Shown here: piece after piece, positions 1 to 64,000 of the stretch
How the letters are laid out: every line of letters begins with the position of its first letter
Position numbering within the stretch: the stretch's first letter is position 1
Source of the DNA: Alphaproteobacteria bacterium
GTDB lineage: Bacteria; Pseudomonadota; Alphaproteobacteria; CAAHEQ01; UBA3637
Length of the DNA stretch: 64,000 nt
Assembly (NCBI GenBank): GCA_017539265.1
Contig: JAFYHG010000027.1
Coordinates: forward strand, 13,886-77,885
Reading direction: 5' to 3'
Position numbers and translations under genes: made by a program
The notes under the pieces: model-generated
Seen by the model: the letters and a program-made list of their open reading frames with translations, nothing else
What the model was told of the DNA's origin: nothing
The model's database searches: none

Positions 1-2
1 TC

Positions 3-575
3 ATGGTTAAAGTTATGCCGGTTAATCGCATTGCAAATTCAGAAGATTTAAACGAAATTATTAACGGAATAGATCAAGCATCCCTTGAAGCTGCTCAAGC
101 AAAGGATCCAAACAAGCCAGCAATGAATATCAGATTAGTATGTATGGGCCACGAACCGGACCTTGGTGCAAAGTTGAAAGCTGAAATTAAAAAACAAGGC
201 TTTGATGTAAATGTTGAAGTTTATGATATTCTTCGCAACGACAAAGAGCTTGAATTTAAGCATCCATCTGAAGCAAACATCGTCAAAGAAGGTAATAAAC
301 TCGTAATTCAAGATTTCTTCCCAATGAATTTATTACAAAAACTATCTATCCAAAAGGAAAACGTTGAAAATTGGAAAGAACTTGTTGAATCTGTCAAGAT
401 AGATTGGAATTATGATGGAGCCGTCTTCCAACCGGCAGTCATTGATTATCCGGAAGATAAAAAAGACATGGTAAAAGGAGTGTACGACATCCCAGCAGAT
501 GTGGGCATTGTCCGTATAAAGATAACAGACCTTTTGTCTGAGAGCTTTGAAACGGAACTTGATTGGAGTAAATAA
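3..575 (+). CDS. Hypothetical protein, probably the 3' part of a gene starting upstream of the window. Its stop lies 2 bp before the start of the helicase-nuclease gene.
   Basis: ORF runs to the window edge. TAA at 573-575, next ATG at 578, so translational coupling is likely. No recognisable motifs. A Type III Mod C-terminus would be a plausible partner but cannot be shown from this fragment. Confidence 0.4.
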   Translation: MVKVMPVNRIANSEDLNEIINGIDQASLEAAQAKDPNKPAMNIRLVCMGHEPDLGAKLKAEIKKQGFDVNVEVYDILRNDKELEFKHPSEANIVKEGNKLVIQDFFPMNLLQKLSIQKENVENWKELVESVKIDWNYDGAVFQPAVIDYPEDKKDMVKGVYDIPADVGIVRIKITDLLSESFETELDWSK

Positions 576-577
576 CC

Positions 578-3265
578 ATGGCAAGAACTTCTTCCGAACA
601 AAACTTTTCATTTGAATTCTTTTCACATTTAAAGAACTTCTATTATAACAACAGACCAAGTATTCGCAAGCACTACAAAGAGTTAACAAAACGAATACTT
701 GACTATAATGACCCAGAAAAAGGTGATGCATTCCTTAGAAAGCCTCAATTTGAAGCACTAGAAATGTATATCTTTCTGAAAGAGTTTGCAAATAACAAAA
801 AAGTTCATGAAATTTTCCGGGATTGGCATGAAGGTAAGAATGGTTTTGAAAAAGAAAAACTGGTCATTACAGAGGATGAATCTGGCCAACAAAGTTTTAT
901 GAAAACCCTTGTATTTTCAAATGAAGATGAATATAAACGTGCTTTTGATTACTTGGCCAAGTCATCTCGTCAGTACGCGAATTATATCTTTGCACTTACG
1001 ATGGGTACCGGCAAAACAATCCTTATGGCTACCTGCATATTCTACGAATTTATACTCGCAAACAAATTTAGAAATGATGCTCGTTATTGTCAGAACGCCC
1101 TGGTATTCGCACCGGATAAGACGGTTTTACAATCTTTGCGAGAAATAAAGGATTTTGATATCTCAAAAGTTTTGCCACCGGAATACGCAAATTTTATCTC
1201 ATCGGCCGTAAAGTTCCACTATTTAAGTGATACAGATACAAGCTTATCTGTTCAACCGGAATCTTTATTTAATATTATCATTTCAAATACACAAAAGATT
1301 ATTATAAAGAAACAACACAAAGAAAAATCAAAATTGGAATTGTTCTACACACAACCATCAACTCGTGCTCTTCAAGAAGAGAAACCTGAAAAAAAGAAAG
1401 ATTCAACCTTTGATGCTATTGATGAATTAATGGGTAATTCGGATGTTCCGCAGGATGAAAAAGAACTAATACCAAATGCCCGTTTTCAACGTATCGCACA
1501 GTTACCCCAGCTGGGAATATACGTTGATGAGGCCCATCACTCTATCGGTAAAGAACTCGCTAGTAGCCAAACTAACAATAAAGAAGCAAGTAGTTTAAGA
1601 ACAACTATTAACGAACTTGCCAGTCGTTTAGATGCTTGTGGTTCACGCGTTGTTGCCTGCTATAACTATACAGGTACTCCGTACATTGGTAGAAGCATTA
1701 TGCCAGAAGTTGTTTATGCCTATAGTTTGGCGGATGCAATCAAAAACAAATATCTGAAGCAAACAGATCCTATCGCGTATTCGAATATTAAATCCGAAGA
1801 CTTTATACGCAATGTCATCAAGAATTTCTGGGAACAAGAAGGGGAAAAACGCGTAGAAGATATGTTGCCAAAACTTGCTTTTTTTGCAGCAACAATTAAA
1901 GAATTGGAAGAAGAACTTCAGCCCAAAATTGAAAAAGTTCTTGATGAATTGGGTATTTCAACTGATAAAATACTGATAAATGTTGGCGATCCAAAATTAA
2001 CGACAAACGATCAACTTCGCGAGTTTAATAGTTTGGATACGCCAGAATCAAACAAACAATTCATACTTCTTGTTGGCAAAGGACGGGAGGGTTGGAATTG
2101 TCGCTCTCTATTCGGCGTAGCTTTATTCCGTAAGCCAAAATCGACCATTTTTGTCCTTCAAGCAACCATGCGTTGTCTGCGGTCGATTGGTCCAAATCAA
2201 GAAACTGGACACATTTACCTCTCTGAAGAAAACTTAAATATTTTGGATGATGAACTTCAACGTAACTTTAACGTAACTCTTGCAGATATTAAAAAGAAAA
2301 AAGAATTACCCTCTTATACAGTTAGAATGGTTCCCCCCCCAGTTAAAATCACATTAAATCGTGTAAAACGTGTTTACTCTATAAAAAAGAAGAAAGAATG
2401 TCCAGAAGGAGTCGACTTTGGTTTGGATAGCCTTGATTATAACAACTACAAAGTTATAAAGACCGATAGGATATCTTTACTTACAACAATGGCAAAGGTA
2501 ACAGATATTACAGAAACAACAAGTAGACGACAGTTTAGTGCTTATATGCTTGTTGCTGAGATCGCTCGCTACTTTAACAATTCAGATGTTTCATGCTTCA
2601 TAATCAAGAAGATACTCGAGGCATCTAAGGAAGGTATAGCTAAAATTGTTGATACTGTTAATTTATATAACGATATTTTATATGATGTAATCATTCCAAT
2701 CATTTACAAAAACCTCTACGAAATTACATCAACCGACAATTCCGAACCAGAGGAGATTGAATTGGTTAAAATTAAGGATACCATTGATAAAACAGTGTTT
2801 ATTCGTAAATGTTCCGAAGATTTGGTTACCTCTATGCAAGATGCATATTTAAGAGATGTTGTTGAGAAAAGTTTTAATTTAGATACATATTGTTTTGATT
2901 CAACTCCAGAAATTGATTTCTTTAGAAAGTCTATATTTGACGACAATGTAGAAAAAATATACTTTACTGGTATGTTGACACATGGTGAATCTGATTTTTA
3001 TATTAATTATATAGATCCAGAAAGTCATACAGTTCGAAATTATTATCCTGATTTCCTAATAAAAACAAAAGACAATAAATGGCTTATTATTGAAATTAAA
3101 GGTGATAACCGGATTGATGATCCTGTTGTCCTGGCAAAAGCTGAATATGCACGCCGTTTAGCATCAGATAGTATGTTTGAGTACTATATGGTTAAGGGAA
3201 CGGATGCGAAAGACCTTGGCTTTGCGGCTCTTGATTATAAAAGTACTCAAGGTAGTTTATATTAA
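578..3265 (+). CDS. SF2 (ResIII/DEAH) helicase with a C-terminal PD-(D/E)xK-like nuclease motif, i.e. Type III restriction Res-like architecture.
   Basis: Helicase motifs seen: LRKPQFEALE (Q-like), TMGTGKT (motif I), VDEAHH (DEAH, motif II), YTGTPY (motif III), QATMRCLR (QxxGRxxR-like motif VI). Near the C-terminus, YPDFLIK ... LIIEIKG fits D...E-x-K of the PD-(D/E)xK fold. Domain order (helicase N-terminal, nuclease C-terminal) is as in Res subunits. Confidence 0.7.
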   Translation: MARTSSEQNFSFEFFSHLKNFYYNNRPSIRKHYKELTKRILDYNDPEKGDAFLRKPQFEALEMYIFLKEFANNKKVHEIFRDWHEGKNGFEKEKLVITEDESGQQSFMKTLVFSNEDEYKRAFDYLAKSSRQYANYIFALTMGTGKTILMATCIFYEFILANKFRNDARYCQNALVFAPDKTVLQSLREIKDFDISKVLPPEYANFISSAVKFHYLSDTDTSLSVQPESLFNIIISNTQKIIIKKQHKEKSKLELFYTQPSTRALQEEKPEKKKDSTFDAIDELMGNSDVPQDEKELIPNARFQRIAQLPQLGIYVDEAHHSIGKELASSQTNNKEASSLRTTINELASRLDACGSRVVACYNYTGTPYIGRSIMPEVVYAYSLADAIKNKYLKQTDPIAYSNIKSEDFIRNVIKNFWEQEGEKRVEDMLPKLAFFAATIKELEEELQPKIEKVLDELGISTDKILINVGDPKLTTNDQLREFNSLDTPESNKQFILLVGKGREGWNCRSLFGVALFRKPKSTIFVLQATMRCLRSIGPNQETGHIYLSEENLNILDDELQRNFNVTLADIKKKKELPSYTVRMVPPPVKITLNRVKRVYSIKKKKECPEGVDFGLDSLDYNNYKVIKTDRISLLTTMAKVTDITETTSRRQFSAYMLVAEIARYFNNSDVSCFIIKKILEASKEGIAKIVDTVNLYNDILYDVIIPIIYKNLYEITSTDNSEPEEIELVKIKDTIDKTVFIRKCSEDLVTSMQDAYLRDVVEKSFNLDTYCFDSTPEIDFFRKSIFDDNVEKIYFTGMLTHGESDFYINYIDPESHTVRNYYPDFLIKTKDNKWLIIEIKGDNRIDDPVVLAKAEYARRLASDSMFEYYMVKGTDAKDLGFAALDYKSTQGSLY

Positions 3266-3274
3266 GAGTGAAAT

Positions 3275-4795
3275 ATGCAAACATCGGCAGCAATTATAAA
3301 AATTTTATTTTGGAGTCTAATACTTTATTTGACGTTTAAACCAAAGAAAAAAACAAAAGGGGAAACATTATTGCAGAATAAGACGACTGCGAAGTCTACT
3401 ACATCTTCAGAAAGAAGTGTATCTAAACCCTTGGCAACGTATATCACTGAGCCAACATCACAAATATCTATTAATAAACATCCTATTATTGATGAACCTG
3501 TTAAAAAAGCTAGTACAAAATTATCTAAATTACAGCAAGATACGTTTGAGATTATTGAAAACACGAATAAAAACATATTCATCCAAGGACAAGCTGGCAC
3601 AGGTAAATCAACTTTTGTAGATTATCTTCAGTCTCATTCTAATAAACGCATACTTGTCGCTTGCCCAACAGCAGTAGCGGCAATAAACGTTGGTGGGTCT
3701 ACCTTACATTCTTTATTTAAACTACCGCTTAGTGATTTTCTGATAATTGATGAGATTATAAAGAAACCTCGGCGTACCCTTGCTTCAATTCTTCAAAAAA
3801 CTGACTTATTAATAATTGATGAGGTTTCAATGGTGAGACCAGATATGCTCGATGCAATAGACGCACTTTCAAGAATTGCACGTTGCAACAGAAAAGTACC
3901 ATTTGGTGGCTTACAAATTCTGTTGATTGGTGATCTTTGCCAGTTACCACCGGTTATAAAGAAAAACACTTATACGGTTTTCAAACAAGAATACGGCATC
4001 TCGGCGCCTTATTTTTTTGATGCTAAATCCTATAAAAATGGTAATTTTGATAAGATCGAATTCTCAAGAGTATATCGGCAATCCGATACAGAATTGCTGA
4101 ATAATCTTATAAAATTAAGAAATTACGAAGATTTAGATTCTGTTATAGAATACTTCAATAACTGTAAAATTACAGACAAAAATATACTTGATACAGCAGT
4201 TACCATTACTCCTTACCGAGCTGTCGCAGAACAAATGAATAAACAAAGGTTGGAGGCAATAAAGGGGACAGAAAAAAACTATGAATGTAAAACAACAGGG
4301 ACATTTGATGAGGTAAAGGATTCACCAGCTCCTAGAGTATTGACATTAAGAAAGGGAGCTCTCGTAATTTTTAATAAAAATAATGGGAGCAAATGGATTA
4401 ACGGGACTAGCGGTATTGTCGAATCATTAAGTGATAATATTATAGAAGTGCGGATTTTAAAAACAAATGAGATTGTTGCAGTAAAAAGAGAAGAATGGAA
4501 AATTTATCAATATGATATTGATAAAGAGACATCAAAAGTTTATGAAAAAGAGGTTGGATCTTTTATTCAATTCCCGCTTCAACTTGGTTACGCACTAACA
4601 ATTCATAAAGCACAAGGTAAAACTCTGGATAGTGTTATCATTGATATTGATCGTGGTGCATTTGCTCATGGACAACTCTATGTCGCACTTAGTAGGACAC
4701 GCAAAAAATCCGATATCCACCTTGTAAAGCCAATTTCACTATATGATATTATACAAGATGATCACGTAATAAATTTTCTTAAAGAAATACAATAA
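3275..4795 (+). CDS. Pif1/RecD-family (AAA_30) SF1 helicase with a hydrophobic N-terminal segment and a low-complexity linker.
   Basis: Motifs: GQAGTGKST (Walker A), LLIIDEVSM (Walker B/II), ILLIGDLCQLPPV, TIHKAQGKT, LYVALSRTR. These are hallmarks of Pif1/RecD/TraA-like helicases. Starts 9 bp after the previous stop. N-terminus (IIKILFWSLILYLTF) is TM-like. Confidence 0.75.
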   Translation: MQTSAAIIKILFWSLILYLTFKPKKKTKGETLLQNKTTAKSTTSSERSVSKPLATYITEPTSQISINKHPIIDEPVKKASTKLSKLQQDTFEIIENTNKNIFIQGQAGTGKSTFVDYLQSHSNKRILVACPTAVAAINVGGSTLHSLFKLPLSDFLIIDEIIKKPRRTLASILQKTDLLIIDEVSMVRPDMLDAIDALSRIARCNRKVPFGGLQILLIGDLCQLPPVIKKNTYTVFKQEYGISAPYFFDAKSYKNGNFDKIEFSRVYRQSDTELLNNLIKLRNYEDLDSVIEYFNNCKITDKNILDTAVTITPYRAVAEQMNKQRLEAIKGTEKNYECKTTGTFDEVKDSPAPRVLTLRKGALVIFNKNNGSKWINGTSGIVESLSDNIIEVRILKTNEIVAVKREEWKIYQYDIDKETSKVYEKEVGSFIQFPLQLGYALTIHKAQGKTLDSVIIDIDRGAFAHGQLYVALSRTRKKSDIHLVKPISLYDIIQDDHVINFLKEIQ

Positions 4796-4813
4796 AAATT
4801 ATCTATTTTGTTT

Positions 4814-5506
4814 TTATTCTAGACATTTATTTAAATCCCAGGGAGTGAGAAGTGCCAATATTTTTTCCGTTGGTTTTCCATTATCGGTTATAAAGATAAC
4901 TTCCAATCTTTTATTATTATTAAAGTCATCTTTAACCATCTCTTTTACCTCATCAACCGTTATGGTTTTTGGTATAAACCTGTAATGAACATCTGGATCG
5001 TTATATAACTCACAAAAATCCTTAAGATCTTTCATACAGATCTCATTAGTCTCCTCAATTATTTCTTGCTTATGTTTATTAAAATACAGCATAAGTGAGT
5101 GTGATGAGAAAACACCCTCTATAGCCCCATTTTTATCTAGTATTGGAGAACAGGTGTAATTTTTATCAAGCATCACTTGTATCACTGTATTAACTCTTTC
5201 ATTACCTGTGACTCTATATATTTTAGCTAAAGGTATTGCTATATCAATAGCTTTTGGAGGATACATTATCCTATCAGCTTCTGCCGCGAAAGTGGTGTAT
5301 AATTCATTAGTAAGATTGATAAATTTGCCATTACGAGCATTATCTTGATGTGTTAACAAATTTCGCAATGTTTTATAGAATTTCCATGTTCCAATGTTTT
5401 TTCCAAAACATTTATCGTCTAATATATTATCTATGTTAGGATTTTTCCTTTTGACAAAGCTTTCTATTTCAGTATATTTGCTTAAAAATTTATCTATTAC
5501 TGACAT
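4814..5506 (-). CDS. Hypothetical protein with an R-x4-H (HEPN-like) motif at the N-terminus and a CBS-like C-terminal half.
   Basis: TLRNLLTHQDN gives R-x4-H. The C-terminal half has CBS-like strings (SPILDKNGAIEGVFSSHSLMLYF; KILALLTPWDL). Lies on the same strand 91 bp downstream of the WYL regulator gene. Domain calls are tentative. Confidence 0.45.
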   Translation of the reverse strand: MSVIDKFLSKYTEIESFVKRKNPNIDNILDDKCFGKNIGTWKFYKTLRNLLTHQDNARNGKFINLTNELYTTFAAEADRIMYPPKAIDIAIPLAKIYRVTGNERVNTVIQVMLDKNYTCSPILDKNGAIEGVFSSHSLMLYFNKHKQEIIEETNEICMKDLKDFCELYNDPDVHYRFIPKTITVDEVKEMVKDDFNNNKRLEVIFITDNGKPTEKILALLTPWDLNKCLE

Positions 5507-5597
5507 CTTATAACCTTTCTAAATGAAATGTATACACGTTGAATTTTACTTAAAAAACATATAAAAATCAATACTAACTATTGACTAACCCACATTT

Positions 5598-6545
5598 TTA
5601 TTTTTCCTTTATCATTGTAGCCCAATTTTTGGGTTTAATAACTTTTACGTGATTACCCCAGGTATAAAGATGCCAATCCATTTCTTTTGAACCTCCGGCA
5701 CGGAATTTAACCGTTAAAGTTCCATCATCATTATGAATCATCTTTTGTTTGGGATGAAATTGATACTCTGCGGCACTACTGGCAACTTCCTTATCAAACA
5801 GCCATTCTACATCAAAAGGTTCCTCATGGAAAATGCCAAAAGACTGGGACATAAACTTTTCCAAAGAGAACTTTTTGTCTCGAGTGAAGTAATCCTTGGA
5901 AACTTTTATATTTCTAATACGGCTGATATCAAATGTGTACATTTGACCCCGCTTTACATTCCAAGCAATCAAATATGGCTTATTCCCATAAACAAAGCCA
6001 TATGGCCAAATAACCTTTTCCGTTGTTGCTACCTTACTTTCATAGGTAATTGTAATAATTTGACAACCCAAAATAGCATTTCTTAATATTTTCATAAATT
6101 CTTTATTGATACGGACTTTTGGGCCAGGGCGAAAAGCATATTTTTCAGATTCAAAGATCATCTCGGCATCTGGTTCATACTTGTTTAAAGCTGGTTTAGT
6201 CATTCCGGCCTTTATTTTATTTAATAATCGGTCAAGATTCTCACTGTCTTCTGGTGATTGTTCCTTCATTAAACGAATCGCTCGTTCTAGAGAATGTAGC
6301 TCTGGAAAATTGATAGCAATATGTTGATTTATTGTTTCAGGGGGAATACACCAAGACTTTCTATTCCCAGGGCCCTTAATCTCCTTCAATTGTGGGAATT
6401 GTTCCTTAATTTCATTTACATAACGAATAGCTGTCCGTTTATTTACCTGATATAATTCCATGATTTGGGATAAATTGACACCTTCCATAGAACTTTGCAT
6501 TCTGGTGACAATTTCCATTAAAATAGCGGTTTTTGTGTATGGCAT
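5598..6545 (-). CDS. WYL-domain transcriptional regulator (HTH + WYL; BrxR/CapW-like architecture).
   Basis: N-terminal HTH-like segment (LSQIMELYQVNKRTAIRYVNEIK). Middle region with the WYL signature (KPYLIAWNVKRGQMYTFDISRIRNIKV). Size about 315 aa, typical of this family. Confidence 0.7.
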   Translation of the reverse strand: MPYTKTAILMEIVTRMQSSMEGVNLSQIMELYQVNKRTAIRYVNEIKEQFPQLKEIKGPGNRKSWCIPPETINQHIAINFPELHSLERAIRLMKEQSPEDSENLDRLLNKIKAGMTKPALNKYEPDAEMIFESEKYAFRPGPKVRINKEFMKILRNAILGCQIITITYESKVATTEKVIWPYGFVYGNKPYLIAWNVKRGQMYTFDISRIRNIKVSKDYFTRDKKFSLEKFMSQSFGIFHEEPFDVEWLFDKEVASSAAEYQFHPKQKMIHNDDGTLTVKFRAGGSKEMDWHLYTWGNHVKVIKPKNWATMIKEK

Positions 6546-6605
6546 AGTACTCCTTTCTGTTATTGATATATCCTACAACAAAATGAAACAAATTGCAAGT
6601 AGTAA

Positions 6606-6622
6606 GTGACAAAAGTTGTCAC
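6606..6622. promoter_or_regulatory. Perfect 7-3-7 palindrome GTGACAA-AAG-TTGTCAC in the divergent intergenic region; candidate operator for the WYL regulator.
   Basis: Read directly in the sequence. Lies between the WYL gene start (6545) and the -35 of the plus-strand operon promoter. Confidence 0.45.
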
Positions 6623-6640
6623 CGATTTCCCTTTGATATC

Positions 6641-6669
6641 TTGACTTTTTGAAAATAATTCTGTATGTT
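6641..6669 (+). promoter_or_regulatory. Sigma70-like promoter TTGACT-17-TATGTT for the GIY-YIG operon.
   Basis: TTGACT at 6641-6646, a 17-nt spacer, TATGTT at 6664-6669. A GGAGG RBS sits ~10 nt before the ATG at 6707. Confidence 0.45.
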
Positions 6670-6706
6670 GAACGCGTTGTTTAACTTTTATTTGGAGGAC
6701 TAAAAA

Positions 6707-7150
6707 ATGTTGATAACTGGTACAAAAGAACAAGTTCATAATTTTCTAAAAACGGAGCCACATGAGTTTTATGTGTATGTACTCTGTGAACCCAACAAGA
6801 CTCCGTTTTATGTTGGGAAAGGCTGTGGAAACCGTATATTCCAACACGAATACGAAGCTGCACGCTCAGCATCTCGTAATCCCTACAAAACTAAAATGAT
6901 TAAAAACATTACGAAAAAGGATGGTAAGATTATCTACACAATAGATAGTGTACATAAAACTGAAGAAGAGGCTTTGATTCGTGAACGTGAGCTGATGCGT
7001 GAAATCGGCAGACCATTATTAACAAACCTGTCGGAAAAAGACTATAATACGACTCATGGTCGTTTGTACTGGTCTATTACGGGTATGTTAAAAGGCATCA
7101 ACAGAACTGTTTTTAGATTAACACATTCAGGAAAGGAGACATTACAATGA
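6707..7150 (+). CDS. GIY-YIG family nuclease domain protein.
   Basis: FYVYVL ... PFYVGKG ... NRIFQH ... EEALIRERELM ... LTNL reproduces the GIY/YIG/R/H/E/N catalytic pattern. Confidence 0.65.
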   Translation: MLITGTKEQVHNFLKTEPHEFYVYVLCEPNKTPFYVGKGCGNRIFQHEYEAARSASRNPYKTKMIKNITKKDGKIIYTIDSVHKTEEEALIRERELMREIGRPLLTNLSEKDYNTTHGRLYWSITGMLKGINRTVFRLTHSGKETLQ

Positions 7151-7461
7151 ATTTGGCTATGGTTTCGGGAACAATGGGTCCTATCAGAGATAAAGATATT
7201 TTTGTCAGAAATGACGGTGCAACAGTCGTAGATGGCTATATTGAAAAGACGTTTATGAAAGGCGAACAAGAGATCCGTAGTCATTATTACTTCACGGTTT
7301 CCGGAGGAAAAGCGGATAACTTACTAAAGTACTATCGGCCAGGTGATAGGGTTATGCTTACAGGGAAACTGGCAACCCGAGTTGACGAGGATGGACATTT
7401 TTGGGTTACTATTGTAGCATCTAGTTTTAGCAAGATGGATACGATAGATACGGATATTTAA
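7147..7461 (+). CDS. SSB-like OB-fold protein (short, no acidic tail).
   Basis: MNLAMVSGTMGPIRD ... ATVVDGYI ... YYFTVSGGKADNLLKYYRPGDRVMLTGKLATR ... HFWVTIVASSF parallels the SSB OB-fold layout. Overlaps the upstream gene by 4 bp (ATGA). Confidence 0.45.
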   Translation: MNLAMVSGTMGPIRDKDIFVRNDGATVVDGYIEKTFMKGEQEIRSHYYFTVSGGKADNLLKYYRPGDRVMLTGKLATRVDEDGHFWVTIVASSFSKMDTIDTDI

Positions 7462-7476
7462 GAAAGGAGAAAAATC

Positions 7477-7671
7477 ATGGGATTTTGGAGTGCTTTGTTA
7501 GGATTGGTTGATACACCGTCAAATAATGGATATAATAATGGTGGCAATCGTTATAATCGAGAGCCGACCGCAGAAGATTATATTCGTTCTGGTGAAATTG
7601 AAGAGGGTAATTATGATGATGGACAGAGAAATACAATTGACGAACACGGTCAATTACCAGATGACTGGTGA
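7477..7671 (+). CDS. Small protein (64 aa) with a hydrophobic N-terminus and an Asn/Gly-rich, acidic tail.
   Basis: AAAGGAGA RBS 6 nt upstream. In-operon position. No homology recognised. Confidence 0.35.
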   Translation: MGFWSALLGLVDTPSNNGYNNGGNRYNREPTAEDYIRSGEIEEGNYDDGQRNTIDEHGQLPDDW

Positions 7672-7729
7672 AGCTTTATTATCATATAGTTAATTATATA
7701 AACGGATTTTTAGAAAAGGAGACCATATT

Positions 7730-8149
7730 ATGAATACACACTTTATTCGCATTTGGAAAAACCATATTAAAAAAGAAAATGGTATTACAACAGAGTTTTT
7801 ATCAGTAAAGCCAAGCCCATTTAATAAGAAAGAATATGTTATGCCCGTTGTGGGGGATTATGCATATGTTTACCATTTGATACATGATGCAGAACCTTAT
7901 GAGAACACACCAGGCCGAGGACTTGATTGCTATGGAAAAATAACAAAAGTCACTGAAGAAAAAAGGAAAGTATCAATTTCGCTATCAGTTGAAAAAGAAA
8001 TGTATCCTAAAATTTTCAGATGTGATCAGCTGAAGGGATTAACGTACCCCAATGAACTAGATAAATGTATGTCGAATAGTTGTAATGAAGGTATAAATTT
8101 ATTGTCCCAAGAAGCAGATGACTTTTTACAAAAACAGTTTAATCAATAA
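7730..8149 (+). CDS. Hypothetical protein (139 aa).
   Basis: ORF within the co-directional operon. AAAGGAGA RBS upstream. Confidence 0.45.
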   Translation: MNTHFIRIWKNHIKKENGITTEFLSVKPSPFNKKEYVMPVVGDYAYVYHLIHDAEPYENTPGRGLDCYGKITKVTEEKRKVSISLSVEKEMYPKIFRCDQLKGLTYPNELDKCMSNSCNEGINLLSQEADDFLQKQFNQ

Positions 8150-8164
8150 ATTAAAGGAATCCCA

Positions 8165-9475
8165 ATGACAAAAGATATCCATACAATCAAATGCCCCAAA
8201 TGTGGAGAAGTTTTTCCGATTGATGAAAGCGGTTACGCCGCTATTGCCAGCCAAATTCGCGATAATGAGTTCCGAAAGGCTTTGGAAGAACGCTTTGAAC
8301 AAATGCAAGCGGATAAAGAAAGTGCCCTGAAACTTGCTCAGGTAACCGCTGACGCTGATAAAGAAAAATCTGTTTCTGCATTAAATCATCAAATTGATAT
8401 TTTAAATCAACAGCTAAAAACGATTAAAAAGGAAAGCGAACTTGATAAAGAGCAATCCATTGCGGAGTATAAACAGCAAATTACGGAGCTTCAGGCTCAA
8501 ATCAAGGCCAATGAAAAGGATAAAACCATTGCTGTTAATGCCGCACTGGAAGAAAATAAAGACACTTTGGTTGAAAAAGATAAAGAAATTATTGAATTGA
8601 AAGGGAAACTCCAAGGCGCCGAAAAGGATATCAAGCTTCAAGAGAAATCTTTAAAAGAAAAATACGAGATGGAATTGAAAAATAAGGACGAACTGATTGA
8701 TTATTATAAAGATTTAAAGATAAAGATGTCCACAAAAATGCTTGGGGAGACACTTGAACAGCACTGTGAAATCGCATTTAATATCATCCGTGCAACAGCT
8801 TTCCCAAATGCTTACTTTGAAAAAGACAATGACTCCAGAACAGGCAGTAAGGGGGACTATATTTTCAAAGAATCCACCGAGGATGGCATAGAATTCCTAT
8901 CCATTATGTTTGAAATGAAAAACGAAATGGATACAACAGCAACAAAACATAAAAATGAACATTTTTTCAAAGAATTAGATAAAGACCGTCAAGAAAAAGG
9001 ATGTGAATATGCCGTTTTGGTCTCTTTGCTAGAGTCGGATAGTGAGTTATATAACACGGGAATTGTTGATGTTTCCTACAAATATCCGAAAATGTATGTT
9101 ATTCGTCCACAATTCTTTATTCCTATAATCACTTTGCTCCGTAATACTTCCATGAATTCTGTTCAGTATCGCCGACAACTGGTCGAGTATAGAAACCAAA
9201 ATATAGATATTTCAAACTTTGAGGCTAAAATAGAAGATTTCAGAGACAAAATTAAGAAAAATTATCGTCTAGCAGGAGAGAGATTTAAAGCAGCAATTGA
9301 AGAAATTGACAAAAGTATAACACACTTGCAAAAAATTAAAGATGCCTTGCTTTCCACAGAAAGTAACTTACGCCTTGCTAACGATAAAGCTCAAGATTTT
9401 ACCGTCAAGAAACTCATTAAGGACAATCCGACAATGCAAAAGAAATTTGCAGAACTTAATCCACCAGAGGAATGA
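8165..9475 (+). CDS. DUF2130-like protein: N-terminal CxxC zinc ribbon, long coiled coil, and a C-terminal region with a D ... E-x-K (PD-(D/E)xK-like) arrangement.
   Basis: [29 protein letters not shown] matches the DUF2130 N-terminus as I remember it. Heptad-rich K/E middle. KGDYIF ... IMFEMKNE near the C-terminus. Confidence 0.6.
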
Positions 9476-9516
9476 GTACAGAGCTAAAAGATTTATGTAA
9501 GCATTGATTATATAAG

Positions 9517-10266
9517 ATGATAAAAGGAATTTGCAAATATTGTGGTCAAGAGAAAGAACTTATCAATTCTCATATAATTCCGAAAAATTTATGTCAAATT
9601 GATAAGAATGGCCCAATGGTTGGAATAGACTCTCTAACAAAGACTTTTGACCATAATCCTATACATCAAAACGGAGCAAAAGCTTACCTTCTGTGTAAGG
9701 AGTGTGATAATCTATTAGGTAAGCTAGATAGATATGGTAGTAAAGTGTTTAAGAAGATAATTCCAAATCATAAATGGGACATAGTAGATGGTGTAGAACT
9801 ATGTAAATTATTACCAGATGAAGTAGATTACTGGACATTAAAAAAGTTTTTAATTTCTGTGTTGTGGCGTGCTTCTGTAGATAAGAATGGGCCTGATTTA
9901 GGAAGATATGAAAATATTGCACTAAAAATACTTAAGGAAGAGCTTCCTGATAATTCTAACTATTTTGTTCCTTTCGTATACATACTAGACACTAAGACAC
10001 CCTTAGACTTTTCTATGGGGATTTTTGGCAATAAAACTTTAGGGAAACACATATATATTATTCACTTCCCTCATTATGAGGTAATGATTATACCTTCTGC
10101 TGAACATTCACGAGACCCAAAACTTATGGAACTATACAAGGCTTTATTCAATTGTAACCATATAATAGTTCAGAAATTTTCTATACCAACCCTGATTGAC
10201 CAACAATTGATTAACACATTAAAGATATGTCAAAAGAATGAGTTACAAAAAAAGAAAAAGTTATAA
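9517..10266 (+). CDS. Cys-cluster protein with an HNH-like arrangement (CxxC ... HIIP ... CxxCDN).
   Basis: CKYCGQEKELINSHIIPKNL and LLCKECDNLLGK. The spacing is longer than in a canonical HNH, so this is tentative. Confidence 0.4.
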   Translation: MIKGICKYCGQEKELINSHIIPKNLCQIDKNGPMVGIDSLTKTFDHNPIHQNGAKAYLLCKECDNLLGKLDRYGSKVFKKIIPNHKWDIVDGVELCKLLPDEVDYWTLKKFLISVLWRASVDKNGPDLGRYENIALKILKEELPDNSNYFVPFVYILDTKTPLDFSMGIFGNKTLGKHIYIIHFPHYEVMIIPSAEHSRDPKLMELYKALFNCNHIIVQKFSIPTLIDQQLINTLKICQKNELQKKKKL

Positions 10267-10305
10267 ATTTTCTTTTATTACAGAGAAGACGAATAAGTAG
10301 AACAC

Positions 10306-10887
10306 TTATATCGTCACATTCTCTACAGCATTTGAGAGCATTTTCTCGTTATAATTGAAGTACCTTTGAGTTGTCCCAATATTGCGGTGGTTGGCGAGTT
10401 TTTGAACCAAACAGATATTTGTGCCGGCATTGATAAGGCGACTCACGAACAAATGGCGTCCAAGATGGCTTCCCCCGTCAATATTGAACTTACTGTAAAT
10501 GTTTGAAAACATTCTGCTAATACTAACACGATTGAAAGGTTTTCCTAACTTTTGCGAGGTAAAGAGATACATTTCTGGGGTAATTTCTTCATTTTTGGTC
10601 TTTAGGTAAGAAAGATATTCCTTAAACTCTTTCTTCATTTGAGTATTAAGGTAATAAGAACACCCGAACTTGCCTTTGTTTTTATCCTTATCCAGACAAA
10701 TGACATCCTTGACCTTTAGGTCGGAAGTGTAGACATCCCCGACTTGAAGGTAAGCAAAATTTATAGACCTCATGCCATTGAGCGAGCATAGGAACATCAT
10801 CCTAATTTGTTCCGCATGTCGCATCCCCTGAATATAGGTTAAAATATCTTTGATTTTTTTATCATCTATAAAAACTTGGTTTACCAT
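10306..10887 (-). CDS. Tyrosine recombinase, catalytic domain only (193 aa).
   Basis: R (LNGMRSI), HLGRHLF (H-x-x-R), NHRNIGTTQRY (terminal H/Y) reproduce the integrase catalytic residues. No N-terminal core-binding domain is present. Confidence 0.65.
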   Translation of the reverse strand: MVNQVFIDDKKIKDILTYIQGMRHAEQIRMMFLCSLNGMRSINFAYLQVGDVYTSDLKVKDVICLDKDKNKGKFGCSYYLNTQMKKEFKEYLSYLKTKNEEITPEMYLFTSQKLGKPFNRVSISRMFSNIYSKFNIDGGSHLGRHLFVSRLINAGTNICLVQKLANHRNIGTTQRYFNYNEKMLSNAVENVTI

Positions 10888-10967
10888 TTTTTATCCTTTC
10901 GTAAAAATTGAACAGTTTTATGCGGCCCAGGACTATAGAGCCGATTTTTTTCAAAGCCAAGCCCTAA

Positions 10968-12788
10968 ATGTTAAAAAATGTTATTTTTTTGAATAAAATT
11001 AAACATTTTGAAATACTTGCCTGGAATGACGTTTTCAAAAACATTGATTTTATAAGGCTATTAGGGATAATGTTAAATAATGTATGTTTTTTAACATTTT
11101 TCATTTTTCTGGACTTTTGGATGATTTTATTGTATACTGCGACCAGTTTTTTAAATTTTCATGGATTCAGTATGCGAATAAACCGTCCAAATTATTTTAG
11201 CGAGATTGACGAGCAAGATGTCCTCTTCTATGGAGAGGAAGGACGCTTTCGGAGAATATCCCTAGATTTCTGGAAAGATGTTTACCCAAATATATTGCAA
11301 GCGTACTTATCAACCAAACAACCCGAAAATGATTTTAAGGACACTTTTGTAGACCCGTCATTTTATCCGATAGGTCCAGAACATGCACTACGTTTATGCA
11401 CGAGGGTGTTTACAGATATCTTTCCTTCGTGTTTCGAAACAAATTACTCGGAACTTCCTGATAGACCTGGTAAGTTATATGAAAAGGATATAGAGCCACT
11501 TAAAGACAAAAAAGGGCTTGTTGGGGCTATTGCGAGAACATGGAACAAAATAGGCAAATATGGAGACTATCATTTTTTACAGCTCCTAGAGATTGTTAGC
11601 ACATTTAAAAATGGTATTGTAAAACTTACGGATAAACTGCCAGACCCACTATATGCTGATTTTGTAAAAGAAATACGTGCAGTCTTTTATAAGTACGCAG
11701 ATTTATTGAATAATAAAGAAATCAGAAAAGAAATTGATAAAATCGTTTTCTTAAAGCATCCGAATGCAACTAAAAAGATTAAGTCCCCAAGAGGATATCG
11801 GATAGTTAAGGCAGAATACGCCCGTTGTGAACTTATTTTTGAAAATGTGGATTTTGGTAGGAAAGAACAGGAGCTTTTCTGGAACATACTAACGATTCCA
11901 GAGGGTTTTGTTCCAATGGAAACAGCTTTTTTCCTTAATTGTAGATTTTCTGCAACCTATACATGTCCTACAAAAGTAATTCGTCCCAGGGCTTTGTTCA
12001 GATACTGCATATTTGAAAAAGAATTTGCCCCAGCTCCATATATCCAGCAATCATGGAGATTTATAAACTGTACAATAAAAAACAAATTTAATTTCAGAAA
12101 AACAGTGCTACGCAGAGGGCTTTTCTTTCATGGATGTGTGTTTGAGTCGGAAAGTTCATTCATATTTGATAATTCACGTGGCAACCGTTGGGTTCCGAAA
12201 GATTACCCATATAATAAACTTTATTTTACAGACACAATATTTGGCGGTGATTTCTCCATAATGAATACAAGTTTAAGTCATACTGAATTTGTATTGAAGA
12301 ATGTCGCATTTTTCAAAACATTCCGCTTTGATGAAGTCAGATTAAGTGATAAGTGCACTTTTGAACGTATTAGTTTTGCTTTGGGAAGTACTCCGCAAAT
12401 AATACAATGTAAACAAACTTTTGTTGAAATGCTCCAATTACACGGATATCATGCGGAACTTGATTCACTGGGATTATTAAGTAAAAATTCTAACAAAAAA
12501 AGAGCTCAACGCTTTTATACATCATGGCTTCATCCAATCGAAGCAGCCGAATTTCTTTCCAAAAGCATAAGTTGGTTAGCCAAGAAAAGACAAGCCGACA
12601 GATTAAAGAAAACAAAGACTTCTATACCATTTGTTGGGGAAAAGAAAAATATTTTATACCCCAAGACAGCCTTACAGGCATTCCGTTCACAAGATTGGAA
12701 TAAGTTAAAAGAACTCTGTAAAAAATATGGAGTTGGTGAGAAAGAAAAACCCAAATCTGCCGACATTAGCATATTTGATGTAGATTAA
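10968..12788 (+). CDS. Large hypothetical protein (start uncertain; hydrophobic N-terminus).
   Basis: Long ORF. Its last ~95 nt are duplicated downstream of the abi gene. Confidence 0.45.
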   Translation: MLKNVIFLNKIKHFEILAWNDVFKNIDFIRLLGIMLNNVCFLTFFIFLDFWMILLYTATSFLNFHGFSMRINRPNYFSEIDEQDVLFYGEEGRFRRISLDFWKDVYPNILQAYLSTKQPENDFKDTFVDPSFYPIGPEHALRLCTRVFTDIFPSCFETNYSELPDRPGKLYEKDIEPLKDKKGLVGAIARTWNKIGKYGDYHFLQLLEIVSTFKNGIVKLTDKLPDPLYADFVKEIRAVFYKYADLLNNKEIRKEIDKIVFLKHPNATKKIKSPRGYRIVKAEYARCELIFENVDFGRKEQELFWNILTIPEGFVPMETAFFLNCRFSATYTCPTKVIRPRALFRYCIFEKEFAPAPYIQQSWRFINCTIKNKFNFRKTVLRRGLFFHGCVFESESSFIFDNSRGNRWVPKDYPYNKLYFTDTIFGGDFSIMNTSLSHTEFVLKNVAFFKTFRFDEVRLSDKCTFERISFALGSTPQIIQCKQTFVEMLQLHGYHAELDSLGLLSKNSNKKRAQRFYTSWLHPIEAAEFLSKSISWLAKKRQADRLKKTKTSIPFVGEKKNILYPKTALQAFRSQDWNKLKELCKKYGVGEKEKPKSADISIFDVD

Positions 12789-12790
12789 AC
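12695..12790. repeat. Direct repeat copy 1 (96 bp), including the 3' end of the 10968-12788 gene.
   Basis: 95/96 identical to 13985-14080 by direct reading. Confidence 0.9.
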
Positions 12791-12839
12791 GGTTTATCTT
12801 ATTGAAAATAAATACGATATAAAATTAATTAAAAAAGTG

Positions 12840-12868
12840 TTGACTCATAATTTTTTTTATATTATAAT
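12840..12868 (+). promoter_or_regulatory. Consensus sigma70 promoter TTGACT-17-TATAAT upstream of the abi gene.
   Basis: TTGACT at 12840-12845, 17-nt spacer, TATAAT at 12863-12868. Confidence 0.5.
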
Positions 12869-12914
12869 ATACATAACAAGCCCTTCCCGCTAAAGGCAGA
12901 GATGTACAGCGAAT

Positions 12915-13979
12915 ATGGAAGGGCATTATTTTAAGGTTATAGAAATGCAGAGAGTCAAATTTTTTAAAGAATCAAAAACCCCTGATGAGCTTATAGAACA
13001 ACTTGTTAAACGTGGTATGGTAATTACAAATCGTGATTATGCTAAAGATATTTTATTTAAAATTAATTATTATCGTTTATCAGGATATTGGTTTAAATTT
13101 CAAAATAAATGGTTAAAGCAATTGCCAGTTCCAGAAAACGCAACCAGTGAAGAAATTGATGAACTGAATAATCAATTTATCAGACGGGTATCCTTTGAAA
13201 ATATTGTTGATATATACAGATTTGATAGTAAATTACGTTCTTTATGCATAGATGCACTGGAGAAAATAGAAATTGGAATTAGCTCTGTTCTCTGTAATCA
13301 TATGTGCCAAAAGTATGGCGGATATTGGTTTTTAAATAAACAGCTTGTGCAAAAAGTCACAAAAAAAACTAAAGAAGGAGAAAAAGTTTTATTTAATCAT
13401 GATTTATTAATGGAAGACATTGATAAGTTATTAGCAAAAAATAAACGAACAAAATGTATCAAAAATTTTCGAGTAAAATATACTGATGAATATCCTCCTT
13501 ACTGGATATTAGCTCAATTGGTAACATTTGGAACTTTATCGAAAATTTATTCTTCTTTACCCCCTGTAGATAAAAAAGAAATTGCAAAGATGCTAGGTGT
13601 AAATGATGAACTGTTATCACACAGCCTCACATTACTGTCTTATATTAGAAATATTTGTGCTCATTATGCCCGCTTATGGGATAATGATAATAGTGTTGTC
13701 CCTTTGAATATTAATTTTAATCGCATAGAACCCAACAGTATTTTTAATTATCGCTTTCATACAAATGGAAAGAATAGTGCAACATTCTTCCCAGTATTTT
13801 ATTTAATAACCTTATACTTATATATGCTTTATCCGAAATCTAAATGGTGCTCCATTGTTGAACAAAAAATTAAAGAATATGAGAAATTAACAGATTCATT
13901 GGTTTCTTTTAAGACCATGGGATTTTTAGATACGTGGAGAGAATTACCATTATTCATAAGAATGCTCAAGAATGCGTAA
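12915..13979 (+). CDS. Abi_2 family (AbiD/AbiF-like) abortive infection protein.
   Basis: N-terminus ... TPDELIEQLVKRGMVITNRDYAKDILFKINYYRLSGYWF is a classic Abi_2 start. Later, IRNICAHYARLWDN gives the R-x4-H (HEPN) motif of this family. Confidence 0.8.
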   Translation: MEGHYFKVIEMQRVKFFKESKTPDELIEQLVKRGMVITNRDYAKDILFKINYYRLSGYWFKFQNKWLKQLPVPENATSEEIDELNNQFIRRVSFENIVDIYRFDSKLRSLCIDALEKIEIGISSVLCNHMCQKYGGYWFLNKQLVQKVTKKTKEGEKVLFNHDLLMEDIDKLLAKNKRTKCIKNFRVKYTDEYPPYWILAQLVTFGTLSKIYSSLPPVDKKEIAKMLGVNDELLSHSLTLLSYIRNICAHYARLWDNDNSVVPLNINFNRIEPNSIFNYRFHTNGKNSATFFPVFYLITLYLYMLYPKSKWCSIVEQKIKEYEKLTDSLVSFKTMGFLDTWRELPLFIRMLKNA

Positions 13980-13984
13980 CTTAA

Positions 13985-14080
13985 TTGGAATAACTTAAAA
14001 GAACTCTGTAAAAAATATGGAGTTGGTGAGAAAGAAAAACCCAAATCTGCCGACATTAGCATATTTGATGTAGATTAAAC
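13985..14080. repeat. Direct repeat copy 2 (96 bp).
   Basis: Matches 12695-12790 with one mismatch. Confidence 0.9.
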
Positions 14081-14596
14081 GATTCCCTTATGTAAAATTA
14101 GGTCGAACATAATGTCCCAAGCTGTTTGTCCTTTCTTATTTTTTAAATTGGTTAAGTCTGCTCCATAGTCCAAGAAGGCATAAAGAAGTTTCTTTTTACG
14201 GTGGATGTTTTTATCAAAAAGGACTCTCATTAAAGCTGTATTGCCCCAAATGTCCTGTGTATCTAACTCCGCCCCTGAATCCACAAATAACCAGGGCACT
14301 ATGGCTTCACATTGTCCTTCAACCGCACGCATTAGAGGAGTTTCCCCGTGTTGGTTGGTCTTGTTCACATCTCCGCCCATGTTTATTAAGGCTTCAATTC
14401 TTTCCCCATCTTTAAAATAATTCATAGCGTATAAAAATGGAGTCATGCCAATCGGGGGCATAGGTCTGTTTAAGTCTGCTCCTTTCTTTACATAGTATTG
14501 TATGAGTTTCAAATTCCTTTCTTTAATGGCTTTTAATAGGTCTTCCTGTATATTCATAGTCTCTCCTTTTAAATTATTTATCCCTACTGATTCCAC
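14075..14596 (-). CDS. Ankyrin-repeat protein.
   Basis: ANK consensus stretches (GMTPFLYAMN ... GETPLMRAVEGQ ... GNTALMRVL ... GADLN). Confidence 0.7.
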   Translation of the reverse strand: MESVGINNLKGETMNIQEDLLKAIKERNLKLIQYYVKKGADLNRPMPPIGMTPFLYAMNYFKDGERIEALINMGGDVNKTNQHGETPLMRAVEGQCEAIVPWLFVDSGAELDTQDIWGNTALMRVLFDKNIHRKKKLLYAFLDYGADLTNLKNKKGQTAWDIMFDLILHKGIV

Positions 14597-15028
14597 TTAT
14601 GAATCAAAAATATTTTTAAAGAGTTGAACCAAATTCGTGTGTACCTCTCTTTGTAATAGAGGGACTTGTTTCTCACTTAAATGGAAACCATGTCGCTTCA
14701 TGCTGTCCAAAATGTAGCGAACAGTTTCTGGTTTTACTCTAACCAACATCTTCATCAAATATTCAAATTGGCTCGGTCGGTTCAGGTGTAATCCGTAGTA
14801 TTTGTATTTGAACAATAACTCCAGCATCTTGTCCCAGTTCGTCTCACAAAACTGATACACCCAAGCCAGCGGCTGGTTGTTAAAAGACTTCTGAATATCT
14901 GCCCCTTTGAGTAAAATCTCCACCATTTCCATGTCTGGATGGAATGTGCTAAACTGGCAAAGGGGTGTTTCCTCTTTCTTACAATCGGCTTTCCCCAGTA
15001 TTGTTTCCTTGATTTGTTCACTGTCCAT
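14597..15028 (-). CDS. Hypothetical protein, possibly a degenerate ankyrin (MEMVEILLKGADIQ).
   Basis: Zero-nt gap to the downstream ankyrin gene. Confidence 0.4.
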   Translation of the reverse strand: MDSEQIKETILGKADCKKEETPLCQFSTFHPDMEMVEILLKGADIQKSFNNQPLAWVYQFCETNWDKMLELLFKYKYYGLHLNRPSQFEYLMKMLVRVKPETVRYILDSMKRHGFHLSEKQVPLLQREVHTNLVQLFKNIFDS

Positions 15029-15029
15029 C

Positions 15030-15401
15030 TTAATACTCCATGTTCCAGAACAAAACTTTTCCTTGATAGTAAAATTTCCATTTTCCCCTCGGACAATCCG
15101 TAAAAGGAATATGCTGGTAGTAAATTAATCTTACCCTTTTCCTAAATGCTATTCTGGCTTTGTTGCCCTCTTTGACAGTTAGCGTAATTCCTATCAAGTC
15201 ATTGTTTAATTCTGGCTTCGTTTTGATAACACTCTCCACAAGGTCTAATAACCAATATGCCCCAGCTTTCTCACAAAATATTTTTACCCCGTCCGTGTAC
15301 TCGTATGATATGTGCTGGTTGGTGTAATAATTTTCAGTCCCCGTACAGAAATACAAAGCCTGTCTTACTTGTAATGCTCTTTCATCAACTTGGTTATCCA
15401 T
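15030..15401 (-). CDS. Hypothetical protein (123 aa).
   Basis: First gene of a tight minus-strand three-gene operon. Confidence 0.4.
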   Translation of the reverse strand: MDNQVDERALQVRQALYFCTGTENYYTNQHISYEYTDGVKIFCEKAGAYWLLDLVESVIKTKPELNNDLIGITLTVKEGNKARIAFRKRVRLIYYQHIPFTDCPRGKWKFYYQGKVLFWNMEY

Positions 15402-15653
15402 AATGTCTCCTTTCTGTTATTACAAAAAGGATTGTAACATAAAGGAACGTTTGCGTTCCCGAGGCATATGTTGTAAAGAAATTGCTCGGTTCAAATACCC
15501 GATAGCCCTTATGTATACAGCAATTTCCTTAAAAAACAAGTGCATTTTAAAAAAGTGTAAAAAAATGTAAAAAAAGGCTTGATTTTATCGTTCCTTATTT
15601 TGCATAAAGCAAACTGCCGATAAATACCCACAGATATTATAAAAGGAGCCAAA

Positions 15654-16244
15654 ATGATTTATGGGTATTGCAGATGTTCAACTGATAAGCAGACGGTATC
15701 ACATCAACACTATGAAGTTCAAAAGTTCGCAGCCACCAATGGTGTTCAAGTTGATGAATGGATTGAGGAAACCATAAGTTCAAGAAAACCACTTGCCAAA
15801 AGAAAGTTGGGTGAGTTATTAAATAATATGAAAGAAGGAGATGTTCTGATAACCCCCGAAATCTCCCGTATTGGTAGAAGCCTATTAGAAATAATGTCTA
15901 TTTTACAGACTTGTTTAGAAAAGAACTGCCAGATATGGACAATTAAAGAGAACTACCGCTTGGGTGCTGATATCCAAAGCAAGGTGCTAGCGTTTGCGTT
16001 TGGCTTAGCAGCCGAAATCGAGCGTAATCTTATTTCTCAACGCACAAAGGCAAGTTTGGAATCATTGAAAAAGAATGGTAAAAAACTCGGTCGTCCGTTT
16101 GGGGCTAAAAATAAGTCCCTGAAACTGTCCAAAAATCGCACCAGAATCAACAGTCTTCTTGCTAAAGGCTTGCCCAAGGCTCAAATTGCCCGCATTTTCG
16201 GTGTGGATAAGATGACTATGTATAGGTTCTTAAAGGGAGAATGA
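15654..16244 (+). CDS. Serine recombinase (resolvase/invertase family).
   Basis: GYCRCSTDKQ catalytic N-terminus with the serine nucleophile. C-terminal HTH (KAQIARIFGVDKMTMYRFL). Confidence 0.8.
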   Translation: MIYGYCRCSTDKQTVSHQHYEVQKFAATNGVQVDEWIEETISSRKPLAKRKLGELLNNMKEGDVLITPEISRIGRSLLEIMSILQTCLEKNCQIWTIKENYRLGADIQSKVLAFAFGLAAEIERNLISQRTKASLESLKKNGKKLGRPFGAKNKSLKLSKNRTRINSLLAKGLPKAQIARIFGVDKMTMYRFLKGE

Positions 16245-16308
16245 GTGTTTGATTCCATTATTAAATCGTTTCCGAATAAATAAAAATGTTAGGAAATAAG
16301 GAGTCTTA

Positions 16309-16743
16309 ATGATTGTCGATTTAGATAAAATCTCTGAAAATATGAACCATATTAAGGATAAATTAGGGGAAGCCAAGCAGATTGTGCCACCACAGAAAAA
16401 GCCCATCAAATCTGTGGATGAGGAGGTAGATGACGAACTGGAGAAGCCATATTATAAGTATCAGGAAGAGGACACAAGATTCATAACAAAATGCTATAAG
16501 TATCTAAGGAAACTTGGTCTTGTGGAATCCCAATACCAGTTCTCAGAACAGTTCCTAAACAAGAACAAATACTATTTTGGCATGATACTATGTGAACAAA
16601 GGCATCCATCTATTGATTCAATCCACAACCTGATACGAAATATCTCAGACCTGAATGACGGGCTTGTCAACAGGATGTATTTAGAAAGGCTTTATGAAGA
16701 GGGACAAGCCATGATTACCAACCGTCTTTTGAAGTATTTTTGA
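16309..16743 (+). CDS. Hypothetical protein (144 aa).
   Basis: ORF with an AGGAGTC RBS-like sequence upstream. Confidence 0.4.
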   Translation: MIVDLDKISENMNHIKDKLGEAKQIVPPQKKPIKSVDEEVDDELEKPYYKYQEEDTRFITKCYKYLRKLGLVESQYQFSEQFLNKNKYYFGMILCEQRHPSIDSIHNLIRNISDLNDGLVNRMYLERLYEEGQAMITNRLLKYF

Positions 16744-16772
16744 CATCTGCTTTTTCAACATTTTTGCCTAAG

Positions 16773-16880
16773 TGGTACACAAGGGTGATACACACTTTTG
16801 ACAATGTGGACAAGTAACCTTTTGATATACATGAAAAAAGTGATATTCATCACCTATGTACAGGGGTGATACACCATTTG
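16773..16880. repeat. Cluster of GTGATACAC-type motifs at the island/core boundary.
   Basis: GGTGATACAC occurs at 16784-16793 and 16865-16874. GTGGTACACA at 16773. Imperfect palindrome GTGATATTCATCAC at 16840. Confidence 0.3.
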
Positions 16881-17111
16881 AAAATACCCCAAAAAAGCCC
16901 AAAAAAAATCTCAACTTTTTGAAATGCTTATTTTTTTGCCCAGGCTGCCCCCCTTCACTCCCGCCACTATTAAAATAGAGCCTTGTTTATCAAGGCTTTT
17001 TTATTGCCTAAAATACGGGATTTTAGGTGTTACACCAAGACATCAAAAACATCTCATTTATGAGCAGATCAACCTGAAAAACTTTTCTTTTGGTAAAAAT
17101 ACTTGTTCTTC

Positions 17112-17145
17112 AGCAAAACTCCCCGCCATGGCAGGGAGTTTTTAA
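17112..17145. terminator. Bidirectional rho-independent terminator hairpin (CTCCCCGCCATGGCAGGGAG flanked by A- and T-runs).
   Basis: Nearly perfect 8-bp stem with the GCCATGGC palindrome. T-run on the plus side, A-run on the other. Confidence 0.55.
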
Positions 17146-17158
17146 GGTTTTAGAAGAT

Positions 17159-20100
17159 TTAGAACTTCCACTTAAATCCGGATTTTAAGGATGTTCGGAC
17201 TTCCTTGTCTATGTAGGACATAATCGATCCGTACAGGCTGTAATCCGACCAATCATAGTCAAACCCTGCACGAATGACCCCACGGTTATCACTCCGCTTC
17301 TCGTCTCTAAGCATAAACGTTCCGTCCATACCCTCCATCCCGACGCGCAGTTTATACGGATCCGCAAACTCGTGATAAGCCGCCACTCCTGCCGTCAATT
17401 TAATCTTCGACGTCTTCGTCAGTTCCTTATCCTTCGTCAGGTATAGTCCGATACCGCCTTCAACAGAATACGTATTCTGGCTCTTGATGTTCAGGGCATA
17501 GTCCTTATCTTCTTCATGGCCTCTCTGAGTGTAGCCCAAGATATTAAACTCCGCCGCCGGTTCCAATGTCCATTCGCCGAATGTTAATGGATAGCGGGCT
17601 TCATTCATTAAACCATAAACACGTTTCTCTATCGTTCCGTCATAGTTCTTATTATCGAACCCAGTCCGGTCATACTTACCCCGTGCATACCCGATCCGCG
17701 GTGATGTCATTAGGTTAAAGCCATGTGTTCTGTATCCGATCGGCACAACGAGTTGATACATGCTGTCATGTCTATCGTCATCATCATGGGCATTATCCGA
17801 ACGTGTGTTCATGAACGCAACACCAAGACCCACCGACCATCTGCCATCCCGTTTGTTATACAGGCTGTATCTGGCATCTGATCCATTGTCGCCACGGAAC
17901 GCCATAGGCCTTACAGATCCTGCTAATGCAAACGCTTTCTCTTTGTTATGGAAGAGTTTTTCATTCATGTCAAAGTTGAGTTCCCTCATCATTGTCATGT
18001 CTTCGAAATTAAAGCGCGAGAGCATCTCTTTACCCGTCATCTTATCCAAACTGCTGGTTAAGCTATGGACATCACCGAAGCTCTTTAACTTATTAAAGAA
18101 CGCTTCATTCTTCCCTGACGCATAGTTCCGTGTTAAGAACTCTGCCAGGCTCGCATTCTTCGTCGCCGTGTCAAACCCTCGCATCGTCATCACAACATCT
18201 TTACCGTTATCCGCTAAGCTGGCATCAAACATTGCCGACTCGGATATCAGATTTAGTTCACTTGCATCCTGGGCAATAATCGCATCAGAAAGCGTGTAGA
18301 CTTGTTCAAAACCACTTGTTTCACCGTCTACATACAATTTTCCTTTAATACTGTCCGCCGAGAAAGATCCGCCGTTAAGCAACATAATCTTTCCGTTTCG
18401 ACCGGCTAATGCATCCAGATCCAATTCTGTATCAAAATTGACATTGCCTGAATTTTTCATATTCATACTTCCGATATCGGACATTCCGCCCAATTGAGCA
18501 AAATCGGAGGCCTTTGACAAAACTCTATGCACCCCATTAAAGGTTCCCTTATTGACAAATTCTAAATTTGCTCGGGTTGCTCCCATATCTTTATAGGTCA
18601 CGGTATATGTTTTTGAATCAACTGTCGGAACGAAGAAATGTCTCCATTCTTCAATATCACCATTAATTGTTCCCGTTTTTTCATTAACCAATTTAGACGG
18701 GCCTAACACCATAACGCCTTCGGAAATAGTTCCCTCATTGATAAGTGTTCCCTTAAATAACGTTACACCGTCATTAATACTTCCCTTATTGGTAAAATAG
18801 GCACTGCCGTCCAATTGAACACTACCGACTGTTCCTTCGTTTACACCAACGATATTACCAAACGCCGAGACATCTTCAACAGAGGCAGAAGCCTTATTTG
18901 AAAAGGTAATTTGACCGTCAAATCCATAGAGAGTAACCTCTCCGTAAATGTGTCCTTCGTTTTTAACCCAAATAGGTGCCCCCACGGATATCCCGATAAC
19001 ACTAGCAGGTTGATAGGTATAGCCGCTGCTGCTTCCTATCGTTCCCGAGTTTTCAAAATTCGCACCATAGACATAAACCTCATCTACATCGAAATCATCA
19101 TCCGGATTTTTAACCTTAACCGTTGCCGAATTCTTTAAAGTCGTTTTTCCACCGCTGAGTCCAGGATTTCCTGCATATAGAACAGGGCGGTATTCCCAAT
19201 CTATCGTATCATCTGGTTCACCAAAATCTTTGATATGCTTGGCTAGCCATAGAATTTCATAGTTATTTTCATTAAAACTTGATGGCGGATTTATTTGGGA
19301 TAAATTTGCCTTTTGAAGTTTTGACGTATCATCAATAACTTGATTTGTTGTGTTCGTATAAGTTTGTCCGGCGGATACTCCTTTATCCTTCCATAAAACT
19401 CGAACACCCGTCGGTAAATTTGCCCAATTCTTTCCGGAGAGAGGTCCTGTCCATGCGGAATTGACGCATACCCCATTACTGGGTACATATCCGGCCGCAC
19501 AGGAACAAGTTGCCTCATCCACATTGCTTCCAGATAATCCGCAAGTTCCGCAATCATTTCCTTTCCAGTTACCGGAACATGAACAGGCTTGAACCGTTCC
19601 GCCTTCGGAAGTTCCCCCGTTTTGGCATGCTTGGCATGTTGTCCCATTCAAGTATTCATTTTCATTACAATTAAGAACACATACATTACCGCTGGGAATA
19701 TATCCGCCCGTACAATCGCAACTTGTTGAATCGACATGGTCTCCCGATAATTTACAGGTTCCGCAATCATCTCCTCCCCAATTACCGGAGCAACTACACG
19801 ATAAGCTTGTTCCACCGTCAGAGGTTCCCCCGTTTTGACATGGTGTACAACTTGTCCCGTCATAGTAATTATTAACCTCACAGGCCGCATAATCCGATTC
19901 TACGTTATCATTAACAACAATTCTTCCGGCATTAATCAATGTAGAACCGCTGCCCATATCAATGCCGTAACTTTTATCTTCATCCGTGTCCGAAATAGTA
20001 ATCAGCCCTCTGTTTTTAACCGTTGAGTTATCCCCAACTTTAATACCATAGGCTTTTTTATTTGCAATATTTTGCCCTGTGATTTCAATTTCACCCGAAT

Positions 20101-21661
20101 TTTCAACCAGAACATTGTTCTCACCAAAGATACCGTATAAGTCCCCTAACCCGGCAACACTAATCGTACCGGAATTAGTAATATGACTTCCCGTTGTACC
20201 GTAAATTCCGTAAGCTTCCGGTCCCTTTGCCGTTACATCTATTTTACCGGAATTTATAATAGTTCCCCCATTTGAATATAGACCATAGGCCTTCCCGTCA
20301 CCATTTGAAACAATTGTGATTGTACTTTGGTAAACGTCACCGTTTTCATTGGACGTAATACCGTCAGATTCGTTATACATACCATAACTGTTCCCATTTG
20401 TTTCATTTGTTACGGAAATATTTCCGGTAGCAAGCAGACCTTCATAAGAAGAATCCAGTGTTCCCGTTTGATAAGCGTTGTATATATCCCCGTTTCCATA
20501 AATACCATATGCATCGGATACATTATTCAAATCAGTATCTAAATTATTTATAATTTCAATATCTCCTGAAATCGGAGAAGAATCAGAAACCCTTTTACCT
20601 GTTGCCAATGCGTTGTAAACGGTATTTCCCCACATACCATAAACTTTTCCTGTTCCCTTATTTGTTATCCGAATTGTCCCAAATGAACCGCCACCCGGAC
20701 AATTATCACAAATATAACCATTATAAATTTCCGGTGATGTTTCTTCTCCGTGCATACCATAAACATTTCCGTCTCCCGTATTTTTAATCAGAATGTTTCC
20801 ATAGGCATATTCCGCACCATTACATGATTCGTCATAAGTATAGGCATTATACATATAACTCTGACCGCTCATTCCGTATACATCCCCATTCCCCGTATTT
20901 GTGATATCAATGTTGATTGAGGATGCATCACTTTGATCCATATAAGCATATGCATTATACATAGTTTTATTTTTGGAATTGCTCATTCCATACACATCAT
21001 CGTCATTATCGTTTACAATGACAATTTGTTTATTATTAACATCGCCCGTCACGCAATTACCATTATCATCAAAAATACCCGATTCGCAAACTGGTTCCGG
21101 CGGTAAGCAATCACCATTCGCATCTTTGCCATAGGCACATTTTTTCTCTTTTTTCTTGCTTCCGCCACCGCCGCCACCACCGGCAGCCAAAGCAATTCCT
21201 CCACCGATAACGGCTACCGCTCCAACTCCGATCCCGACCATAGCCGCCGTGGATAAACCTGTTTCTGTTGCAACAGCACCTCCCGAAGCTGCCGTTGCCC
21301 CTGCCGCGGCATTCATTTCTTGTGCCCACGCGGTATATCCCTCATTAAAGGCTTTAATCTGTTCCGGCGGTATCTTTTGCGTACAGGGGTGTTTCACATT
21401 TGCACCGGCAACGCGCAACGCGTTAAAACTCTTATAATCATTATTATAAACTGCACGACATAGGTTCGTATTTCCGTCCCGACCAATTGAGTCAACTTTC
21501 TTTCCCAAAGATTTCAAGGCCCTTACATTTCCATTCTTGGCATAATTGTAAATCTGACTCATCGTCAGCGGCGCTTCCACTGCAGCCAAGACTGGTGTTG
21601 TCAAAATTGTATTGGATGTAAACATCCCGGCAACTACACATAACCCTATAATTTTACGCAT
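17159..21661 (-). CDS. Large autotransporter-type outer membrane protein (1500 aa) with two tandem EGF-like Cys-rich modules in the passenger.
   Basis: Signal peptide (MRKIIGLCVVAGMFT ... VLAA). Many x-Y-G-[MI] passenger repeats. Tandem ~60-aa Cys-rich modules (CQNGGTS.GGT ... CSCSGNW.G.DCGTC.LSG ... C.C..GY.PS.G.CV). C-terminal ~280 aa with alternating beta-strand pattern ending FKWKF (terminal aromatic). Confidence 0.8.
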   Translation of the reverse strand: MRKIIGLCVVAGMFTSNTILTTPVLAAVEAPLTMSQIYNYAKNGNVRALKSLGKKVDSIGRDGNTNLCRAVYNNDYKSFNALRVAGANVKHPCTQKIPPEQIKAFNEGYTAWAQEMNAAAGATAASGGAVATETGLSTAAMVGIGVGAVAVIGGGIALAAGGGGGGGSKKKEKKCAYGKDANGDCLPPEPVCESGIFDDNGNCVTGDVNNKQIVIVNDNDDDVYGMSNSKNKTMYNAYAYMDQSDASSINIDITNTGNGDVYGMSGQSYMYNAYTYDESCNGAEYAYGNILIKNTGDGNVYGMHGEETSPEIYNGYICDNCPGGGSFGTIRITNKGTGKVYGMWGNTVYNALATGKRVSDSSPISGDIEIINNLDTDLNNVSDAYGIYGNGDIYNAYQTGTLDSSYEGLLATGNISVTNETNGNSYGMYNESDGITSNENGDVYQSTITIVSNGDGKAYGLYSNGGTIINSGKIDVTAKGPEAYGIYGTTGSHITNSGTISVAGLGDLYGIFGENNVLVENSGEIEITGQNIANKKAYGIKVGDNSTVKNRGLITISDTDEDKSYGIDMGSGSTLINAGRIVVNDNVESDYAACEVNNYYDGTSCTPCQNGGTSDGGTSLSCSCSGNWGGDDCGTCKLSGDHVDSTSCDCTGGYIPSGNVCVLNCNENEYLNGTTCQACQNGGTSEGGTVQACSCSGNWKGNDCGTCGLSGSNVDEATCSCAAGYVPSNGVCVNSAWTGPLSGKNWANLPTGVRVLWKDKGVSAGQTYTNTTNQVIDDTSKLQKANLSQINPPSSFNENNYEILWLAKHIKDFGEPDDTIDWEYRPVLYAGNPGLSGGKTTLKNSATVKVKNPDDDFDVDEVYVYGANFENSGTIGSSSGYTYQPASVIGISVGAPIWVKNEGHIYGEVTLYGFDGQITFSNKASASVEDVSAFGNIVGVNEGTVGSVQLDGSAYFTNKGSINDGVTLFKGTLINEGTISEGVMVLGPSKLVNEKTGTINGDIEEWRHFFVPTVDSKTYTVTYKDMGATRANLEFVNKGTFNGVHRVLSKASDFAQLGGMSDIGSMNMKNSGNVNFDTELDLDALAGRNGKIMLLNGGSFSADSIKGKLYVDGETSGFEQVYTLSDAIIAQDASELNLISESAMFDASLADNGKDVVMTMRGFDTATKNASLAEFLTRNYASGKNEAFFNKLKSFGDVHSLTSSLDKMTGKEMLSRFNFEDMTMMRELNFDMNEKLFHNKEKAFALAGSVRPMAFRGDNGSDARYSLYNKRDGRWSVGLGVAFMNTRSDNAHDDDDRHDSMYQLVVPIGYRTHGFNLMTSPRIGYARGKYDRTGFDNKNYDGTIEKRVYGLMNEARYPLTFGEWTLEPAAEFNILGYTQRGHEEDKDYALNIKSQNTYSVEGGIGLYLTKDKELTKTSKIKLTAGVAAYHEFADPYKLRVGMEGMDGTFMLRDEKRSDNRGVIRAGFDYDWSDYSLYGSIMSYIDKEVRTSLKSGFKWKF

Positions 21662-21802
21662 ATTATATCCCTTTCTTTATCAAGCAATTTATACCATATC
21701 ACTTTCCACTATACATAAAAATTTATGAATTGCAAATAAAAAAATTTCTGGATATAAATTAAATCTTGTGGTATACTATATTTATGGTAGAAAGGATTTT
21801 TC

Positions 21803-24800
21803 ATGAATAGATTAGAAAACACAAAAAGTATTATCACAGCGCTCCCCGAGTTAATTGAACGGGACAAAAGTCTTCCGCAACCGTTAAAAGAATCTCAATT
21901 ATCGGTTTTGGATGCCTATATGTCCGATATTGAGGGGCATCAGAGCGGTATTTTTAATTTGGCTACCGGCTTCGGAAAAACACGGATGATGTCCACCCTT
22001 ATGGAAGCGTATTTACAGGCCAATCCGAACGGTCGTGTTGTCGTTGTTGTTCCCGCCACGGATTTAATCGAAGATGCTACGGGAAACGGTGTTTTAAAAT
22101 CCTTTAGAGAACACCATGCTTTGTTTAATTCAACCTCTCCGCTCAGCATCGGGGCCTATTACGGTTTTTCCAAAAATACGGACAGTCAGGTTACAGTAAC
22201 AACCTATAATTCATTAGATAAGTTACAAGAAAATATACCCGTTGAAGATGTTGGTTTGTTATTACTGGATGAAGCCCATCACGGTATATCGGACGCCAGG
22301 ATGGAAATAATCAGAAAATTTGAAAATGCGGCACAATACGGTATGACAGCTACTCCACGGTATGATAAAAATCGTGATTTAAGAAGACTATTAGGTGCTA
22401 CGATTGCGGATATCCCTATATCGGCCGCCATACAGGAAGGTGATTTGGTCGGCTGCACAAACGTCTTACTGGTTTCAAATTTAGAGGTTGACTTGTCGGA
22501 AGTCCGAAAAAACAGCCAAGGCGATTATGACGAGGAAGACTATTACAGGGCTCTATTCAAAGCCCTTGGGGCCAGTGAAATAAATACCGGAAATAGAGAA
22601 GGATGGCAGGAAGCGCATAGACGTATTGCACAAAATGTGGCGCAATTTTACGAAAGGATGTTCAATGGGCAAAAATGTATGATTAACTGTCGTTCCCAAA
22701 AGGAAGCATTGATTCAAGCTTATGAACTAAATCAATATTTTGGCAGAACCGTAGCCAAAACATATACCAGTGATTATTCTGATCCCGCGATTTTGAAAGA
22801 GTTTGTGGAAGGGGACCTCCCCATTATCTGTCAGGTCGGAAAATTGGCAGAAGGGTTTGATTTTCCCGGACTTTATTATTGCATTAATTACCCGACATGT
22901 TCCCCGGTCAAAGAAACACAATTGGGCGGGCGTTGCTTAAGAAAATATAGCGAAGATGAGTTTAAAGAAGCCATTGTCGTTGATATTGCCTTTAAGCATC
23001 CCAAATGTGAAAATCTGTTTGATGCCATTCAACAAAACGGTCAGGTTTTGTTTAAGGATATTATGGGGGCACCGGCTCTTCAACCCCTTACTCCACCCAA
23101 AGATGGAAAAGGAAAAGGAGATAAAGGGAAAGGTTTACCCAGAGACATAAGAGAATACGATGGTATCCAGCTTCCCGCTTTCACCATCAGATCAAACCCG
23201 GAAGAATTAAAACGCCTGATGGCCGAAGCAGAAGAAATTAAAAGAAAGCGTGGCATTCCTCTTATTTCCGAAGGAATGGTTGCCGAAGAAGAGTTTCTTG
23301 AAAAATATGGCCTTGCCCGTTCTTGGGGATTAGATCTTTTGGTTAAAGGGAAATATGATACTTTCCATGATCCCGAAACAGGAAAAGAAGAACACTTTGT
23401 AAGCATGGTGGATACGGGAAGCTGTATTCGTATGGCGCTGACGAATAATCCACATGGAATTAAGTTATTTGAAGAAAAATATCATGATATCTTGTTCGCC
23501 CCCGATATAAAACAGGGAATGCTGACCGCACGAGAATTAGCCCATAGATATAATATCAGTTTGGTAAAGGCTAAAGACTTATTGGAGGAATGGAAAGATG
23601 CCAGGTATCACCATCCCAAAACGAACGAAAGTGAACCGATGGTTTATTTTGTGAAAGATAAAGGCATACCTTGCCTGGTCCTTACAAACGATCCTTGGGG
23701 TATCAGTATATTTGAAGAAAACGCCCATCTTTTGGCTTCCCATATGCGCCCGGGTATGTTGACCCCAAGTGATGTCAAACGGAAATATTTAACTACGCCC
23801 GAAGACACCAGAAGAATCTTTGAAGAATTGGAATTTAAAACATTTTATGATCCCATATCCGGAACGGATAAACCTTTTTGTGAATGGGCAACAAATGTTA
23901 ACGGAAAAAGATGTTTGTATTTGACCGATAATCCCATCGGTATAAAGGAATTTGAAAAATTATATCGCAAAGAAATTGCATTACCGATGACCCCGGGTAT
24001 GTTGGGGGCAGAACAACTGGCTGAAAGATACGGATTATCCGAAAAAATATGTAAAAAAATGTTGGAGGAACTACGGGATGAAACCTTTTACACTTCAACA
24101 GGGGAAGAAGAATTATTGGTCAGTTATGTTAAGGATCCCAACAATATCGATAAACCTAAATTTTTGGCTTTAACGACGGATCCGGCTGGGATAAAACTAT
24201 TTGAAAAATTAAAAAGAGACACCCTATTTATGCCTGAAATACAACCGGGGATGAAAACTGTCCCAGAATTAAGAGAAAAATGCGCAAATCTCATTTTAAC
24301 GAATCTTTTCTTTCAAGAGCTATTTGACAAATACGAAGATAGAACCTACCTTGATCCAGTAACAGGGGAAGAAAAAAAGTTTATCAAAACCGTCAAGAAA
24401 GACGGAGAATTTGTGCAAGTCTTAACGAATGATCCTTTGGGAATAAAGATATTTGAAGATGAAAATAAAAGGTTCCTTCATGCCCAAAAATACTGGCGCG
24501 GATGGTCAACCGCCGATGATATGTCCTGGCGTTATAAGATCCCGGAAGATGTTGCCCAGCAACTCTTGGAAAAATATGAAGGGCGCACCTTTGTTCACCC
24601 TGAAACACAAGAAACATTGCCTGTGGTGGCATTGATGTACAATAAAGGCAGATTTTTCTTGGCTCTGACACCATATAGGGCCGGTCGGGAAATTTTTGAA
24701 AAAGAAAATAGTGATATCATAACTATTAGGGAAAGGACACCGTATTCCCCCGGACAACAAGGGTCCAGAATGCATCAAATGTTAGCACAAAGCACGCCTT

Positions 24801-24877
24801 TCGCGACACAAAAACCGTCAGAAGCACAACCGGATTACTCTGTTTTGAAAGCGATTAAAGACGAGCCGCACCAATAG
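21803..24877 (+). CDS. SF2 (ResIII/DEAH) helicase fused to six ~80-aa tandem repeats.
   Basis: ATGFGKT (motif I), LLLDEAHH (DEAH), MTATPR (motif III), QLGGRCLR (motif VI). From about aa 486-1000 there are six units of [FY]xDPxTGxE ... L.LTxxPxGIK.FE ... PGMLT ... LEEL. Confidence 0.7.
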   Translation: MNRLENTKSIITALPELIERDKSLPQPLKESQLSVLDAYMSDIEGHQSGIFNLATGFGKTRMMSTLMEAYLQANPNGRVVVVVPATDLIEDATGNGVLKSFREHHALFNSTSPLSIGAYYGFSKNTDSQVTVTTYNSLDKLQENIPVEDVGLLLLDEAHHGISDARMEIIRKFENAAQYGMTATPRYDKNRDLRRLLGATIADIPISAAIQEGDLVGCTNVLLVSNLEVDLSEVRKNSQGDYDEEDYYRALFKALGASEINTGNREGWQEAHRRIAQNVAQFYERMFNGQKCMINCRSQKEALIQAYELNQYFGRTVAKTYTSDYSDPAILKEFVEGDLPIICQVGKLAEGFDFPGLYYCINYPTCSPVKETQLGGRCLRKYSEDEFKEAIVVDIAFKHPKCENLFDAIQQNGQVLFKDIMGAPALQPLTPPKDGKGKGDKGKGLPRDIREYDGIQLPAFTIRSNPEELKRLMAEAEEIKRKRGIPLISEGMVAEEEFLEKYGLARSWGLDLLVKGKYDTFHDPETGKEEHFVSMVDTGSCIRMALTNNPHGIKLFEEKYHDILFAPDIKQGMLTARELAHRYNISLVKAKDLLEEWKDARYHHPKTNESEPMVYFVKDKGIPCLVLTNDPWGISIFEENAHLLASHMRPGMLTPSDVKRKYLTTPEDTRRIFEELEFKTFYDPISGTDKPFCEWATNVNGKRCLYLTDNPIGIKEFEKLYRKEIALPMTPGMLGAEQLAERYGLSEKICKKMLEELRDETFYTSTGEEELLVSYVKDPNNIDKPKFLALTTDPAGIKLFEKLKRDTLFMPEIQPGMKTVPELREKCANLILTNLFFQELFDKYEDRTYLDPVTGEEKKFIKTVKKDGEFVQVLTNDPLGIKIFEDENKRFLHAQKYWRGWSTADDMSWRYKIPEDVAQQLLEKYEGRTFVHPETQETLPVVALMYNKGRFFLALTPYRAGREIFEKENSDIITIRERTPYSPGQQGSRMHQMLAQSTPFATQKPSEAQPDYSVLKAIKDEPHQ

Positions 24878-24900
24878 ACAGGTCTGGAAAAATTTAACTT

Positions 24901-25653
24901 TTACCTTTGACGTTTCCTTAAATAATTGGATAGGATATTGGCACTGGCTTCCCCGAAGAGATTATTTGTATCCTCGGGTTGTAATTTTGCCAAATAATCG
25001 GATAGCCCCGTGTTTGAAATACGGATGGCTTTTCCTTCATCACATAATCCATCACACCAACCCAAAACTTCTTTGGGCGTGATAACATTTCCGAATTGAC
25101 TCTGTAATCCTGCTTTCCCCAAAATCGGCCTCAGGCTGTGTGTGGCACAATTATTCCCCAAAAAGCAATAATCATCAACCCGAAGCGTTTCCATCATCAT
25201 CCTTTGCTTTAGTGAAAAAGGACTTAATCCCATTTTTTTCGGGAACAATAAAAATATAAACGGTTTTGTGCTTTGTTTTGCCCGAACGATGCGCCGCAAA
25301 GTCACACCAATCGACTCTTTATTCCGGCCGTTATACCATGTTTTAAAAATATCAATCATTCCGCGGAAAAATCCTTTTTCCCTTAACCCCGTAAAAAAGT
25401 CTGATACGGTATCAATACAAACACCTTTATAGACCGAGGCTATGTGCCCTATCGGATAGGTACACCTTCTCCGGCAAATAAGGTCTATTAATTGAAATGG
25501 ATGGTAAATAAATAGGAATAAAGGCTTTTCCGAAAAAGGGTACTTTTCAATATCCGTAACGGGTGTGCGCGTCCGTTGGGGAAATAAAAGCGTTGAATTC
25601 CCCAATAAATTAGGAATAGCCTCCAACAATCTGGTTAATCTGTTGTTAATCAT
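24901..25653 (-). CDS. Hypothetical protein (250 aa).
   Basis: ORF only. No family recognised. Confidence 0.4.
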   Translation of the reverse strand: MINNRLTRLLEAIPNLLGNSTLLFPQRTRTPVTDIEKYPFSEKPLFLFIYHPFQLIDLICRRRCTYPIGHIASVYKGVCIDTVSDFFTGLREKGFFRGMIDIFKTWYNGRNKESIGVTLRRIVRAKQSTKPFIFLLFPKKMGLSPFSLKQRMMMETLRVDDYCFLGNNCATHSLRPILGKAGLQSQFGNVITPKEVLGWCDGLCDEGKAIRISNTGLSDYLAKLQPEDTNNLFGEASANILSNYLRKRQR

Positions 25654-25761
25654 TGCTTGCTCCTAGTTTTATTATATCACACTTTGCCACAAAATCAATT
25701 AAATTTCAGTATGGGCCTATTGGTCCAATTTTTTTCTATCCGGTGTATATGGCAGAAACCT

Positions 25762-26625
25762 TTATTGTTTTACGAACAAATCTTTCATTCGTTTCCAAAT
25801 ACTTTCGGGTTTTGATTTTTGAATGAGTGGGCTTAAAAAGGCCGATAATTTATCCGGCAAATCTTTTAATGTATGAAACGTTTGAATTTGTCCGTCGCGC
25901 ACCAAAGATACATCCCCGTTTTCTTCAGACACAACTAGAACCAAAGCATCTGTATTCTCACTCATCCCGATGGCCGCCCGATGGCGTGTTCCATACTTCC
26001 AATTAAGCCTGGCATCCCGCGTTAACGGCAAAATTACTCCCGCCGAAACAACTTTATCCTTTTTAATCACAACGGCTCCATCATGAAGCGGCGTATTTAC
26101 AAAAAAGAGGTTAATCAATAATTCCGTAGATAAATCCGCATTCAATATCACTCCATCCGTCGTAGCGGCGGAAACAGGTTCATGATTTTCAAAAACGATT
26201 AAGGCCCCTGTCTGATGTTCTTGCCAATACTCAATACTCTGGGTTAAAATTTCCACCAACCGGTTATTCATTTGCTTTTTCTTTGTTTGGGAAATCATAC
26301 TGAGGCTATTGCCGATTCTGGCCATCCATCGACGCAATTCCGGTTGAAAAATCACCACAAAAGAGAGCATAATCAATAGCAACAAATTCCTTAACATCGC
26401 ACTTAAAATCCGTAGGTGCAGCAAAGTAAAAATTTCGGCCGTAATCCAAATCACAACCAAAAAGCAGGTAATCCCCTTGACCGTTTTTTCCACCGGCGAA
26501 TTTTTAATTAATTTCATATAGAAAAAATAGAGTAGCGCAATAATCAGCGTTACTTGAAACAGAACACTTGCCCCCGTTAAACCGGTCGACCCCAATATGC
26601 TTTTCAGATACTCCATCAACGACAC
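25762..26625 (-). CDS. cdaA: Membrane-anchored diadenylate cyclase (CdaA/DacA-like; three TM helices + DAC domain).
   Basis: Three N-terminal hydrophobic helices. DAC motifs LHDGAVVI and GTRHRAAIG. Confidence 0.75.
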   Translation of the reverse strand: MSLMEYLKSILGSTGLTGASVLFQVTLIIALLYFFYMKLIKNSPVEKTVKGITCFLVVIWITAEIFTLLHLRILSAMLRNLLLLIMLSFVVIFQPELRRWMARIGNSLSMISQTKKKQMNNRLVEILTQSIEYWQEHQTGALIVFENHEPVSAATTDGVILNADLSTELLINLFFVNTPLHDGAVVIKKDKVVSAGVILPLTRDARLNWKYGTRHRAAIGMSENTDALVLVVSEENGDVSLVRDGQIQTFHTLKDLPDKLSAFLSPLIQKSKPESIWKRMKDLFVKQ

Positions 26626-26660
26626 CCCTAAATGGAAGATAAAAGATTATTTCCCCAATG

Positions 26661-28280
26661 TCAAGATTTATTCTGTGTTTGCTCTTTTATTAACTTTTTC
26701 ATCCTTTTTTGAACTCTTTTTAATTCTTCCTTATCCATAATGATATAAATAGTATCACCAATTATAGCAACCGAATCTTTATGTGGCCAAGGCTTTGCCT
26801 GATTTGAAATATAATTTGTGTCCAGTGATAAAATATCTTTGTCAGTAAATTTAGCCGATAATATATACCGTGCAATATACTTCTTTCCATTCATAAAATT
26901 TAGAAAGCTAAGAAAGGTAACAGAAGTAAAGCTCGCGTTAAATTCCCCCACTTTATTTTTGGCATTTTCGTTATATCGATCAAAATATCTCGGCAGAACT
27001 ATTTTTCCCATAAGAACGACCTTATATTTTTTGTCTGAATTAAAATTCGGTAATACATGAATACGTGCAATAACCTCTTGATAGGTTCTTATTTCGGCCC
27101 CTCTTGAAAAATACCAAACTTTTTGACATCTGATATCTCCTAATGCACTATAAAATGTGGCAAAAATCATAACTCCTAAGGTTATCGACTTAAAAATTTG
27201 TTTTTGACTTAATAAAATTACACAAGATAATGCATATATATATGGAAACGCATAAAAATTTATACGCATATACCGAAAAAAATTTATTTCACCCGATAAA
27301 AAAGGTGTAATTTGGCTACACAATAGAATACCTATAATAATCGAAAGGGAAACAGATGTCTTTTTCATATTCTTGTACCTAACACAAAAGAAAAAAGCAC
27401 CCATAATCGTGATAAATAAGATTCGCTTAAGCCAAACAGACATATATGGAGAGGCAAGCCAAAACTCATCCCGAATAGCGATAAAAGCTTTTATTACTTG
27501 CGATTTTAAATCTGACAAGGTTATAAATTGGCTATGGTAATCTATGGATTCTACCTTTCCAATATATTTTAGATATAAAAAGGTCCCCAAATAACCAACA
27601 GAAGCAACTAAAATATCGAAGCCTACTTTATAATTTTCTTTAATCAGAGTCTTAAATGAGATGTCTTCAATAACAACATTTAATAAACATTTTCCCAAGA
27701 AAACTATTAATATTGTTGAGATAATACTTTGAAAGCAACTTAGCGAAATAAATATTAAAGCAATTAATAATAAGTGGTTCCTGATTTTATCCCTTTGGAC
27801 CTGATAAAGTCCATAAAAAATAAAAAACAATAGCCAAAAATTGGGGGTCATATATATATACCACATCCATGAAAGTGTATATGGCATTAAAATAATAAAT
27901 AGACCAAAAATAGTATAAGAAAATACCGTCCTTGATGCTTTCCAATATTTGGCCAAATAAATAACGGCTAGAGAAAATCCACAAAAAGAATATAAATTAT
28001 TAAAAATCGGTAAAATATCTTTGTTAAATGGTAAAAGTGGAAACCCTGCAAAAAAACGACCAATTCGAAATGAAGCCTCCCCTCTTTTTACGACTTCCCT
28101 CCAATCATGATCCCCCCAAAAGAATGTCACGGAATGGAAAAGGAATACCAAATTAGATAATATAAAAATCCATAAAAAAGCCTTCTTTTCTATTGTCGGT
28201 ATCTTTTTCCATAAATTGACAATAAAGGACTCTAAATTAAAATTAAGTATTCTCTGTTTCATCGTATTTAATTTTTCCAT
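26661..28280 (-). CDS. Polytopic membrane protein (539 aa), possibly a GT-C-type glycosyltransferase.
   Basis: More than 10 hydrophobic segments plus a C-terminal soluble region. Sits in a glycosylation-like gene neighbourhood. Confidence 0.5.
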   Translation of the reverse strand: MEKLNTMKQRILNFNLESFIVNLWKKIPTIEKKAFLWIFILSNLVFLFHSVTFFWGDHDWREVVKRGEASFRIGRFFAGFPLLPFNKDILPIFNNLYSFCGFSLAVIYLAKYWKASRTVFSYTIFGLFIILMPYTLSWMWYIYMTPNFWLLFFIFYGLYQVQRDKIRNHLLLIALIFISLSCFQSIISTILIVFLGKCLLNVVIEDISFKTLIKENYKVGFDILVASVGYLGTFLYLKYIGKVESIDYHSQFITLSDLKSQVIKAFIAIRDEFWLASPYMSVWLKRILFITIMGAFFFCVRYKNMKKTSVSLSIIIGILLCSQITPFLSGEINFFRYMRINFYAFPYIYALSCVILLSQKQIFKSITLGVMIFATFYSALGDIRCQKVWYFSRGAEIRTYQEVIARIHVLPNFNSDKKYKVVLMGKIVLPRYFDRYNENAKNKVGEFNASFTSVTFLSFLNFMNGKKYIARYILSAKFTDKDILSLDTNYISNQAKPWPHKDSVAIIGDTIYIIMDKEELKRVQKRMKKLIKEQTQNKS

Positions 28281-28342
28281 ACTCTACATCCTTTCCTACC
28301 GATTGAATAGTATTCTGCACAAAACTTCCTTCTTGTCAAGAT

Positions 28343-29731
28343 TTATTTATCCGCCAAGGGCAATCGAATTGTAACACGCAGGCCCCCCATCGGGCTATCG
28401 CCCAAATCGATATCGCCACCATGTGCCAAAATAATATCCCGCGTGATGGTTAGCCCCAAACCGATACCGCCTGTTTTTGCATTTCGAGATTCTTCAAGCC
28501 GATAAAAAGCCCGAAATACATCATTACGTTTTTTAGGTGGAATTCCCGGCCCGTCATCATCGATAATCAGTCGTGCCATATGCCGAAAAATACCCAGTTT
28601 TAATTGTGATTTTTTGGCATACCTGCCCGCATTCGTCAAGATATTTGTAACCGCCCTCAGAATTTCATTCGGACGACATATGCATTCAACCTCGCATTCC
28701 TGATGAAAATCAATTTTTTGACCGCTTTTCTGTAGTTTTCCGACCAATTCCTCCAACATCGGGTTAAGGGCTATCTTTTCGGCTGCCTCTTTTCCCTCAC
28801 CTCGGGCAAAAGAAAGATAAGCCTCTAACATGTGTTCCATCTCGGCTACATCTTTCTTTAAATCCTCAACGGCTTCCGAAGGTTGCAGCATCGATAACTG
28901 AAGTTTCATCCGTGTTAAAGGGGTTCTTAAATCATGCGACACACCTGATAGCATGCCCGTACGTTCGGACAGGTATCTTTGAATTCTGTTACGCATTTGT
29001 ATGAAGGAAAGGCCTGCCTGTTTTACTTCTTGCGCACCAGCAGGTTTAAAGGCCTCTACGGCCTGGCCCCGGCCAAATGCTTCTGCCGCGCGGGAAAGAC
29101 GTTCAATAGATCGTACCTGATTTTTCATAAACAGGAAAGCAATCCAGAAAAGCAAAACAGAAAATCCCAGTAGCCAAATCAAAAATACATAGACAGTGGA
29201 ACTAAAAAACCTTTTTTTAGAAATTAAACTATGTAGTACCCCCGCGTTTAATTGAATGGATACGGCGGCTTCTTCACGGTCTGTTTCATGAATGGAAAAA
29301 GGATATTTTAATTCCTTTAATTCCCCGATTAAAATTTTCATTGTTCCTCGGGGAGTTGTTTTGGGGATATCCGAAAGTTTTGCCCCCTTTTCAAAATACA
29401 GATTAATAAACAATCTTTCATTCAACGCCCGAATAACAGCCTCTACCTCGGTTCCGGATAGATTTTGTTCCTGTATCAAAGATGCTACTGCACCAATTTC
29501 CCCCACAACATCTCGAGACAAACGGTGGCTGACGGTATTCCAATGACGGTTAAAGAAAAAACCAAGGACCGCAATCTGTAGCATCATCATCGGAATCAGA
29601 ATAATCAAGATAAATCGGTGTAAGAGCCCCTGTGGCATCAGGATATTTTTTAATCCTTTTAGTCCATATTGCCCCCACTCAAGCAACGATTTTAAAAAAT
29701 TAAGGACAGGTTTAAATATTTCAGGTGTCAT
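28343..29731 (-). CDS. Sensor histidine kinase (EnvZ-like).
   Basis: H-box SHDLRTPLTRM and G2 box GGIGLGLTI. Start ATG overlaps the response-regulator stop (ATGA). Confidence 0.85.
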   Translation of the reverse strand: MTPEIFKPVLNFLKSLLEWGQYGLKGLKNILMPQGLLHRFILIILIPMMMLQIAVLGFFFNRHWNTVSHRLSRDVVGEIGAVASLIQEQNLSGTEVEAVIRALNERLFINLYFEKGAKLSDIPKTTPRGTMKILIGELKELKYPFSIHETDREEAAVSIQLNAGVLHSLISKKRFFSSTVYVFLIWLLGFSVLLFWIAFLFMKNQVRSIERLSRAAEAFGRGQAVEAFKPAGAQEVKQAGLSFIQMRNRIQRYLSERTGMLSGVSHDLRTPLTRMKLQLSMLQPSEAVEDLKKDVAEMEHMLEAYLSFARGEGKEAAEKIALNPMLEELVGKLQKSGQKIDFHQECEVECICRPNEILRAVTNILTNAGRYAKKSQLKLGIFRHMARLIIDDDGPGIPPKKRNDVFRAFYRLEESRNAKTGGIGLGLTITRDIILAHGGDIDLGDSPMGGLRVTIRLPLADK

Positions 29732-30405
29732 TTTGTAATCAGGCGATACCCCTGCCCCCGAACCGTTTGAATACAAACGGGTGAAATCCCTTCCGGCTCA
29801 ATTTTCTTTCTTAGTCGTGTCATTTGAACATCAACCGTCCGATCATTATCCGTTTTTAAAAGCGGCATTAAATCTTGTCTGGAAACGGTTTGGCCGGCAC
29901 GCTCGGCCAAAAACCGCAATACATCCGTTTCCAATCCCGTTAAAGCAATCGGCTCCTCATTCCGCGTTAAAGAACCGCTTTGAATATCAAAGACACAGTC
30001 CCCAAATGCCACCGGCGCCGATTGTTTGGACACAGTTGCACGACGTAAAATATTATTGATGCGCAAAATCAATTCCCGCGGTTCAAAGGGTTTAGACAAA
30101 TAATCATCCGCACCGGCCTCTAAACCGGATATCCTGTTATCCACATCACCCATCGCGGTCAACATTAAAACAGGTGTCTTATTCTGCTCAGCCCGTAATT
30201 CCCGAACCATCTCTTGCCCATTGGTACCGGGCATCATCACATCCATCACCATTAGGTCAAATTGCAGCAGTTGAATTAAGGGTCTGGCTTCATCAGCACT
30301 GGGGGCTTCCAAAACCTTAAATCCGTTTTCCGACAGGTAACGTTTTAACAAGCGCCGAAGCCTTGTATCATCATCAACCACTAAAATGACAGGCGTCTCA
30401 GACAT
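29728..30405 (-). CDS. OmpR-family response regulator.
   Basis: Receiver domain (VVDDD ... DVMMPG ... K) and winged-helix C-terminus (TVRGQGYRL). Confidence 0.9.
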   Translation of the reverse strand: MSETPVILVVDDDTRLRRLLKRYLSENGFKVLEAPSADEARPLIQLLQFDLMVMDVMMPGTNGQEMVRELRAEQNKTPVLMLTAMGDVDNRISGLEAGADDYLSKPFEPRELILRINNILRRATVSKQSAPVAFGDCVFDIQSGSLTRNEEPIALTGLETDVLRFLAERAGQTVSRQDLMPLLKTDNDRTVDVQMTRLRKKIEPEGISPVCIQTVRGQGYRLITK

Positions 30406-30925
30406 CTTTATTCTCGTCTAAATGCTTTCGGATAATTGCTCCCTCCTCGCCACCGTCACCCGTTAAATTTCCTTGAATAACGGCATCCGCATCATCCACA
30501 AATCGCTTTAAAAAATCAATATCTAATCCCGAGAAACTCTTTTTACTTCGCAAAAAAGCACAAACAACCGTTCCTATATCCGTCAAAAGCGGATATCCGA
30601 AAGTAGCCCCTTGTCCTTTTAAGTCATGCATTTTAATAAAAAATTCCTCTTGAATCAGGGTTAATTTCTTCGGGGGTGCCGCAACCTCGGCCTTTTTTAG
30701 CACTTCATACATTGTTTGGATATCCTGTTTAACCTGTGCGACATAAGGGGCCGACAATTCGGCCAATACCTGCGCGGCTTTGTCCGATAAAATTTCGGCA
30801 TCTGTTTTCCGTTGCCTGTTTTTTTGAAAGATGAAGGGCACTTCTTTTTCTGTCATGGGCATCTCCTTTAGGGGCAGTATAAAACAAAAAAATCCCCCTG
30901 TCAACAAAGATGCTATCGATTTCAA
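30398..30925 (-). CDS. Putative Hpt (histidine phosphotransfer) domain protein.
   Basis: MHDLKGQGATFGYPLL resembles the HxxKG Hpt motif. Overlaps the RR start by 8 nt. Confidence 0.45.
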   Translation of the reverse strand: MKSIASLLTGGFFCFILPLKEMPMTEKEVPFIFQKNRQRKTDAEILSDKAAQVLAELSAPYVAQVKQDIQTMYEVLKKAEVAAPPKKLTLIQEEFFIKMHDLKGQGATFGYPLLTDIGTVVCAFLRSKKSFSGLDIDFLKRFVDDADAVIQGNLTGDGGEEGAIIRKHLDENKDV

Positions 30926-30929
30926 ATTA

Positions 30930-32519
30930 TCATTCTAATGTATTCAAACTTTCTTGATACATCTCTTGGACGGCTTTTTCAAAGGATTTCGTAAACTTCT
31001 CCATATTAAACAGGTCAGCTGTCTTCGCTTTCTCCGTCACTTTTTCACGTAATTTTTTCAGAGCCCCGGGGGTTGTGCATAGTTCAACCACCTTTTCCTC
31101 ATATTCCTTAATATCTTTGCAAATCATTTCTGGTACATCCAAAGCGGTTAACAAAGCCCCACCGACACGACTTGCATGTGTTGTACCCGGACATGTGATA
31201 ACAGGACATCCCATAAATAATGCCTCCATTCCGGTCGTATGAGCGTTATATAGCTCCGTATCTAACAACAAATCTGCAATTTTATATCGCGCTAAATGTT
31301 CGTGATGTGGCAACAATTTTGCATGAACAATTCGCTCTCTATCAATATGGCGTTTTTCAAACTCTGCGCTAACATTATCTTCGAAAACCTTAGATGTGCT
31401 ATAAAACCATAGAACCGCCTTTGGTACCCGTTTTAAAATCCGTGCCCACAGGTCAAAATAATTTGGGGTAAATTTATATGAATTATTAAAGCAACACAAC
31501 ACGATTGCATCTGATTTAAATCCCATGTGTTTTTTGAGGGGGGTATACTGCGGTAATTCAATATTATGATCTATCAGCCAGCTACTGGGTTCAAGGTATT
31601 TTAACTTTTCATAGTAATATTTATCTTCACCGGGTAAAACGCTGTATTTGTCAACAAAATGATAATCAATTCCGGGAACTCCTCCCAACGTACCAATACA
31701 ACCTAAAAAAGTGCCTTGCGCTGGTGCTGGTTGATAGGTCATGATTCCCAACCGATTATACATAGTAAATCCATTCATATCAATCAGAACATCAATTTTA
31801 TCCTTAAATATCCGTTCAGCAGCATCTTTATCGCTTAATTTATCCAAGGGGGCGATATGGATATCCTTTATACCATAAATACGTTTACTGGGATAAGTTT
31901 CCAATTGGGGATAAATATCATACAGGTATACATCAAATTTTTGACGATCAATTCGTTCAAAAAACTCCCCAATAACATATCCCGTCGGATGTACACGACA
32001 ATCCGCGCATAAAAAGCCTAATTTTAACCGCTGAGGGCTGGGTTTTCTATCCTCAAAATGGAAGGGAGATATTTGTGGACGCAACTCCGATGTTTCACTC
32101 ACAAAGGCACGCGTAGCCTTATATAGTTGTTCGTCGGTCACCGGCAAAAAAGACCTAATGTCAAAAGGGTTGATACGGCCGCTATACAATACCTCATCTT
32201 GTAAAAAATAATCGACATCACGATTCAATGTATCCCAAAATAAGAATTTTTTCTCCAGTTTCAAAAATTGTGAACGGATAATTAAAGGTGTATCATCCCC
32301 ATTTAATTTAACAATACGTTGATAAGCCTTATAAGCCTTTGTTGTTTGTCCCAAATCAGAATACAAAGAGGCCAATTGTGATAAAACCTCTACAGATGCC
32401 GGGAATATTTTTAATGCCTGTATATAGCATGTCAAAGCCGCGCCATTTAACTTTTTTTCTAAAAAAGCATTCCCTTGTTTATACCACCGTTCAAATTCAT
32501 CCGTATTAATTTCTACCAT
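30930..32519 (-). CDS. TPR-repeat + GT41 (O-GlcNAc transferase/SPINDLY-like) glycosyltransferase.
   Basis: N-terminal TPRs. C-terminal GT41-like block (CCFNNSYKFTP ... KAVLW ... GMEALFMGCPVITCPG). Start moved to the ATG at 32519 because the longer ORF overlaps a tRNA. Confidence 0.65.
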   Translation of the reverse strand: MVEINTDEFERWYKQGNAFLEKKLNGAALTCYIQALKIFPASVEVLSQLASLYSDLGQTTKAYKAYQRIVKLNGDDTPLIIRSQFLKLEKKFLFWDTLNRDVDYFLQDEVLYSGRINPFDIRSFLPVTDEQLYKATRAFVSETSELRPQISPFHFEDRKPSPQRLKLGFLCADCRVHPTGYVIGEFFERIDRQKFDVYLYDIYPQLETYPSKRIYGIKDIHIAPLDKLSDKDAAERIFKDKIDVLIDMNGFTMYNRLGIMTYQPAPAQGTFLGCIGTLGGVPGIDYHFVDKYSVLPGEDKYYYEKLKYLEPSSWLIDHNIELPQYTPLKKHMGFKSDAIVLCCFNNSYKFTPNYFDLWARILKRVPKAVLWFYSTSKVFEDNVSAEFEKRHIDRERIVHAKLLPHHEHLARYKIADLLLDTELYNAHTTGMEALFMGCPVITCPGTTHASRVGGALLTALDVPEMICKDIKEYEEKVVELCTTPGALKKLREKVTEKAKTADLFNMEKFTKSFEKAVQEMYQESLNTLE

Positions 32520-32588
32520 TCTGTATCCCAAACCTGCGCATAATAAACATGCGTATAGAATAACACATGTAAAGCCATAATTTAAAAT

Positions 32589-32673
32589 TGGTGCGGTTAA
32601 GAAGACTCGAACTTCCACGGGTTGCCCCACAAGCACCTCAAGCTTGAGCGTCTACCAATTCCGCCATAACCGC
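32589..32673 (-). tRNA. tRNA-Leu (anticodon GAG), type II with long variable arm.
   Basis: Reverse complement reads GCGGTTATGGCGGAATTGGTAGACGCT CAAGC TTGAGGT GCTTG ... GTTCGAGTC ... TAACCGCACCA. Anticodon stem CAAGC/GCTTG, loop TTGAGGT, anticodon GAG. 85 nt with encoded CCA. Confidence 0.8.
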
Positions 32674-32786
32674 TGACGGGGGGTATTATATCTGATTTTT
32701 TTTAAATTTGCAATCATTTTTTTCATATCGGTTTTAAATACCCACATCAGACACGATTTTAACACGGGGTTAAAAATTATTATCTG

Positions 32787-34250
32787 TTATTCCACCCGTT
32801 CATACACATCCATTTTATCCAGATATCGATAATGTTTGATAAGCCAATTTTCATCCACCCCCATAATCTGCTTATCTGTATTCCTATCATCGGCTTCAGT
32901 TAAATCATACACTTTATGATACATAACATATTTCGGTTTTTGTTCATAAATAATCTTATCCCAATCCGGCATTTGATATCGATGGAACAGTTTCACATCT
33001 AAAGGACCGCACCGAACCAGACAAAACCAATAATAATGTTTCGGGTAATTTCGTAAAAACTGTGCCCGATAATCATCATAATCTACCAACTCATTACCTT
33101 CTTTAATTTTTGTTGATAATAATCGTACTTCTTTTTCAAAATTGGATTTTTCGACCCATAAAGCATTCGTACAAATATGTACTCCCGTTAAAAAACAGGC
33201 AAGTATCAACACTCCTCGAGCAAAAAAACTTTTTAACAATTCTTTTGAAATAACCAATTTTCCCAATCCTAATCCCACAACAATTGCGGCAAATGGCACC
33301 CAAATTATCCAATAAAAATAGTATGGTTTCGGTATAAAATAAAAGATAGAAGCAAAACCTAAGATAACAAACAACAAATCACGAATTACCCCCTTTTCAT
33401 TTTTGATATTCCATAGGCATACCAAAATACATAAACCCGTGTAAACATAGTCCAATATATTCATTTGATATGATTGATAATCTCTGAAGAAATATATATT
33501 CAAAATCCAATTTAGTTCCCAATACCGCATAAAAGAACCGGTCAAGACCAGATAGAGAAAGTATGCCCCGCTGCATACCAAAGGTATGGTCAAAGCTTTA
33601 AAAACATCTGTCCACTTTAATTCTTTTCTTACCAACAGGTATAATTGATAAACTCCAAATGGAGCCAAGAGCCAAACCGCTTTTTGCAAAAAAGCAAAGG
33701 CAATAAAAAAGAACAGATAGCACCAAATCAAATCCTTTGTTTTTTTTTCTTTAAAAAACAAAATCCATTTATAAAATCCCCATAGAAGAAAAGGTACCAT
33801 ATAGGTATCCGGTCGATTTTGGATATAGCTTCCCGTTGTAACCGGGTAAGACAAATAAATGAAAAGAACATACAGAAACGATCGGGCACCATTCCCTAAA
33901 GCCTTTATGATTTTTCCGATTAATAAACATCCCCAAAAGAAAAAGATGGCTGCAATAACCCGCCCGACCTGAAATGAATCAATCGGGTGATCAATAAACC
34001 AGAAGACGGGGGCTGTCATATACCATAAAAGCGGATGATGATGTTGAAAGAAATCTTTGTACGGGGTATATCCGTTAAAAACAAACCAACTCGATGCCCA
34101 ATGTTCTAAATCATCGGCGCCATAATTTCCGACAAAAAGCATCCCCGCCATCAAAATGCTTACTAATAGGCCTGTTTCAATTCCTATACACAAATTCAGA
34201 CCTAAAAGGGACCAATCTCTATTTTTTTTCATGATATTCCTGTTCGGCAT
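32787..34250 (-). CDS. Polytopic membrane protein (487 aa), GT-C-like.
   Basis: Many TM segments. Alternative start at 34232 (MKKNRDW). Confidence 0.5.
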
Positions 34251-35742
34251 TTACATTCCAGATAGCCGTCCGATCATGTGTCGGTGCGATAATTTCCTGA
34301 ACAACCGCCATGGCAGACAGAACCGAATGATCCATATTATTATAGCGATGCATTCCGTTACGCCCCATAACAAATAAGTTTTCGAAAATATCCAAAAATT
34401 CTCTGATTGTATTAAATTTATCATATGTTCCGAAATAGGCAGGATAGGCTTTTGGAACCTTGAAACTTACGGAATCGAGAACAGCATCTTTATCAATCAG
34501 GCCGATTTTTGCTGCTTCCGAAATGGCCATTTGCGTAAATTCCCCATCCGACATTTGCCATAAATCATCAGCCTCATTACAAAAGTATTCAAGTCCGATC
34601 CAGACCGTATTTTTATAATCTTTTACCAAGTAAGGACTCCAGTTATTAAAAAGCTGAACCCGTCCCAAACGAACTCCTTTTTCCTGAATATAAATCCATG
34701 TGTCTTTGGGCATACCGTTCAAAATACTTTCGTGTAGCGTATAGCCCAACTTCATTTCTTTTAAGAGAAGTCCTGCTGTTCTAAAATCCCGATACATCAA
34801 GCCTTCTGCTACCTTTTGAACATCTTCCGGCACACCGTTTAAATCATTTATTAACTCTTTAACCGGCATCGTAGACAATACATAATCGCACGGAATAACC
34901 TGGTTATCCCCCGTTTCAACGGATATGATGCGACTCCCCTCGCGATTTATTTTAAGAACTTTTGTATTTAGGTGTATTTCCCCGCCTTTTTCCTGAATTT
35001 GCCGAGCGACTTCCTCCCAAAGTTGTCCCGGACCGAATTTCGGATACCAAAACTGTTCAATCAAGGACGTTTCCTTTTTACCGATTTTTAAAATATTCAT
35101 TAAGACCTTTAAAATAGAAAGACCCTTTACCCGTTGAGCCCCCCAATCGGCCGCAATATCCGAGCAATTTACCCCCCATAATTTTTCGGTATAGTCTTTA
35201 AAAAAAGTTTCATAAAGTTCCTGCCCGAAGCGGTTGATAAAAAAGTCCTCCAACGATTTCTCGGGCCGTTTATGGATGATACTTTTTAAATAGGAAAAAC
35301 CGCACTTCATCATTTTGACAAAGCCCAAATTCCGAATCGTCTTGAAATTTAAGGTTACCGGATAGTCAAAAAAGGATTTCAAATAATAAATACGGCTCAC
35401 CCGCGGACGGGAGAGCATCACTTTATCTGTCTGATTAGGATCCGGCGCATCAGCCTCAGCCGACAATTCTAATTCCCGTTCAAACAACATATCATCTAAA
35501 CTGGGACTTCCCTGAAGCGGTAAAATTTCTTTCCACCAATTCATCACTACATCAGATTTCGAAAAGAATCGATGCCCCCCCATATCCATACGATTACCGG
35601 CATGATTCATTGTGGCGCTAATCCCGCCGATAAAATCAGATTGTTCCAAAATAATCGGATGAATATCGGACTTTTTTAAAAGTTCCAAAGCGGCCGTAAG
35701 CCCTGCCGGTCCTGCTCCGATGATAACTGCTGTTTGACCCAT
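34219..35742 (-). CDS. FAD-dependent oxidoreductase (amine-oxidase/UGM-like fold).
   Basis: Dinucleotide-binding [13 protein letters not shown]. Start set at the ATG preceded by a GGAGG RBS (MGQTAV ...). Confidence 0.65.
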
Positions 35743-35855
35743 AGAGTACCTCCGGCGAATTGTATAGCATAAAAACCTTTCATTATTCAACAAAAAAATT
35801 GCGTTTTTTAAAAAAAGACCTTATATTTTCTTTTCGTAAACAGGAGGAATATAAA

Positions 35856-36455
35856 ATGACCATTCAATTACCGAACTTACCCTTTGACGTTGCTTCCCTT
35901 TCCCCTTTTATCAGTGCGGAAACCCTTGCTTTTCACCATGGAAAGCACCATGCAACCTATGTTAAAAATACCAACGATCTTATTGTGAACACACCACTGG
36001 CGGACAAAAGTTTAAAGGATATTATCTTAATTTCTGCTGCCGATACAGTTTTAACACCGGTATTTAATAATGCCGCCCAATGCTTTAACCATGAATTTTA
36101 TTGGAAAAGTTTATCCCCGCTTAAACAAGACATTCCCGAAATTTTGGCAAAAATGATTATTCGTGATTTCGGCTCTGTTGCGGATTTTAAACATGCTCTT
36201 CACCAAGCGGCAACTTCAAAATTCGGTAGCGGGTGGTGTTGGTTAACCCTGAATAAAGAAGGGGAACTACAAATACTCACAACCGGAAATGCCGACACCC
36301 CCTTAACAAAACCGGATTTAAAGCCGCTCTTATGTATTGATGTTTGGGAACATGCCTATTATCTGGACTACCAAAACCGACGCACCGACTACCTGTGGGC
36401 GGTTATTGATAATCTTTTAAACTGGCAATTTGCAACAGAGAACTTAACCGATTAG
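35856..36455 (+). CDS. Fe/Mn superoxide dismutase.
   Basis: LPNLPFDVASLSPFISAETLAFHHGKHH ... DVWEHAYY signature. AGGAGG RBS. Confidence 0.9.
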   Translation: MTIQLPNLPFDVASLSPFISAETLAFHHGKHHATYVKNTNDLIVNTPLADKSLKDIILISAADTVLTPVFNNAAQCFNHEFYWKSLSPLKQDIPEILAKMIIRDFGSVADFKHALHQAATSKFGSGWCWLTLNKEGELQILTTGNADTPLTKPDLKPLLCIDVWEHAYYLDYQNRRTDYLWAVIDNLLNWQFATENLTD

Positions 36456-37852
36456 AATAAATTAAACAAACCGGATTTTTTCTCTTCTTTTTCGGCGGTT
36501 GCCTGTTTTTGGGCTTTCCGTTCATCGGCTTTGGCTTTACCCGCCTTTAATTCCTCATCGGTGGCCGCACCTTCAATGGAGACGATTGCATTCTTAATCG
36601 TAAATCTTAAGTTCGGATCCTTTGTATTTCCTCTGGCCGTCAACATCCAGCCATAGCATTCGGGAACACTTGGCGGATTGATACCGCGTCCTTCACAATA
36701 TGACTTTCCGAGTTGATATTGGGCATAGGGCTCATCAGCCTCAGCACCTTTGCGGTACCATTGAGCCGCCGAAGCGTTATCTTGGAAACGATCCCGAAGT
36801 AAATCCCCATAGTATCCATACACTTTTGCGCGACCGCTTTGGGCTGCTGCTTCGACCTTCTTTTCCAATTTCGACCGATCTTTATTTTCAAGAGCCGTGT
36901 CAATCATCTGAGGTGTAATCCCGTAAAGAGAACCGTCTGATTGTAATGATTCGCCGGATTCTAAGCGGGTTTTTGTTGTTTCTTCATCATTAAAGCCCGG
37001 GATAATCGGCATCACGGCCGAGATGCGTTCTCTGACCGGAACGCTCCGTTCCGCCGGTACAGGTCGCCAGTTCATAATTTTCTTTTGCTGTTCCGCTAAT
37101 AGCGCTCCGTCAAAACTACCGCCGATGGCATCCCGCCTTTCGGCTGCAGATTTACCCACTTCATCCGAATTATAGGCCGCCAAAATGCTATACCAAGAAA
37201 ATGCATCAACAGGATTCCTTAACCGCGGATGACTCATCCTTAACTCTGCCCATTCCTGTTGGGCCGGAATATATCCCTGATTAGCTGCCCGCACATACCA
37301 TCTAACCGCCGCCGCATGATCTTGCGGAATACCGCGACCGGTTAAATAATAACGCGCTGCTTTAACCTGTGATCTTTTTTCTCCTTTTAAGGCACCCATA
37401 TAGAAAAATCCGAATGCATAGGTATAATTCTTTTCGACCCCCTCTCCTTTTTCATAAAGCTTCCCTAACTCATACATTGCGTTTCCGTTACCGGCATAGG
37501 CTGCTTTTTTAAGGTATTGAATCCCTAAATCTTTATTTTCGGACATACCTTCACCGGTTAAGGCCATTTTACCCAATTGAACGGTGGCTTCTGAGTAATA
37601 TCCTTTATCGGCCTGTTCAAAGTATTTGATAGCCTTTTCCACGTCAGCATCCACACCCAATCCGTCCAGATACATCTTCCCCATGTAATAAGCGGCTTCA
37701 GGATTTCCTTCGCCGGCAAGAGCCATCATTTCCGGATAAGCCGTTTCATATTCCGCTTTATCGAAAGCCTTTACGGCCTCTTTTATTCCCGCCATGGCGG
37801 ACACGGACAAAGTCGTTGATAATAAAAGCACAGCCCATAATTTCATTTTCAT
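36452..37852 (-). CDS. Secreted Sel1-repeat (TPR-like) protein.
   Basis: Signal peptide. Repeated A.YYLG/MY..G.GV..D..KA..W motifs. Confidence 0.75.
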   Translation of the reverse strand: MKMKLWAVLLLSTTLSVSAMAGIKEAVKAFDKAEYETAYPEMMALAGEGNPEAAYYMGKMYLDGLGVDADVEKAIKYFEQADKGYYSEATVQLGKMALTGEGMSENKDLGIQYLKKAAYAGNGNAMYELGKLYEKGEGVEKNYTYAFGFFYMGALKGEKRSQVKAARYYLTGRGIPQDHAAAVRWYVRAANQGYIPAQQEWAELRMSHPRLRNPVDAFSWYSILAAYNSDEVGKSAAERRDAIGGSFDGALLAEQQKKIMNWRPVPAERSVPVRERISAVMPIIPGFNDEETTKTRLESGESLQSDGSLYGITPQMIDTALENKDRSKLEKKVEAAAQSGRAKVYGYYGDLLRDRFQDNASAAQWYRKGAEADEPYAQYQLGKSYCEGRGINPPSVPECYGWMLTARGNTKDPNLRFTIKNAIVSIEGAATDEELKAGKAKADERKAQKQATAEKEEKKSGLFNLF

Positions 37853-37925
37853 TTTTCAGCCCTTTCCTGTTAGTGTTTTTTTTCTTATATCACTTTTTTT
37901 TCCCGTTGTAAAACTTTTTTTTTAT

Positions 37926-38798
37926 TTAAGGTAAATATTGATTCGGATTCACAACTTTTGCTTTATATCGGATTTCAAAATGGAGCTGCGGTGTTTTTAC
38001 GCCACCCGTACTCCCCATTTCGGCGATTTGTTGCCCTTTCTTAACGATAGCGCCTTTCTTTACCAATAATTTGCGGTTATGAGCATAAGCCGTAATCCAT
38101 CCGTCTTTATGTTTAATCAAGACCAGATTTCCGTACCCTTTTAACTCATTACCGGCATACGCCACCGTTCCACCGTCTGCTGCTTTAACGGGGGTTCCGG
38201 CTTTCCCCGCGATATTGATACCATCGTTATTGCTACCAAAGGGCGATACCACTTTTCCCGAGACCGGCCAAGCAAATCGTTTTCCGGCCTGAGCCTTGGG
38301 CACATTGGCTTTTCCTTTAAAGGCTGTCGGATTTTTCACATTTTTACGTTGATTGATCTCAGCCTGCCTGTCCGCCACAACCGAACCGGTAGCAATCGGC
38401 TTAGCAACAGACGGACTGGGCGCAGAGGCCACTTGCTTTTCTTCCTCCGCCCAAGAAGAAATTTTAAGGACATCTCCCCGATGGATGGTATAAGGAGCAC
38501 TGATATTATTGATTTTTGCCAAAGAGCTTACCGTCATCCCGTGCCGTGTCGCGATACTGTAAAGTGTATCGCCCGTCCGCACCCGATATGTTTTTTGCCT
38601 CGGCAACACCAAATATTGCCCGATAGAAAGGATGTAGGGCGGTTTTAGGTCATTTTCTTCAATAATTGCCCGCATGGGAACATCATGTCGCTTGGAAATA
38701 CTGTAAAGCGTATCTCCTTTACGCACCCGAACACCATTGCATGCCCCCAACAAAATGAAGGCCAAAACAATAATCCAAATCCGAAAATTTACCCGCAT
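37926..38798 (-). CDS. LysM (x2) + M23 peptidase (NlpD-like).
   Basis: Two DTLYSI LysM cores. M23 motifs (GIDIAG, HLHFEIR-like QLHFEIRY). Confidence 0.8.
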   Translation of the reverse strand: MRVNFRIWIIVLAFILLGACNGVRVRKGDTLYSISKRHDVPMRAIIEENDLKPPYILSIGQYLVLPRQKTYRVRTGDTLYSIATRHGMTVSSLAKINNISAPYTIHRGDVLKISSWAEEEKQVASAPSPSVAKPIATGSVVADRQAEINQRKNVKNPTAFKGKANVPKAQAGKRFAWPVSGKVVSPFGSNNDGINIAGKAGTPVKAADGGTVAYAGNELKGYGNLVLIKHKDGWITAYAHNRKLLVKKGAIVKKGQQIAEMGSTGGVKTPQLHFEIRYKAKVVNPNQYLP

Positions 38799-38901
38799 AA
38801 ATCTGGCATACCTTTTTTTGAATAAAAAATCAAGTAAAAAACTTTTAAAAAAAAGTTGCTTTCTAAAAAAAACCGTGTTATGTTATCTTATATTCAATTG
38901 A

Positions 38902-39396
38902 ATGGGGTTTAACATGAAGCGCTTTTTAACATTGATTTTATTGGGATGTATGGCTGCTGCCTGCTCATCCGAGATTGACGAAAACCGCGAAACACGAAAC
39001 ACCGTGTATAAAGGACAATCCACCTGGGATATGTATGAAAACTTTGGTGCACCTAATTACGCTATCCGCATATCGCCCGAAGAAGTTCACTTCGTCTATC
39101 GCCGTGAGGAAGTAACACGGGATTGGACAAAGATGTATTTTGACTGGTGTGATAAGGTTTTTGTTTCCGTAAATGATTACATAACGGATTGGGATTTATC
39201 CGGTAATCAATGCTATTTGAATGTGGCGGATGACGTCCCCGTTCCCGATGAAGAAAATCCGCGCAAGAACGTTTTTGAACGGTATCGGGATCAGATGAAC
39301 TTGGCACCCGAAGATACGTATTATTTCCACCCTGCCAACGCCGGCAACGGTTCCGAGAATGAATACGTTCCCGAAGATGATGATTCTTGGTTTTAG
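38902..39396 (+). CDS. Lipoprotein, hypothetical.
   Basis: Lipobox LLGCMAAAC. Confidence 0.55.
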   Translation: MGFNMKRFLTLILLGCMAAACSSEIDENRETRNTVYKGQSTWDMYENFGAPNYAIRISPEEVHFVYRREEVTRDWTKMYFDWCDKVFVSVNDYITDWDLSGNQCYLNVADDVPVPDEENPRKNVFERYRDQMNLAPEDTYYFHPANAGNGSENEYVPEDDDSWF

Positions 39397-39423
39397 TTTT
39401 TAACTCTTAAAAGAAGAACAATT

Positions 39424-39454
39424 TAAAAGCCCTGTCGGATTGACAGGGCTTTTG
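39424..39454. terminator. Bidirectional terminator hairpin (AGCCCTGTC GGATT GACAGGGCT) between the lipoprotein gene and rplS.
   Basis: 9-bp perfect stem with A-run and T-run flanks. Confidence 0.6.
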
Positions 39455-39468
39455 ATATCTGGAAAAAT

Positions 39469-39837
39469 TTATTCTTCCGCGATATTTTCTTTATCTTCCG
39501 TAATACGGGCTTTCTTACCGAAGAGGTTACGCAGGTAATACAGTTTGCTGCGACGCACTTTACCGCGACGCACCACTTCAATCGAAGCCACATTCGGGGA
39601 ATACAGCGGGAATACACGTTCCACACCTTCACCGAACGAAATCTTACGCACCGTGAAAGAAGAATTCAAACCGTTGTTGGAACGGGCAATACACACACCT
39701 TCATAGGCCTGTAACCGTTCGCCTTTATCTTCAACGATTTTATACATAACTTTTACGGTATCACCGGCTTTGAAATCCGGAACTTTTTTGTTCAGTTTCG
39801 CCAGTTGTTCATTTTCCAATTCTTGAATAATATCCAT
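39469..39837 (-). CDS. rplS: Ribosomal protein L19.
   Basis: Conserved gene order and sequence ([13 protein letters not shown] ...). Confidence 0.9.
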
Positions 39838-39851
39838 TTTTTATTCCTTTC

Positions 39852-40541
39852 TTATTGTTGGTTTGCCAGATATTTAGTCCACAAGTCTGGTCTTCTTGTT
39901 TTGGTTAAAATTTGTGATTGTTCCAAACGCCATTTTCGGATGTTTTCATGATGACCGGATAATAAAACCTCCGGCACAGAAATTCCTTCCCAATTTTGAG
40001 GTTTCGTGTATTGCGGATATTCCAATAAATTATTCGCAAAACTTTCCTCAACCGCGGAATCGGAATTACCCATCACGGACGGAAGAAGTCTGATCATGGC
40101 ATCTAACATCGCAATCAAAGCCGGTTCCCCGCCCGACAGGACAAAGTCGCCGATACTTATTTCTTGAATATACCATTTTTGAATAACCCTTTCGTCAATG
40201 CCTTCAAATCGCCCACACAGAAAAGTCATCTCGCTATCCGTATCGGCCCATTTTTTTGCCGTTTCTTGAGAGAACACTTCCCCCCGCGGCGACAAATAGT
40301 ATATAGGCCCTGTTTGATAGACCGATTTAATGGCAGCATCCAATACTTCGCGTTTCATCACCATACCGGCACCACCGCCGAAAGGTGTATCATCAACGGA
40401 TTTATAATTATCTGTTGCGAAATCCCGAATATTGACCACATTCAAAACCACTTTTCGATCCGCCAACGCTTTACCCGCCAGCGAATAACCAAGGCATCCC
40501 GGAAACATTTCCGGATAGAGGGTTAAGATATTAATCTTCAT
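39852..40541 (-). CDS. trmD: tRNA (m1G37) methyltransferase TrmD.
   Basis: Start set at MKINILTLYPEMF preceded by GGAGG. The upstream ORF extension is not supported. Confidence 0.85.
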   Translation of the reverse strand: MKINILTLYPEMFPGCLGYSLAGKALADRKVVLNVVNIRDFATDNYKSVDDTPFGGGAGMVMKREVLDAAIKSVYQTGPIYYLSPRGEVFSQETAKKWADTDSEMTFLCGRFEGIDERVIQKWYIQEISIGDFVLSGGEPALIAMLDAMIRLLPSVMGNSDSAVEESFANNLLEYPQYTKPQNWEGISVPEVLLSGHHENIRKWRLEQSQILTKTRRPDLWTKYLANQQ

Positions 40542-41037
40542 GTGCGACCTCCATACCTTTGGGCACCACGATATCCATTTCGCGGGCAGACACATCCACA
40601 CGCGGAAAGGTTGCCTTGGAAAAATCGAATGAAAAAGTTCTGCCTTTTTCCGTCTTAATTTCCAAAATATCGCCGGCACCATAGTTTTGAACATTTTCCA
40701 CCACACCGAATTTTTGGCCGTTTTCCAGAACAGTCATCCCGATTAAATCGCAATAATAAAATCCGTTGTTATCCTCGGGTAATTGATTGCGTTCAATATA
40801 AAGATAAGTTCCTTTTAATTTTTCGGCCGTGGTTCTGTCTGTAATACCTTTGATAAAGGCCAGCACAAAATCACCTTTTCGGCTTTGTGGTTTCACATTA
40901 AACGATTGATGACCGTCCCTGTCCGATAACGGGCCAAAATGACCAATATCCATCGGACTTGTAAGGAAGGGCCGAATTTTGACCATTCCCTTTATTCCAT
41001 GGACATTAACGATTTGACCGATACAGACTTTGGACAT
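40531..41037 (-). CDS. rimM: 16S rRNA processing protein RimM.
   Basis: Position between rpsP and trmD. PRC-barrel-like sequence. Confidence 0.8.
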   Translation of the reverse strand: MSKVCIGQIVNVHGIKGMVKIRPFLTSPMDIGHFGPLSDRDGHQSFNVKPQSRKGDFVLAFIKGITDRTTAEKLKGTYLYIERNQLPEDNNGFYYCDLIGMTVLENGQKFGVVENVQNYGAGDILEIKTEKGRTFSFDFSKATFPRVDVSAREMDIVVPKGMEVAHED

Positions 41038-41053
41038 ATCAGGCTTCCTTCAC

Positions 41054-41506
41054 TTATTCGGCAGAAGGTGCGGCTTCAGCCGGTTGTGTTTCGGGTTGAG
41101 CCTCAGCCGGTTGCGCAGCGGCAGCAGCAGCTTCCGCTTCGGCAGCCTTACGGGCTTCTTCTTCGGCGGCGGCCTTTTCAGCAGCTTCCTTCATCCGTTC
41201 TTGAGCCTTAGCCTTCGGAGCAGACTTTTTCGGTGTTTCCTTAATTGCCGGCTTTTCACACAGGCCCACCAAAGAGAACAGTTTTTGAACTTTCTCTGTG
41301 GGTTGAGCACCTTGGGCTAACCACTTTTTGGCTGATTCAACATTGACGCGTAATGCTTCGGCATGATCCTTCGGCAACAGCGGATTATAAAAGCCGATGG
41401 CTTCAATAAACCGACCGTCACGGGAACATCTTTGATCCGCGACAACAATTTTGTGGAACGGGCGCTTTTTAGCCCCACCCCGACTTAAACGAATACGAAC
41501 TGACAT
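41054..41506 (-). CDS. rpsP: Ribosomal protein S16 with an Ala/Glu-rich C-terminal extension.
   Basis: [24 protein letters not shown]. The tail is [42 protein letters not shown]. Confidence 0.85.
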
Positions 41507-41542
41507 CTTTTTACTTTTTCCTTTCTGTTTCAGTTGTTCTGG

Positions 41543-42931
41543 TTAAAACGGAGGAAATCCCCCGCCATTCATAAACGGGTTACCGCCAGACATCATGCCA
41601 TCCATTTTTTTCATCATGGACATCATGCCAAGCGGCCCCATTTTTTTGAATTTCTTCATTACATCGGCCATTTGCTCATACTGCTTTAACAGCCGATTAA
41701 CATCATTGACGGACACACCGGCACCACCCGCGATACGTTGCTTACGGGCAGCCTTTATCACATCCGGATTTTTCCGTTCATAAGGCGTCATGGATAAAAT
41801 AATAGCCTCTTGATGCTTAATCATTTTGTTGTTAACACCCGAGGCTTCTATTTGTGCCGAAAATTTACTAAATCCCGGAATCATTTTCATAATTCCTTTG
41901 ATATCGCCCAATTTATTGATTTGTTGCATTTGGGAGAGCATATCATTCAGATCGAACCGACCACTCATCATCCGATCGGCAACTTTTTGGGCTTCTTCCT
42001 GATTGACTTTCTCAATCGCCGTTTCCACCAAACCAACGACATCGCCCATACCCAAGATGCGCCCGGCGATACGCTTCGCATCAAAAAGTTCCAAAGCATC
42101 CGCTTTTTCACCGACACCCAAAAATTGAATAGGTACCCCCGTGACGGCCCGCATGGATAAGGCCGCCCCGCCGCGGGAATCCCCGTCCACCCGTGTTAAG
42201 ATTGAACCCGTAACCCCAATTTTATCTTTAAAAGCTTCAGCCATCTGAACGGCATCTTGCCCCATCAGGGCATCCGCCACCAATAAGATTTCGGCCGGAT
42301 TTGTTAAGTCCCGAACGGCAGCCACTTCCGCCATCATTTCTTCATCAATGTGCAAACGTCCCGCCGTATCCAAAATCAAGACATCAGCCAACGTTCTTTG
42401 GGCTTCTGCAAGGGCTCTTTTGGTAATTTGAATCGGATTTTCACTTTTTACAATCGGCAAGACGGTTAAATCGTTGGCCACGCCCAATTCAGATAATTGC
42501 TCTTGTGCCGCCGGCCGGTAGGTATCCAAACTTGCCAGTAAAACCTTTTTACCTTCTTTTTGCAGGCGTTTTGCCAATTTAGCCGAAGATGTTGTTTTTC
42601 CCGATCCCTGCAGACCCACCATCAAAATCACATTTTGGCGTTTGGGTTCAATATTCAGAGGTTTTGATTCGCCCAACAAATCCACCAAAGCGTCATTGAC
42701 GATTTTTACCACCATTTGTGCCGGCGAAACGGACTTTACAATTTGTTCCCCGATGGCTTTTTCCCGAACAGAGGCGATAAAATCCTTTACGACCGGCAAA
42801 GCCACATCGGCTTCAATCAAGGCAATTTTAATTTCCCGCATGGTTTCATCAACGGCTGATTCGGTTAAAATACCCCGCCGCGTTAATTTATCAAAGACAG
42901 CACTTAATTTTTCTGCCAAACCTGAAAACAT
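41543..42931 (-). CDS. ffh: Signal recognition particle protein Ffh.
   Basis: NG domain (GLQGSGKTT) and Met-rich M domain. Confidence 0.9.
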   Translation of the reverse strand: MFSGLAEKLSAVFDKLTRRGILTESAVDETMREIKIALIEADVALPVVKDFIASVREKAIGEQIVKSVSPAQMVVKIVNDALVDLLGESKPLNIEPKRQNVILMVGLQGSGKTTSSAKLAKRLQKEGKKVLLASLDTYRPAAQEQLSELGVANDLTVLPIVKSENPIQITKRALAEAQRTLADVLILDTAGRLHIDEEMMAEVAAVRDLTNPAEILLVADALMGQDAVQMAEAFKDKIGVTGSILTRVDGDSRGGAALSMRAVTGVPIQFLGVGEKADALELFDAKRIAGRILGMGDVVGLVETAIEKVNQEEAQKVADRMMSGRFDLNDMLSQMQQINKLGDIKGIMKMIPGFSKFSAQIEASGVNNKMIKHQEAIILSMTPYERKNPDVIKAARKQRIAGGAGVSVNDVNRLLKQYEQMADVMKKFKKMGPLGMMSMMKKMDGMMSGGNPFMNGGGFPPF

Positions 42932-43457
42932 GCGTTTAATCCTTTCATTCTGCCCAAATAGTCTAAGCGCACCAATGGATGCACCCGCATCGATTGATGT
43001 ATCTCCTTAGAGACTAAAATCCTTAGCCATATTTGGAAATTGGCGCCATTATACCAAACCTAAATCCAAAAGTCAAGAAGTTTTTTCTTGATTTTTTAAG
43101 GTCAAAAACAAAAGAGTCATAATTGTCTTTTTAGGTCTGTCAATAAAAGATGATTATTTTTCGACATCCCTTATATTTAGGGCATCCTAACGGTTTAAAT
43201 TGACAAAATTTCATTTTAAGATATAATGAAGATATGAAAGGAAAATAAGATGAACTATCCTGATTGTTTACTTTATGTTAAAAAACCGGAAACGGAAAAA
43301 ACGCAAGAGAAACCATCCGAAACCCCGCGGAAAGTTACTTCTTGGCGGAGTCGGGTTAAGACAAACCCGAAACAGGCCACACGAAACGAACAAAAAACGC
43401 GCGAAGCCTAATTTTAACCGTTAAAAATTTTATCAAGTCAAAACGGGAAATGACCGT

Positions 43458-44432
43458 TTAGGCCACATTGTCCCGATACACGGCCCAAGTTGTCCGGATA
43501 ATGTTATCCAGATCACTACATTCCGCGCGCCATCCCAAAACTTTTAGGGCCTTATCCGCCGTCGATACCACAGTGGCCGGATCACCAGCGCGCCGCGGAG
43601 CAAAATTATGCGCAACAGGGCGACCGATTACTTCCTCTGTCTTTTTGACCATTTCCTGAACGGACAGGCCTTTCCCCGTGCCAAGGTTAATAATCTCACT
43701 GCTGCCGCCTTGGATTAAGTATTCCAAGGCTTTCCTGTGTGCCACGGCCAAATCCGTCACATGGATATAATCCCGAATGCATGTTCCGTCCGGCGTATCG
43801 TAATCGTTACCATAGATATCCAAAACCGGCCTCTTACCGCAAGCCACTTCCATAACAATCGGCAACAGATTTTGGGGATTGATTTCCAATCCTTTAATAT
43901 CACCGGCAGCATCATAACCTACAGCGTTAAAATAGCGCAGCGCCACAAATTTAATCCCCTTCAAATCATCATACCATTTTAAGAGTCTTTCCGTTTCCAA
44001 TTTTGTAAATCCGTAAAAGCTCATCGGATTGACGGGGTGTTTTTCATCCAGCGGCAAATAAGTCGGTGTACCGTAGACCGCCGCCGAAGAGGAGAAAATA
44101 AACTTATTTACCCCGCATTCAAGCATAGTGTTAAGTACATTCACCGCACCGATCAGATTTGTATCAGCATATTTTGCCGGATTTTCCATAGATTCGCCCA
44201 CGGCTTTCTTTCCCGCCAAAGAGATGATGCCGTCCACATTGCGGCTCATCGCATCCTTTAAAGCCTCTTTATCCAAGATAGAAGCCTGAACAAAATCGGC
44301 CGCCGGAAATAAGTTAATCTTTTGACCGGTAGACAAATCATCAAAAACCGTTACTTTAATATTGTTTTGTAATAATTCCTTTACTACGTGCGATCCGATA
44401 TAGCCCGCACCGCCAATAACCAAAATATGCAT
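43458..44432 (-). CDS. galE: UDP-glucose 4-epimerase.
   Basis: MHILVIGGAGYIGSH start after an AAGGAGAG RBS. YxxxK catalytic motif context. Confidence 0.8.
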   Translation of the reverse strand: MHILVIGGAGYIGSHVVKELLQNNIKVTVFDDLSTGQKINLFPAADFVQASILDKEALKDAMSRNVDGIISLAGKKAVGESMENPAKYADTNLIGAVNVLNTMLECGVNKFIFSSSAAVYGTPTYLPLDEKHPVNPMSFYGFTKLETERLLKWYDDLKGIKFVALRYFNAVGYDAAGDIKGLEINPQNLLPIVMEVACGKRPVLDIYGNDYDTPDGTCIRDYIHVTDLAVAHRKALEYLIQGGSSEIINLGTGKGLSVQEMVKKTEEVIGRPVAHNFAPRRAGDPATVVSTADKALKVLGWRAECSDLDNIIRTTWAVYRDNVA

Positions 44433-44523
44433 TTTCTCTCTCCTTTCTTTTGGAAACACAGGTTCATAGTATCCCATTTTTTTTCAAAAATCTATCTTTT
44501 TTTAAAAGGAAGGCGATAATTTA

Positions 44524-45876
44524 TTATTCCATATTTTTTTTCCCTTTTTGATATATATACAGGGGCGTTCTATCCGCATTACTATCCCGTTCGCGTAACA
44601 GTTTCAAAAGCCCATCGGCCTTTTGCCGTCGTTCGGGCGATTTGTCTTTTTGGGCAAAGGCGCGTGTCAAAAGCCCGCCTTTGGTTTTATCAAAATCTTG
44701 CATTTTCTGTTGGATTTTTGTCCATTCGGCATCCAAGTCAACCCCTTTAGCCTCGGTACAAAGGGCATCCATACGTTCCTTTGTTTTTTTCATCCACATT
44801 TCGTATGTTTCCCGAAAAGCGGGCGTCCACATATAGCCGCTCATTTCCATGGTCTGTTCCATCCAACCGGTAACATCCCACGGATTTTTAAGCCAATCTA
44901 CATAGTCTGCGTCAATCTTTGTGCCCCAAACCGAATGGATACTCTTATCACTTTTGCGTTGGAATTGATGCATTCTAGTGGTACCAAAGGGGGTAGCATA
45001 ACCCCGACTTGAAATAACCTCATAGTTATCGGAATGCAATAAAATATCAGAATACATCATAAAATCATACGTTTTGGCGATAACATCTTCGCGGGCAAAA
45101 TCATATCGGTGATGCAGTTCCTCATCTGCAGAATAACAATAACACCCCAGTTTCTTTCCCAATTCATAGACAGCCTTTGCACCCTCCTCAGTACCTTCAT
45201 TAAACCTAAAACCGCTTGAATTTGCGATGAAGCCCTTCTCTTTCAGATGGTGGCTTAACAATACTTTCTTTAGCGTCGCCATAATTAGGGCATCTGATGA
45301 GTGAACAAATTGGTTTTGGGTCAACTCTCTATCTTTCCCGATGGATAATGTACCTTGATACCTCTCACCATACTCAGCGACCAGAATATCCTTAAATATC
45401 TGCTTTTTTTCTTCCGCGGTATAGCCACTCGCTTTATAGTAGGTAATGTTGCCTTCTGTTTGACTTAATGCCCCGTTCAATTTTTCAGAATCCGTGGTCG
45501 AGATAAATATGTGTGTATCCTTTGGCAGCTTTAAATTCCGCCCAGGTGTTGTTTCAAAAAAAGTATCATGCGAACTCATCCCCATGGGCTTACCATTTTC
45601 ATCCATCGTATCTTTTAATGGTGCCACAACCATAATACCTTTTTCGGCCCAATTGGCTCCCCCGACCACAGCATCAACATGATGCCCAATTGTAAAGTGA
45701 ATCGTATTGCGGGGATGCAGGCAATCCGTAGCATTGGCCGTACTTTTAATCTCCAATCTATCGCCAACCTTTTTGGGCATATAATCGGTTATGTGGACAA
45801 GCGCCAACTTTTCCGGACGAATAATTCCATTTTCATCGAAATTACTTAAGTTTTTCAAATCAACCGCATCAGCCAT
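44524..45876 (-). CDS. Hypothetical protein (450 aa).
   Basis: ORF only. Confidence 0.45.
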   Translation of the reverse strand: MADAVDLKNLSNFDENGIIRPEKLALVHITDYMPKKVGDRLEIKSTANATDCLHPRNTIHFTIGHHVDAVVGGANWAEKGIMVVAPLKDTMDENGKPMGMSSHDTFFETTPGRNLKLPKDTHIFISTTDSEKLNGALSQTEGNITYYKASGYTAEEKKQIFKDILVAEYGERYQGTLSIGKDRELTQNQFVHSSDALIMATLKKVLLSHHLKEKGFIANSSGFRFNEGTEEGAKAVYELGKKLGCYCYSADEELHHRYDFAREDVIAKTYDFMMYSDILLHSDNYEVISSRGYATPFGTTRMHQFQRKSDKSIHSVWGTKIDADYVDWLKNPWDVTGWMEQTMEMSGYMWTPAFRETYEMWMKKTKERMDALCTEAKGVDLDAEWTKIQQKMQDFDKTKGGLLTRAFAQKDKSPERRQKADGLLKLLRERDSNADRTPLYIYQKGKKNME

Positions 45877-45996
45877 AGAAACCTCCCATCCTTTAGTATA
45901 ACATATTTTCCGCCCCTGTCAAGCGGGATAAAAAAGCACCCCATACGGAGTGCTTTTTTTAATAAATAACTGTGCAACACACAATCTAACAAGTGG

Positions 45997-46617
45997 TTAG
46001 AATGTATATCTTAAACCCAAAGAGACTTTGTGATTTTTGAAATTAACTTTTATGTCATCCTTTTTAACTTTTCCTAAATCTTCATATCTGTATCCCAAAG
46101 TTAAATCAAGGTTGTCGTTCAGCTCATAGGCAGCGCCTAAACCAACATTCCAACCCAAATCTTTGTCTTTGACAGTGTCTTTATGGCCGAGTTGATTGAC
46201 TGACATTCCCAACCAACTATAACCAATACCAGCACCAATATAGGGTTTTACTTTCTTTAATTTTTCACACATAGGAATATCCCAATAACCGTTTAAGAAA
46301 ACACCCTTTGATTTAAATTCTATTGGAATTTCGAGAGTAAAGATGCCAGGTTCACCTACGGTAAGGTCAGCTTCTGCTTTATCGTTGTAATAACCTTCTA
46401 AGCCAATCCTGAACTGGTCTAGTTTAGCGCCCACTTCAAGCCCCCCCCCTTGAAACAAGTTGTCATGCACTTTTTGGGAAAGGTCACCATCTGTGTCTTG
46501 AACCTTCAATCTCATAAAGTTTTCACTGATTCTACCCTCAATGTAGGGTTTTACTTCAAAGGCAGACGCGGAAGTTGCAATTAAGCACACAGCCGATAAC
46601 AATAATAATTTTTTCAT
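45997..46617 (-). CDS. Small outer-membrane beta-barrel protein (OmpA/OmpW-like barrel).
   Basis: Signal peptide. Amphipathic strands. C-terminal LGLRYTF. Confidence 0.7.
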   Translation of the reverse strand: MKKLLLLSAVCLIATSASAFEVKPYIEGRISENFMRLKVQDTDGDLSQKVHDNLFQGGGLEVGAKLDQFRIGLEGYYNDKAEADLTVGEPGIFTLEIPIEFKSKGVFLNGYWDIPMCEKLKKVKPYIGAGIGYSWLGMSVNQLGHKDTVKDKDLGWNVGLGAAYELNDNLDLTLGYRYEDLGKVKKDDIKVNFKNHKVSLGLRYTF

Positions 46618-46926
46618 ATAAATCCCCTTTCTTTTGGTTAAATTAATGGAACTGATTGCCCCATAATTTGAAACTTAACATATTCCCTTATGGATTGCAA
46701 TGGCTTTTCAGACAATATTAAAATTTTTTCTTTTTATGGCGGCCGATAAATACCAATCCACAGATTATGACTATAACACAAAAAACAGCTTCTATAATGC
46801 CCCAAAGCAACTTAAAAAACAAATTTATGTTTTCATCATCGTTATGCTTATTACATTTGTTCATTATCAGATCCTTTGTGAGCATATTCTGGGATATACT
46901 GCCTTTGGAATTGGTGTCCCATTTAT

Positions 46927-47430
46927 TTATTGCCGCACCCGTGCTGAGTCTGTTTGTTTATTCAATTGAGTCAACCGTGCGCTTAAGATTTTTCGTGGAA
47001 CCCTTGGGAATTGATGACGTTTTTTCCATTCTGTCAGATACTTTTTAGCCTTTTCTCCATCCAATCTTTCCCCGTTTTTATAGACATATTTTGTATCTAA
47101 CCGACCGTCTTCACGATATGATATATACGGGCCGTCTTTTTGCCCATTTTTATAAAAGCACTTTTCGCCTAACTGACCATTTTCATAATATGTTATATAC
47201 AAGCCATTTTTTTGCCCATCTTGATAGGCACACTTTTTCCACAATCGACCATTTTCGCAATAATATTCCCATACCCCCTCTTCTTTTCCGTCCGCATAGG
47301 TTCCTTTTTCACATAGCCTGCCACTCGGGTAATAGCCTTCATAATCCCCTTGTTTAACACCATTTTTATCAACAACATAGACAGCCTTAATTATTTTGCC
47401 ATCGGCGTGATATTCAATTTTTGCTTTCAT
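46927..47430 (-). CDS. MORN/YwqK-type repeat protein.
   Basis: Repeated G..EG.W.YYYENG.L ... G..DG pattern. Confidence 0.65.
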   Translation of the reverse strand: MKAKIEYHADGKIIKAVYVVDKNGVKQGDYEGYYPSGRLCEKGTYADGKEEGVWEYYCENGRLWKKCAYQDGQKNGLYITYYENGQLGEKCFYKNGQKDGPYISYREDGRLDTKYVYKNGERLDGEKAKKYLTEWKKRHQFPRVPRKILSARLTQLNKQTDSARVRQ

Positions 47431-47671
47431 AAGGAACCTCCTTGCCTATAAATACCCATGATTGTTGTATCATGGATTATATTTTTCGTCAAGCGACTTT
47501 GCAAAATAGTTGCATTTTTTATAAAATGGTGAGGGGTATCTTGCCGAACGCGAGCTAAATTTGCTAATTTTAATTCAAAATGGTAGTATTATGAATTAGT
47601 ATTTTCAAAACTTGATTTTTGTTGCATGCTATGATATAAATTAGAACAGTTGCAAGAAAAGGAGAACAAAT

Positions 47672-47977
47672 ATGAAGCAGATTATTACAGAAATTTTAAA
47701 AGAGATATCAATATTTATTTTATCTGTGATTATTTCTTCAATATTTCTTCTATGTGCCCAAATCATCCTTGGTATCTTTGGGGAATTAGGAATGTTGAAT
47801 TTCTTGGAATCTTCAGGAAAAACGGGGCAGTTTACGGAAGTCTTTTGTATGGTATCGATAATTTCTTTGGCGCTTTTCCTGGTAATAGGTCTTCCTAATA
47901 AAAAACATAAAATATTTTTCAGAGATATATGTATCATTTGTTTATTTTATTATTTTTATATGTTGGCCTGTACTTAA
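47672..47977 (+). CDS. Small hydrophobic protein (101 aa), hypothetical.
   Basis: ORF with 3 TM-like segments in an AT-rich region. Weak call. Confidence 0.25.
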   Translation: MKQIITEILKEISIFILSVIISSIFLLCAQIILGIFGELGMLNFLESSGKTGQFTEVFCMVSIISLALFLVIGLPNKKHKIFFRDICIICLFYYFYMLACT

Positions 47978-48030
47978 ATCACCTCTAAAAGTTCGAATGT
48001 TTCAGAGGCTACTAAAAAGCACTAAAAATA

Positions 48031-48076
48031 TGAAATGTAATAAAATCAGCTACTTTTGCGATGATGAGTTCGATTG
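48031..48076. repeat. 46-bp direct repeat, copy 1 (TGAAATGTAATAAAATCAGCTACTTTTGCGATGATGAGTTCGATTG).
   Basis: 45/46 identical to 49716-49761. Confidence 0.85.
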
Positions 48077-48106
48077 TTGGCAAAAATTCGGGTTGTAATT
48101 AAAATT

Positions 48107-48763
48107 TTAGTCTCTGCCTGAATTAGCATTAGGGGAATCAAAAGAGCGAAATAGGGTCTTTTTTTGAACACCATCAATTGTTTTCAAAATATAAAGGTTA
48201 GTATTGGGGTTTAATTTAACAAATTGACCTACCCGTTCATCAATAAATAAAGTCGCACTCGGATCATTGGCCGCATACCCGTCCGGCACCCTATCATATT
48301 CTTGATAATGCGGATAAAATCTTGAGTTAATAAATCCCAGTTGTGGCCAAAACCAACACATGGCCCCAGCGGACATTCCCGCCATTACAACTCCCTTTTC
48401 ATAGGCTTCTTTTAAAACCTCATCAAAACCGAACTGCCTCATTTTAGTCATCATAGTCGGGACATGACCAGGGCCAACATATACTGCATCACTTGAAAGA
48501 ACTTTCTCGCGGATGAGTTCTTTTGAAGGGGCGTTGTCCCGGGTAAGAATAACATCCGTTTGACACCCTAATTCTTCCCCATAACGTTTATGAAATTGAT
48601 TTACAAATTGATTAAAGTTGGCAACCGGATACTCTGGTATTTCAAGGGCCATAGGTAAAAATAAAATCCTTGGTCGTTCCTTATTTAACAGACGAACCAA
48701 AGTTTGGTCTATTTTCTTATCTTCTTGAAAACAACCATCGCTGATTGCATAAATTCTTCTCAT
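48107..48763 (-). CDS. Peptidase S51 family (PepE/cyanophycinase-like).
   Basis: GxSAG nucleophile context (VVMAGMSAGAM). Confidence 0.6.
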   Translation of the reverse strand: MRRIYAISDGCFQEDKKIDQTLVRLLNKERPRILFLPMALEIPEYPVANFNQFVNQFHKRYGEELGCQTDVILTRDNAPSKELIREKVLSSDAVYVGPGHVPTMMTKMRQFGFDEVLKEAYEKGVVMAGMSAGAMCWFWPQLGFINSRFYPHYQEYDRVPDGYAANDPSATLFIDERVGQFVKLNPNTNLYILKTIDGVQKKTLFRSFDSPNANSGRD

Positions 48764-48840
48764 CTAAAATCCTTTCAATAGCCAGAATTATACTTATTAT
48801 AGCATCAAGCAAGTATTTTGTCAATTTAATATATTTAAAA

Positions 48841-48951
48841 GGTGCTGGGATTGTTCGCTATCGCTCATCCCTCGTTCCTCGGGACCGCCTATGGCGTCAA
48901 CTGCGCTATCGCTCCGTTCCGAACATGGATTCGTCCACCTCAGGCACCCTC
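48841..48951 (+). repeat. Repeat family member A (~110 bp) starting with a tRNA-Lys-like GTGCTGGGATT. Followed by a terminator-like hairpin.
   Basis: Shares blocks TTCGCTATCGCTC / CGTTCCTCGGGACCGCCTATGGCGTC / CCGAACATGG with 49776-49902 and, inverted, with 58313-58412. Confidence 0.7.
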
Positions 48952-49052
48952 TATTTATAAAAAAACACCCCACACGGGGGCGTTTTTTTATAAATGGTGA
49001 GGGATACCTTGCACAACGCGAGCTAAATAATGCTGGCATAAAATTTATTCAA

Positions 49053-49577
49053 CTATTGCATAGAAGCGAACATAACAAAGGAAAGGAGTCCAGAAATTGA
49101 TATTCCCAAAAGAACAGAAATGACAATCTTGAACTTTTCTTTTTTGATAAAATTTAGAAGTTTATAGTTAAGTTTCGCATATACCATTCCTAACAAATAC
49201 GATAGAAAAGAAAAACTCAATAAAAAATGCCCTTCGTGTTTTACTAATTGTTGATAGGGAAAAAGGTTCAATACATTACCTATTGCTGTTATTATAGCTA
49301 AAACCATTACCATCAAAATAAATTCGGATAATTTTGATTTTAAAATTATTCTGAAAGAAAAGTATAATAACAAACATAAAAATATAAAAATTATTGAATT
49401 TAATCCAAAATAAATAAGAAAATATAAGGGAAGCACGAATAATATTCCCCAAAAGTATATGAGAGAGATAGGAGAAAGAAGAAACAATAAAAGATCTAAT
49501 GGAAATACAAATCCCCGTAAAATATTAATCATTATATTTCGAAGGCGATTGTTATCTTTTTTTATTTTATTTTTCAC
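49053..49577 (-). CDS. Polytopic membrane protein (174 aa), hypothetical.
   Basis: 4-5 TM segments. Confidence 0.4.
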   Translation of the reverse strand: MKNKIKKDNNRLRNIMINILRGFVFPLDLLLFLLSPISLIYFWGILFVLPLYFLIYFGLNSIIFIFLCLLLYFSFRIILKSKLSEFILMVMVLAIITAIGNVLNLFPYQQLVKHEGHFLLSFSFLSYLLGMVYAKLNYKLLNFIKKEKFKIVISVLLGISISGLLSFVMFASMQ

Positions 49578-49715
49578 GGAATCCTCCTCTTTTTAAATAC
49601 TGGAAATATTCTACGTAAAATATAATCTAAATGCAAATTTTTTCTGAGATTTCTTCGTAAATAATTCAAAAAAATGACATCAGCGACACATTATACCAAG
49701 AAGGTTGGAAAAATG

Positions 49716-49761
49716 TGAAATGTAATAAAATCAGCTACTTTTGAGATGATGAGTTCGATTG
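49716..49761. repeat. 46-bp direct repeat, copy 2.
   Basis: See copy 1. Confidence 0.85.
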
Positions 49762-49775
49762 CCCGCGAAAATAGG

Positions 49776-49902
49776 GTGTGCTGGGATTATTCGCTTCGCT
49801 CACCCACTCATTTTACTCGGGGCTGTCTCGCATTGCTCGACATTACGTCCGTGTGCCAAAGCACACTCCCGTCCGAACAGGGTTCTTATCCCTAGCACCT
49901 CC
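49776..49902 (+). repeat. Repeat family member B.
   Basis: Starts GTGCTGGGATTATTCGCTTCGCTCAC, ends CCGAACAGGGTTCTTATCCCTAGCACCTCC. Followed by the same hairpin (CACCCCACACGGGGGCG + T-run) seen after member A. Confidence 0.65.
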
Positions 49903-49946
49903 AATTTTATAAAAAAACACCCCACACGGGGGCGTTTTTTTATAAA

Positions 49947-50022
49947 TGGTGAGCGTGCTGGGATTCGAACCCAGGGCCACCTGATTAAAAGTCAGGTGCT
50001 CTACCAGCTGAGCTACACACTC
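49947..50022 (-). tRNA. tRNA-Lys (anticodon UUU).
   Basis: Reverse complement GAGTGTGTAGCTCAGCTGGTAGAGCACCTGACTTTTAATCAGGTGGCCCTGGGTTCGAATCCCAGCACGCTCACCA. Anticodon loop CTTTTAA. 76 nt with CCA. Confidence 0.9.
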
Positions 50023-50039
50023 AAAATCAGACGGGCGTA

Positions 50040-50068
50040 AGTATAGCAAAACAGAATGGCATTGTCAA
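50040..50068 (-). promoter_or_regulatory. Consensus promoter TTGACA-17-TATACT for tRNA-Lys (minus strand).
   Basis: Reverse complement of 50040-50068 reads TTGACAATGCCATTCTGTTTTGCTATACT. Confidence 0.5.
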
Positions 50069-50096
50069 GCCCTTTTTTGATTTTTTTAAAAAAGAG

Positions 50097-50125
50097 TTGC
50101 CTAAATTCATTTTTTGTGGTATAAT
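50097..50125 (+). promoter_or_regulatory. Promoter TTGCCT-17-TATAAT for the 652-aa gene.
   Basis: Direct reading. Confidence 0.5.
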
Positions 50126-50151
50126 GAAGGTGTTAGGGAAAGGAGGGCACC

Positions 50152-52110
50152 ATGCCGGAACTGATTGGACAACATGAAGACATCTTGACGGATCTTTACT
50201 TATTGGAAAGATATGCTCGGGAAGAAGAGGTATTATCCGACGCGGAAAAGCGCCGCTTAAATCGTTTGCCGAAAGCCAAGCGGGAAGATCGCAAAAAGAA
50301 AATCCTGAAGGAAAAAGAAAACGAAAAGAAGGAACGCTTGCGTATCCGTGCCCTTGAATTAGAGGACAAGGTCAGAAAATCCGACCTGCCCAGTGAAATT
50401 ACCAGCGAAATTATAGATATGCTTGCCTATGCCAAAGATCGGGGCATGACATATATTCATGAAGCGGAAAAGAAAATTGAGGCTTTAAAAGATAAGGTGC
50501 GTGAGGCCGAAATTCAAAGGAAGAAAGAAGAAGAGGAACAAATGAAGGCCATCCAAAAGGGAACTGCGCTTTTCGCCGCTGTTGCCTTGGGTGCCGCAGT
50601 GGCCGGGGCAGTATTGGAAGAAAAAATGGAAGAAAAGGCAGAGGAAAAAGAATTGCCTCCTTTTGTCCATGTCCGCTATGACGCGGAAGAATTCGCCAAG
50701 AAACGCGAAACATTCTATGCGGAAAAAATTCTGGCCAAAACATTGAAACCGTTTGAGGAAGTCTTCACCCCACGTATCCCCGAACGCGTATACAAAACGA
50801 AAAAAGGATCTATGTATCCGAAATCTCATTATGCGTTGGAAGAAAAACACAAGAAAGAGCTGTTGGAAGCCTTTATTCAAAATGCCCAAAAGAACGGCAG
50901 CACACAGACACGGGAAGAACTTACTGCCATTTATAATAATATGTTGCCTAAAGAACGAGAACTTACTAACCAAGAACTTTTGGCGCAAGATAAAGTTTTA
51001 GCCGATAGGCAAAAACTCGAGAAAAAACTGGCCGAAAGAGAATCAAGTGATAAGAATCTCATCCGTTTCTTACGTCGTCGGGAAGAAAAAGAGGCATACG
51101 CAAAACGTGAGGCAGCCAGGAAAGCTCGTCAAGCTGCGCAATTGTTTGCGCAAAAGCAAAAAACATACTATGTGGAAAAAATCCTGCCCAAAGTGATAAA
51201 ACCGTATGAAAAGCCGGCAACACCTCCGGTACCTGCGCCCACATACACAGCGAAGAAGGGGGATGCGTATCCTCAATCCCACTATGCGCTGGAGGAAAAG
51301 CACAAACAAGAATTGTTGGAAGCTTTTGTTCAAGATGCCCAAAGAAGTGATAGCAAACAAACGCGGGAAGAAATTATTGCCACATACAATAATATGACCC
51401 CTGCCGAACGCAGAGTTGCCGATCGAGTAACCCTTAAAAATCATAAAAAATTGGCCGCCAAACAAAGGGCCGAAAAGCGACAGGCAGAACAAGAAGCCCA
51501 AAAGAAGAGTCAAGCCAGATTATTGCGCAGACAGGCGAAGAAACAGGATAAACAGGCCCGTAATTTGGATCGGGAAACTCGGTCAGTCGCACAAAAACCG
51601 AGTAATTCCTTGACAAAAGAACGGATTCAAACAAAAGATCCCCGCATCGCCGAACGGTCAACAAATGATAAGCCAAAGGTTGTCAAAGCGGTCAGCCCCG
51701 CTGCCAATCAGGCTAAATTGGCTCCTACCGCCGTTAAAGAGGAAAAGAAAGGTATCTCCGGTCGCTTATTAAAGGTGGAACAATTGGGTAATAAGCGTGG
51801 GGATCTGAAAGGTATCTCGGCTGCATTAGCTGCCGCAGAACAGGCAAAGATCCAAGAAGCCCAAGAACGCGTCCGTGCCGAAAGCAAAGGGAAGTTTAAC
51901 GCCGATGATCGAGTGTTAAAACCTTTAACCCCAGAACAGCAAGATCGTATCGCCACACTTATCGAAAAGAAAAATACAACTTCTCGGGGTACTTGGAAAA
52001 AAGACAAGCAAGTCAATGGTGTCGAAGCGCTTATCAGAGGTAAAGATACAACTTCGCGCGAATTTTGGCAGAACGCCCTCAAACAACGTCAAGCCCGCAA
52101 GGCCGGTTAG
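50152..52110 (+). CDS. Lys/Glu/Arg-rich coiled-coil protein with one hydrophobic segment and an internal ~95-aa tandem duplication.
   Basis: Duplicated block FYAEKILAKTLKPFEE ... YPKSHYALEEKHKKELLEAFIQNAQ ... TREELTAIYNNM versus YYVEKILPKVIKPYEK ... YPQSHYALEEKHKQELLEAFVQDAQ ... TREEIIATYNNM. Confidence 0.6.
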   Translation: MPELIGQHEDILTDLYLLERYAREEEVLSDAEKRRLNRLPKAKREDRKKKILKEKENEKKERLRIRALELEDKVRKSDLPSEITSEIIDMLAYAKDRGMTYIHEAEKKIEALKDKVREAEIQRKKEEEEQMKAIQKGTALFAAVALGAAVAGAVLEEKMEEKAEEKELPPFVHVRYDAEEFAKKRETFYAEKILAKTLKPFEEVFTPRIPERVYKTKKGSMYPKSHYALEEKHKKELLEAFIQNAQKNGSTQTREELTAIYNNMLPKERELTNQELLAQDKVLADRQKLEKKLAERESSDKNLIRFLRRREEKEAYAKREAARKARQAAQLFAQKQKTYYVEKILPKVIKPYEKPATPPVPAPTYTAKKGDAYPQSHYALEEKHKQELLEAFVQDAQRSDSKQTREEIIATYNNMTPAERRVADRVTLKNHKKLAAKQRAEKRQAEQEAQKKSQARLLRRQAKKQDKQARNLDRETRSVAQKPSNSLTKERIQTKDPRIAERSTNDKPKVVKAVSPAANQAKLAPTAVKEEKKGISGRLLKVEQLGNKRGDLKGISAALAAAEQAKIQEAQERVRAESKGKFNADDRVLKPLTPEQQDRIATLIEKKNTTSRGTWKKDKQVNGVEALIRGKDTTSREFWQNALKQRQARKAG

Positions 52111-52163
52111 AGGTAACAAGAATAGCTTGCCATTTCCGTTTAAATATGTTATGAATCGGGAAT

Positions 52164-52733
52164 ATGAGAAAATTAGTCTTTTTGCATGGTTCCGGTTCCG
52201 ATGAAAGTGCATATGGCGAGTTGATGCTTACACTTGCCCGCTTTTTCAATGCTGATTTAGTGTGTCTTAGGGCTCCTTTTAAGCACCCTCAAAAGACCGA
52301 TAAATACACATGGTTTAATAAATTTGAGCAAAATCACCGCCGTGATGCCGTTGTTGATGAGTACACTTATTCTTTACAGTATATTAAAGAACACCTGAAT
52401 AATCTGACAACAAACCCGCAAGATATAATCCTTGTCGGTCATTCCCAAGGTGGAGGCATGGCGGTGCACGTCGGGTTAGAGGTAAATCTTGCCTGTGTCA
52501 TCAGTATCAATGGGGATTTACCCTATAATTTTTCTTATAAAAACACCACAAATACCCCAATTTATTGGTTCGAAAGCAAGCAAGATACCTATATCAATAC
52601 CGACCGAAAACAATCTTATCGTTTAATTGAAAACAATAAAAACTTTCATCTGTTAACGTTGGATAACAGCACACATACCGATTTTACGGATGATTTTTTA
52701 AATCTCCTTAATAAAGGCATGATTAGGTTTTAA
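52164..52733 (+). CDS. Alpha/beta-hydrolase (phospholipase/carboxylesterase family).
   Basis: GHSQGG nucleophile elbow. Upstream [10 protein letters not shown] motif. Confidence 0.65.
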
Positions 52734-54208
52734 ACGCCGTCCATGAAACTGTCTTTTAAAAGTTGTTTGGTGTAAGGATGCTGGGGCGCATTAAAAACCG
52801 TATCGGCAGGGGCATATTCGACGGCTTTAGATTCTTTAAGAACCATCACATCATCTGACATCCGACGCACAGCTTTCATATCGTGGGATATAAATAAATA
52901 GGATAGGTTATATTTCTTTTGCAGATCGATTAACAGGGCCATTAGCTGTTCTTGCGTATCCACATCCAAAGACGACGTTACCTCATCCAATATCAACACG
53001 GACGGCTTTAAAATCAATATGCGTGCCAACGCTACCCGTGTGCGCTGCCCACCCGATAATTCATGTGGATAGCGCGTTGCTAAATTCGGATTTAATCCCA
53101 CGGATTTTAGGGCTTTTTCAACGGCTTCCGTATAGTCCCCTTTGTGATGCAGACGCCACCCCTCGGCAATCAAACTTCCGATTTGAATACGGGGATTTAA
53201 AGATGATGCCGCATCTTGGAAAACCATTTGAATACGGGCACGTGCCTTTAATAATTCTTTCCCGCGCAGAGTAAAGAAATCACGACCGTTTAAAATCGCT
53301 TTACCCTCACCGGGGATAAGGCGCACCAACGCCTTGGCAATCGTGGATTTTCCAGACCCGCTTTCGCCCACCAAGCCCAATGTTCTGGCGGGGTAGAGGT
53401 TAAACGAAACATCATCAACCGCTTTTAATTTCCCATAGGAAACGGATAAATTTTGCACGGACAGAGCCGGCGTCCGATCCGACGGAGCTTTGTGGCGACA
53501 CTTTAATTCTTTTTCCTTTTGGGGCAAACGTGTCGCAACAATTCGACCAAACTTCATCACATAGACGCGATCAGCCAAGCGCCGAACAATATCCAAATCA
53601 TGGGTAATAAACAGAATACTTAAATTCAACTTCTTTTGCAGCGTTTTTAAAAGAGTCAAAATCTGTGCCTGCACCGTTACATCAAGGGCAGTTGTCGGTT
53701 CATCCGCAATTAAAAGCCGCGGGTTTCCCGCCAAAGCCATGGCAATCATTACCCGTTGGCGCTGCCCGCCCGACAATTCATGCGGATAGGCATGATAAAC
53801 ACGTTCCACATCCTGTATTTCCACCAAATGCAATAAGTCCAATACTTTTTCCTCTGTGGCTTCTTCAGCATGATATTTTAATACTTCCATAATTTGGCGA
53901 CCCGCCGTATGCAGGGGGTTCAGGCTTAACATCGGCTCTTGAAAAATCATGCTGATTTGTGATCCGCGCACGGTATTCAGTTTTGTCTCACTCATCTTCA
54001 TCAAGTCTCTTTTATCAAACAAAATACGTCCCGTCATACGCGCTTCGGCCTGCAATCGCAAAATCGCCATGGCCAAAGTGGATTTACCCGAACCGCTACT
54101 TCCGACAAGGCCGATAAATTCGCCCTCTTTCACCGCTACCGACACATTACGCACGGGAACAACGCCTTTTAAACGAACGGTCAAATCTTGAATTTCCAAT
54201 AAATTCAT
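52730..54208 (-). CDS. yejF: ABC transporter ATPase with duplicated ATPase domains (YejF-like peptide/microcin importer).
   Basis: Two Walker A ([18 protein letters not shown]) and two LSGGQ signatures. Confidence 0.8.
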
Positions 54209-55233
54209 AGCTTCTCCTTCGTTACATTCGGATCAAACGCATCACGCACACCTTCACCGATGAATAGCAACAGTGATAAAATAATCGTTAAGGATAAAAA
54301 GGCCGTCAAACCGATCCACGGGGCTTGCAAATTTTCTTTCCCCTGACGAATAAGATCACCCAAACTCGGCGTGCCGGCCGGCATCCCAAGGCCCAAAAAA
54401 TCCAATGCCGAAAGCGACACGATTGCGCCGGCCAAAATAAACGGCACGTAGGTTGTTGTCGCAATTAAGGCATTAGGCAAAATATGCCGTTTCATAATCT
54501 GCCAATCGGAAACCCCCAAGATTTTAGCGGCTTTCACATAATCCAGATTACGGGTGCGCAAAAACTCGGCCCGCACGACACCGGTCAAAGAGGTCCAACT
54601 AAACAACAATAAGATAAAGAGAAGTGAGAAAAATCCCGGCATAATCAAACTGGACACAATGATTAAAATGAACAGTTGCGGCAGCGACCCCCACACCTCT
54701 AAAAAACGCCCGATAATCAGGTCTGTCCGACCGCCGAAATAGCCTTGAACAGCGCCCACCAAAACACCGATAACCGTGGAACAAAAAGTCAAGGCTAACC
54801 CAAACAGAATACTAAGCCTCAACCCATAAATCAGGCGCGCCAAAATATCCCGCCCCTGATCGTCTGTTCCCAACAGATGGCGCACGGACGGCGGTGCAGG
54901 CAAGGCGGCAGATTCTTCATAATCTATGGTTTCGGGACCCCATGGAATAACCGGATAAATTGCATCTGCATGAAGCTTTATCTGTTCCTTGATATAGGGG
55001 TCCGTAAAATCGGCCTCTGTGGGCAATGTTCCCCCTAAATTTTTATCCGATACAAATTCGGACAAAGGATAATAAGGCATTCCGCGATAGGATACATACA
55101 TCGGTTTATCATTGGCGATAATGGGGGCAAACAAGGCCACCATTAAAAGGGAAATAAACAAAATCAGGGAAAATAGCGCCCTTCTGTTTTGGCGAAATTG
55201 TGACCACCTGCGACGGGCAAGAACTCTGCTCAT
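54205..55233 (-). CDS. yejE: ABC transporter permease (YejE-like).
   Basis: BPD-transporter-like polytopic permease. 4-nt overlap with the ATPase gene. Confidence 0.7.
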
Positions 55234-56315
55234 TGTAACCTCTTTCCAAAGTGAATCCGCGGATCCACAAGTGTGTAAACAAAGTCACTGATGACATTTA
55301 AAATCAAGCCCAACAAGGCAAACAAATACAGCGTCCCGAAAATAACGGGATAATCCCGATTTTGAACAGCCTCAAACCCCAACAGACCCAATCCGTCCAA
55401 GGAGAAAATAACCTCTATCAACACAGATCCCGTGAACAGCATACTGATCAACATTGTCGGGAAACCGGCTATCACAATTAACATGGCATTTTGGAATACA
55501 TGACCGTATAAAATCCGATTTTGCGATAACCCTTTGGCTTTGGCGGTTCGGCAATAGGCTTTGCCGAGTTCATCCAAAAACGAATTTTTTGTCAGGAACG
55601 TCAAACTGGCAATTCCGCCAATGGAGAACGCCAATACCGGCAAGACCAAGTGGTGTAAATAATCCGTTATTTTCCCGAACCAAGATAAACTATCCCAATT
55701 ATCCGATACCAATCCCCGTAAAGGGAACCATTGCAGGTATCGTCCGCCGGCAAAAAAGATCACCAAAAAGATCGCCAATAAAAAGGCCGGAATTGCATAA
55801 CTGACCGTCAGGGCAAAACTACTCCACCGATCAAAGGCAGAATTATGTTTTACCGCTTTTTTAATTCCCAGCGGTATCGCAATCAGGTAAATCAACAGAG
55901 TACTAAACACCCCCAACGAAATCGATACGGGCAACTTTTCCAAAATCAGGTTGATCACCGTTTTATCCTGATAGAAACTGGTCCCGAAATCAAATTTCAG
56001 GTAATTTTTAACCATCAACCAAAATCTTTCCAAGGGCGGTTTATCAAACCCGAAACGTTTTTCCAATTCTTGTCGAAACTCTTCCCTGAGGCCTTTTCCA
56101 CCGCGATAGAGGGAATCATTACCGGCCGCCATTGTATCACTGCCCGTTCCGCCAATGCGCGCCGTTGCGGCCGTGGCCGTGCCGTCAATTTTCATCATCA
56201 TTTGCTCGACCGGTCCGCCGGGGGCCATTTGCACAATTGCAAAGTTTAGGGCGATAATCCCAAGAAGAGTTATCGGTATCAACAAAATCCGTTTTAAAAA
56301 GTAGCCATATTTCAT
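55230..56315 (-). CDS. yejB: ABC transporter permease (YejB-like).
   Basis: Polytopic permease overlapping the downstream gene by 4 nt. No substrate-binding protein gene is adjacent. Confidence 0.7.
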   Translation of the reverse strand: MKYGYFLKRILLIPITLLGIIALNFAIVQMAPGGPVEQMMMKIDGTATAATARIGGTGSDTMAAGNDSLYRGGKGLREEFRQELEKRFGFDKPPLERFWLMVKNYLKFDFGTSFYQDKTVINLILEKLPVSISLGVFSTLLIYLIAIPLGIKKAVKHNSAFDRWSSFALTVSYAIPAFLLAIFLVIFFAGGRYLQWFPLRGLVSDNWDSLSWFGKITDYLHHLVLPVLAFSIGGIASLTFLTKNSFLDELGKAYCRTAKAKGLSQNRILYGHVFQNAMLIVIAGFPTMLISMLFTGSVLIEVIFSLDGLGLLGFEAVQNRDYPVIFGTLYLFALLGLILNVISDFVYTLVDPRIHFGKRLQ

Positions 56316-56381
56316 GCGAATTATTTTGCCTTAATCCGCAGAAAAAAGCAAGCATTTTTTAGAAAAGCAAAAAATTAAGTG

Positions 56382-57131
56382 TTATCGGGTTTTCCCTTGC
56401 CTTAATTTCATCCGAAGTTTATTGGCCTCTAAACGTTTTTTTGCTTCTGCGTTATGCCATTTAATGGCTTCATCGGCCGCCATAGGCTTTCCGTCCGCAG
56501 CAGCTTTTGCCACGAAATCCTCGCGCTCCTTACGCACAAGGGCCGAAGCCTCATTCAAAAAGGCTTCTTTGTTTTCCAATTTATTCAGGCCTTTTTTGTC
56601 CTCTATATCAAACATTCCTGCCACATAACTTGCCATAGAATCCGACATCGCACAGTATTCATACTGGTCGTTAAAGCGGCGGCGTTTTTTCTTGGAGCGC
56701 GACCTTAACACTTCTTCCAAAGATGTTGCATAGGGGCCTTGTTTATCGGGCTGATCACCTTCAAGTTCCCATTGATCATCCTCCCAGTATTTCTCTTTAC
56801 CGGCGATAACCCGATTTGTATCAACCCCTTTTTCGGCCAGCAACCGGATAATTTCTTTATACGGCTTTTCATCTTCTTTTCCAAAGGCACTTGTGGCGGC
56901 ATAGATTAAAGGTGTTACCTCAATCGTGCCTTCCCATGAGGGATTACCCCGTCCGCCGATGGCGTCCCAGTATTCGCCCACTTTTTTGGTGGCATTGACA
57001 TCGGCCCCCAGTTTCAAAGCTTTCTTAACCAATGCCACATCGCCGGTTTCGCACCCTTCAAAAAGCATTTGGTCGGTGATCAATTGAGAAGGATGTGTAA
57101 ATAACTTTTTTAATTTTTCCATCATACCCAT
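56382..57131 (-). CDS. Ankyrin-repeat protein.
   Basis: KKALKLGADVNA ... TPLIYAAT ... LLAEKGVD ANK-like units. Confidence 0.55.
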   Translation of the reverse strand: MGMMEKLKKLFTHPSQLITDQMLFEGCETGDVALVKKALKLGADVNATKKVGEYWDAIGGRGNPSWEGTIEVTPLIYAATSAFGKEDEKPYKEIIRLLAEKGVDTNRVIAGKEKYWEDDQWELEGDQPDKQGPYATSLEEVLRSRSKKKRRRFNDQYEYCAMSDSMASYVAGMFDIEDKKGLNKLENKEAFLNEASALVRKEREDFVAKAAADGKPMAADEAIKWHNAEAKKRLEANKLRMKLRQGKTR

Positions 57132-57153
57132 GGTATTCTCCTTTCATAAAATA

Positions 57154-58014
57154 TTAATTACGTCCCAACATACGCTTGGGGCAATTGCGGGCAAACCACT
57201 GATTACCCAAGGTTTGCTTACCTTTTAACAGCAATCCGACCTCGGCCGTTTCGCGTAAACGCTTAGTATCGCGGGCGGCTTGGATCCCTTCGGGGGTCAG
57301 GGGTACAAAATGTTCCCGCGGGAAAGCCTTATAATCTTTAATGCTTTCTCTATTTTCTGTGCGCCAATTTGTCAATTCTTTTGCCGTCATGGCAAGCTCC
57401 GCCGCATAATAAAGCGTTGTGATAATACGCCCCGCATAAAATGAAGCACCCAAAAACGATACGCCTTTAATAGGAACTTTACCCACTTCTTCTTCAAACT
57501 CACGCATGGCACCTTTTTCCGGCGCAATATGGCCATCTTGTCTATCATTTGGATTCAAAGTGCCACCGGGAACCTGAAAAGCCGGCAACTTACCATCCTC
57601 TTTCGGAGGCCGATCGCCCAATACCAAATAATGGTCCGATGTTTCGGCCAGCATCTGGACATTAAGGATATTCGGAATATACATCCGCCCGAAAGATTGA
57701 TAAAAACTTCTTTTAGACATGGTTTTCCAATCTCTGTATTGGGCAGGGGCAACTTTTAAATCACCGTTTGCCATATCCACAAAGCGAACCGAAACAATAG
57801 GTTCGTCCTCCAAGGGTTCTTTGGCACAAGCACGCCGCCATTCTTCATCCCGAACGGCAGTTTCTTCGGGTGGCAGATTTGCCTGAAGTGAGGCAAAAGC
57901 CACCGTAGCCTTTGGTAACTGTGCCGGATCCGCCGGTGTATAGATAACTTTGATGGCACTCATATCAAAATTAGGATCAACATATTCATATGGATTAAAT
58001 ATTCTCATGGGCAA
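57154..58014 (-). CDS. Nudix-family hydrolase (putative).
   Basis: GHIAPEKGAMREFEEEVGK resembles the Nudix box (REx2EExG). Confidence 0.5.
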   Translation of the reverse strand: MPMRIFNPYEYVDPNFDMSAIKVIYTPADPAQLPKATVAFASLQANLPPEETAVRDEEWRRACAKEPLEDEPIVSVRFVDMANGDLKVAPAQYRDWKTMSKRSFYQSFGRMYIPNILNVQMLAETSDHYLVLGDRPPKEDGKLPAFQVPGGTLNPNDRQDGHIAPEKGAMREFEEEVGKVPIKGVSFLGASFYAGRIITTLYYAAELAMTAKELTNWRTENRESIKDYKAFPREHFVPLTPEGIQAARDTKRLRETAEVGLLLKGKQTLGNQWFARNCPKRMLGRN

Positions 58015-58154
58015 CCTCCATCATCATACCCTTTCATTATAGCATAAAACCCGAATTTTGTCAAAAAAACAGGGTTACCAAATGGCCAACTCATTAAAAT
58101 AAAAAGATTTTCCTATAAATTAAAATTTTAATGAAACAACAACGGTAAAAAGAC

Positions 58155-58183
58155 TTGCATTTTGTTAAAAAATTTGTTATAGT
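58155..58183 (+). promoter_or_regulatory. Promoter TTGCAT-17-TATAGT for tRNA-Gln.
   Basis: Direct reading. About 20 nt upstream of the tRNA 5' end. Confidence 0.5.
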
Positions 58184-58202
58184 ATGCGCACTCAACACCG
58201 AT

Positions 58203-58277
58203 TGGGCTGTCGCCAAGTGGTAAGGCAACGGTTTTTGATACCGTCATTCGTTGGTTCGAATCCAGCCAGCCCAACCA
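58203..58277 (+). tRNA. tRNA-Gln (anticodon UUG).
   Basis: TGGGCTGTCGCCAAGTGGTAAGGCAACGGTTTTTGATACCGTCATTCGTTGGTTCGAATCCAGCCAGCCCAACCA. Anticodon stem ACGGT/ACCGT, loop TTTTGAT. CCA encoded. Confidence 0.85.
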
Positions 58278-58280
58278 AGA

Positions 58281-58310
58281 AAAATCCCCCGTTTATCGGG
58301 GGTATTTTTA
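58281..58310 (+). terminator. Rho-independent terminator (CCCCCG TTTAT CGGGGG + T-run).
   Basis: Direct reading. Confidence 0.7.
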
Positions 58311-58312
58311 TT

Positions 58313-58412
58313 GGTTGGGTGGTTAGGATAAGAACCAATGTTCGGTGAGCGTAGCGAACGACGCCGTAGGCGGTCCCGAAGGAACGAGCGATAGCGAGCA
58401 ATCAGCCAGCCC
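58313..58412 (-). repeat. Repeat family member C (inverted relative to A/B), ending in a tRNA-Gln-like CAGCCAGCCC.
   Basis: Reverse complement aligns with member A (GCTCGCTATCGCTC ... GGGACCGCCTACGGCGTC ... CCGAACATTGGTTCTTATCC). Confidence 0.7.
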
Positions 58413-58585
58413 ATTTGCACAAAAGTCCGTGTACAAGCGCGTAAAAAATGCTAAATTTTTGCCTTATACGGACTAACAACATAAAATTATCCTTTATTTT
58501 CAATACAAGCGAGGTATCTAAAATTTATCCTGAGAAAATTTAACTTGTATTTTCTTGAAAGATGTATTAATATGCATGCACTTTT

Positions 58586-60475
58586 ATGTATAAAAAGGAA
58601 AAACTATGGATAAAGAATATTACCAATTTATCAATCCGATTTAAAAGTGTTAAGGACTATAAGATGCAAATTCATAAACTTCTTTCAAAAAAAGATATCA
58701 CAAACTTTTTAGCTTACTTTTTAGGATTTTACCTTATCATATTGTTAGCTCGTTTTTTCACAACGGCTGGTCATTTGAATTTATTTATGTGGCAAGGATA
58801 TCAACTTTTATTTGCACTTGCTTTTGCATCTAGTTCTGTCCTGTTTAAGTATCAAAAGAAGCACACCTTGCTTTTTTTATTTGTTGCTTTACTGTGGGGG
58901 GCATCTTGTTTGTGCAAAATAGGTGCCAATATGGTGTTAAACGAACGTGAAATTGTTCAAACAATCGGTATAGGGACAATATTTTATACACAGATAACTT
59001 TGCTGTTGTATTTTTTCTCCTTAATCAAAAATAGAGTATTAGCCCGTATTTTAAGGTGGTTAAGCCTTATATTATTTGCTCTTTTATTTTTGCCGCCACT
59101 TTTGGTAATTGGGTATTATATTGTCAGCAACGGACGTATGCTTTCAAGCAACATATTATTAACCATATTTCAAACAAATATTGGCGAGATTTACGCTTAT
59201 CTGGCAGAGCAAAATATCGTTCTTTGGATTGTTTCAGTTATTGCCATTTTGGTTTTGACATTTATAATTTCTTATTTATTAAGCACCATTAAAATAAATT
59301 TTCATTTTCGAAAATCTTTTGTTTTCAACACTATACTTGTCATATATTTGACTTTTTGTATCGTTCCTAAATTAAGTTCAAGTTTTGTGGTAAATATGTT
59401 TATTCGTGTTTCAGATACATTAGCCGAATATAAATCGTACGCTAAGTTGAGCGCACAACGCAATCTAAGATTAACAGAACTTCAAAAGATTTTAGATTCA
59501 AATAAAGATGCACAGCTTCATGTTTTAGTTGTTGGTGAATCGACCGTGCGGCATCACCTTGCTGCCTTTGGTTATAAAAAACCGACAACACCATGGTTGT
59601 CAAAAATAGTGCAAGAAAATAAGAATACAATAATATATCCGAAAGCTTATTCCAGTAACATACAAACAGTTATGTCCGTTCAATTTGCCTTAACTTCGCA
59701 AAATCAGTATAATGCTACTTCTCTTCAAGATGCTTATACTCTAACAGAAGTTGCTTCTGCTTCCGATTATGAAACATATTGGATATCTAATCAAATGCAC
59801 TTTGAGGCCTATGACACTCCTATCAGTGCCATTTCTAATGGTGCAGATCATCGGGTGTTTATTAACGATTATTACGGTAGTAAATTACTTACAACTTACT
59901 ATGATGAAAAATTGGCTGATCAGTTCCCTAAAATCAATCCGAATAAAAAGGTACTTATTATTTTTCATTTAATGGGGTGCCACAACCTTTATATCGATCG
60001 GTATCCTTCTTCTTTCAAAACATTTGATGGCGATAATGCGCGGGTAAATACCTATGATAACTGTATCTTGTATAATGACTACGTTCTATCTCTTTTGTAT
60101 CAAAAAGCCGCCGAAAACGAGAACTTTATGTCGTTTACATTTCTTTCTGACCATGGAGAAGATCCGGATAAAGGATTAACTCACGATTATTCGAAATTTA
60201 CGTGGAACATGTCTCACATTCCGTTCGTAACGATTTTTTCCGAAAAATATGCAGCGGCACACCCTAAGATTATTGATACCTTAAAAGCTAATAAGGATAA
60301 ATATTGGACGAGTGATTTATTATTTGACACTATGACACATATTTTGGGAATTAACAATATTCCAAATAGCAATCCCCGGTTTGACATTTCAAAAAAAGAA
60401 TATTCAATGAATAAGGATAATTTGACGATTATAGAAGGTACTTATAATATCAAAGATGATGACAGTGATAATTAA
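58586..60475 (+). CDS. Phosphoethanolamine transferase (EptA/sulfatase superfamily) with an N-terminal 5-TM domain.
   Basis: LHVLVVGESTVRHHLAAFGYKKPTTPWL matches the EptA catalytic-Thr region. DHGE metal-binding motif (LSDHGED). Confidence 0.7.
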   Translation: MYKKEKLWIKNITNLSIRFKSVKDYKMQIHKLLSKKDITNFLAYFLGFYLIILLARFFTTAGHLNLFMWQGYQLLFALAFASSSVLFKYQKKHTLLFLFVALLWGASCLCKIGANMVLNEREIVQTIGIGTIFYTQITLLLYFFSLIKNRVLARILRWLSLILFALLFLPPLLVIGYYIVSNGRMLSSNILLTIFQTNIGEIYAYLAEQNIVLWIVSVIAILVLTFIISYLLSTIKINFHFRKSFVFNTILVIYLTFCIVPKLSSSFVVNMFIRVSDTLAEYKSYAKLSAQRNLRLTELQKILDSNKDAQLHVLVVGESTVRHHLAAFGYKKPTTPWLSKIVQENKNTIIYPKAYSSNIQTVMSVQFALTSQNQYNATSLQDAYTLTEVASASDYETYWISNQMHFEAYDTPISAISNGADHRVFINDYYGSKLLTTYYDEKLADQFPKINPNKKVLIIFHLMGCHNLYIDRYPSSFKTFDGDNARVNTYDNCILYNDYVLSLLYQKAAENENFMSFTFLSDHGEDPDKGLTHDYSKFTWNMSHIPFVTIFSEKYAAAHPKIIDTLKANKDKYWTSDLLFDTMTHILGINNIPNSNPRFDISKKEYSMNKDNLTIIEGTYNIKDDDSDN

Positions 60476-60668
60476 AATTTAATTCTATGTTATATTCTAA
60501 TGGCCTGATTTTAATCCACAAAAAGTATTTTTACAACTTTAATTTCAGTCCCTGGATTACCAAATGTCCCCAACCAAATCAGATCAGTCGTCAGCGAACG
60601 CCTAGAGGAAGAAATAGTTGACAAAAAATGACATCTGTGATATACTTCCCCCATAGGAAGGAAAATTT

Positions 60669-61613
60669 ATGTATCTAACAGAGCAACAATCTAAGGATAA
60701 GGGCCTTGTTTGTGAATTAGCCGGACAAGCGTTGGGTGTTCCGGTAACCCATTTACAGCAATTGGGGGGGTGTAGTTCCTATAACTATGAAGTTAACCAT
60801 CTTTATATCCTTAAACTACCCGGCGAGCGTACATTTTCTAACAGTTGGGTTTTACAAGAACGGTATATGCCTGTTTTACAAAAGCAGTTAACATACCAAA
60901 TTCCTCAACCACAAACAAAAGTTGTCTGGACAAAGGGGGAAACACAATCTTTTATAGCTATGAGCTATCCCAAGATAGAGGGTAATTGTATTGGAGATAC
61001 CTTTGTGTTTGCTCAAAAAGATTATTCATTTAAAGTCCGTTTTTTTGAACAATTGTCTGATGCTGCAAGTCAGCTACATAATGTCCCTTTATCAGAACTT
61101 CCTTTTAGAATTCCGACAAAAGAAGAGGAATTTCAGGAATATTTCTTCAGGAATACGATTTCCAAAGGATCTGCCCATTTGAAAAGAAAAATAATACAAG
61201 CACTGTTTCATGACCCCCTTTTTGGTTTAGATAAGTCGGCAGATAGCACAGGTATATTAACTCATTCTGACTTACATTCGGGTAACGTCCTCTTTAATGA
61301 TAAAAATGAACTGATTGGTCTTTTGGATTTTGATACTTTAGGGAGCGGGGATCGTTTTTGGGAATTTCGGCCAAAGCTTTATGCCGGCCCATCAGATACT
61401 GATTTATTTAGGGAAATTTATTCTGCAAGGACAGGTCATCGAGTTGATTATAAGGACATCTATGCTATGCATCAACTTTTTTATTTTGGGCAGCTTTTGA
61501 AGAGCGCATTTATGACTTATGATGCTCTCTCGCCGACGCAAAATATCAAAAGGTTAAAGAAAATTAAAGCTAAAATGATGAGGCAAATTCAGCGCGCCTT
61601 TAGATCACGCTAA
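60669..61613 (+). CDS. APH/choline-kinase-family phosphotransferase.
   Basis: HSDLHSGNVLFN ... LLDFDTLG (Brenner and DFD-like motifs). Confidence 0.65.
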   Translation: MYLTEQQSKDKGLVCELAGQALGVPVTHLQQLGGCSSYNYEVNHLYILKLPGERTFSNSWVLQERYMPVLQKQLTYQIPQPQTKVVWTKGETQSFIAMSYPKIEGNCIGDTFVFAQKDYSFKVRFFEQLSDAASQLHNVPLSELPFRIPTKEEEFQEYFFRNTISKGSAHLKRKIIQALFHDPLFGLDKSADSTGILTHSDLHSGNVLFNDKNELIGLLDFDTLGSGDRFWEFRPKLYAGPSDTDLFREIYSARTGHRVDYKDIYAMHQLFYFGQLLKSAFMTYDALSPTQNIKRLKKIKAKMMRQIQRAFRSR

Positions 61614-61670
61614 TTTTATTTTTCAACATCAATTTCAACACAAAAATAGTCCGTGTGTTGCAAGATCTCT

Positions 61671-61712
61671 CCAACCAATAAAGAAACCCCGTTTATCGCG
61701 GCTTTTTTATTA
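61671..61712. repeat. Imperfect copy of the tRNA-Gln 3' end plus terminator (att-like).
   Basis: CCAACCAATAAAGAAACCCCGTTTATCGCGGCTTTTTTATT versus CCAACCAAGAAAAATCCCCCGTTTATCGGGGGTATTTTTATT at 58270-58312. Confidence 0.55.
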
Positions 61713-63371
61713 TTTTTTAATAAAAGGTAGGGGTTTCGTTCGACAAGCGTTAAACAAATCATAGCGCTGATTATAAACGGATGTCTTGATGGCCAACAAT
61801 CCTAATAAAGAGTGGAATAAATTATCATGAGAATAAGCTTTTTTTTCTGCAGATAGTTTTAAACAATTATAATCAATGTAATCCCATTTTTTCATATTTT
61901 CATTCATCCAAATCAGCATTGGAACACTTTTTTGCTCAACCGGTGCGATCCTATAAGGCATACCATGCAAAAAGATATTATTTTCCCCTAAAGATTCTCC
62001 ATGGTCGGATACATAGATAACACTCGATTCAAATTGAGGGTATTTTTTTGCAATATCAATTGTTTGTGAAATAATATAGTCTGTATACAAAATCGTATTA
62101 TCATAAGTATTGATTATTTGATTAAGAGAGCAATCTTGAATATCTGCTGTATCGCATGTCGGCAGAAATTTTTTAAACTCATCGGGATACCTTTGATGGT
62201 ATGTTGGGCCATGAGATCCTTGTGTATGTAGCACAATTAACGTATTTTGTTGAATCTTGGGAAAAATATCATTTAATTCTTCCAATAAAACCTCATCCCA
62301 GCAATAATCCCCATGGCAATATACTGGATGGTTTGTTTTTTGCATATTTTTTAAATCTTTAACCCGCTTACAAACCCCTTTACATCCGTCATCATTTTCT
62401 CTCCAGATAACATGGTAACCGGCTTTTTGGGCTAAATCCAATAAATTTTCGGTGAATTTTGCATCTGTCACATCAAACTTTTTTCGATTCATATGAGAAA
62501 ACATACAAGGAACAGATACGGCGGTTGCTGTTCCGCAGGCGGTTACATCCTTAAAATAGGCTATATCCTGTTTTTCAAGTAGCGGATTTGTTTTTCGTTC
62601 GTACCCGTCCAAAGAAAAATTGCCAGCCCGAGCAGTTTCCCCCACAATAAATACAACAACCGTATACATTTTCTTATCTTTCGAATAATCCAAATTTTGC
62701 GGATTTTGATCTAATTCTACGAATTTTCTTTTGGCTAACCTTATTCTTCTAACATAACTGATGATGCCGGCTGTAAAATTCACAACATTTATTATACCTT
62801 TAACTTCTCTGTGATTGCGGCCATAGGCGGCATACTCTTTATATGATCCAAATCCCAAAATTCCGACAATCAATATACTAATTAAAAAGTTTTTAAGCCT
62901 GGCTTTAAATTCATCTTTAAACGTTCCATATTGCACAGAGGTTATCAATACTAAAACGGATGGCAGTATTCCGGTAATAAGTACCCAAAAAAATAATGAT
63001 AGCGTGATTAACTCTGTTGCCTCTCGAACATTTGTTTCCATAACATTTTGAATCATATGTTTATCAATAAAAATGCCATAGTTAAACATCATAAAGTTTG
63101 TAAAACTGCAACTTAAAAGTAAAGCAATGATAAAAGGCTTACCGATTATTTTAACACATATCAAATTGAAAAGTAAAAATAGCGGAATGGCGATGAAAAA
63201 GAATAAAGAAGCAGAGAAACAAAAAATCCGAAAACTGGTGATATCCACATTATGGTAAGTAAAGCGCCAAAATGAGAGATTTAGAATAGTAGAAAAATAT
63301 AACGTTAAAATTATAATTAACGTTCTGCTTTTGATTTTTAAATTTTTCATCATTCTACTCCATACCATCAA
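61710..63371 (-). CDS. Phosphoethanolamine transferase (EptA/MCR-like), second paralog.
   Basis: VVFIVGETARAGNFSLDGYERKTNPLL ... CGTATAVSVPCMFS is the EptA/MCR signature. HGESLGENN motif. Confidence 0.8.
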   Translation of the reverse strand: MMVWSRMMKNLKIKSRTLIIILTLYFSTILNLSFWRFTYHNVDITSFRIFCFSASLFFFIAIPLFLLFNLICVKIIGKPFIIALLLSCSFTNFMMFNYGIFIDKHMIQNVMETNVREATELITLSLFFWVLITGILPSVLVLITSVQYGTFKDEFKARLKNFLISILIVGILGFGSYKEYAAYGRNHREVKGIINVVNFTAGIISYVRRIRLAKRKFVELDQNPQNLDYSKDKKMYTVVVFIVGETARAGNFSLDGYERKTNPLLEKQDIAYFKDVTACGTATAVSVPCMFSHMNRKKFDVTDAKFTENLLDLAQKAGYHVIWRENDDGCKGVCKRVKDLKNMQKTNHPVYCHGDYCWDEVLLEELNDIFPKIQQNTLIVLHTQGSHGPTYHQRYPDEFKKFLPTCDTADIQDCSLNQIINTYDNTILYTDYIISQTIDIAKKYPQFESSVIYVSDHGESLGENNIFLHGMPYRIAPVEQKSVPMLIWMNENMKKWDYIDYNCLKLSAEKKAYSHDNLFHSLLGLLAIKTSVYNQRYDLFNACRTKPLPFIKK

Positions 63372-63651
63372 ACAGGACGTTTATTATATACAGATTGTTT
63401 TTTTTATCAACATATTTTTTCACTCTTTTTAAGGCGCCCATTAATATCGTGGATTTGAATTATAAATCCGTTTAATACGAGGGATAACTCATTTGTAAAG
63501 ATCCTTTCTTTTGGCAAAATTATAGCAAAAAAAGTCTATTTTTTCAAGTTTTTTAATTCCCGTATTGCATGGTTCAAAAAAGTTGATTTCCCTATTTTTT
63601 TATGATACGTTACAAATAATCATCAATAATTAGATTTTAGGAGAGCAACAA

Positions 63652-64000
63652 ATGGAATTTAAGGGATTTAAGAAAATGTTGGCTATGGCGGGGCTTTCTC
63701 TCACCGCCGCCACAGGGACAATCAAAGCCGCACCGGGGCAAGATCAACTCTCTTCAACGTCAACGCCGGCGCACGTTGAGCATAGCGTAAAAAAAAGCAA
63801 AGGACAAATGCCGGGGTTTATTGCCTATCCGGACTTTTTCCCTATCAATAAAAAAGGAGAATTTGATAGGGGAAAATCATTAGAAATGATGCAAAAAATT
63901 CCGCTTCAAGAGTTAAAGGAAGCATTTCAAAAATTTAATCCGGAGTACCCCAAAACCATCGAACATTTAGTGGATGTGATGTCTATGGGTAATCCTGAAA
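63652..64000 (+). CDS. Secreted hypothetical protein, 3' end beyond the window.
   Basis: AGGAGAG RBS. Signal peptide (MLAMAGLSLTAATGTIKA). Runs off the window. Confidence 0.5.
   Translation, partial: MEFKGFKKMLAMAGLSLTAATGTIKAAPGQDQLSSTSTPAHVEHSVKKSKGQMPGFIAYPDFFPINKKGEFDRGKSLEMMQKIPLQELKEAFQKFNPEYPKTIEHLVDVMSMGNPE

Follow-up and report, generated by a model that had tools for sequence, protein, structure and literature searches.

Does the AT-rich left end of this contig segment represent one horizontally acquired defence island that is moved by its own recombinases, or an assembly of separately acquired parts? The window examined here, the whole stretch of 64,000 nucleotides, derives from an uncultured gut alphaproteobacterium. 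A preliminary description had delimited positions 1-16800 as a mobile defence island with two recombinases and no housekeeping genes. Based on composition, profile searches and comparison with related strains, we consider it probable that positions 1 to ~17020 are the right part of a strain-variable mosaic defence island, in which separately acquired cassettes act independently. The island is an ordinary defence island.

Composition, extent and strain variability

A scan of the whole window gave a GC content of 34.6% (0.3455) for positions 1-16968, compared to 0.392-0.424 in all 301 stretches of equal size (301/301) taken from the rest of the window. In 2-kb windows, GC ranged from 0.31 to 0.375 up to 16 kb vs. 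0.40-0.47 across most of the remainder. Mean gene GC (0.356 vs. 0.411, Mann-Whitney p=1.6e-4) and mean GC3 (0.336 vs. 0.400, p=0.0065) were lower in the island, and the dinucleotide distance (x1000) from island to core was 139-159 compared to 43 between the two core halves. Thus, the composition was non-uniform, as anticipated in the preliminary description. Shorter AT-rich patches were also found within the core at 26.6-28.3 kb (GtrII-like), 46-50 kb and 58.5-63.4 kb (cptA/eptA-like). At 0.39-0.49, GC3 was core-like in the tyrosine recombinase gene and across the genes of 14075-16743; because part of the right-hand module has this core-like GC3, the first 17 kb need not all be a recent acquisition.

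The right junction of the island was measured at 16968 to ~17020, close to the initial estimate of 16800. By contrast, the left end lay at least 9.4 kb outside the window: AT-rich DNA (GC 0.31-0.39) continued upstream for 9.4 kb, giving an island of at least 26.4 kb (roughly 27 kb), with its right-hand two-thirds in the window. Assemblies from three independent samples were 99.98% identical to the window and jointly covered -9422 to 21163, which shows that the junctions are genuine.

No housekeeping gene was detected by profile searches of 1-16968, in agreement with the initial reading, and Pfam, PADLOC and PHROG-type profile searches of the window part of the island found no genes for conjugation, replication or phage structural proteins. 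PADLOC was used at the HMM level with no system rules, such that its matches are single-profile matches; these included AbiD (9e-61), MTase_III (5e-58) and WYL (1e-26), and more than half of the island genes had no match to a catalogued PADLOC defence system. The CBS, small ORF, p540, ankyrin-repeat (Ank), p143, DUF6876 and DUF6626 genes had no defence annotation of any kind.

Close strains differed from the window in cargo and flanks. In loci L090-L095, similarity was confined to the left edge and stopped at window position -8414, with McrBC and other cargo beyond it; across the left-edge PDDEXK_4 gene the related strains were 93% identical, yet McrBC, Ham1, NUDIX and GNAT genes stood in place of the cargo found here. 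In related strains this left edge adjoined yajC-secDF and a P-type ATPase gene, beside which GC dropped from 0.48 to 0.30 in L090, a strain whose island ended at tRNA-Lys. On the right, a strain (L005) that was 97% identical over 15186-16968 diverged at 16968 into valS, not into the autotransporter gene. Synteny was informative at this close range but not at the species level, as core genes were scrambled too in the nearest genomes (64-76% protein identity). No empty site was recovered among the compared loci. Relatives of the island cassettes occurred in distant phyla as well as on mobile elements, which together with the uneven composition and the lack of synteny in close strains supports the view that the defence island was acquired horizontally.

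Cassettes left of the conserved module

Although defence content was confirmed, the block was not the single unit first proposed but a mosaic: positions 1-10300 consist of independently assorting cassettes, and positions 10306 to ~17020 of a distinct conserved module (Table 1).

Table 1. Features of the island within the window.
Position	Strand	Feature	Profile support
1..575	+	Mod (N6/N4 DNA methyltransferase), 3' end; last 190 codons of 627 aa	PADLOC MTase_III
578..3265	+	Res-like SF2 helicase with C-terminal PD-ExK (TnsA-like) nuclease, 895 aa	Pfam ResIII 26.4 bits, Tn7_TnsA-like_N 29.9 bits
3275..4795	+	PIF1/RecD-like SF1 helicase, 506 aa, hydrophobic N-terminus	Pfam PIF1 E=3e-28, AAA_30, UvrD_C_2
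4814..5506	-	CBS-domain protein, 230 aa	Pfam CBS 24.8 bits
5598..6545	-	WYL + WCX putative transcriptional regulator (BrxR/CapW-like)	Pfam WYL 40.7 bits, WCX 34.1 bits
6707..7150	+	GIY-YIG nuclease family protein, 147 aa	Pfam LEM-3_GIY-YIG E=2e-11
7147..8149	+	Three small ORFs (7147-7461, 7477-7671, 7730-8149)	
8165..9475	+	DUF2130 protein, coiled coil and PD-(D/E)xK superfamily domain, 436 aa	Pfam DUF2130 288 bits, E=8e-86
9517..10266	+	249-aa protein with CxxC...SHIIP...CxxC motifs	PHROG 19960 (function unknown) E=3e-16
10306..10887	-	Tyrosine recombinase (TyrRec), catalytic domain only, 193 aa; module left end	Pfam Phage_integrase 64 bits
10888..11171	.	Conserved intergenic region, putatively regulatory	
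11172..12788	+	p540, 538 aa	
12694..14084	+	AbiD cassette; AbiD gene 12915-13979, own promoter 12840-12868	Pfam Abi_2 1e-50 (172.8 bits), PADLOC AbiD 204 bits
14075..15401	-	Module operon: Ank 14075-14596, p143 14597-15028, DUF6876 15030-15401	Pfam Ank families; DUF6876 78.5 bits
15654..16244	+	Small serine recombinase (resolvase/invertase, Mpi family), 196 aa	Pfam Resolvase 110.7 bits, HTH_7; NCBIfam Mpi 277.4 bits (cut-off 272)
16309..16743	+	DUF6626 protein, 144 aa; last module gene	Pfam DUF6626 34.4 bits
16744..17020	.	Module terminus and bidirectional terminator hairpin (16977-16999)	

The leftmost genes probably encode a type III-like restriction-modification (R-M) system. The start of mod lies 1308 nt beyond the left border of the window (full-length copy in L006, 8115-9998), and the gene product matched EcoP15I Mod (4zcf_A, E=3e-17). 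Res gave a local match to PADLOC REase_III (E=2.6e-6), and its GTGKT (Walker A), DEAH and PD..ExK motifs were invariant across 9 homologues; many of its homologues (at least 4814) were annotated as type III restriction enzymes, and it was ~52% identical to Bacillales and Acidobacteriota proteins. The structure model of Res was poor (pLDDT 64) and matched generic SF2 helicases and HsdR only. The cassette order was UvrD/Cas4-like nuclease-helicase, Mod, Res, with the Mod tail and Res alone falling in the window, and the trio recurred as a stand-alone unit in L108 and in Novosphingobium, where it sits on an integrase/AlpA element. By analogy, Mod would methylate adenine within an asymmetric site, and ATP would drive the communication of Res between sites that lack methylation, with cleavage by its C-terminal nuclease. 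The PIF1-like helicase gene begins 9 nt after res; it had generic RecD-like matches only in PADLOC and was not conserved beside res in the homologous loci compared. Helicase-nucleases had been expected in the plural; Res was upheld as such, but it is the only in-window protein that is both.

The WYL regulator and the GIY-YIG and Abi proteins were recovered as first described. The PADLOC WYL profile covered residues 8-306 of the regulator, whose gene is divergent from the GIY-YIG gene cluster and has a paralogue at the left edge of the island in related strains. The CBS gene lies downstream of it on the same strand, and its product had no PADLOC or PHROG match. The GIY-YIG protein also partially matched PADLOC PD-T4-3 (E=1.4e-9, profile positions 14-88 of 256). 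The three small ORFs, called likewise in independent assemblies, had no match in Pfam, PADLOC and PHROG-type searches other than a weak OB/SSB-like signal for 7147-7461 (Pfam SSB, 23.3 bits against a cut-off of 26). The expected PD-(D/E)xK candidate corresponded to the DUF2130 protein, a family listed in a survey of that superfamily (PMC3424549); among its 80 homologous loci none had the neighbor genes seen here. An HNH candidate had been placed at 9517-10266 and was left unconfirmed, with sub-threshold matches only (HNH_5 E=0.2, Endonuclease_7 E=0.13) and no match in the PDB or in phage records; from its motifs, the protein is possibly, though unproven to be, an HNH-like Zn-ribbon nuclease. 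The WYL/WCX regulator gene, with CBS downstream, is divergent from the string of GIY-YIG, DUF2130 and HNH-like candidate genes, and its product may exert a BrxR-like repression that would be lifted upon infection.

The six-gene module and its insertions

The 6.7-kb module consists of TyrRec, p540, Ank, p143, DUF6876, DUF6626 and a conserved terminus. In related gut bacteria it recurred in at least five other loci (within L096-L103), where outer flanks and inserted cargo differed and other defence genes adjoined it: AAA_21 and RloB were carried in L096, and type I R-M, UvrD and T5orf172 genes lay directly left of TyrRec in L102. The catalytic-domain-only tyrosine recombinase proposed at the outset was corroborated by a match to profile positions 2-170 of 172, and its HxxR, H and Y residues aligned with XerA. 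TyrRec was 87-94% identical in L099 and L102, with homology ending at its stop codon, whereas the remaining module genes were 46-73% identical between loci. Orthologues of Ank, p143 and DUF6876 (50-73% identity, order kept) and of DUF6626 (60-67%) were found in L096, L099, L102 and L103. The conserved terminus ...CCCCTTCACTCCCGCCACT ended at 16968 (alignments A1, A4 and A5), and past the terminus and hairpin the flanks varied among genomes.

The region between TyrRec and p540 had predicted leftward (TTGGCT-17-TATAGT) and rightward (TGGACT-17-TATACT) promoters. Four AATGTTAA/TTAACATT motifs sit between them and include a perfect 13-nt inverted repeat (10966-10978/11087-11099); layout and orientation were identical in the window, L099 and L102. 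A listed start of p540 at 10968 was rejected as spurious, since eight of nine homologues begin at the methionine of 11172. The p540 family is rare: a search of 5.8e9 proteins gave 10 homologues, and one of 1.84e9 proteins gave 42 representatives at E<=1e-30. Its AF2 model (pLDDT 74) suggests that the protein begins with a helical domain, continues with a beta-helix and ends in a Xis/BldC-like winged helix-turn-helix, with local Foldseek matches to BldC (prob 0.87) and the excisionase RdfS (prob 0.72).

In this strain the module has taken up two insertions. AbiD is flanked by 101-nt direct repeats (12694-12794 and 13984-14084; 98% identical, spacing 1290 nt) that duplicate the 3' end of the neighboring gene, consistent with a target duplication; in four relatives without AbiD, p540 was directly convergent with Ank. 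AbiD may act as a single-gene abortive-infection cassette. The second insertion is the serine recombinase, which fitted the Hin/resolvase-like assignment made earlier and was ~50% identical to plasmid genes from many phyla; it lies between DUF6876 and DUF6626 here and was missing from the module of L099, L102 and L103.

Judged by domain content, neither recombinase has integrase architecture: no DNA-binding domain precedes the catalytic domain of TyrRec, and the serine enzyme belongs with the small resolvases/invertases rather than with the large serine integrases. Most likely, these are local resolvase/invertase-type or module-specific enzymes rather than island integrases. The right-end sequence did not recur as a direct repeat within 26 kb of sequence, no att repeat or tRNA target was found for the island, and no tRNA was present at either end in this strain. 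With integrase architecture, att sites, tRNA, and conjugation and phage genes all lacking, movement of the island by these recombinases is conjectural; the defence island itself was upheld.

Alternative explanations and known systems

Some weight, well below that of the mosaic, is due to the possibility that the 6.7-kb module (10306 to ~17020) alone is an autonomous small mobile or island-nucleating element, with TyrRec at its head, p540 as DNA-binding partner, and 1-10300 as separate hotspot cargo. Such an element would attract or carry defence cassettes, consistent with the defence genes inserted in or abutting the module in the window, L096 and L102, with the higher identity of TyrRec, and with the sharp limits of homology, the TyrRec stop codon on one side and the conserved terminus on the other. 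The differing outer flanks of the module and the other right flank of the 97%-identical strain point the same way; however, the relatives are so distant that core synteny is scrambled, and therefore differing module flanks are weak evidence. Against it, no terminal repeats, target duplications or circular form of the module, nor an empty site, were observed, and the motif cluster by TyrRec resembles operators between two promoters and was never seen rearranged.

A reading of the entire AT-rich block as a single integrative element, such as a genomic island or an IME or ICE remnant, with one or both recombinases as its integrase/excisionase, is improbable. The presence of two recombinases, the predicted excisionase-like fold of p540 adjoining TyrRec, the right terminus conserved with differing flanks in six loci, and the L090 island end at tRNA-Lys are countered by the architecture of both enzymes, the absence of a repeated right end, of tRNA at either end and of conjugation, replication and phage structural genes, the independent assortment of cassettes, and the absence of the serine recombinase from most module copies. 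It is very improbable that the segment is native chromosome rendered AT-rich by weak selection on non-essential genes: AT-rich patches in the core and core-like GC3 at 14-16.7 kb are compatible with this, but cargo was swapped between strains 93-97% identical, Res and the Novosphingobium trio have distant or integrative-element relatives, and the island's dinucleotide distance was more than 3x that within the core. Least credible is a misjoin of AT-rich DNA from another organism, for although the source is a metagenome-assembled genome and two assemblies break within the neighboring autotransporter gene, the junction (16968-17214) was recovered in two other independent assemblies, L003 extends 4.2 kb into the autotransporter gene, and the left edge in related strains adjoins yajC-secDF and the P-type ATPase gene.

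The preferred reading, a mosaic of cassettes, can be set against known systems. TyrRec is similar in length to FimB/FimE and likewise without an N-terminal domain, but scored 36 bits vs. the 221 required by the FimB/E-type profile. The serine enzyme resembles Mpi, Hin and Tn3 resolvase in passing the Mpi cut-off and in its C-terminal HTH_7; unlike for Mpi invertases, no invertible segment or ARACGTWCGT repeats were found. Gamma-Mobile-Trio (GMT) islands (bioRxiv 10.1101/2023.03.28.534373) share a recombinase-containing conserved core at one end and defence-rich cargo, but differ in host class and in having GmtZ and GmtX, homologues of which were absent (GmtY profile 18.9 bits vs. cut-off 340); mobility of the window island is at most putative. 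AbiD is like AbiD/AbiF (Abi_2) in its full-length Pfam and PADLOC matches, single-gene cassette and own promoter; what differs is that its identity to plasmid Abi proteins does not exceed 31% and that its insertion duplicated 101 nt. The regulator parallels BrxR/CapW (PMC9122601) in its WYL and C-terminal WCX domains, divergent position beside defence-type genes and second copy at the island edge, but is co-transcribed with a CBS-domain protein. As in EcoP15I, mod immediately precedes res, its product matches type III Mod profiles, and Res combines an SF2 DEAH ATPase with a PD-ExK nuclease at its C-terminus; unlike in EcoP15I, the UvrD/Cas4-like protein always precedes the pair as a three-gene cassette, the PIF1-like helicase trails here, and sequence similarity to EcoP15I Res was undetectable, profile search included. 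Finally, an uncultured gut alphaproteobacterial host, the share of genes outside the PADLOC catalogue and flanks definable through related strains only set the island apart from known defence islands at strain-variable hotspots, which it resembles in its clustering of R-M, Abi, nuclease, helicase and WYL regulator genes, its atypical composition, its recombinase genes, and the replacement of cargo between close strains.

Composition, extent and strain variation of the island

The AT-rich left part of the window is supported as a horizontally assembled, strain-variable defence island of mosaic build. The preliminary description had taken 1-16800 for a horizontally acquired defence/mobile island in which defence genes and two recombinases are clustered and housekeeping genes are absent. 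The GC content of 1-16968 was found to be 0.3455, compared to at least 0.392 elsewhere in the window (the value of the lowest same-sized stretch), and genes of the island differed from the rest in mean GC (0.356 vs 0.411; p=1.6e-4) and mean GC3 (0.336 vs 0.400; p=0.0065). The dinucleotide distance between island and core was 139-159 (x1000), compared to 43 between the two halves of the core. Thus, the atypical composition by which defence islands are recognised was detected both in GC content and in dinucleotide distance. The core is itself heterogeneous, with further AT-rich stretches at 26661-28280, 46-50 kb and 58.5-63.4 kb, and core-like GC3 was found inside the island for the tyrosine recombinase (TyrRec) and for the genes at 14075-16743. 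In 1-17 kb, neither housekeeping genes nor tRNAs, Rfam families or repeat arrays were detected, in agreement with the earlier claim on housekeeping genes; scans of 1-26 kb for Rfam families and tandem repeats revealed nothing relevant.

The window start truncates the island. A metagenome contig (L006) that is 99.98% identical to the window across 10.6 kb adds 9,422 nt of 31-39% GC on the left side (negative coordinates), and assemblies from three independent samples jointly reproduce -9422 to 21163. The autotransporter junction was seen across independent assemblies and is therefore not an assembly artefact. The proposed segment stands as an island, but as a mosaic truncated by the window instead of a single element.

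In the nearest genomes (CdaA identity of 64-76%) the core genes are already rearranged and synteny was uninformative; strain-level metagenome contigs were used for the comparison in place of species-level synteny. A strain with a different right flank (L005) was 97% identical at the nucleotide level over 15186-16968 and then continued into valS, a gene absent from the window; by finer alignment, the shared sequence stops at ~17020, past a terminator hairpin with a strain-divergent stem. At the left edge, six contigs of other samples (L090-L095) shared the PDDEXK_4 gene (93% nucleotide identity) and diverged at -8414, past which they carry McrB, McrC, Ham1-like, NUDIX, GNAT and other genes. On their left side are a WYL regulator, a P-type ATPase and yajC-secD-secF, and GC falls from 0.48 to 0.30 exactly at the island edge; in L090 the AT-rich block stops at tRNA-Lys. 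The left end of the island in the window strain is likewise expected beside this P-type ATPase / WYL / PDDEXK_4 edge. Variable cargo among close relatives, a further mark of defence islands, was thus found in the flank of L005 and the cargo of L090-L095, and this strain-level replacement, together with composition, supports the proposed horizontal acquisition. The strain-variable zone may extend to 21.5 kb, because a co-occurring strain (L190 1-4914) that is 99.5% identical over 21538-34877 has a strongly divergent allele of the autotransporter-like ORF, which looks like a variable surface protein.

The window host is an uncultured gut alphaproteobacterium represented by a metagenome-assembled genome (MAG). 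CdaA of the nearest species representatives (Pseudomonadota/Alphaproteobacteria MAGs) was 76%, 70% and 64% identical, the nearest relatives including one Hadza-gut and one roe-deer MAG, and that of Candidatus Enterousia was ~41% identical. The core carries cdaA, a two-component system, ffh-rpsP-rimM-trmD-rplS, galE, yejABEF-like transporters and eptA. The diadenylate cyclase is kept across this group of gut Alphaproteobacteria. The cell-envelope modification genes in AT-rich patches of the core (GtrII-like and CptA/EptA-type) may also be horizontally acquired, and an AT-rich ORF near 49 kb with its surrounding repeats may be another small insertion. Just beyond the island, a 1024-aa SF2 helicase of core-like composition could be a further putative defence-type gene. 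A well-delimited, strain-variable defence island is added from a poorly known uncultured lineage of gut Alphaproteobacteria.

Coordinates of features in the window, its leftward extension and compared contigs
Feature	Coordinates	Description
Left extension	left of 1 (contig L006)	PDDEXK_4, ankyrin protein, patatin-like lipase, DinB-type polymerase, UvrD/Cas4-like, methyltransferase
Three-gene cassette	-4231 to 3265 (L006 5192-12688)	UvrD/Cas4-like, Mod, Res; compared loci L104-L109
First ORF	3-575	tail of 627-aa methyltransferase; only last 190 codons inside window
PIF1/RecD-like helicase, N-terminus	3275-3360	hydrophobic stretch AAIIKILFWSLILYLTF, then lysine-rich segment
Gene string divergent from WYL regulator	6707-10266	GIY-YIG, SSB-like ORF, two small ORFs, DUF2130, 249-aa CxxC protein
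Module	10306 to ~17020	TyrRec, p540, ankyrin protein, p143, DUF6876, DUF6626, terminus ending ...CCCCTTCACTCCCGCCACT
TyrRec	10306-10887	193 aa
Inverted repeat	10966-10978 / 11087-11099	13 nt, perfect
p540	11172-12788	true start 11172, 538 aa; 606 aa as ORF originally listed
Direct repeats around AbiD cassette	12694-12794 / 13984-14084	101 nt, 98% identical
Autotransporter-like ORF	17159-21661	1500 aa, without Pfam match; two assemblies break within
SF2 helicase	21803-24877	ResIII 84 bits, weak PbeA/HsdR-like matches; LTNDPxGIxxFE units repeated in C-terminal half
CdaA-type diadenylate cyclase	25762-26625	201 bits, over TIGR00159 cut-off
AT-rich patch	26661-28280	30% GC, GtrII-like glucosyltransferase
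Direct repeat	48024-48076 / 49709-49761	53 nt, around ORF 49053-49577
Palindromic terminator-like sequence	48953-48994 / 49906-49947	42 nt, two copies around ORF 49053-49577
Very AT-rich ORF	49053-49577	26% GC, adjoins tRNA-Lys(UUU)
AT-rich patch	58586-63371	32-33% GC, CptA/EptA-type phosphoethanolamine transferases
Duplicated sequence in module relative L102 (also L103)	L102 9756-9798 and 13026-13068	43 nt, before TyrRec and before DUF6876 operon
TyrRec-like recombinases of human-gut metagenomes	L110 1407-1985; L142 2242-2826	193/194 aa, 73-74% identical to window TyrRec; 33-34% GC

Defence systems and candidate defence genes

At least two recognised defence systems are clustered in the island: AbiD and a type III-like Mod/Res pair, accompanied by a WYL regulator and a GIY-YIG protein with a partial PD-T4-3-like match in PADLOC. 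Every gene type of the preliminary description was recovered by profile searches except HNH. AbiD was detected at full length by PADLOC (9e-61, 204 bits over positions 4-274 of 277) and by Pfam Abi_2 (172.8 bits over profile positions 2-184 of 184), and its cassette has its own promoter (TTGACT-17-TATAAT). The direct repeats that bracket this cassette duplicate the last 31 codons and the stop of p540, a protein of the recombinase module, and therefore p540 and the convergent ankyrin gene are both intact. The repeat arose either as a target duplication of unusual length or as a footprint left when a 1290-nt circle was inserted by single crossover.

Mod was identified as an N6-adenine methyltransferase of type III by PADLOC (MTase_III, 5e-58) and by its match to EcoP15I Mod (4zcf_A, 3e-17), and the gene lies directly upstream of res with a gap of 2 nt. 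Pfam ResIII and a TnsA-like domain were both detected over their cut-offs in Res, and residues of the Walker A (G143/G145/K146/T147), DEAHH (D317-H321) and PD...ExK (P824/D825...E839/K841) motifs were invariant in 9 homologues of several phyla. Thus, the SF2 motifs and C-terminal PD-(D/E)xK nuclease expected of a type III enzyme are present in the Res sequence. Res was not matched to EcoP15I Res by phmmer or profile search of PDB sequences, and the PADLOC REase_III match was local (45 residues only). A structure-based assignment to EcoP15I Res was rejected, as the AF2 model was poor (pLDDT 64) and Foldseek led to generic SF2 helicases and HsdR. Res is termed type III-like because it is linked to EcoP15I Res neither by sequence nor by this low-confidence model.

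The Res family comprises at least 4814 matches, with ~52% identity in Bacillales, Alphaproteobacteria and Acidobacteriota, and 'type III restriction enzyme' is a frequent name among its members. Upstream of the N6/N4 methyltransferase is a 955-aa protein in which a UvrD helicase is fused to a Cas4-like PD-(D/E)xK nuclease. This UvrD/Cas4-like protein, Mod and Res were found to recur together amid unrelated neighbours in Novosphingobium fuchskuhlense (in an integrase/AlpA element) and in another metagenomic genome, and the unit is therefore a three-gene cassette. It may represent a distinct type III-like subtype, and specialists may find its cross-phylum conservation useful. The conserved cassette does not include the PIF1-like helicase downstream of res; the N-terminus of this helicase suggests a putative membrane anchor, which would be unusual in this helicase family.

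The WYL regulator has the domains of the BrxR type (Pfam WYL, 40.7 bits; WCX, 34.1 bits); its alignment to the PADLOC WYL profile starts at residue 8, and an HTH was not flagged separately by Pfam. BrxR-family regulators adjoin diverse defence systems (PMC9122601), and the regulator of the window is arranged similarly, divergent from the gene string that begins with GIY-YIG. In a comparison of 80 loci with DUF2130 relatives (52-67% identity), none of the neighbours was shared, and the string was accordingly rejected as a single conserved operon or a novel system of several genes. The 249-aa protein of the string and DUF6626 of the module had no plasmid or phage matches. The parts of the island separate into recognisable systems and uncharacterised neighbours, and the latter could be candidate defence genes.

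The TyrRec-p540 module

The right part of the island is a module in which TyrRec is followed by p540, a member of a very rare family: 10 word-sharing homologues were found among 5.8 billion proteins, and 42 cluster representatives at E<=1e-30 by profile search among 1.84 billion. An AlphaFold model of p540 (pLDDT 74) predicts a helical domain at the N-terminus followed by a beta-helix, with a winged helix at the C-terminus; in local Foldseek matches of the predicted structure, the winged helix resembled BldC and the RdfS excisionase. No whole-chain fold match was found, only local beta-helix and Xis/BldC-like ones.

Homologues of p540 were always located in the same module, and its outer flank was different each time (autotransporter, valS, tig-clpP, GNAT/PNP or a 320-aa ORF). 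In one relative (L102), the genes immediately to the left of TyrRec are type I R-M, UvrD helicase and T5orf172 genes, placed like the defence genes of the window; three others (L096-L098) have an AAA_21/RloB insertion and carry, in place of TyrRec, a serine recombinase with a 112-aa ORF. TyrRec is 87-94% identical between genomes whose other module genes are 46-73% identical. A plasmid or phage origin of the module was rejected, DUF6876 being found only on cyanobacterial plasmids at ~30% identity. For specialists, it may also be of use that a module led by TyrRec and the p540 family recurs on the border of defence cargo in several genomes.

In the window, a second insertion into the module is an 844-nt segment with the serine recombinase between DUF6876 and DUF6626. 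In L102 and L103, one 43-nt sequence stands before both TyrRec and the DUF6876 operon, and in another relative (L099) these two positions share a different sequence; the window has the serine-recombinase insertion in place of the second 43-nt copy. The 43-nt direct repeat of L102 was considered as attL/attR and rejected, since it reads as a duplicated leftward promoter (TTGGCT-17-TATAGT). The duplication before TyrRec and DUF6876 suggests co-regulation, and paired recombination sites are less likely.

Beyond the module, the recombinases similar to TyrRec in two human-gut metagenome contigs (L110 and L142) are 3-4 kb from a DUF2130 gene and adjoin a PHP/AAA-ATPase-like 958-aa protein. Thus, defence-like genes accompany the short recombinase in further arrangements as well.

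Recombinases, mobility and known systems

Both recombinases of the preliminary description are present, their part in island mobility being at most putative. The serine recombinase was assigned to the Mpi family (NCBIfam NF009949, 277.4 bits vs a cut-off of 272; residues 1-194 against profile positions 1-194 of 203), and its relatives at ~50% identity are carried by plasmids of many phyla, where their surroundings are unrelated. The Mpi-type target consensus of B. fragilis (ARACGTWCGT) had 0 matches in the window, no convincing inverted repeats were found near the gene, and no candidate switches were detected window-wide. The most that can be said is that it is a putative resolvase or local invertase, with resolvase as likely.

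TyrRec comprises the catalytic domain only (Pfam profile positions 2-170 of 172), with the catalytic R-H-R-H/Y residues present and its HxxR, H and Y aligned with those of XerA. The perfect inverted repeat beside it is part of a set of four AATGTTAA motifs that have a conserved promoter on either side; the two promoters are divergent, and that of p540 lies outside the repeat. An invertible promoter was rejected here, as the orientation of 10966-11099 does not differ between the window, L003, L004 and three module relatives (L099, L100 and L102). The AATGTTAA motifs are read as putative operators because they lie between conserved promoters and are never inverted in any assembly or relative. 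As to integration, TyrRec has no N-terminal domain and no large serine integrase was found; repeats of the right-end sequence, sought across 26 kb as att sites, were none above chance; no tRNA target was detected in -9.4 to 17 kb, the left end lying beyond that stretch; and no conjugation or phage genes were found to support an integrase role of either recombinase.

It is rather improbable, in our estimate, that the module serves gut Alphaproteobacteria as a hitherto undescribed platform that builds islands or mobilises itself, with a function analogous to that of the GMT systems but outside the GMT family. In such a platform, the short TyrRec would borrow DNA-binding specificity from p540, and the module would nucleate or carry defence cassettes such as AbiD in the window, AAA_21/RloB in L096 and the type I R-M system beside the module in L102. 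The module and the three-gene cassette would change current understanding only if mobility or new immunity functions were demonstrated. Among known recombinases, FimB/FimE are similar to TyrRec in size and in their catalytic-domain-only build, whereas TyrRec scores 35.9 bits against the family profile NF007370, below its cut-off of 221. GMT islands are defined by the GmtY-GmtZ-GmtX trio (10.1101/2023.03.28.534373); by contrast, the window has neither a second integrase nor a GmtX-like gene, and the GmtY profile scored 18.9 bits vs a cut-off of 340, so that any likeness of the module to GMT systems would be one of function.

What the first reader, a model, noticed from the sequence alone, without database searches (positions are those of the whole stretch)
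3..4795. Res-like helicase-nuclease translationally coupled to a Pif1-like helicase
The 895-aa protein has Type III Res architecture: a DEAH SF2 helicase followed by a C-terminal PD-(D/E)xK-like motif (PDF ... EIK). It is wedged 2 bp after an upstream gene and 9 bp before a Pif1/RecD-family helicase with a hydrophobic N-terminus. A Res-like enzyme paired with a second, SF1 helicase is not a canonical Type III R-M layout (Mod-Res). The methyltransferase, if any, would lie upstream of the window. I could not match the combination to a defence system I know.
Basis: partly seen in the sequence, partly recalled or inferred. Interest (0 to 1): 0.75.

Follow-up and report, generated by a model that had tools for sequence, protein, structure and literature searches.

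The report
Type III-like restriction cassette plus Pif1 helicase
The window opens inside a widespread restriction-modification cassette already described computationally (RecB-like helicase-nuclease, methyltransferase, Res-like helicase-nuclease), and one small group of uncultured Alphaproteobacteria has added a membrane-anchored Pif1 helicase to it, whose role is unknown.

Summary
The three ORFs exist as described. The interpretation needs correcting in three ways.

1. The first ORF (3..575) is not an unknown neighbour. It is the last 190 aa of a 627-aa Mod-type methyltransferase. An identical contig shows a 955-aa UvrD-Cas4 helicase-nuclease just upstream of it.

2. UvrD-Cas4 / Mod / Res-like is the conserved unit. 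Mod is adjacent in 80 of 80 genome loci carrying a Res homologue and UvrD-Cas4 in 75 of 80, across many phyla, plasmids and a phage. Hudaiberdiev et al. (2017) described this neighbourhood computationally. I found no experimental study.

3. The Pif1 gene is absent from 79 of those 80 loci. It is still not a random neighbour. A single clade of Pif1 proteins with an N-terminal membrane anchor sits 3-12 nt after Res in five diverged cassettes with different flanks. A member of the sister clade sits 1 nt after a Type ISP restriction enzyme. Other relatives are housekeeping or stand-alone genes.

Verdict: a known, uncharacterised Type III-like system with a new lineage-specific four-gene variant. 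Interest is moderate.

The parts
1..575 (+). 3' end (last 190 codons) of the mod gene. The full protein is a 627-aa beta-class N6/N4 DNA methyltransferase whose gene starts about 1.3 kb upstream of the window.
   Evidence: Contig L001 differs from the window by 2 mismatches in 10,655 nt and carries the full gene (L001 8115-9998; Pfam N6_N4_Mtase). DPPF is at aa 100 and FMGSG at aa 343. A hypervariable TRD lies at about aa 200-320. PADLOC MTase_III scores 5e-58. A Mod homologue is adjacent in 80 of 80 loci.
578..3265 (+). res-like gene: an 895-aa SF2 ATPase with a C-terminal PD-(D/E)xK nuclease.
   Evidence: Pfam ResIII 26.4 bits (cut-off 22.5) and Tn7_TnsA-like_N 29.9 bits (cut-off 26.5), both found in 20 of 20 family members. 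The AF2 model's best Foldseek PDB hit is EcoP15I Res 4zcf_C. More than 4800 homologues were found.
998..1018 (+). Res helicase motif I (Walker A), TMGTGKT, aa 141-147.
   Evidence: M142, G143, G145, K146 and T147 are invariant and T141 is nearly invariant in alignment A1.
1526..1540 (+). Res helicase motif II, DEAHH, aa 317-321.
   Evidence: Invariant in alignment A1.
3047..3100 (+). Res nuclease catalytic motif, PDF(824-826)...EIK(839-841).
3275..4795 (+). Pif1-family SF1B helicase gene (506 aa), a lineage-specific fourth gene of the cassette.
   Evidence: Pfam PIF1 scores 3.4e-28. It matches PDB Pif1 structures 8bns (1e-88), 5fhd (1e-73) and yeast and human PIF1 (1e-34 to 1e-39), but RecD2 only at 7e-6. 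All helicase motifs are invariant in alignment A2. Homologues at 58-79% identity follow Res by 3-12 nt in L083-85, L086-89, L102-103 and L104.
3287..3337 (+). Predicted N-terminal membrane anchor of the Pif1-like protein (aa 5-21, AAIIKILFWSLILYLTF). It is followed by the basic patch KPKKKTK and a low-complexity linker running to about aa 82.
   Evidence: The Kyte-Doolittle 15-residue maximum is 2.0-2.5 in all six proteins of the anchor-bearing clade (five with a confirmed cassette context). It is at most 1.4 in all other top hits except the stand-alone P0146. The positive-inside rule would place the helicase in the cytoplasm; this is an inference.
3899..3955 (+). Pif1 signature region, PFGGLQILLIGDLCQLPPV (aa 209-227).
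   Evidence: Read from the sequence. F210, G211, Q214, L217, G219, D220 and Q223-P226 are invariant in A2. The comparison with the published Pif1 signature motif is from my own knowledge.
5598..6545 (-). WYL+WCX (BrxR-like) transcription regulator, a possible regulator of the cassette.
   Evidence: Pfam WYL and WCX; PADLOC WYL 1.4e-26. A 59-60% identical WYL gene lies directly upstream of UvrD-Cas4 in L083 and L084. PMC5704561 reports WYL/HTH regulators in some such loci. The link to this cassette is inferred.

Best explanation
The window begins inside a four-gene restriction-modification operon: UvrD-Cas4 helicase-nuclease (just outside the window), Mod, Res-like and Pif1.

The first three genes form a widespread Type III-like cassette. 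The likely mechanism is as follows; each step is an inference from anatomy and from what is established for EcoP15I-type enzymes, none was shown here:
1. Mod reads a short sequence through its hypervariable target-recognition domain and methylates host DNA.
2. On unmethylated sites, a Mod-Res complex uses the Res SF2 ATPase to communicate along the DNA.
3. The Res C-terminal PD-(D/E)xK nuclease cuts the DNA.
4. The RecB-like UvrD-Cas4 protein (SF1A motor plus an Fe-S Cas4-type nuclease) unwinds and degrades DNA from the break.

In one sub-lineage of uncultured Alphaproteobacteria, a Pif1-family (SF1B, 5'-3') helicase carrying an N-terminal membrane anchor was added directly downstream of res. 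It most probably acts as an accessory motor. It may complement the 3'-5' UvrD-Cas4 as RecD complements RecB, or it may clear or process DNA near the membrane. This last step is the least certain.
For: - Context. An identical contig shows UvrD-Cas4 (955 aa), Mod (627 aa), Res and Pif1 on one strand with short gaps.
- Conservation. Among 80 genome loci with Res homologues (48-80% identity, many phyla), Mod is adjacent in 80 and UvrD-Cas4 in 75 (67 aligned over at least 900 aa). The same trio is on Nitrosomonas and Enterococcus faecium plasmids and at the end of a gut phage genome.
- Mod. It has beta-class motif order. Its TRD is 15-31% identical among relatives whose flanks are 64-93% identical.
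- Res. SF2 motifs and D825/E839/K841 are invariant. EcoP15I Res is the top structural hit. The PD-(D/E)xK fold is predicted.
- UvrD-Cas4. GPGAGKT, DEYQD, Cys713/938/941/947 and an NCBIfam cas4 hit.
- Literature. PMC5704561 describes this neighbourhood and notes associated WYL regulators.
- Pif1 link:
  - Five diverged cassettes (Pif1 58-79% identical) keep it 3-12 nt after res despite different flanks.
  - The six anchor-bearing Pif1 proteins, five of them with a confirmed cassette context, form one clade.
  - Sister-clade member P0131 is 1 nt downstream of a 1579-aa Type ISP enzyme, read on 18 contigs of which 3 loci were inspected.
  - Another sister-clade member is fused to HEPN_AbiU2.
Against: - Pif1 is absent from 79 of 80 species-level loci. 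It is also absent from cassettes whose Res is 75%, 67% and 54% identical to this one. It is therefore dispensable for the core system.
- Close Pif1 relatives (55-58% identity) are stand-alone chromosomal genes. One is syntenic with SulP and the mraY-ftsZ cluster. Another carries a similar membrane anchor with no restriction genes nearby.
- Contigs encoding an identical Pif1 carry truncated or frameshifted cassette genes.
- Res is so far from canonical Res proteins that phmmer and hmmsearch do not reach EcoP15I. PADLOC REase_III matches only 45 residues.
- No biochemical or genetic data exist for any member, as far as my literature searches reach.
Confidence: 0.7

Rival explanations
1. This is an ordinary Type III-like R-M cassette with an unrelated neighbour. 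The Pif1 gene would be a duplicated housekeeping or mobile-element replication helicase that landed next to res in one ancestor. It has been co-inherited by linkage only and has no role in restriction.
For: - Pif1 is missing from 79 of 80 loci and from cassettes at 75%, 67% and 54% Res identity.
- Homologues at 55-58% identity are conserved alone in non-defence contexts.
- All Pif1-bearing cassettes fall in one Res clade (at least 76% identity), which is compatible with a single insertion.
- The cassettes often sit at prophage ends, where cargo accumulates.
Against: - Adjacency and 3-12 nt spacing survive divergence of Pif1 to 58-61% identity and changes of both flanks.
- L102 carries a Pif1 allele of a different type from its Res and UvrD-Cas4. 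This suggests recombination that nevertheless kept a Pif1 gene at that position.
- A separate sister-clade member is coupled to a different ATP-dependent restriction enzyme (Type ISP) with a 1-nt gap. More distant Pif1 genes also lie next to or near Type ISP genes (L152 adjacent, L133 about 2 kb away).
Confidence: 0.25
2. Pif1 is functionally linked but acts as a safeguard or an independent defence module rather than an accessory motor. For example, it could strip stalled Res or UvrD-Cas4 complexes or R-loops from host DNA to limit autoimmunity. Alternatively it could be a stand-alone helicase-based defence that co-localises with restriction enzymes.
For: - The Pif1 protein hits PADLOC candidate-defence helicase models (PDC-M16A, PDC-S68, PDC-S53, typeIV_RecD) at 1e-15 to 1e-19.
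- A clade member is fused to HEPN_AbiU2.
- Pif1 stays intact where cassette genes are damaged.
- Protein displacement and R-loop or G4 unwinding by Pif1 helicases are established biochemistry (my own knowledge).
Against: - The PADLOC matches cover only the generic SF1 core and are partial.
- No effector domain is present in the 506-aa protein besides the helicase and the anchor.
- The damaged cassettes come from short-read assemblies, and the indels lie in A-runs, so they may be assembly errors.
Confidence: 0.1
3. The cassette is not a restriction system at all. It would be a TnsA-type transposition module or a DNA-repair module, as the RefSeq name 'TnsA endonuclease N-terminal domain-containing protein' suggests.
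Against: - No TnsB, TnsC or other transposase partner is adjacent in the window, L001 or the 80 loci examined.
- The strictly linked methyltransferase has a hypervariable TRD, which is the hallmark of R-M specificity diversification.
- The cassette is carried as cargo by plasmids and a phage and sits in defence islands.
Confidence: 0.03

Closest known systems
UvrD-Cas4 / Mod / Res loci described by Hudaiberdiev et al. 2017 (BMC Evol Biol 17:232, PMC5704561)
   Same: The same three genes are present: a UvrD-like SF1 helicase fused to a Cas4-like Fe-S nuclease, a Mod-type methyltransferase, and a Res-type helicase-nuclease. WYL regulators occur in some loci, including this one.
   Different: That paper does not mention a Pif1-family gene. 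The membrane-anchored Pif1 as a fourth gene is specific to the small clade containing this window.
Classical Type III R-M enzymes (EcoP15I, EcoP1I; structure 4ZCF)
   Same: Gene order is mod then res. Mod is a beta-class MTase with a central TRD. Res has an N-terminal SF2 ATPase and a C-terminal PD-(D/E)xK nuclease. EcoP15I Res is the top structural neighbour.
   Different: A third gene (UvrD-Cas4) is conserved with the pair in 75 of 80 loci. Res is not detectably similar to EcoP15I Res by sequence. Its nuclease domain is closest to TnsA. Only 1031 50%-identity cluster representatives are reached at E <= 1e-3 in 1.84 billion, so this is a compact, separate family.
RecBCD / AddAB helicase-nucleases
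   Same: UvrD-Cas4 is a RecB/AddA-like SF1A motor with a RecB-family Fe-S nuclease. With the SF1B Pif1 helicase, the cassette would hold two motors of opposite polarity, like RecB plus RecD (the analogy is inferred).
   Different: There is no RecC or AddB homologue. Pif1 is not RecD (RecD2 only 7e-6, against 1e-88 for Pif1 structures). No evidence of a complex exists. The Type ISP-coupled relatives have no UvrD-Cas4 partner.
Bacterial Pif1 helicases (for example Bacteroides Pif1 5FHD, Thermus oshimai Pif1 6S3E)
   Same: The full SF1B core, aa 83-505, is homologous at E = 1e-66 to 1e-88, and all motifs are conserved.
   Different: There is an extra 82-aa N-terminus with a membrane anchor, and the gene sits in a restriction operon.
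Type ISP restriction-modification enzymes (LlaGI, LlaBIII)
   Same: They are ATP-dependent restriction machines. In L105-107, a Type ISP gene is followed at 1 nt by a Pif1 gene 65% identical to the window's.
   Different: The window's system is multi-subunit, with separate Mod and Res, and not a single Mrr-helicase-MTase-TRD polypeptide.

Membership tests
Type III restriction-modification (Mod/Res) | mod lies immediately upstream of res on the same strand. | tested here: met
   There are 2 nt between the mod stop and the res start. A Mod homologue is adjacent in 80 of 80 loci.
Type III restriction-modification (Mod/Res) | Mod is a beta-class N6A/N4C methyltransferase with the order motif IV (DPPY/F), TRD, motif I (FxGxG), and the TRD is variable. 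| tested here: met
   DPPF at aa 100 and FMGSG at aa 343. The region aa 200-320 is 15-31% identical among relatives, against 64-93% in the flanks. Pfam N6_N4_Mtase. PADLOC MTase_III scores 5e-58, but MTase_II is nearly as good at 1.4e-55.
Type III restriction-modification (Mod/Res) | Res has an SF2 helicase-like ATPase followed by a C-terminal PD-(D/E)xK endonuclease. | tested here: met
Type III restriction-modification (Mod/Res) | Sequence-level membership of Res in the recognised Res families. | tested here: inconclusive
   Pfam ResIII scores 26.4 bits, just above the 22.5 cut-off. PADLOC REase_III matches only aa 817-861. NCBIfam BPTD_3080 scores 52 bits against a cut-off of 800. There is no phmmer or hmmsearch hit to EcoP15I Res in the PDB.
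Type III restriction-modification (Mod/Res) | Two genes are the complete system. | tested here: not met
   A UvrD-Cas4 gene is conserved upstream in 75 of 80 loci, and Pif1 is added in this clade.
Type III restriction-modification (Mod/Res) | Hemimethylation of an asymmetric site, and ATP-dependent cleavage that requires two inversely oriented unmethylated sites. | not testable with these tools
   This needs methylome sequencing and in vitro cleavage assays.
UvrD-Cas4-associated Mod/Res loci (PMC5704561) | A UvrD-like SF1 helicase is fused to a Cas4-like (PF12705) nuclease with a four-cysteine cluster. | tested here: met
   L001 5192-8059 carries Pfam UvrD-helicase, UvrD_C and PDDEXK_1. NCBIfam pcrA scores 2e-70 and cas4 scores 4e-10 over aa 808-947. 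Cysteines are at 713, 938, 941 and 947.
UvrD-Cas4-associated Mod/Res loci (PMC5704561) | It is encoded next to Mod and Res genes, sometimes with WYL/HTH regulators. | tested here: met
   The WYL gene is at window 5598-6545 (-).
Pif1-family SF1B helicases | A Pfam PIF1 match above the gathering score, and homology to solved Pif1 structures stronger than to RecD. | tested here: met
   PIF1 scores 99.2 bits against a cut-off of 25.9. 8bns scores 1e-88, 5fhd 1e-73 and RecD2 7e-6.
Pif1-family SF1B helicases | A Pif1 signature motif lies between helicase motifs II and III. | tested here: met
   PFGGLQILLIGDLCQLPPV at aa 209-227, largely invariant in A2. The consensus used for comparison is from my own knowledge.
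Pif1-family SF1B helicases | 5'-3' ATP-dependent DNA unwinding. | not testable with these tools
   This needs biochemical assay.
Tn7-like TnsA transposition modules | The TnsA nuclease is accompanied by TnsB and TnsC partners and transposon ends. | tested here: not met
   Only the nuclease fold is shared. No such partners are among the neighbours.
Named multi-gene defence systems with helicase and MTase (DISARM, BREX, Gabija, MADS) | The signature proteins of each system are present (DrmA/DrmB, PglZ/BrxC, GajA, Mad proteins). | tested here: not met
   PADLOC scans of all four cassette proteins return only generic MTase, REase_III, GajB-like UvrD core and RecD/Pif1-core matches.

The most novel reading that the evidence does not exclude
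A dedicated branch of bacterial Pif1 helicases has been recruited repeatedly as an accessory motor of ATP-dependent restriction enzymes. A membrane-anchored form is attached to UvrD-Cas4/Mod/Res cassettes, and an anchor-less sister form is attached to Type ISP enzymes. In the cassette, it would pair with the RecB-like UvrD-Cas4 protein to form a bipolar, RecBCD-like shredder of restricted DNA, positioned at the inner membrane where foreign DNA enters.
Probability: 0.3. Interest if true: 0.65.

Novelty: new variant of a known kind. Interest (0 to 1): 0.5.

Why it matters
There are two points of interest.

1. The three-gene UvrD-Cas4/Mod/Res cassette is very widespread. Homologues at about 50% identity occur from Bacillus to Bradyrhizobium and on Enterococcus faecium and Nitrosomonas plasmids, with one at 46% identity in a gut phage. 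RefSeq annotates it only as 'DNA helicase / methyltransferase / TnsA-N domain protein'. PADLOC models barely touch the Res protein, so the system is probably under-called as an orphan methyltransferase. I found no experimental work on it.

2. The window's clade adds a membrane-anchored Pif1 helicase, and a sister-clade member is welded to a Type ISP enzyme. If that link is functional, it would give a first defined role for a bacterial Pif1 helicase in immunity. It would also provide a simple genetic system for asking what second and third motors add to a restriction enzyme.

Tried and rejected
- Sequence searches of Res against the PDB, as a single sequence and as a 20-sequence profile, gave no meaningful hit. 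Only structure prediction linked it to EcoP15I Res and TnsA.
- PADLOC and NCBIfam gave no system-level or equivalog match for Res. I considered DISARM, BREX, Gabija and MADS and rejected them because their signature proteins are absent.
- A Tn7-like transposon reading was rejected because no TnsB or TnsC is present.
- The metagenome scan with the Pif1 alignment returned mostly distant (34-40% identity) Pif1 genes. Only two of the 80 (L133, L152) lie near a restriction gene. That is too sparse for statistics.
- The viral-contig scan for Pif1 gave two uninformative loci.
- The promoter and terminator scan of 1-7000 found no more sites than shuffled sequence and no terminator between the convergent gene ends at 4795 and 4814. 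It says nothing firm about operon structure.
- Frameshifts in relatives' mod and res genes lie in short A-runs of short-read assemblies. I do not treat them as evidence of phase variation.
- Five literature searches and three papers read found only the 2017 comparative-genomics description.
- REBASE could not be consulted.
Full report
**Observation.** The three forward-strand ORFs are present exactly as reported: 3..575 (open at the window edge), 578..3265 (895 aa) and 3275..4795 (506 aa). The gaps are 2 nt and 9 nt.
- The 895-aa protein carries TMGTGKT (aa 141-147), DEAHH (aa 317-321), a motif VI-like QATMRCLR, and PDF(824-826)...EIK(839-841).
- The core residues G143, G145-T147, D317-H321, P824-F826, E839 and K841 are invariant in a 20-sequence alignment at 51-79% identity to the query.
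- The 506-aa protein is a clear Pif1-family helicase. Pfam PIF1 scores 99 bits. Solved bacterial Pif1 structures match at E = 1e-88 to 1e-66, and RecD2 only at 7e-6.
- Its first 82 residues are extra: a hydrophobic helix (aa 5-21), the basic patch KPKKKTK, and a low-complexity linker.

**What lies upstream.** The same 895-aa protein is encoded on a 24-kb metagenomic scaffold (L001). That scaffold differs from the window by 2 mismatches in 10,655 nt and extends 9.4 kb further upstream.
- ORF 3..575 is the last 190 residues of a 627-aa N6_N4_Mtase. It has DPPF at aa 100 and FMGSG at aa 343, which is the beta-class order typical of Mod subunits. PADLOC MTase_III scores 5e-58.
- Directly upstream of it lies a 955-aa protein. 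Its N-terminus is a UvrD/PcrA-type SF1A helicase (GPGAGKT, DEYQD). Its C-terminus is a Cas4/RecB-family nuclease with the cysteine pattern C713...C938-x2-C941-x5-C947.

**The conserved unit.** The Res-like protein belongs to a large but compact family.
- More than 4800 homologues were found, typically about 50% identical over the full length. They come from Bacillus, Bradyrhizobium, Novosphingobium, cyanobacteria, Acidobacteriota and others.
- Only 1031 cluster representatives at 50% identity are reached at E <= 1e-3 among 1.84 billion. Canonical Res proteins are therefore not reached by sequence.
- In 80 loci from species-representative genomes, a Mod homologue is immediately upstream in 80. 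A UvrD-Cas4 homologue lies upstream of Mod in 75, and 67 of these align over at least 900 residues. Most of the shorter alignments are cut by contig ends.
- The trio also occurs on a conjugative Nitrosomonas eutropha plasmid, on the Enterococcus faecium plasmid pDY28-poxtA, and at the end of a human-gut phage genome. It is annotated there only as 'ATP-dependent DNA helicase / site-specific DNA-methyltransferase / TnsA endonuclease N-terminal domain-containing protein' or as hypothetical proteins.
- Hudaiberdiev et al. [quoted passage not shown] The window has such a WYL+WCX regulator at 5598-6545 on the minus strand.
- Five literature searches and three papers read found no experimental study of the system.

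**Is it a restriction system?** Three lines of evidence support this.
1. Among close relatives, the Mod region between motifs IV and I (aa ~200-320) is only 15-31% identical, while the flanks are 64-93% identical. That is the signature of specificity diversification in a target-recognition domain.
2. The full-length Res model (mean pLDDT 71) has EcoP15I Res (4zcf_C) as its best Foldseek PDB hit, although only marginally ahead of other SF2 enzymes.

All 20 family members tested hit both Pfam ResIII and Tn7_TnsA-like_N. Sequence-level membership in canonical Res families is nevertheless marginal. A third gene is also conserved with the pair. I therefore call it Type III-like rather than a plain Type III system.

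**The Pif1 gene.** It is not part of the general cassette.
- Only 1 of the 80 genome loci has it. That copy (L003) is homologous only over its first 261 residues.
- Cassettes whose Res is 75%, 67% and 54% identical to the window's lack it.

Within the window's own sub-clade it is consistently present.
- Pif1 proteins 79%, 61%, 60% and 59% identical to the window's lie 3-12 nt downstream of Res in four further diverged cassettes: L083-85, L086-89, L104 and L102-103.
- Their flanks differ from the window's. Those that extend past Pif1 border phage tail genes, whereas the window has WYL and other island genes downstream.
- All six anchor-bearing proteins form one clade in a neighbour-joining tree of the 120 best hits. 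Five of them have a confirmed cassette context.
- Res, UvrD-Cas4 and Pif1 mostly co-diverge, with Pif1 evolving faster. In L102, however, the Pif1 allele is of a different type from its Res and UvrD-Cas4. This suggests recombination that still kept a Pif1 gene at that position.

The sister clade lacks the anchor.
- P0131 (65% identical) starts 1 nt after a 1579-aa Type ISP restriction-modification enzyme. It was read on 18 contigs, of which 3 loci were inspected.
- P0141 is a HEPN_AbiU2-Pif1 fusion.
- P0139 follows an unknown 807-aa gene, with a Type I system 1.4 kb away.
- More distant Pif1 genes (37-38% identity) lie next to or near Type ISP genes in two of 80 metagenome loci.

Against a functional link, two observations stand out.
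- A large clade of 442-446-aa homologues (58% identity) is a syntenic chromosomal gene next to SulP and near the mraY-ftsZ cluster.
- One anchor-bearing homologue, from a different branch, stands alone among housekeeping genes.

**Mechanism.** Shown here: the gene content, motifs, predicted folds and conservation. Everything else below is inferred.
1. By analogy with EcoP15I-type enzymes, Mod recognises and methylates a short site. Mod-Res on unmethylated sites uses ATP to communicate along DNA, and the Res PD-(D/E)xK domain cuts.
2. As proposed in PMC5704561, UvrD-Cas4 supplies unwinding and degradation at the break.
3. My own inference, held with the least confidence, is that the Pif1 helicase supplies a motor of opposite polarity (5'-3'), as RecD does for RecB. 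Tethering to the membrane might place it where foreign DNA enters.
4. The Type ISP-coupled relatives have no UvrD-Cas4. Any common role must therefore be more general, such as processing of cleaved or stalled DNA.

**Verdict.**
- The core is an already described, though experimentally untouched, Type III-like three-gene system.
- The Pif1 addition is a lineage-specific four-gene variant that I did not find described.
- Its recurrence next to two kinds of ATP-dependent restriction enzymes makes a functional link plausible. I put this at about 0.55, and at about 0.3 for the specific accessory-motor reading.
- Interest is 0.5. A specialist would not be astonished by extra helicases in an R-M locus. 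Even so, the cassette is common and unstudied, and the Pif1 link is testable.

Noticed in passing
window 2333-2340: A C8 homopolymer lies inside res, encoding the invariant PPP(586-588). All eight relatives examined use interrupted proline codons there. It could be a slippage or phase-variation tract, or it could be chance.
   Followed up: partly
window 4814-6545 (-): A WYL+WCX (BrxR-like) regulator (5598-6545) and a 230-aa protein with a weak CBS-domain hit (4814-5506) run convergent to the cassette. In L083 and L084, a 59-60% identical WYL gene lies directly upstream of UvrD-Cas4 on the same strand.
   Followed up: partly
window 1-16700: This is a low-GC island (31-37.5% over the first 16 kb, against mostly 40-46% beyond). 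It carries GIY-YIG (6707-7150), an SSB-like gene (7147-7461), DUF2130 (8165-9475), an integrase fragment (10306-10887, -), Abi_2 (12915-13979), an ankyrin-like ORF by eye (14075-14596, -), DUF6876 (15030-15401, -), a resolvase-like ORF by eye (15654-16244) and DUF6626 (16309-16743). Upstream in L001 are PDDEXK_4, Ank, patatin and a Y-family polymerase.
   Followed up: partly
L086, L088, L089, L102, L003: Relatives carrying an intact Pif1 have damaged cassette genes. UvrD-Cas4 is N-terminally truncated beside a KAP NTPase gene, and Mod or Res is split by 1-nt deletions in A-runs. L003 keeps only an 86-aa UvrD-Cas4 remnant and a Pif1 homologous for 261 aa. This may be real decay or assembly error.
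   Followed up: partly
L102 versus L083, L087 and L104: The gene trees disagree. L102 Res and UvrD-Cas4 are 89-90% identical to those of L083, but its Pif1 is only 60% identical to L083's and 64-70% identical to those of L087 and L104. This suggests recombination at the res/Pif1 junction.
   Followed up: yes
L105 4260-10401; L106; L107; L152; L133: A Type ISP restriction-modification enzyme (1579 aa) is followed at 1 nt by a Pif1 gene 65% identical to the window's. More distant Pif1 genes lie adjacent to (L152) or about 2 kb from (L133) Type ISP genes.
   Followed up: partly
protein P0141 (651 aa): A HEPN_AbiU2 domain is fused to the N-terminus of a Pif1 helicase 64% identical to the window's.
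   Followed up: no
window 2975-3004 (+): A near-consensus promoter-like site (TTGACA-18-TATATT, 11 of 12 matches) lies inside res, about 270 nt before the Pif1 start. The region's total count of such sites is not above shuffled controls.
   Followed up: no
L193 (phage PV036426.1) 1415-9568: In a human-gut phage, a 246-aa hypothetical gene lies between the helicase gene and the methyltransferase gene of a homologous cassette, at the very end of the phage genome.
   Followed up: no
window 17159-21661 (-): A 1500-aa ORF with a signal-like N-terminus and a Gly-rich segment, at the boundary where GC content rises. I did not analyse it.
   Followed up: no

Follow-up and report, generated by a model that had tools for sequence, protein, structure and literature searches.

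Fusions of HEPN and CBS domains, some of them with an HD domain, were described in 2013 by Anantharaman et al., who suggested that such proteins degrade RNA in response to the nucleotides that they sense; the same work gives R-N-x3-H, including the polar residue after the arginine, as the catalytic signature of HEPN domains (PMC3710099). DS-11, a system from DefensePredictor, consists of one protein with CBS and HEPN domains that defends E. coli against phages, and its defense is abolished by each of the substitutions R330A and H335A in the HEPN domain and Y157A in the CBS domain (PMC13092281). Y157 is a predicted adenine contact, and the logic proposed for DS-11 is that sensing of an adenine ligand by the CBS domains gates a dimeric HEPN RNase, which the authors' HHpred analysis typed as SAV2148-like (PMC13092281). 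DS-11 (WP_000257686.1, 365 amino acids [aa]) belongs to NCBIfam NF053863, "CBS domain-containing anti-phage protein," and has its CBS pair at residues 134 to 241 and its HEPN domain at the C terminus. In this study, we analyzed a locus in which a WYL regulator gene is followed by a gene for a 230-aa protein with a HEPN-like half and a CBS-like half. The initial annotation of this DNA held that such a fusion would be an unusual effector, a judgment that is not supported in view of the fusions known since 2013 (PMC3710099) and the defense shown for DS-11 (PMC13092281). Because the CBS-HEPN architecture and its role in defense are already published, the locus leaves current concepts unchanged. 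What is new here is the reversed domain order, the minimal HepT-like HEPN domain, the size of 230 aa, and a rare, uncharacterized family.

The window, the whole stretch of DNA that was analyzed, is 64,000 nucleotides long, and the HEPN-CBS gene lies within a low-GC (29 to 36%) island at roughly 1 to 16.3 kb. The gene, which encodes the candidate ligand-gated RNase, occupies positions 4814 to 5506 of the minus strand, stop codon included, and follows, after a gap of 91 bp, the gene for a DriD-like regulator of 315 aa with an HTH-WYL-WCX layout (positions 5598 to 6545, minus strand), assigned by Pfam, PADLOC, and PDB matches. The list of open reading frames bears out the pair as initially annotated: two frames at these positions on the same strand, separated by 91 bp, the downstream one of 230 aa. 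Both genes have good ribosome-binding sites, and that of the HEPN-CBS gene, AGAAAGG, lies in the spacer (positions 5507 to 5597, minus strand). No terminator was found in the spacer, so the RNase gene may share a transcript from a WYL-regulated promoter, and the two genes may be cotranscribed. The spacer also holds a weak sigma-70-like match (positions 5571 to 5543, minus strand), from which transcription of the HEPN-CBS gene may be independent of WYL; the promoter scan that gave this match was at chance level, with 11 sites against 11.5 expected. A repeat scan of positions 4700 to 6800 likewise returned only chance-level repeats.

The N-terminal half of the protein contains TLRNLLTH at residues 46 to 53, and within it RNLLTH (R48-N49-x3-H53; positions 5348 to 5365, minus strand) is a candidate catalytic HEPN motif. 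A single R-x4-H is not significant in itself, as it occurs in 13% of shuffles of the protein (1.2% for RN-x3-H); the significance of the motif comes from its conservation across the family. Across 20 aligned members that are 18 to 68% identical to the query, the residues that never vary are M1, R48, N49, H53, P121, G131, and G210, so that R48, N49, and H53 are the only invariants of the N-terminal domain apart from M1. The member on a Chlorohelix plasmid keeps the motif as KLRNSLVH. An AlphaFold2 model of the full-length protein has a pLDDT of 77.5, and a model of the N-terminal domain by itself (residues 1 to 88, positions 5243 to 5506, minus strand), made from the 20-sequence alignment, has a pLDDT of 84.5 and a pTM of 0.74. 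The latter is an all-alpha up-down helical bundle whose second helix ends with the motif, and its fold matches solved HEPN domains; lower-ranked structure matches are HepT (5yep), AF0298, 7ae2, TT1696, ST0689, YutE, the sacsin HEPN domain, and two Csm6 proteins. A sequence-profile search of the PDB gave HI0074 as the best match (E value of 0.045) and three HepT entries at E values of 0.4 to 0.8, and the HI0074 and HepT matches were each aligned on their own RNxxxH motif. No HEPN model in Pfam, PADLOC, NCBIfam, or PHROGs matches the whole protein or the N-terminal domain. In Pfam, the query had no HEPN match at an E value of ≤0.1, and the best result was a HepT-like match at 0.063 in one of eight members. 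The domain has three long helices (residues 3 to 21, 32 to 53, and 67 to 81) instead of four. Given the matches in fold and motif on the one hand and the three helices and lack of a significant curated model on the other, we call it a minimal HEPN domain, for which the support is good but not complete; it resembles the minimal HepT/HI0074 type and is predicted to act as an RNase. The initial annotation had proposed TLRNLLTH as a HEPN motif by the spacing of its arginine and histidine, and both the invariance of R48, N49, and H53 and the HEPN-like fold of the model, which was the structural check on that proposal, argue for it.

The C-terminal half (residues ~89 to 230, positions 4817 to 5242, minus strand) had been described by eye as CBS-like, and this description gained strength. 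The Pfam CBS model covers residues 95 to 141, corresponding to CBS1 only, with a score barely over the threshold (24.8 bits; cutoff, 24), and matches the plasmid homolog in two stretches at 39.7 bits. In the model, this half consists of two tandem beta-alpha-beta-beta-alpha units as in solved CBS pairs. A Foldseek search of the PDB with the modeled half returned 257 matches at an E value of ≤1e-3, all of them CBS pairs; CBSX2-AMP, DarB/CbpB, YkuL, and MJ0922 were at the top, with E values of 8e-7 to 1e-5 and TM-scores of 0.6 to 0.7 relative to the target. DarB and CbpB are c-di-AMP receptors. The invariant residues P121, G131, and G210 are canonical CBS residues, T207, T221, and D224 are highly conserved, and the conserved CBS motifs T221-x2-D224 and G-h-h-S are present. 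The marginal Pfam call is thus confirmed by the structure match of the modeled half, which we regard as a CBS pair (Bateman module) whose ligand, judged indirectly from the conserved motifs and from the alignment of Tyr117 with a DS-11 residue (see below), should contain adenine.

Both DS-11 and the 230-aa protein combine a CBS pair with a HEPN domain bearing R-N-x3-H in one protein, and in an hhalign alignment Tyr117 (codon at positions 5156 to 5158, minus strand) falls on Tyr157, which DS-11 needs for defense. The two proteins differ in domain order, which is HEPN (residues 1 to 88) and then CBS (residues 89 to 230) here but an N-terminal extension, CBS, and then HEPN in DS-11. They also differ in length (230 versus 365 aa) and in HEPN type, minimal HepT/HI0074 here and SAV2148-like in DS-11. 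NF053863 scores 15.4 bits on the 230-aa protein (E value of 0.0076; cutoff, 260) and covers the CBS1 region only. Alignment of the family profile to DS-11 with hhalign was similarly confined to CBS1 (query residues 95 to 146 on DS-11 residues 135 to 186; Prob 39%), and the profile of the N-terminal domain aligned to the DS-11 HEPN domain over a 16-residue motif alone, without significance. The score below the cutoff, together with the reversed domain order, places the 230-aa protein outside the DS-11 family, and we rejected membership on these grounds.

The minimal HEPN toxins HepT, HI0074, and TTHA0636 are parts of MNT-HEPN toxin-antitoxin modules, and their HEPN domains are about 30 to 45 residues longer than the N-terminal domain here. 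HepT modules have an MNT antitoxin as a neighbor, whereas the HEPN-CBS gene is without an MNT (nucleotidyltransferase) neighbor. In HepT, MNT AMPylates a tyrosine two residues after the motif histidine, and this tyrosine is missing from the 230-aa protein (H53-Q-D). Control would presumably be exerted by the fused CBS pair here and by the antitoxin in HepT-type modules. In Csm6 and Csx1 (CARF-HEPN) and in other fusions of a sensor to a HEPN domain, the sensor is a CARF or SAVED domain, in contrast to the CBS pair of the 230-aa protein, and unlike for Csm6 and Csx1, no CRISPR or ligand-making cyclase gene lies near the HEPN-CBS gene. The examples alr3009 and Pelobacter gi 118580987 of Anantharaman et al., which we compared by description only, combine HEPN and CBS domains as the 230-aa protein does, but they were listed under "other fusions," and some include an HD domain that has no counterpart here.

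The family is rare. Eight members with at least 50% identity to the 230-aa protein came out of a word-indexed search of 5.8 billion proteins, and when 1.84 billion cluster representatives (50% identity) were searched exhaustively by HMMER with the N-terminal 94-column profile of the family, 16 matched at an E value of ≤1e-3. Nearly all of the HMMER hits are 212 to 241 aa long, and they have the two-part layout of HEPN and CBS in common. Members occur in Alphaproteobacteria, Gastranaerophilales, and Chloroflexota. One homolog (L007) lies in an island with GmrSD, Fic, and ABC-3C genes, with 3 bp separating the end of the Fic gene from the homolog downstream, and another (L008) has a GmrSD gene 3.7 kb away. 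Two homologs in Gastranaerophilales (L010 and L024) adjoin an integrase gene and a Bro-N gene, a context shared by L011, in which the integrase is disrupted, and the homolog on the Chlorohelix (Chloroflexota) plasmid follows a methylase gene. Others (L001/L002, L005, and L022) sit amid housekeeping genes, and pheS/rplT, H+-pyrophosphatase, and MGMT genes are among the housekeeping neighbors of several homologs. Altogether, at least five independent contexts are in or near defense or mobile modules. No partner gene of HEPN-CBS is conserved; the neighbors differ in every lineage, for which reason an MNT-type antitoxin or any other conserved partner was rejected. A scan of viral contigs and a tblastn search of phages found no HEPN-CBS copies. 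The patchy lineages, varied contexts, and lack of a fixed partner point to a solitary module, and the data fit a horizontally mobile single-gene cargo.

The regulator upstream has Pfam matches to WYL (40.7 bits; cutoff, 21.8) and WCX (34.1 bits; cutoff, 23.9), a PADLOC WYL match at 1.4e-26, and the sequence YLIAWN, all of which accords with its initial annotation as a WYL gene with an HTH domain and YLIAWN. The HTH_11 model scores only 13.9 bits, and the wHTH is included in the alignment to DriD over residues 3 to 310. At least 494 homologs were found at an E value of ≤1e-10. DriD, a WYL activator of Caulobacter crescentus with the same HTH-WYL-WCX layout, provides the closest solved relatives (8tp8 and 9pfq; E value of 1e-38 over residues 3 to 310), and the solved chains of BrxR and CapW gave no pairwise sequence match even at an E value of ≤10. 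The comparison with BrxR/CapW-type regulators in the initial annotation holds for the domain layout. The BrxR/CapW repressors share with the present gene not only the HTH-WYL-WCX layout but also a position ahead of variable cargo in a defense island and an inverted repeat upstream (PMC9122601).

Between the WYL gene and a divergent operon of GIY-YIG, SSB-like, and DUF2130 genes (intergenic positions 6546 to 6706), we found a perfect palindrome, GTGAC-N7-GTCAC (positions 6606 to 6622), as a candidate operator 61 nucleotides upstream of the WYL start codon. It is present once in the window, where a single copy by itself is at chance level (67 of 100 shuffles), and no second copy with up to two mismatches was found in the window, the 91-bp spacer included. 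The palindrome is conserved at the loci L014 to L016, whose WYL proteins are 82% identical; the arms and the upstream position are the same and the spacer has changed, and as a binding site it is only putative. More distant WYL homologs (L017 and L020) have other palindromes upstream. The DriD box is ATACGAC-N7-GTCGTAT (PMC10853764). Both DriD and the present regulator have a palindrome with an AT-rich N7 center upstream of their own gene, but the half-sites differ (GTGAC here and ACGAC in DriD), as does the distance to the ATG, which is 61 nucleotides here and about 17 nucleotides on average in the report on DriD homologs. Going by these sequence features, the WYL protein probably binds the candidate palindrome upstream of its own gene.

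The pairing of the two genes is not conserved. A WYL gene is present at none of the 11 other HEPN-CBS loci, whose flanks were searched by tblastn and with an HMM built from 120 WYL homologs (the plasmid was assessed by annotation), and among the loci tested, WYL stands beside HEPN-CBS only in copies of this same island. Nor is there a HEPN-CBS gene near close WYL homologs in any of the 4 other contexts examined. At the locus of the 82%-identical WYL protein, genes for an alpha/beta hydrolase and an ankyrin protein lie downstream on the same strand, and in two of the four contexts the downstream ankyrin genes are convergent, which suggests that the main target may be WYL itself or the divergent operon. 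WYL homologs at 54 to 57% identity are divergent to blocks of small open reading frames in integrase-bearing elements, and a T5orf172 gene upstream of WYL is also seen among the four contexts. The suggestion that a WYL gene followed by its effector is a general arrangement thus found no support at the 11 HEPN-CBS loci or in the 4 WYL contexts. WYL is a promiscuous regulator cassette and HEPN-CBS a promiscuous cargo, and they occur together only in this island.

We favor, with moderate confidence, a model in which one polypeptide, the 230-aa protein, forms a nucleotide-gated HEPN RNase and its gene is carried as mobile cargo downstream of a DriD-like regulator. HEPN RNases act as dimers, with a composite active site formed by two Rx4H motifs. 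By analogy, the 230-aa protein would dimerize and build such a site from its two motifs, and the CBS pairs would also dimerize, with an adenine-containing molecule as their ligand. When a phage infects or the cell is under stress, this ligand would be bound or released, which would set the two HEPN domains in an active position relative to each other, and the resulting cleavage of RNA would lead to growth arrest or abortive infection. Such gating would follow the logic of DS-11 and be analogous to that of the CARF-HEPN proteins Csm6 and Csx1; dimer gating, the identity of the ligand, and the role in defense are all modeled on these systems. Read-through from the WYL-controlled promoter could add a transcriptional layer, for example, one that senses single-stranded DNA (ssDNA) or DNA damage.

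Several observations weigh against reading the protein as a defense RNase, namely, the unmatched HEPN models, the lack of copies in the viral and phage searches, and the housekeeping contexts of several homologs. The last of these would suit a housekeeping protein that regulates RNA stability in response to a second messenger or the adenylate energy charge and has no part in anti-phage defense or abortive infection, which is the kind of role that Anantharaman et al. proposed for HEPN-CBS fusions (PMC3710099). Such a regulator would also be in keeping with the nearest CBS structures, DarB/CbpB and CBSX2 among them, which serve as metabolic or second-messenger sensors. However, a distribution as sparse and patchy as 16 clusters in 1.84e9 proteins over three lineages, the varying neighborhoods with at least five independent contexts in or near defense or mobile modules, and the precedent of DS-11, which points to defense, all speak against such a regulator, and we consider a housekeeping role improbable. 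Still less probable, in our estimate, is that the N-terminal domain is a noncatalytic helical domain for dimerization or regulation in an ordinary stand-alone CBS sensor, in which case the conservation of the arginine, asparagine, and histidine would serve the binding of a ligand or partner.

A separate question, which leaves the 230-aa protein a ligand-gated HEPN RNase in either case, is whether its position behind the WYL gene is accidental. WYL would then control its own promoter and that of the divergent operon, which would belong to a mobile element, and the RNase gene would be independent cargo with its own promoter. The palindrome is situated between the divergent genes and has no copy in the 91-bp spacer, which itself contains the sigma-70-like site; the WYL homologs at 54 to 57% identity are divergent to small-ORF blocks and have a convergent gene downstream; and the 11 other HEPN-CBS loci lack WYL. 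All of these features would be expected of an accidental neighbor. The shared strand, the short gap, and the absence of a terminator argue the other way, as does the locus of the 82%-identical WYL protein, which again has same-strand cargo downstream in the form of an alpha/beta hydrolase gene. Variable cargo downstream also fits the regulator-plus-cargo layout of BrxR-family regulators (PMC9122601), and the promoter scan, with its 11 sites against 11.5, did no better than chance. We regard accidental adjacency as a serious possibility, somewhat short of an even chance.

If the nucleotide-gated RNase that we favor is active, a self-contained enzyme of 230 aa would be switched by a small nucleotide, and CBS-HEPN control of a toxic RNase would have originated or undergone rearrangement on more than one occasion. 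The family would then offer a compact second system in which to find the ligand of CBS-gated defense RNases, and the neighboring DriD-like regulator would extend ssDNA-sensing WYL control to HEPN-CBS effectors. A more far-reaching version, to which we attach only tentative belief, is that the HEPN-then-CBS fusion came about independently of DS-11, through capture of a minimal HepT-like HEPN domain by a CBS pair in place of the MNT antitoxin, and that in this island it is under two-tier control by WYL and CBS. In this rather speculative scheme, transcription would go up when WYL detects ssDNA, and the RNase itself would be activated when the CBS pair detects a nucleotide. Among known self-contained HEPN RNases with ligand gating, the 230-aa protein would then also be the smallest, a distinction that we would claim for it with equal reserve.

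The island that carries the pair contains genes of the restriction-modification (R-M) type, for an N6/N4 methyltransferase and a ResIII/TnsA-like nuclease-helicase, which together resemble a type III R-M system, and a gene for a PIF1-like helicase. Control of the R-M and helicase genes by WYL was considered and rejected because these genes are convergent and on the opposite strand. The island also encodes a GIY-YIG protein with a PD-T4-3 match, a DUF2130 protein, and an Abi_2 (AbiD/F) protein, and its mobility genes are those for a short tyrosine recombinase (integrase) and a resolvase.

The operon divergent from the WYL regulator gene (6707-10266, plus strand), which encodes a GIY-YIG nuclease, an SSB-like protein, two small ORFs, a DUF2130 protein and a Cys-rich protein, may be the regulator's real target. 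The nuclease is LEM-3-like and matches PADLOC PD-T4-3 (E 1.4e-9), and the Cys-rich protein (249 aa) matches phrog_19960. The SSB-like protein has an OB-fold, the DUF2130 protein is 436 aa long, and the small ORFs (64 and 139 aa) are without family matches. Genes for WYL homologues at two other loci are preceded by the palindrome TGTCA-N5-TGACA (L017 5920-5940; L020 5290-5310), which differs from that in the window. That homologues of 54-57% identity carry a different palindrome suggests that, within this WYL clade, regulator and operator have co-diverged.

A plus-strand block of methyltransferase, ResIII helicase and PIF1/RecD-like helicase genes at 3-4795, which extends upstream of the window (5861-11964 in L012, the sequence reaching past the window's start), appears to be a Type III-like R-M system plus one more helicase. 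The ResIII protein has a weak match to the BPTD_3080 restriction family. This protein (895 aa) has a TnsA-like endonuclease at its C-terminus, the PIF1/RecD-like helicase is 506 aa long, and the N6_N4 methyltransferase is 627 aa long, with only its C-terminus in the window. The block and the HEPN-CBS gene are convergent.

Elsewhere, the neighbours of HEPN-CBS homologues are of other kinds. At the Gastranaerophilales loci, a conserved ORF of 184-191 aa starts 10 bp 3' of the homologue (L010 10706-11281; L011 2926-3480; L024 5706-6281) and is 93% identical between loci. This ORF has no match in Pfam, is missing from the window and the other HEPN-CBS loci, and could be a lineage-specific partner. 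At another locus, L007, the HEPN-CBS homologue follows 3 bp after the end of a gene (8931-9983) whose Fic/DOC-family product has an HTH-like region at its N-terminus, and the two may form an operon within a GmrSD/ABC-3C island.

In each of two unrelated lineages, a HEPN-CBS gene has nearby an unusually short tyrosine recombinase made up of the catalytic domain alone: 193 aa in the window (10306-10887, minus strand) and 181 aa in L010 (9211-9756). A tblastn search of the window with the L010 protein gave no match at E<=1e-3, and any kinship between them is therefore distant. The Abi_2 gene (AbiD/F-type HEPN; 12915-13979) is flanked by a 101-nt direct repeat whose copies are 98% identical (12694-12794 and 13984-14084), an arrangement that suggests recombination or the insertion of a cassette. 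A 606-aa ORF without family matches (10968-12788) has its 3' end in the first of these copies.

The N-domain profile, built on the N-terminal part of HEPN-CBS, also matched 18 separate stretches of P0009, a 2366-aa protein (E 1e-14). All fall on profile positions ~59-88, and P0009 probably matches as an artefact of repeats or low complexity, not as a relative.

Immediately beyond the low-GC island, at 42-45% GC, a 1500-aa ORF (17159-21661, minus strand) that gave no Pfam match at E<=1e-3 is divergent from a 1024-aa ResIII/SNF2 helicase gene (21803-24877, plus strand).

Follow-up and report, generated by a model that had tools for sequence, protein, structure and literature searches.

Modification-dependent type IV restriction enzymes, such as the EVE-HNH proteins VcaM4I and TspA15I and the EVE-PD-(D/E)XK and EVE-GIY-YIG fusions, combine a reader of the PUA superfamily with a nuclease. 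Besides EVE domains fused to PD-(D/E)XK, HNH and GIY-YIG nucleases, stand-alone EVE proteins encoded beside restriction-modification (R-M) genes and YafY(WYL)-EVE operons have been described (PMC7641849). CMoRE/PD-T4-3 is a type IV restriction enzyme with a GIY-YIG nuclease that acts on 5hmC/ghmC DNA as a single protein, and PD-T4-3 functions as a single gene (PMC12923530). Regulators of the BrxR/CapW type bear WYL and WCX domains and have an inverted repeat upstream of their own gene; CapW is often divergent from the operon it controls. BrxR-type regulators control mosaic islands, and the BrxR operator has arms of 10-11 bp and a 5-bp spacer (PMC9122601); CapW lets go of dsDNA when ssDNA binds (PMC11662680).

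Here we describe a cluster of six genes, g1-g6, at positions 6606-10266 of a 64,000-nt stretch of DNA (the window) from a gut/rumen alphaproteobacterial MAG. It would share with the EVE-nuclease fusions the combination of a PUA-superfamily reader and a nuclease; however, reader and nucleases are encoded by different genes as individual proteins, the partner nuclease belongs to the coiled-coil DUF2130 family, and an SSB-like protein of phage type is encoded in addition. We found no description of DUF2130 paired with EVE in the searchable literature.

Results

A first-pass annotation had proposed that six tightly packed genes, placed under a WYL-type operator and encoding three nuclease folds and an ssDNA-binding protein, form either a new multi-nuclease defence module or a satellite/phage replication-recombination module. 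The arrangement of the genes was borne out: they are co-oriented (Table 1), with junctions of -4, 15, 58, 15 and 41 nt, the first being an ATGA overlap. The cluster is located in an island of low GC content (31-37% vs 40-46%) that contains recombinases, between a type III R-M system (Mod/Res) with a PIF1-like helicase upstream and an AbiD gene downstream; the cargo of related islands differs (type I R-M, Dsr1-like, PDC-S01). A CBS-domain gene lies 91 nt downstream of the WYL gene in the same orientation, and its product matches the NCBIfam DS11 anti-phage CBS profile at just 7.6e-3. It may be co-regulated with the WYL gene; its belonging to the system is uncertain, and no homologue of it adjoined any WYL-homologue locus (n=45).

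Table 1. Features of the cluster and its regulatory region (positions in the window)
Feature	Position	Strand	Description
CBS-domain protein, 230 aa	4814..5506	-	Pfam CBS 2.7e-5
WYL regulator	5598..6545	-	315 aa, wHTH-WYL-WCX, BrxR/CapW/YafY type, divergent from g1
Possible WYL-gene promoter TTGCAA-17-TAGGAT	6570..6598	-	Found by eye; under scan threshold
Palindrome	6606..6622	.	Perfect 7-3-7, GTGACAAAAGTTGTCAC, GTGACAA-AAG-TTGTCAC; probable WYL operator
Promoter-like TTGACT-17-TATGTT for g1-g6	6641..6669	+	Consensus match 9/12
g1, stand-alone GIY-YIG nuclease domain, 147 aa	6707..7150	+	PF22945
g2, small SSB-like OB-fold protein, 104 aa	7147..7461	+	Sub-threshold SSB matches
g3, 64-aa peptide	7477..7671	+	Hydrophobic N-terminus; acidic, N-rich tail
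g4, predicted EVE/PUA-like modified-base reader, 139 aa	7730..8149	+	Structure model
g5, DUF2130 protein, 436 aa	8165..9475	+	N-terminal CPxC, coiled coil, C-terminal PD-(D/E)xK core
g6, 249 aa	9517..10266	+	CxxC...H...CxxCD (His-Me/HNH-like) N-terminus; C-terminal domain without PDB match

The regulator contains WYL (2.3e-10) and WCX (3.6e-8) domains as do BrxR and CapW, its N-terminal HTH_11 match being weak (0.051); it matches the PADLOC WYL profile at 1.4e-26 and is 98% identical in the sibling contig L143. The perfect palindrome reported earlier between the WYL gene and the g1 promoter is indeed present; it has the core TGACA-N5-TGTCA and precedes the start codon of the WYL gene by about 76 nt. 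Taken alone it is not beyond chance: the island has 17 perfect palindromes with arms of at least 7 nt against an expectation of about 15, and one turns up in 12% of intergenic regions after shuffling. What makes it significant is the comparison with loci of homologues. TGYCA-N5-TGACA, which has a background rate of 1.9% per 150 nt, was found in 14 of 16 distinct regions upstream of WYL homologues of 51-56% identity, starting at -65 to -75 (at -72 to -75 in 13 of those). Since the motif keeps its spacing to the start codon, the palindrome is very likely the operator of the WYL regulator, and the suggested link between the two gains support at the level of sequence conservation. It is short compared with the BrxR operator: its arms measure 5-7 bp and their centres are 10 bp apart.

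The proposed TTGACT-17-TATGTT promoter is present as well, though as an ordinary match, and promoter-grade sites in the region are no commoner than in shuffles (31 vs 27.7). In L143, 11 of 161 intergenic positions differ; the palindrome is unchanged and no substitution falls within 6638-6671, with differences at the flanking positions 6625, 6632, 6634, 6637, 6672 and 6673. The chance of 0/11 substitutions in the 46 nt of palindrome and promoter is (115/161)^11 = 0.025. In contrast to BrxR/CapW, the palindrome, 7 nt from the possible WYL-gene promoter, does not cover a core promoter but is placed upstream of the two predicted -35 boxes. Such a position does not readily suggest repression of g1-g6, and it is consistent with a repressor as well as with an activator; the palindrome may autoregulate the WYL gene only. 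Like BrxR/CapW, the regulator adjoins defence genes, and its homologues are found beside varied defence cargo (HEPN-SNF2, GmrSD_N).

The GIY-YIG assignment of g1 was confirmed by PF22945 (44.4 bits, cut-off 27; 2.2e-11). The protein also matches PADLOC PD-T4-3 (1.4e-9, profile positions 14-88 of 256) and PDB entry 9u75, CMoRE (2.9e-5), whose nuclease domain it resembles; by eye, its Y-x-Y ... Y-V-G (FYVYV...FYVGKG) is like the 'GIYxY-YIG' motif (PMC12923530). The C-terminal modification-sensing domain is missing from its 147 aa, so that g1 is not a PD-T4-3 system, and a separate PUA-like protein, g4, would be encoded three genes downstream. Codon changes between the window and L143 are 28 synonymous and 24 non-synonymous, and in another sibling contig, L095, g1 is missing upstream of the g2 homologue.

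An SSB-like OB-fold signal in g2 was recovered, with matches that stay below threshold: Pfam 6.8e-5 (23.3 bits vs 26), PHROG SSB 1.5e-3 and hhalign 22%. Phage replicative SSBs share with g2 an acidic tip at the C-terminus and the G-K-L-A-T-R motif region after the G-D-R-V strand; g2 differs in being just 104 aa long, in falling under the Pfam SSB threshold and in belonging to a defence operon instead of a replication module. Its relatives are scarce (3 homologue clusters among 5.8 billion proteins). The others, of 70-71% identity, all belong to phage replication modules, between methyltransferases and primase, and the PolA of these modules is closest to those of Agrobacterium and Rhodobacter phages. 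The two island copies are 63.5% identical to each other and 66-71% to the phage copies. In type and origin, g2 is a phage protein. It is present in 3/3 operon variants, and 32 synonymous against 1 non-synonymous changes between the window and L143 indicate strong purifying selection. The following gene, g3, had no family match in Pfam, PADLOC, PHROG and NCBIfam profile searches. It is 79% identical in L143, with an in-frame 9-nt indel, and is missing in L095, which has 16 nt between its homologues of g2 and g4; by these comparisons it is fast-evolving and dispensable.

The 139-aa product of g4, previously listed as unknown, is predicted to be an EVE-like reader of modified bases by an AF2 model built from 4 sequences, of medium confidence, and had no sequence-level match to Pfam EVE. 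Its relatives are always encoded beside a nuclease or another protein of defence type, namely DUF2130 (window and L095), a PD-T4-1-like protein (L143) or Smr (a further contig, L141). This junction is tight (8-15 nt or an overlap) in four contexts.

Assignment of g5 to DUF2130 (PF09903, 7.6e-86) with a D...EMK C-terminus proved correct: E195, E198, D231, E250, M251, K252 and Q316 are kept in at least 97% of the sequences in an alignment of 77 (that of the window plus 76 homologues). The coiled coil stands, whereas the supposed zinc ribbon comprises a single conserved CxxC (C10, C13). In L095 the protein is 86% identical and its gene lies directly 3' of the g4 homologue. RmuC likewise has a coiled coil ahead of its PD-(D/E)xK core, but it is a separate Pfam family, DUF2130 has an N-terminal CPxC, and a Pfam search found no RmuC match among the window proteins. 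Both families are listed in a census of the PD-(D/E)XK superfamily (PMC3424549). Co-occurrence of DUF2130, GIY-YIG and SSB genes was looked for in other genomes and not found: g1-g4 and g6 were absent from all 80 DUF2130 loci of other species. DUF2130 is mostly stand-alone there, with many housekeeping neighbours; 129 neighbours match 129 different Pfam families, none recurring more than 5 times. Tight neighbours, when present, are defence-type ATPases or helicases (OLD/UvrD, Gabija-like; SLFN-g3 helicase; HsdR; AAA_13; SMC-like). DUF2130 generally needs no reader partner.

For g6, described as HNH-like, the cluster of C6, C9, H19, C60, C63 and D64 is kept in the family, and 26/37 members have sub-threshold HNH_5 matches; the model (pLDDT 93) had no match in the PDB, HNH enzymes included, nor the protein one in PADLOC. 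Two of the three claimed nuclease folds are therefore firmly established and the third is tentative. The protein matches PHROG families of unknown function. Its relatives come after type I HsdR, Dsr1-like or GmrSD_N genes, and the gene upstream of g6 is of four different kinds; judged by these neighbourhoods, g6 is a promiscuous accessory that joins various defence modules at their 3' end. GmrSD-type systems and two-gene DUF262 systems (NsnA/PD-T4-2_A with a partner) are among the closest known: the gene of one family member overlaps, at the 3' side, a GmrSD_N-only gene scoring NsnA at 1e-67 and PD-T4-2_A at 1e-40, and in fused GmrSD a His-Me nuclease domain occupies the corresponding position. 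In the window, by contrast, the gene ahead of g6 encodes DUF2130 and not a DUF262 protein.

Discussion

We tentatively regard the locus as a WYL-gated, split type IV-like anti-phage restriction cluster of mosaic composition in an integrative defence island. A defence function is favoured because the low-GC island lies between type III R-M with a PIF1-like helicase and AbiD, and also because of the adjoining BrxR/CapW-type regulator and the likeness of g1 to PD-T4-3/CMoRE. The prediction of an EVE-like reader gives the cluster a specific mechanistic reading: with g2, this reader and the DUF2130 nuclease as the stable core, restriction of modified phage DNA is the most likely action. RNA modifications are also read by EVE/PUA-like domains, which is a point against modified DNA as the target.

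One plausible mechanism would involve a core unit of g2, g4 and a nuclease effector, here DUF2130. The g4 protein would recognise modified bases in phage DNA as it enters or replicates and direct or license the adjacent coiled-coil nuclease, to which it may be physically coupled, to cut, while g2 could hold or mark single-stranded replication or repair intermediates at the reaction site. A sensorless g1, translationally coupled to g2, and the His-Me/HNH-like g6 would be accessories. The WYL dimer would bind TGACA-N5-TGTCA between the two divergent promoters and, by analogy with CapW, BrxR and DriD, change transcription when its WYL domain binds ssDNA arising from infection or DNA damage.

A rather unlikely alternative is a co-transcribed string of independent cassettes, in which GIY-YIG, DUF2130 and g6 would each work by themselves, g2, g3 and g4 would hitch-hike or do separate jobs, and only the promoter and the WYL switch are shared, as in mosaic BrxR-controlled islands (PMC9122601). 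The stand-alone occurrence of DUF2130 in 80 other species, the variety of genes preceding g6, the loss of g1 in L095, the exchange of the downstream pair in L143 and the single-gene action of PD-T4-3 (PMC12923530) all agree with it. However, g1 is devoid of the sensor that gives PD-T4-3/CMoRE its specificity, and the tight junctions of the g4 family, the g1/g2 overlap and the apparent strong constraint on g2 inside the operon would not be expected of such a string. It is improbable that the cluster is instead a DNA-damage-inducible repair or recombination module benefiting the host or the island, in which a DriD/PafBC-like WYL activator sensing ssDNA would switch on SSB, a UvrC/Cho-like GIY-YIG incision nuclease and an RmuC-like DUF2130 nuclease. 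WYL regulators such as DriD and PafBC activate damage-response genes upon ssDNA binding; the palindrome centre, which precedes the two inferred start sites by about 51 and 61 nt, has an activator-like position, and the housekeeping neighbours and RmuC-like layout of DUF2130 are in keeping with repair. Against this stand the horizontally acquired island with its R-M and AbiD flanks, the anti-phage nature of the best g1 relatives, the extreme rarity of the g2 and g4 families, unlike core repair genes, and the predicted reader together with the PD-T4-1-like alternative effector, which point to discrimination of foreign DNA.

We give the least credence to a phage- or satellite-derived replication-recombination module, where SSB and recombination nucleases would serve the element's own replication or the hijacking of a helper phage. 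The kinship of g2 with proteins of phage replication modules, its island copies being no closer to each other than to the phage copies, and the PHROG matches of g6 speak for it, but genes for an initiator, primase, helicase, polymerase and recombinase are all missing from the operon. Homologous operons were sought in phages and the search succeeded for g2 only: g1, g3, g4, g5 and g6 were absent from phage contigs carrying g2 relatives, g2, g6 and DUF2130 had 0, 1 and 2 matches in 2.9 million viral contigs (vs at least 495 for DUF2130 in genomes), and neither blastn nor tblastn gave a match among 50,697 phage genomes.

Within the preferred reading, a split restriction cluster, the idea of a new defence module is favoured as to defence and fails as to a conserved six-gene unit, since DUF2130 is stand-alone elsewhere, g6 travels with other defence genes and the L095 variant has neither g1 nor g3. 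In L143, g4 and DUF2130 are replaced by a 32%-identical g4 relative and the PD-T4-1-like gene. The variants come from three distinct contig types only, in very large databases, so that co-occurrence statistics are thin. The cluster is a patchwork of swappable defence parts and not a fixed six-gene system, and g1 and g6 can be added or lost.

Results

Composition of the operon and its variants

The first-pass annotation had described, divergent from a WYL-type regulator gene, an operon of six genes encoding a GIY-YIG nuclease (g1), an SSB-like protein (g2), a 64-aa peptide (g3), a protein now predicted to be EVE/PUA-like (g4), a DUF2130 protein (g5) and an HNH-like Cys-cluster protein (g6). The six tightly packed plus-strand ORFs are indeed present, with junctions of -4, 15, 58, 15 and 41 nt; they do not constitute one system, and the parts recombine. 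When one genome per species was scanned, at least 495 relatives of DUF2130 were obtained, and in the loci of the best 80 of these (many phyla, gut bacteria; up to 8 kb per side) no relative of g1-g4 or g6 was found. None of g1-g6 had a relative in the 45 loci fetched as encoding relatives of the WYL protein. The gene set is not constant in the sibling contigs either. Relative to the window order, WYL / g1-g2-g3-g4-DUF2130-g6, contig L143 has WYL (98% identity) / g1 (84%)-g2 (99%)-g3 (79%)-g4' (32%)-X, with g4 and g5 replaced, and contig L095 has the promoter region followed by g2' (63%), g4 (72%) and DUF2130 (86%), with neither g1 nor g3. The product of X is not a DUF2130 protein; it combines a PD-T4-1-like N-terminus with a weak HARE-HTH match. 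A fourth relative of g4 overlaps and comes after a gene for an 83-aa Smr nuclease-domain protein. What stays constant is thus g2, a predicted reader of the g4 family and, immediately behind the latter, a nuclease or other effector of defence type. As a whole the arrangement is rare, occurring in three contig types.

The DUF2130 family, highly conserved and widely transferred (55-67% identity across phyla), has no known role. Its neighbours vary in size and strand, and no common partner was found: the 129 neighbours matched 129 different Pfam families, none more than five times. Those neighbours that adjoin DUF2130 tightly encode ATPases or helicases of the defence type (OLD together with UvrD, SLFN-group-3 helicase, HsdR, AAA_13, SMC-like ATPases). 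In some genomes (examined at L016 3876-9284 and L002 3469-6761) the DUF2130 gene overlaps the end of a UvrD-like helicase gene placed after an OLD-family nuclease gene, a Gabija-like arrangement; in others it lies directly after an OLD-type 'ATP-dependent endonuclease' in a helicase/DUF4391/methyltransferase cluster. On Lactococcus plasmids it is found among R-M and ABC-three-component genes. A blastn search with 5500-10400 gave no match in phage genomes and matched plasmids in the DUF2130 gene only.

Relatives of g6 (67-72% identical) occur 1-7 nt downstream of type I HsdR (locus L003) or of Dsr1-like proteins (loci L006 and L009; PADLOC, 1e-39 to 1e-41), in islands that share the 193-aa tyrosine recombinase and the resolvase of the window. 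The gene of a more remote family member overlaps the end of one that encodes GmrSD_N alone and scores as NsnA and PD-T4-2_A.

Proteins encoded by g1-g6

The GIY-YIG assignment of g1 was borne out (PF22945, 44.4 bits against 27, 2.2e-11), and candidates for the catalytic Tyr/Tyr/Arg/Glu/Asn were recognized by eye in the translation (FYVYV, FYVGKG, GNR, RERE, LTN). The closest similarity is to the PD-T4-3/CMoRE nuclease domain (PADLOC 1.4e-9; PDB 9u75, 2.9e-5). CMoRE, formerly PD-T4-3, is a two-domain type IV enzyme of about 260 aa, in which an N-terminal GIY-YIG domain is followed by a C-terminal domain sensing 5hmC/ghmC (PMC12923530). In contrast, g1 has 147 aa and comprises the nuclease half only, matching profile positions 14-88 of 256 (PD-T4-3) and residues 20-111 of 9u75. 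Comparison of g1 with its L143 counterpart gave 28 synonymous and 24 non-synonymous codon changes.

The SSB-like call for g2 (104 aa) stands in part: the matches are consistent, yet all are sub-threshold (PF00436, 23.3 bits with a cut-off of 26; E. coli SSB by hhalign, 22% probability over 30 columns; best PDB profile match an SSB, E 0.14). Only three homologue clusters exist among 5.8 billion proteins. Two of them, 70-71% identical, sit in phage replication contigs (L092, L093) carrying DnaB, PolA, two methyltransferases, a 162-aa ORF, the g2 homologue and primase, as well as a DEAD helicase, a RecA-like protein, an exonuclease and RuvC. Because these homologues lie in replication modules whose PolA is phage-like, being closest (40-42%) to Agrobacterium and Rhodobacter phages, g2 is best regarded as a predicted phage-type replication SSB-like protein. 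The location of the homologues next to the primase gives indirect support to a predicted OB fold and ssDNA binding. In g2, the window and L143 differ by 32 synonymous codon changes and 1 non-synonymous one; a phage-type SSB under strong purifying selection would be an unusual ingredient of a presumed defence operon. The island copies (7147-7461; L095 145-459) are 63.5% identical to each other and 66-71% identical to the phage copies (P0041, P0042); this closer similarity to phage copies suggests repeated exchange of g2 between phages and islands. In both phage contigs (L092 9494-10315; L093 6090-7041) the conserved 162-aa ORF, which has no Pfam or PHROG match, and the two N6/N4 methyltransferases precede the g2 homologue. 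Such phages probably carry methylated DNA, a target type for a modification-dependent system. The g3 peptide has no family match, and in L143 its gene bears a 9-nt indel that keeps the frame.

Two close and two remote relatives of g4 (139 aa) were present in two protein libraries; of four matches in a remote search, P0047, an 832-aa repeat protein, was rejected as a spurious low-complexity similarity. The family conserves a G-D-x-x-Y-x-x-H motif, and the conserved W9, Y46 and H49 are regarded only as candidate residues of an aromatic pocket that would receive a flipped modified base. No Pfam match, EVE (PF01878) included, was obtained for g4 at E up to 0.1, and the family profile gave no match to EVE proteins among PDB sequences. 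The EVE/PUA-like designation is a fold-level prediction, from the PUA-like beta-barrel of a medium-confidence model.

For g5, the DUF2130-like call was amply confirmed over the full length (288 bits against 26.7, 7.6e-86, profile positions 2-254 of 255). The D...EMK core noticed before also proved genuine: D231, E250 and K252, and likewise E195, E198 and Q316, are conserved in at least 97% of 77 sequences (the window protein and 76 homologues). DUF2130 (PF09903) is listed in the PD-(D/E)XK superfamily census (PMC3424549). The proposed zinc ribbon and coiled coil fared differently. The N-terminus (window 8165-8260, residues 8-36) has a single CPxC (C10-P-x-C13), conserved at the same level, and then a long coiled coil; a classical zinc ribbon is impossible because there are only two cysteines and no second Cys pair. 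It is conceivable, as a speculation, that the CPxC forms an intermolecular Rad50-hook-like zinc site. An exact look-up of the window protein found no record.

The g6 family comprises 39 proteins with invariant C6, C9, H19, C60, C63 and D64 and an F-x-x-S-x-x-W-R motif. The g6 model (249 aa, pLDDT 93) had no structural match in PDB, and weak matches to HNH_5 in 26 of 37 members and to Endonuclease_7 in 11 make a diverged His-Me finger plausible.

The WYL regulator and its predicted operator

The WYL protein (PADLOC WYL, 1.4e-26) contains a WYL domain (PF13280, 40.7 bits, cut-off 21.8) and then a WCX dimerisation domain (PF25583, 34.1 bits, cut-off 23.9), as regulators of the wHTH-WYL-WCX type (BrxR/CapW) require; its N-terminal HTH_11 match reaches E 0.051 and 13.9 bits against a cut-off of 25. 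Among the genes next to WYL homologues are those for a HEPN-SNF2 helicase and for a GmrSD_N protein. BrxR and CapW have an inverted-repeat operator upstream of their own gene, and a candidate counterpart is present here.

The palindrome and the promoter-like sequence lie exactly where the first-pass annotation had placed them (see table). By itself the palindrome is not beyond chance: the island holds 17 perfect palindromes with arms of at least 7, about 15 being expected, and such a palindrome turns up in 12% of the shuffled versions of the 161-nt intergenic region. The promoter hexamers match at 9/12 positions, a level reached as often in shuffles of the region, and a promoter and terminator scan gave nothing exceeding shuffles. 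The fold of the g1 leader RNA is unremarkable (z = -1.75).

The comparison of WYL loci was more informative. Searches upstream of WYL homologues for the exact palindrome or for GTGACA half-sites gave almost no matches, and a conserved motif emerged only once upstream regions were aligned by start-codon distance. Of the 16 distinct upstream regions of the closest homologues (51-56% identity), 14 contain TG(C/T)CA-N5-TGACA; the motif starts 65-75 nt ahead of the start codon, in 13 cases at -72 to -75, and the background is 1.9% of random 150-nt pieces from the same loci. The core of the window palindrome, TGACA-N5-TGTCA, starts at about -76 from the WYL start, so that the TGWCA half-site, the 10-bp spacing and the position are common to both. 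The sibling contig L143 (91% nucleotide identity) departs from the window at 11 of the 161 intergenic positions. The palindrome and the stretch from the -35 to the -10 hexamer are free of these differences, and the chance of such sparing of palindrome and promoter is (115/161)^11 = 0.025 by our own calculation. As position and half-site are kept in homologues and the palindrome is intact in L143, it is very probably the operator of this WYL regulator, and TGWCA-N5-TGWCA can be put forward as a defined predicted operator motif for one branch of WYL regulators. Since the distance between motif and WYL start is maintained irrespective of the upstream context, the primary role of the motif would be autoregulation of the WYL gene; control of g1-g6 through the same palindrome is likely, by inference. 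The palindrome sits upstream of both inferred -35 boxes, and its position is therefore compatible with a repressor as well as an activator.

Three upstream regions of WYL homologues (L102, L105, L109) have a second, farther-upstream copy of the motif, 35-43 nt from the other, which recalls the two R-boxes described for BrxR. In the window, a third half-site, GGTGACAATTT, falls within the opening codons of the WYL gene (6504-6514) and shows 91% complementarity to the palindrome's right arm; it may represent an additional operator element of lower strength, or mere coincidence. Another match to TGWCA-N5-TGWCA, at 60619-60633, was judged coincidental: it is a direct repeat within the TTGACA-17-TATACT promoter of a 314-aa gene, whose product has no significant similarity to the WYL protein.

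The island

Features of the island and the operon control region
Feature	Position	Strand	Remarks
Type III-like R-M pair and helicase	3-4795	+	Mod (cut at window start), 895-aa Res-like protein, helicase
CBS-pair protein	4814-5506	-	230 aa, helical N-terminus; directly downstream of WYL gene
WYL gene	5598-6545	-	divergent regulator gene
Perfect 7-3-7 palindrome	6606-6622		GTGACAAAAGTTGTCAC
Promoter-like sequence	6641-6669		TTGACT-17-TATGTT
g1-g6	6707-10266	+	six genes
Tyrosine recombinase	10306-10887	-	193 aa, catalytic domain only
101-nt direct repeat	12694-12794 and 13984-14084		98% identical
AbiD gene	12915-13979		PADLOC AbiD 9.1e-61
Resolvase	15654-16244	+	

The operon lies in a low-GC block, bases 1 to about 16,700 (31-37%, against 40-46% in the remaining window). 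The source is a MAG labelled 'Alphaproteobacteria bacterium' (locus tag IKS41_), and two ENA metagenome contigs carry the same 11 genes, identical or nearly identical; from these the ORF cut by the window start was completed as a 627-aa N6/N4 methyltransferase. The Res-like protein has a TnsA-like/REase C-terminus. The 506-aa PIF1/RecD-like helicase, whose gene begins 9 nt after it, matches the PADLOC candidate systems RecD_IV, PDC-S68 and PDC-M16A. The CBS-pair protein faintly matches the NCBIfam 'DS11 CBS domain-containing anti-phage protein' (7.6e-3), and no relative of it adjoins any other WYL homologue in the loci of WYL homologues. An Rfam search of the whole island found no RNA family.

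Copies of the 101-nt direct repeat stand at both sides of the Abi gene, which is thus bracketed like a cassette; the left copy is the 3' end of a 606-aa ORF (10968-12788) and the right one is just past the gene. Two related islands carry the tyrosine recombinase at 92-93% identity (loci L003, L006 and L009 compared), and the resolvase of about 195 aa is also common to related islands. L006 additionally shares an ankyrin gene and a DUF6626 gene with the window island. Between the shared genes the defence cargo varies (type I R-M, Dsr1-like, PDC-S01), and the recombinase and resolvase with their differing cargo look like the frame of a cargo-swapping island.

Discussion

That the locus is anti-phage defence cargo in general seems likely to us. 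As to how it would work, the standard design of a type IV restriction enzyme fuses an EVE/PUA-like reader to a PD-(D/E)XK, HNH, GIY-YIG or PLD nuclease, and stand-alone EVE proteins beside restriction systems as well as YafY(WYL)-EVE operons have been documented (PMC6765204, PMC7897488, PMC7641849). Because such fusions, stand-alone readers and WYL-EVE operons are known, g4 and g5 can be read as a split type IV-like enzyme, in which the g4 reader would recognise a modified base and license the adjacent DUF2130 nuclease. The g1 protein, a CMoRE-type nuclease devoid of its own sensor, and g6 would be optional additional nucleases. It is probable that g2 would bind ssDNA acted on by the system, which is the least certain step; in addition, g2 might compete with the SSB of the phage itself. 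The WYL protein would restrain or turn on the operon through the palindrome upon ssDNA; BrxR and CapW are repressors (PMC9122601, PMC11662680), and ssDNA binding is known to act on CapW (PMC11662680). We propose this split reader-DUF2130 restriction model tentatively, its chance of being correct falling a little short of even. A more ambitious version seems unlikely, namely a WYL-gated multi-subunit restriction machine in which the EVE-like reader and the phage-derived SSB would target modified single-stranded phage replication intermediates to the DUF2130 coiled-coil nuclease, with GIY-YIG and His-Me accessories.

The genes could also be independent single-gene cassettes with a common promoter, an alternative that we find rather doubtful. 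A damage-inducible repair module under a DriD-like activator (DriD being described as an activator) appears quite improbable. Finally, the phage or satellite replication-recombination module considered in the first-pass annotation finds its sole support in g2. The operon contains no replication enzyme, however, and g2, g6 and DUF2130 are nearly absent from viral collections (no locus for g2, one for the g6 family and two for DUF2130), while tblastn of g2 against phage genomes found none; this explanation is very unlikely.

Each type of part was already known (WYL switch, reader of the EVE type, GIY-YIG nuclease and PD-(D/E)xK nuclease). What the locus adds is the predicted split reader-DUF2130 pairing, the phage-type SSB inside an operon of this kind, the g6 family, a roaming accessory that lacks a structural match in PDB, and the predicted operator motif for a WYL branch. 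The locus shows defence islands built from interchangeable reader, nuclease, accessory nuclease and WYL switch. If the cluster restricts modified DNA, the split reader/nuclease pair would possibly be useful for modification detection. Were the multi-subunit machine real, it would provide the first function for the widespread DUF2130 family and an instance of a defence system that captured its enemy's SSB to find or poison the phage replisome. With DUF2130 lying next to a predicted modified-base reader, a concrete hypothesis on the role of this family can be framed and tested.
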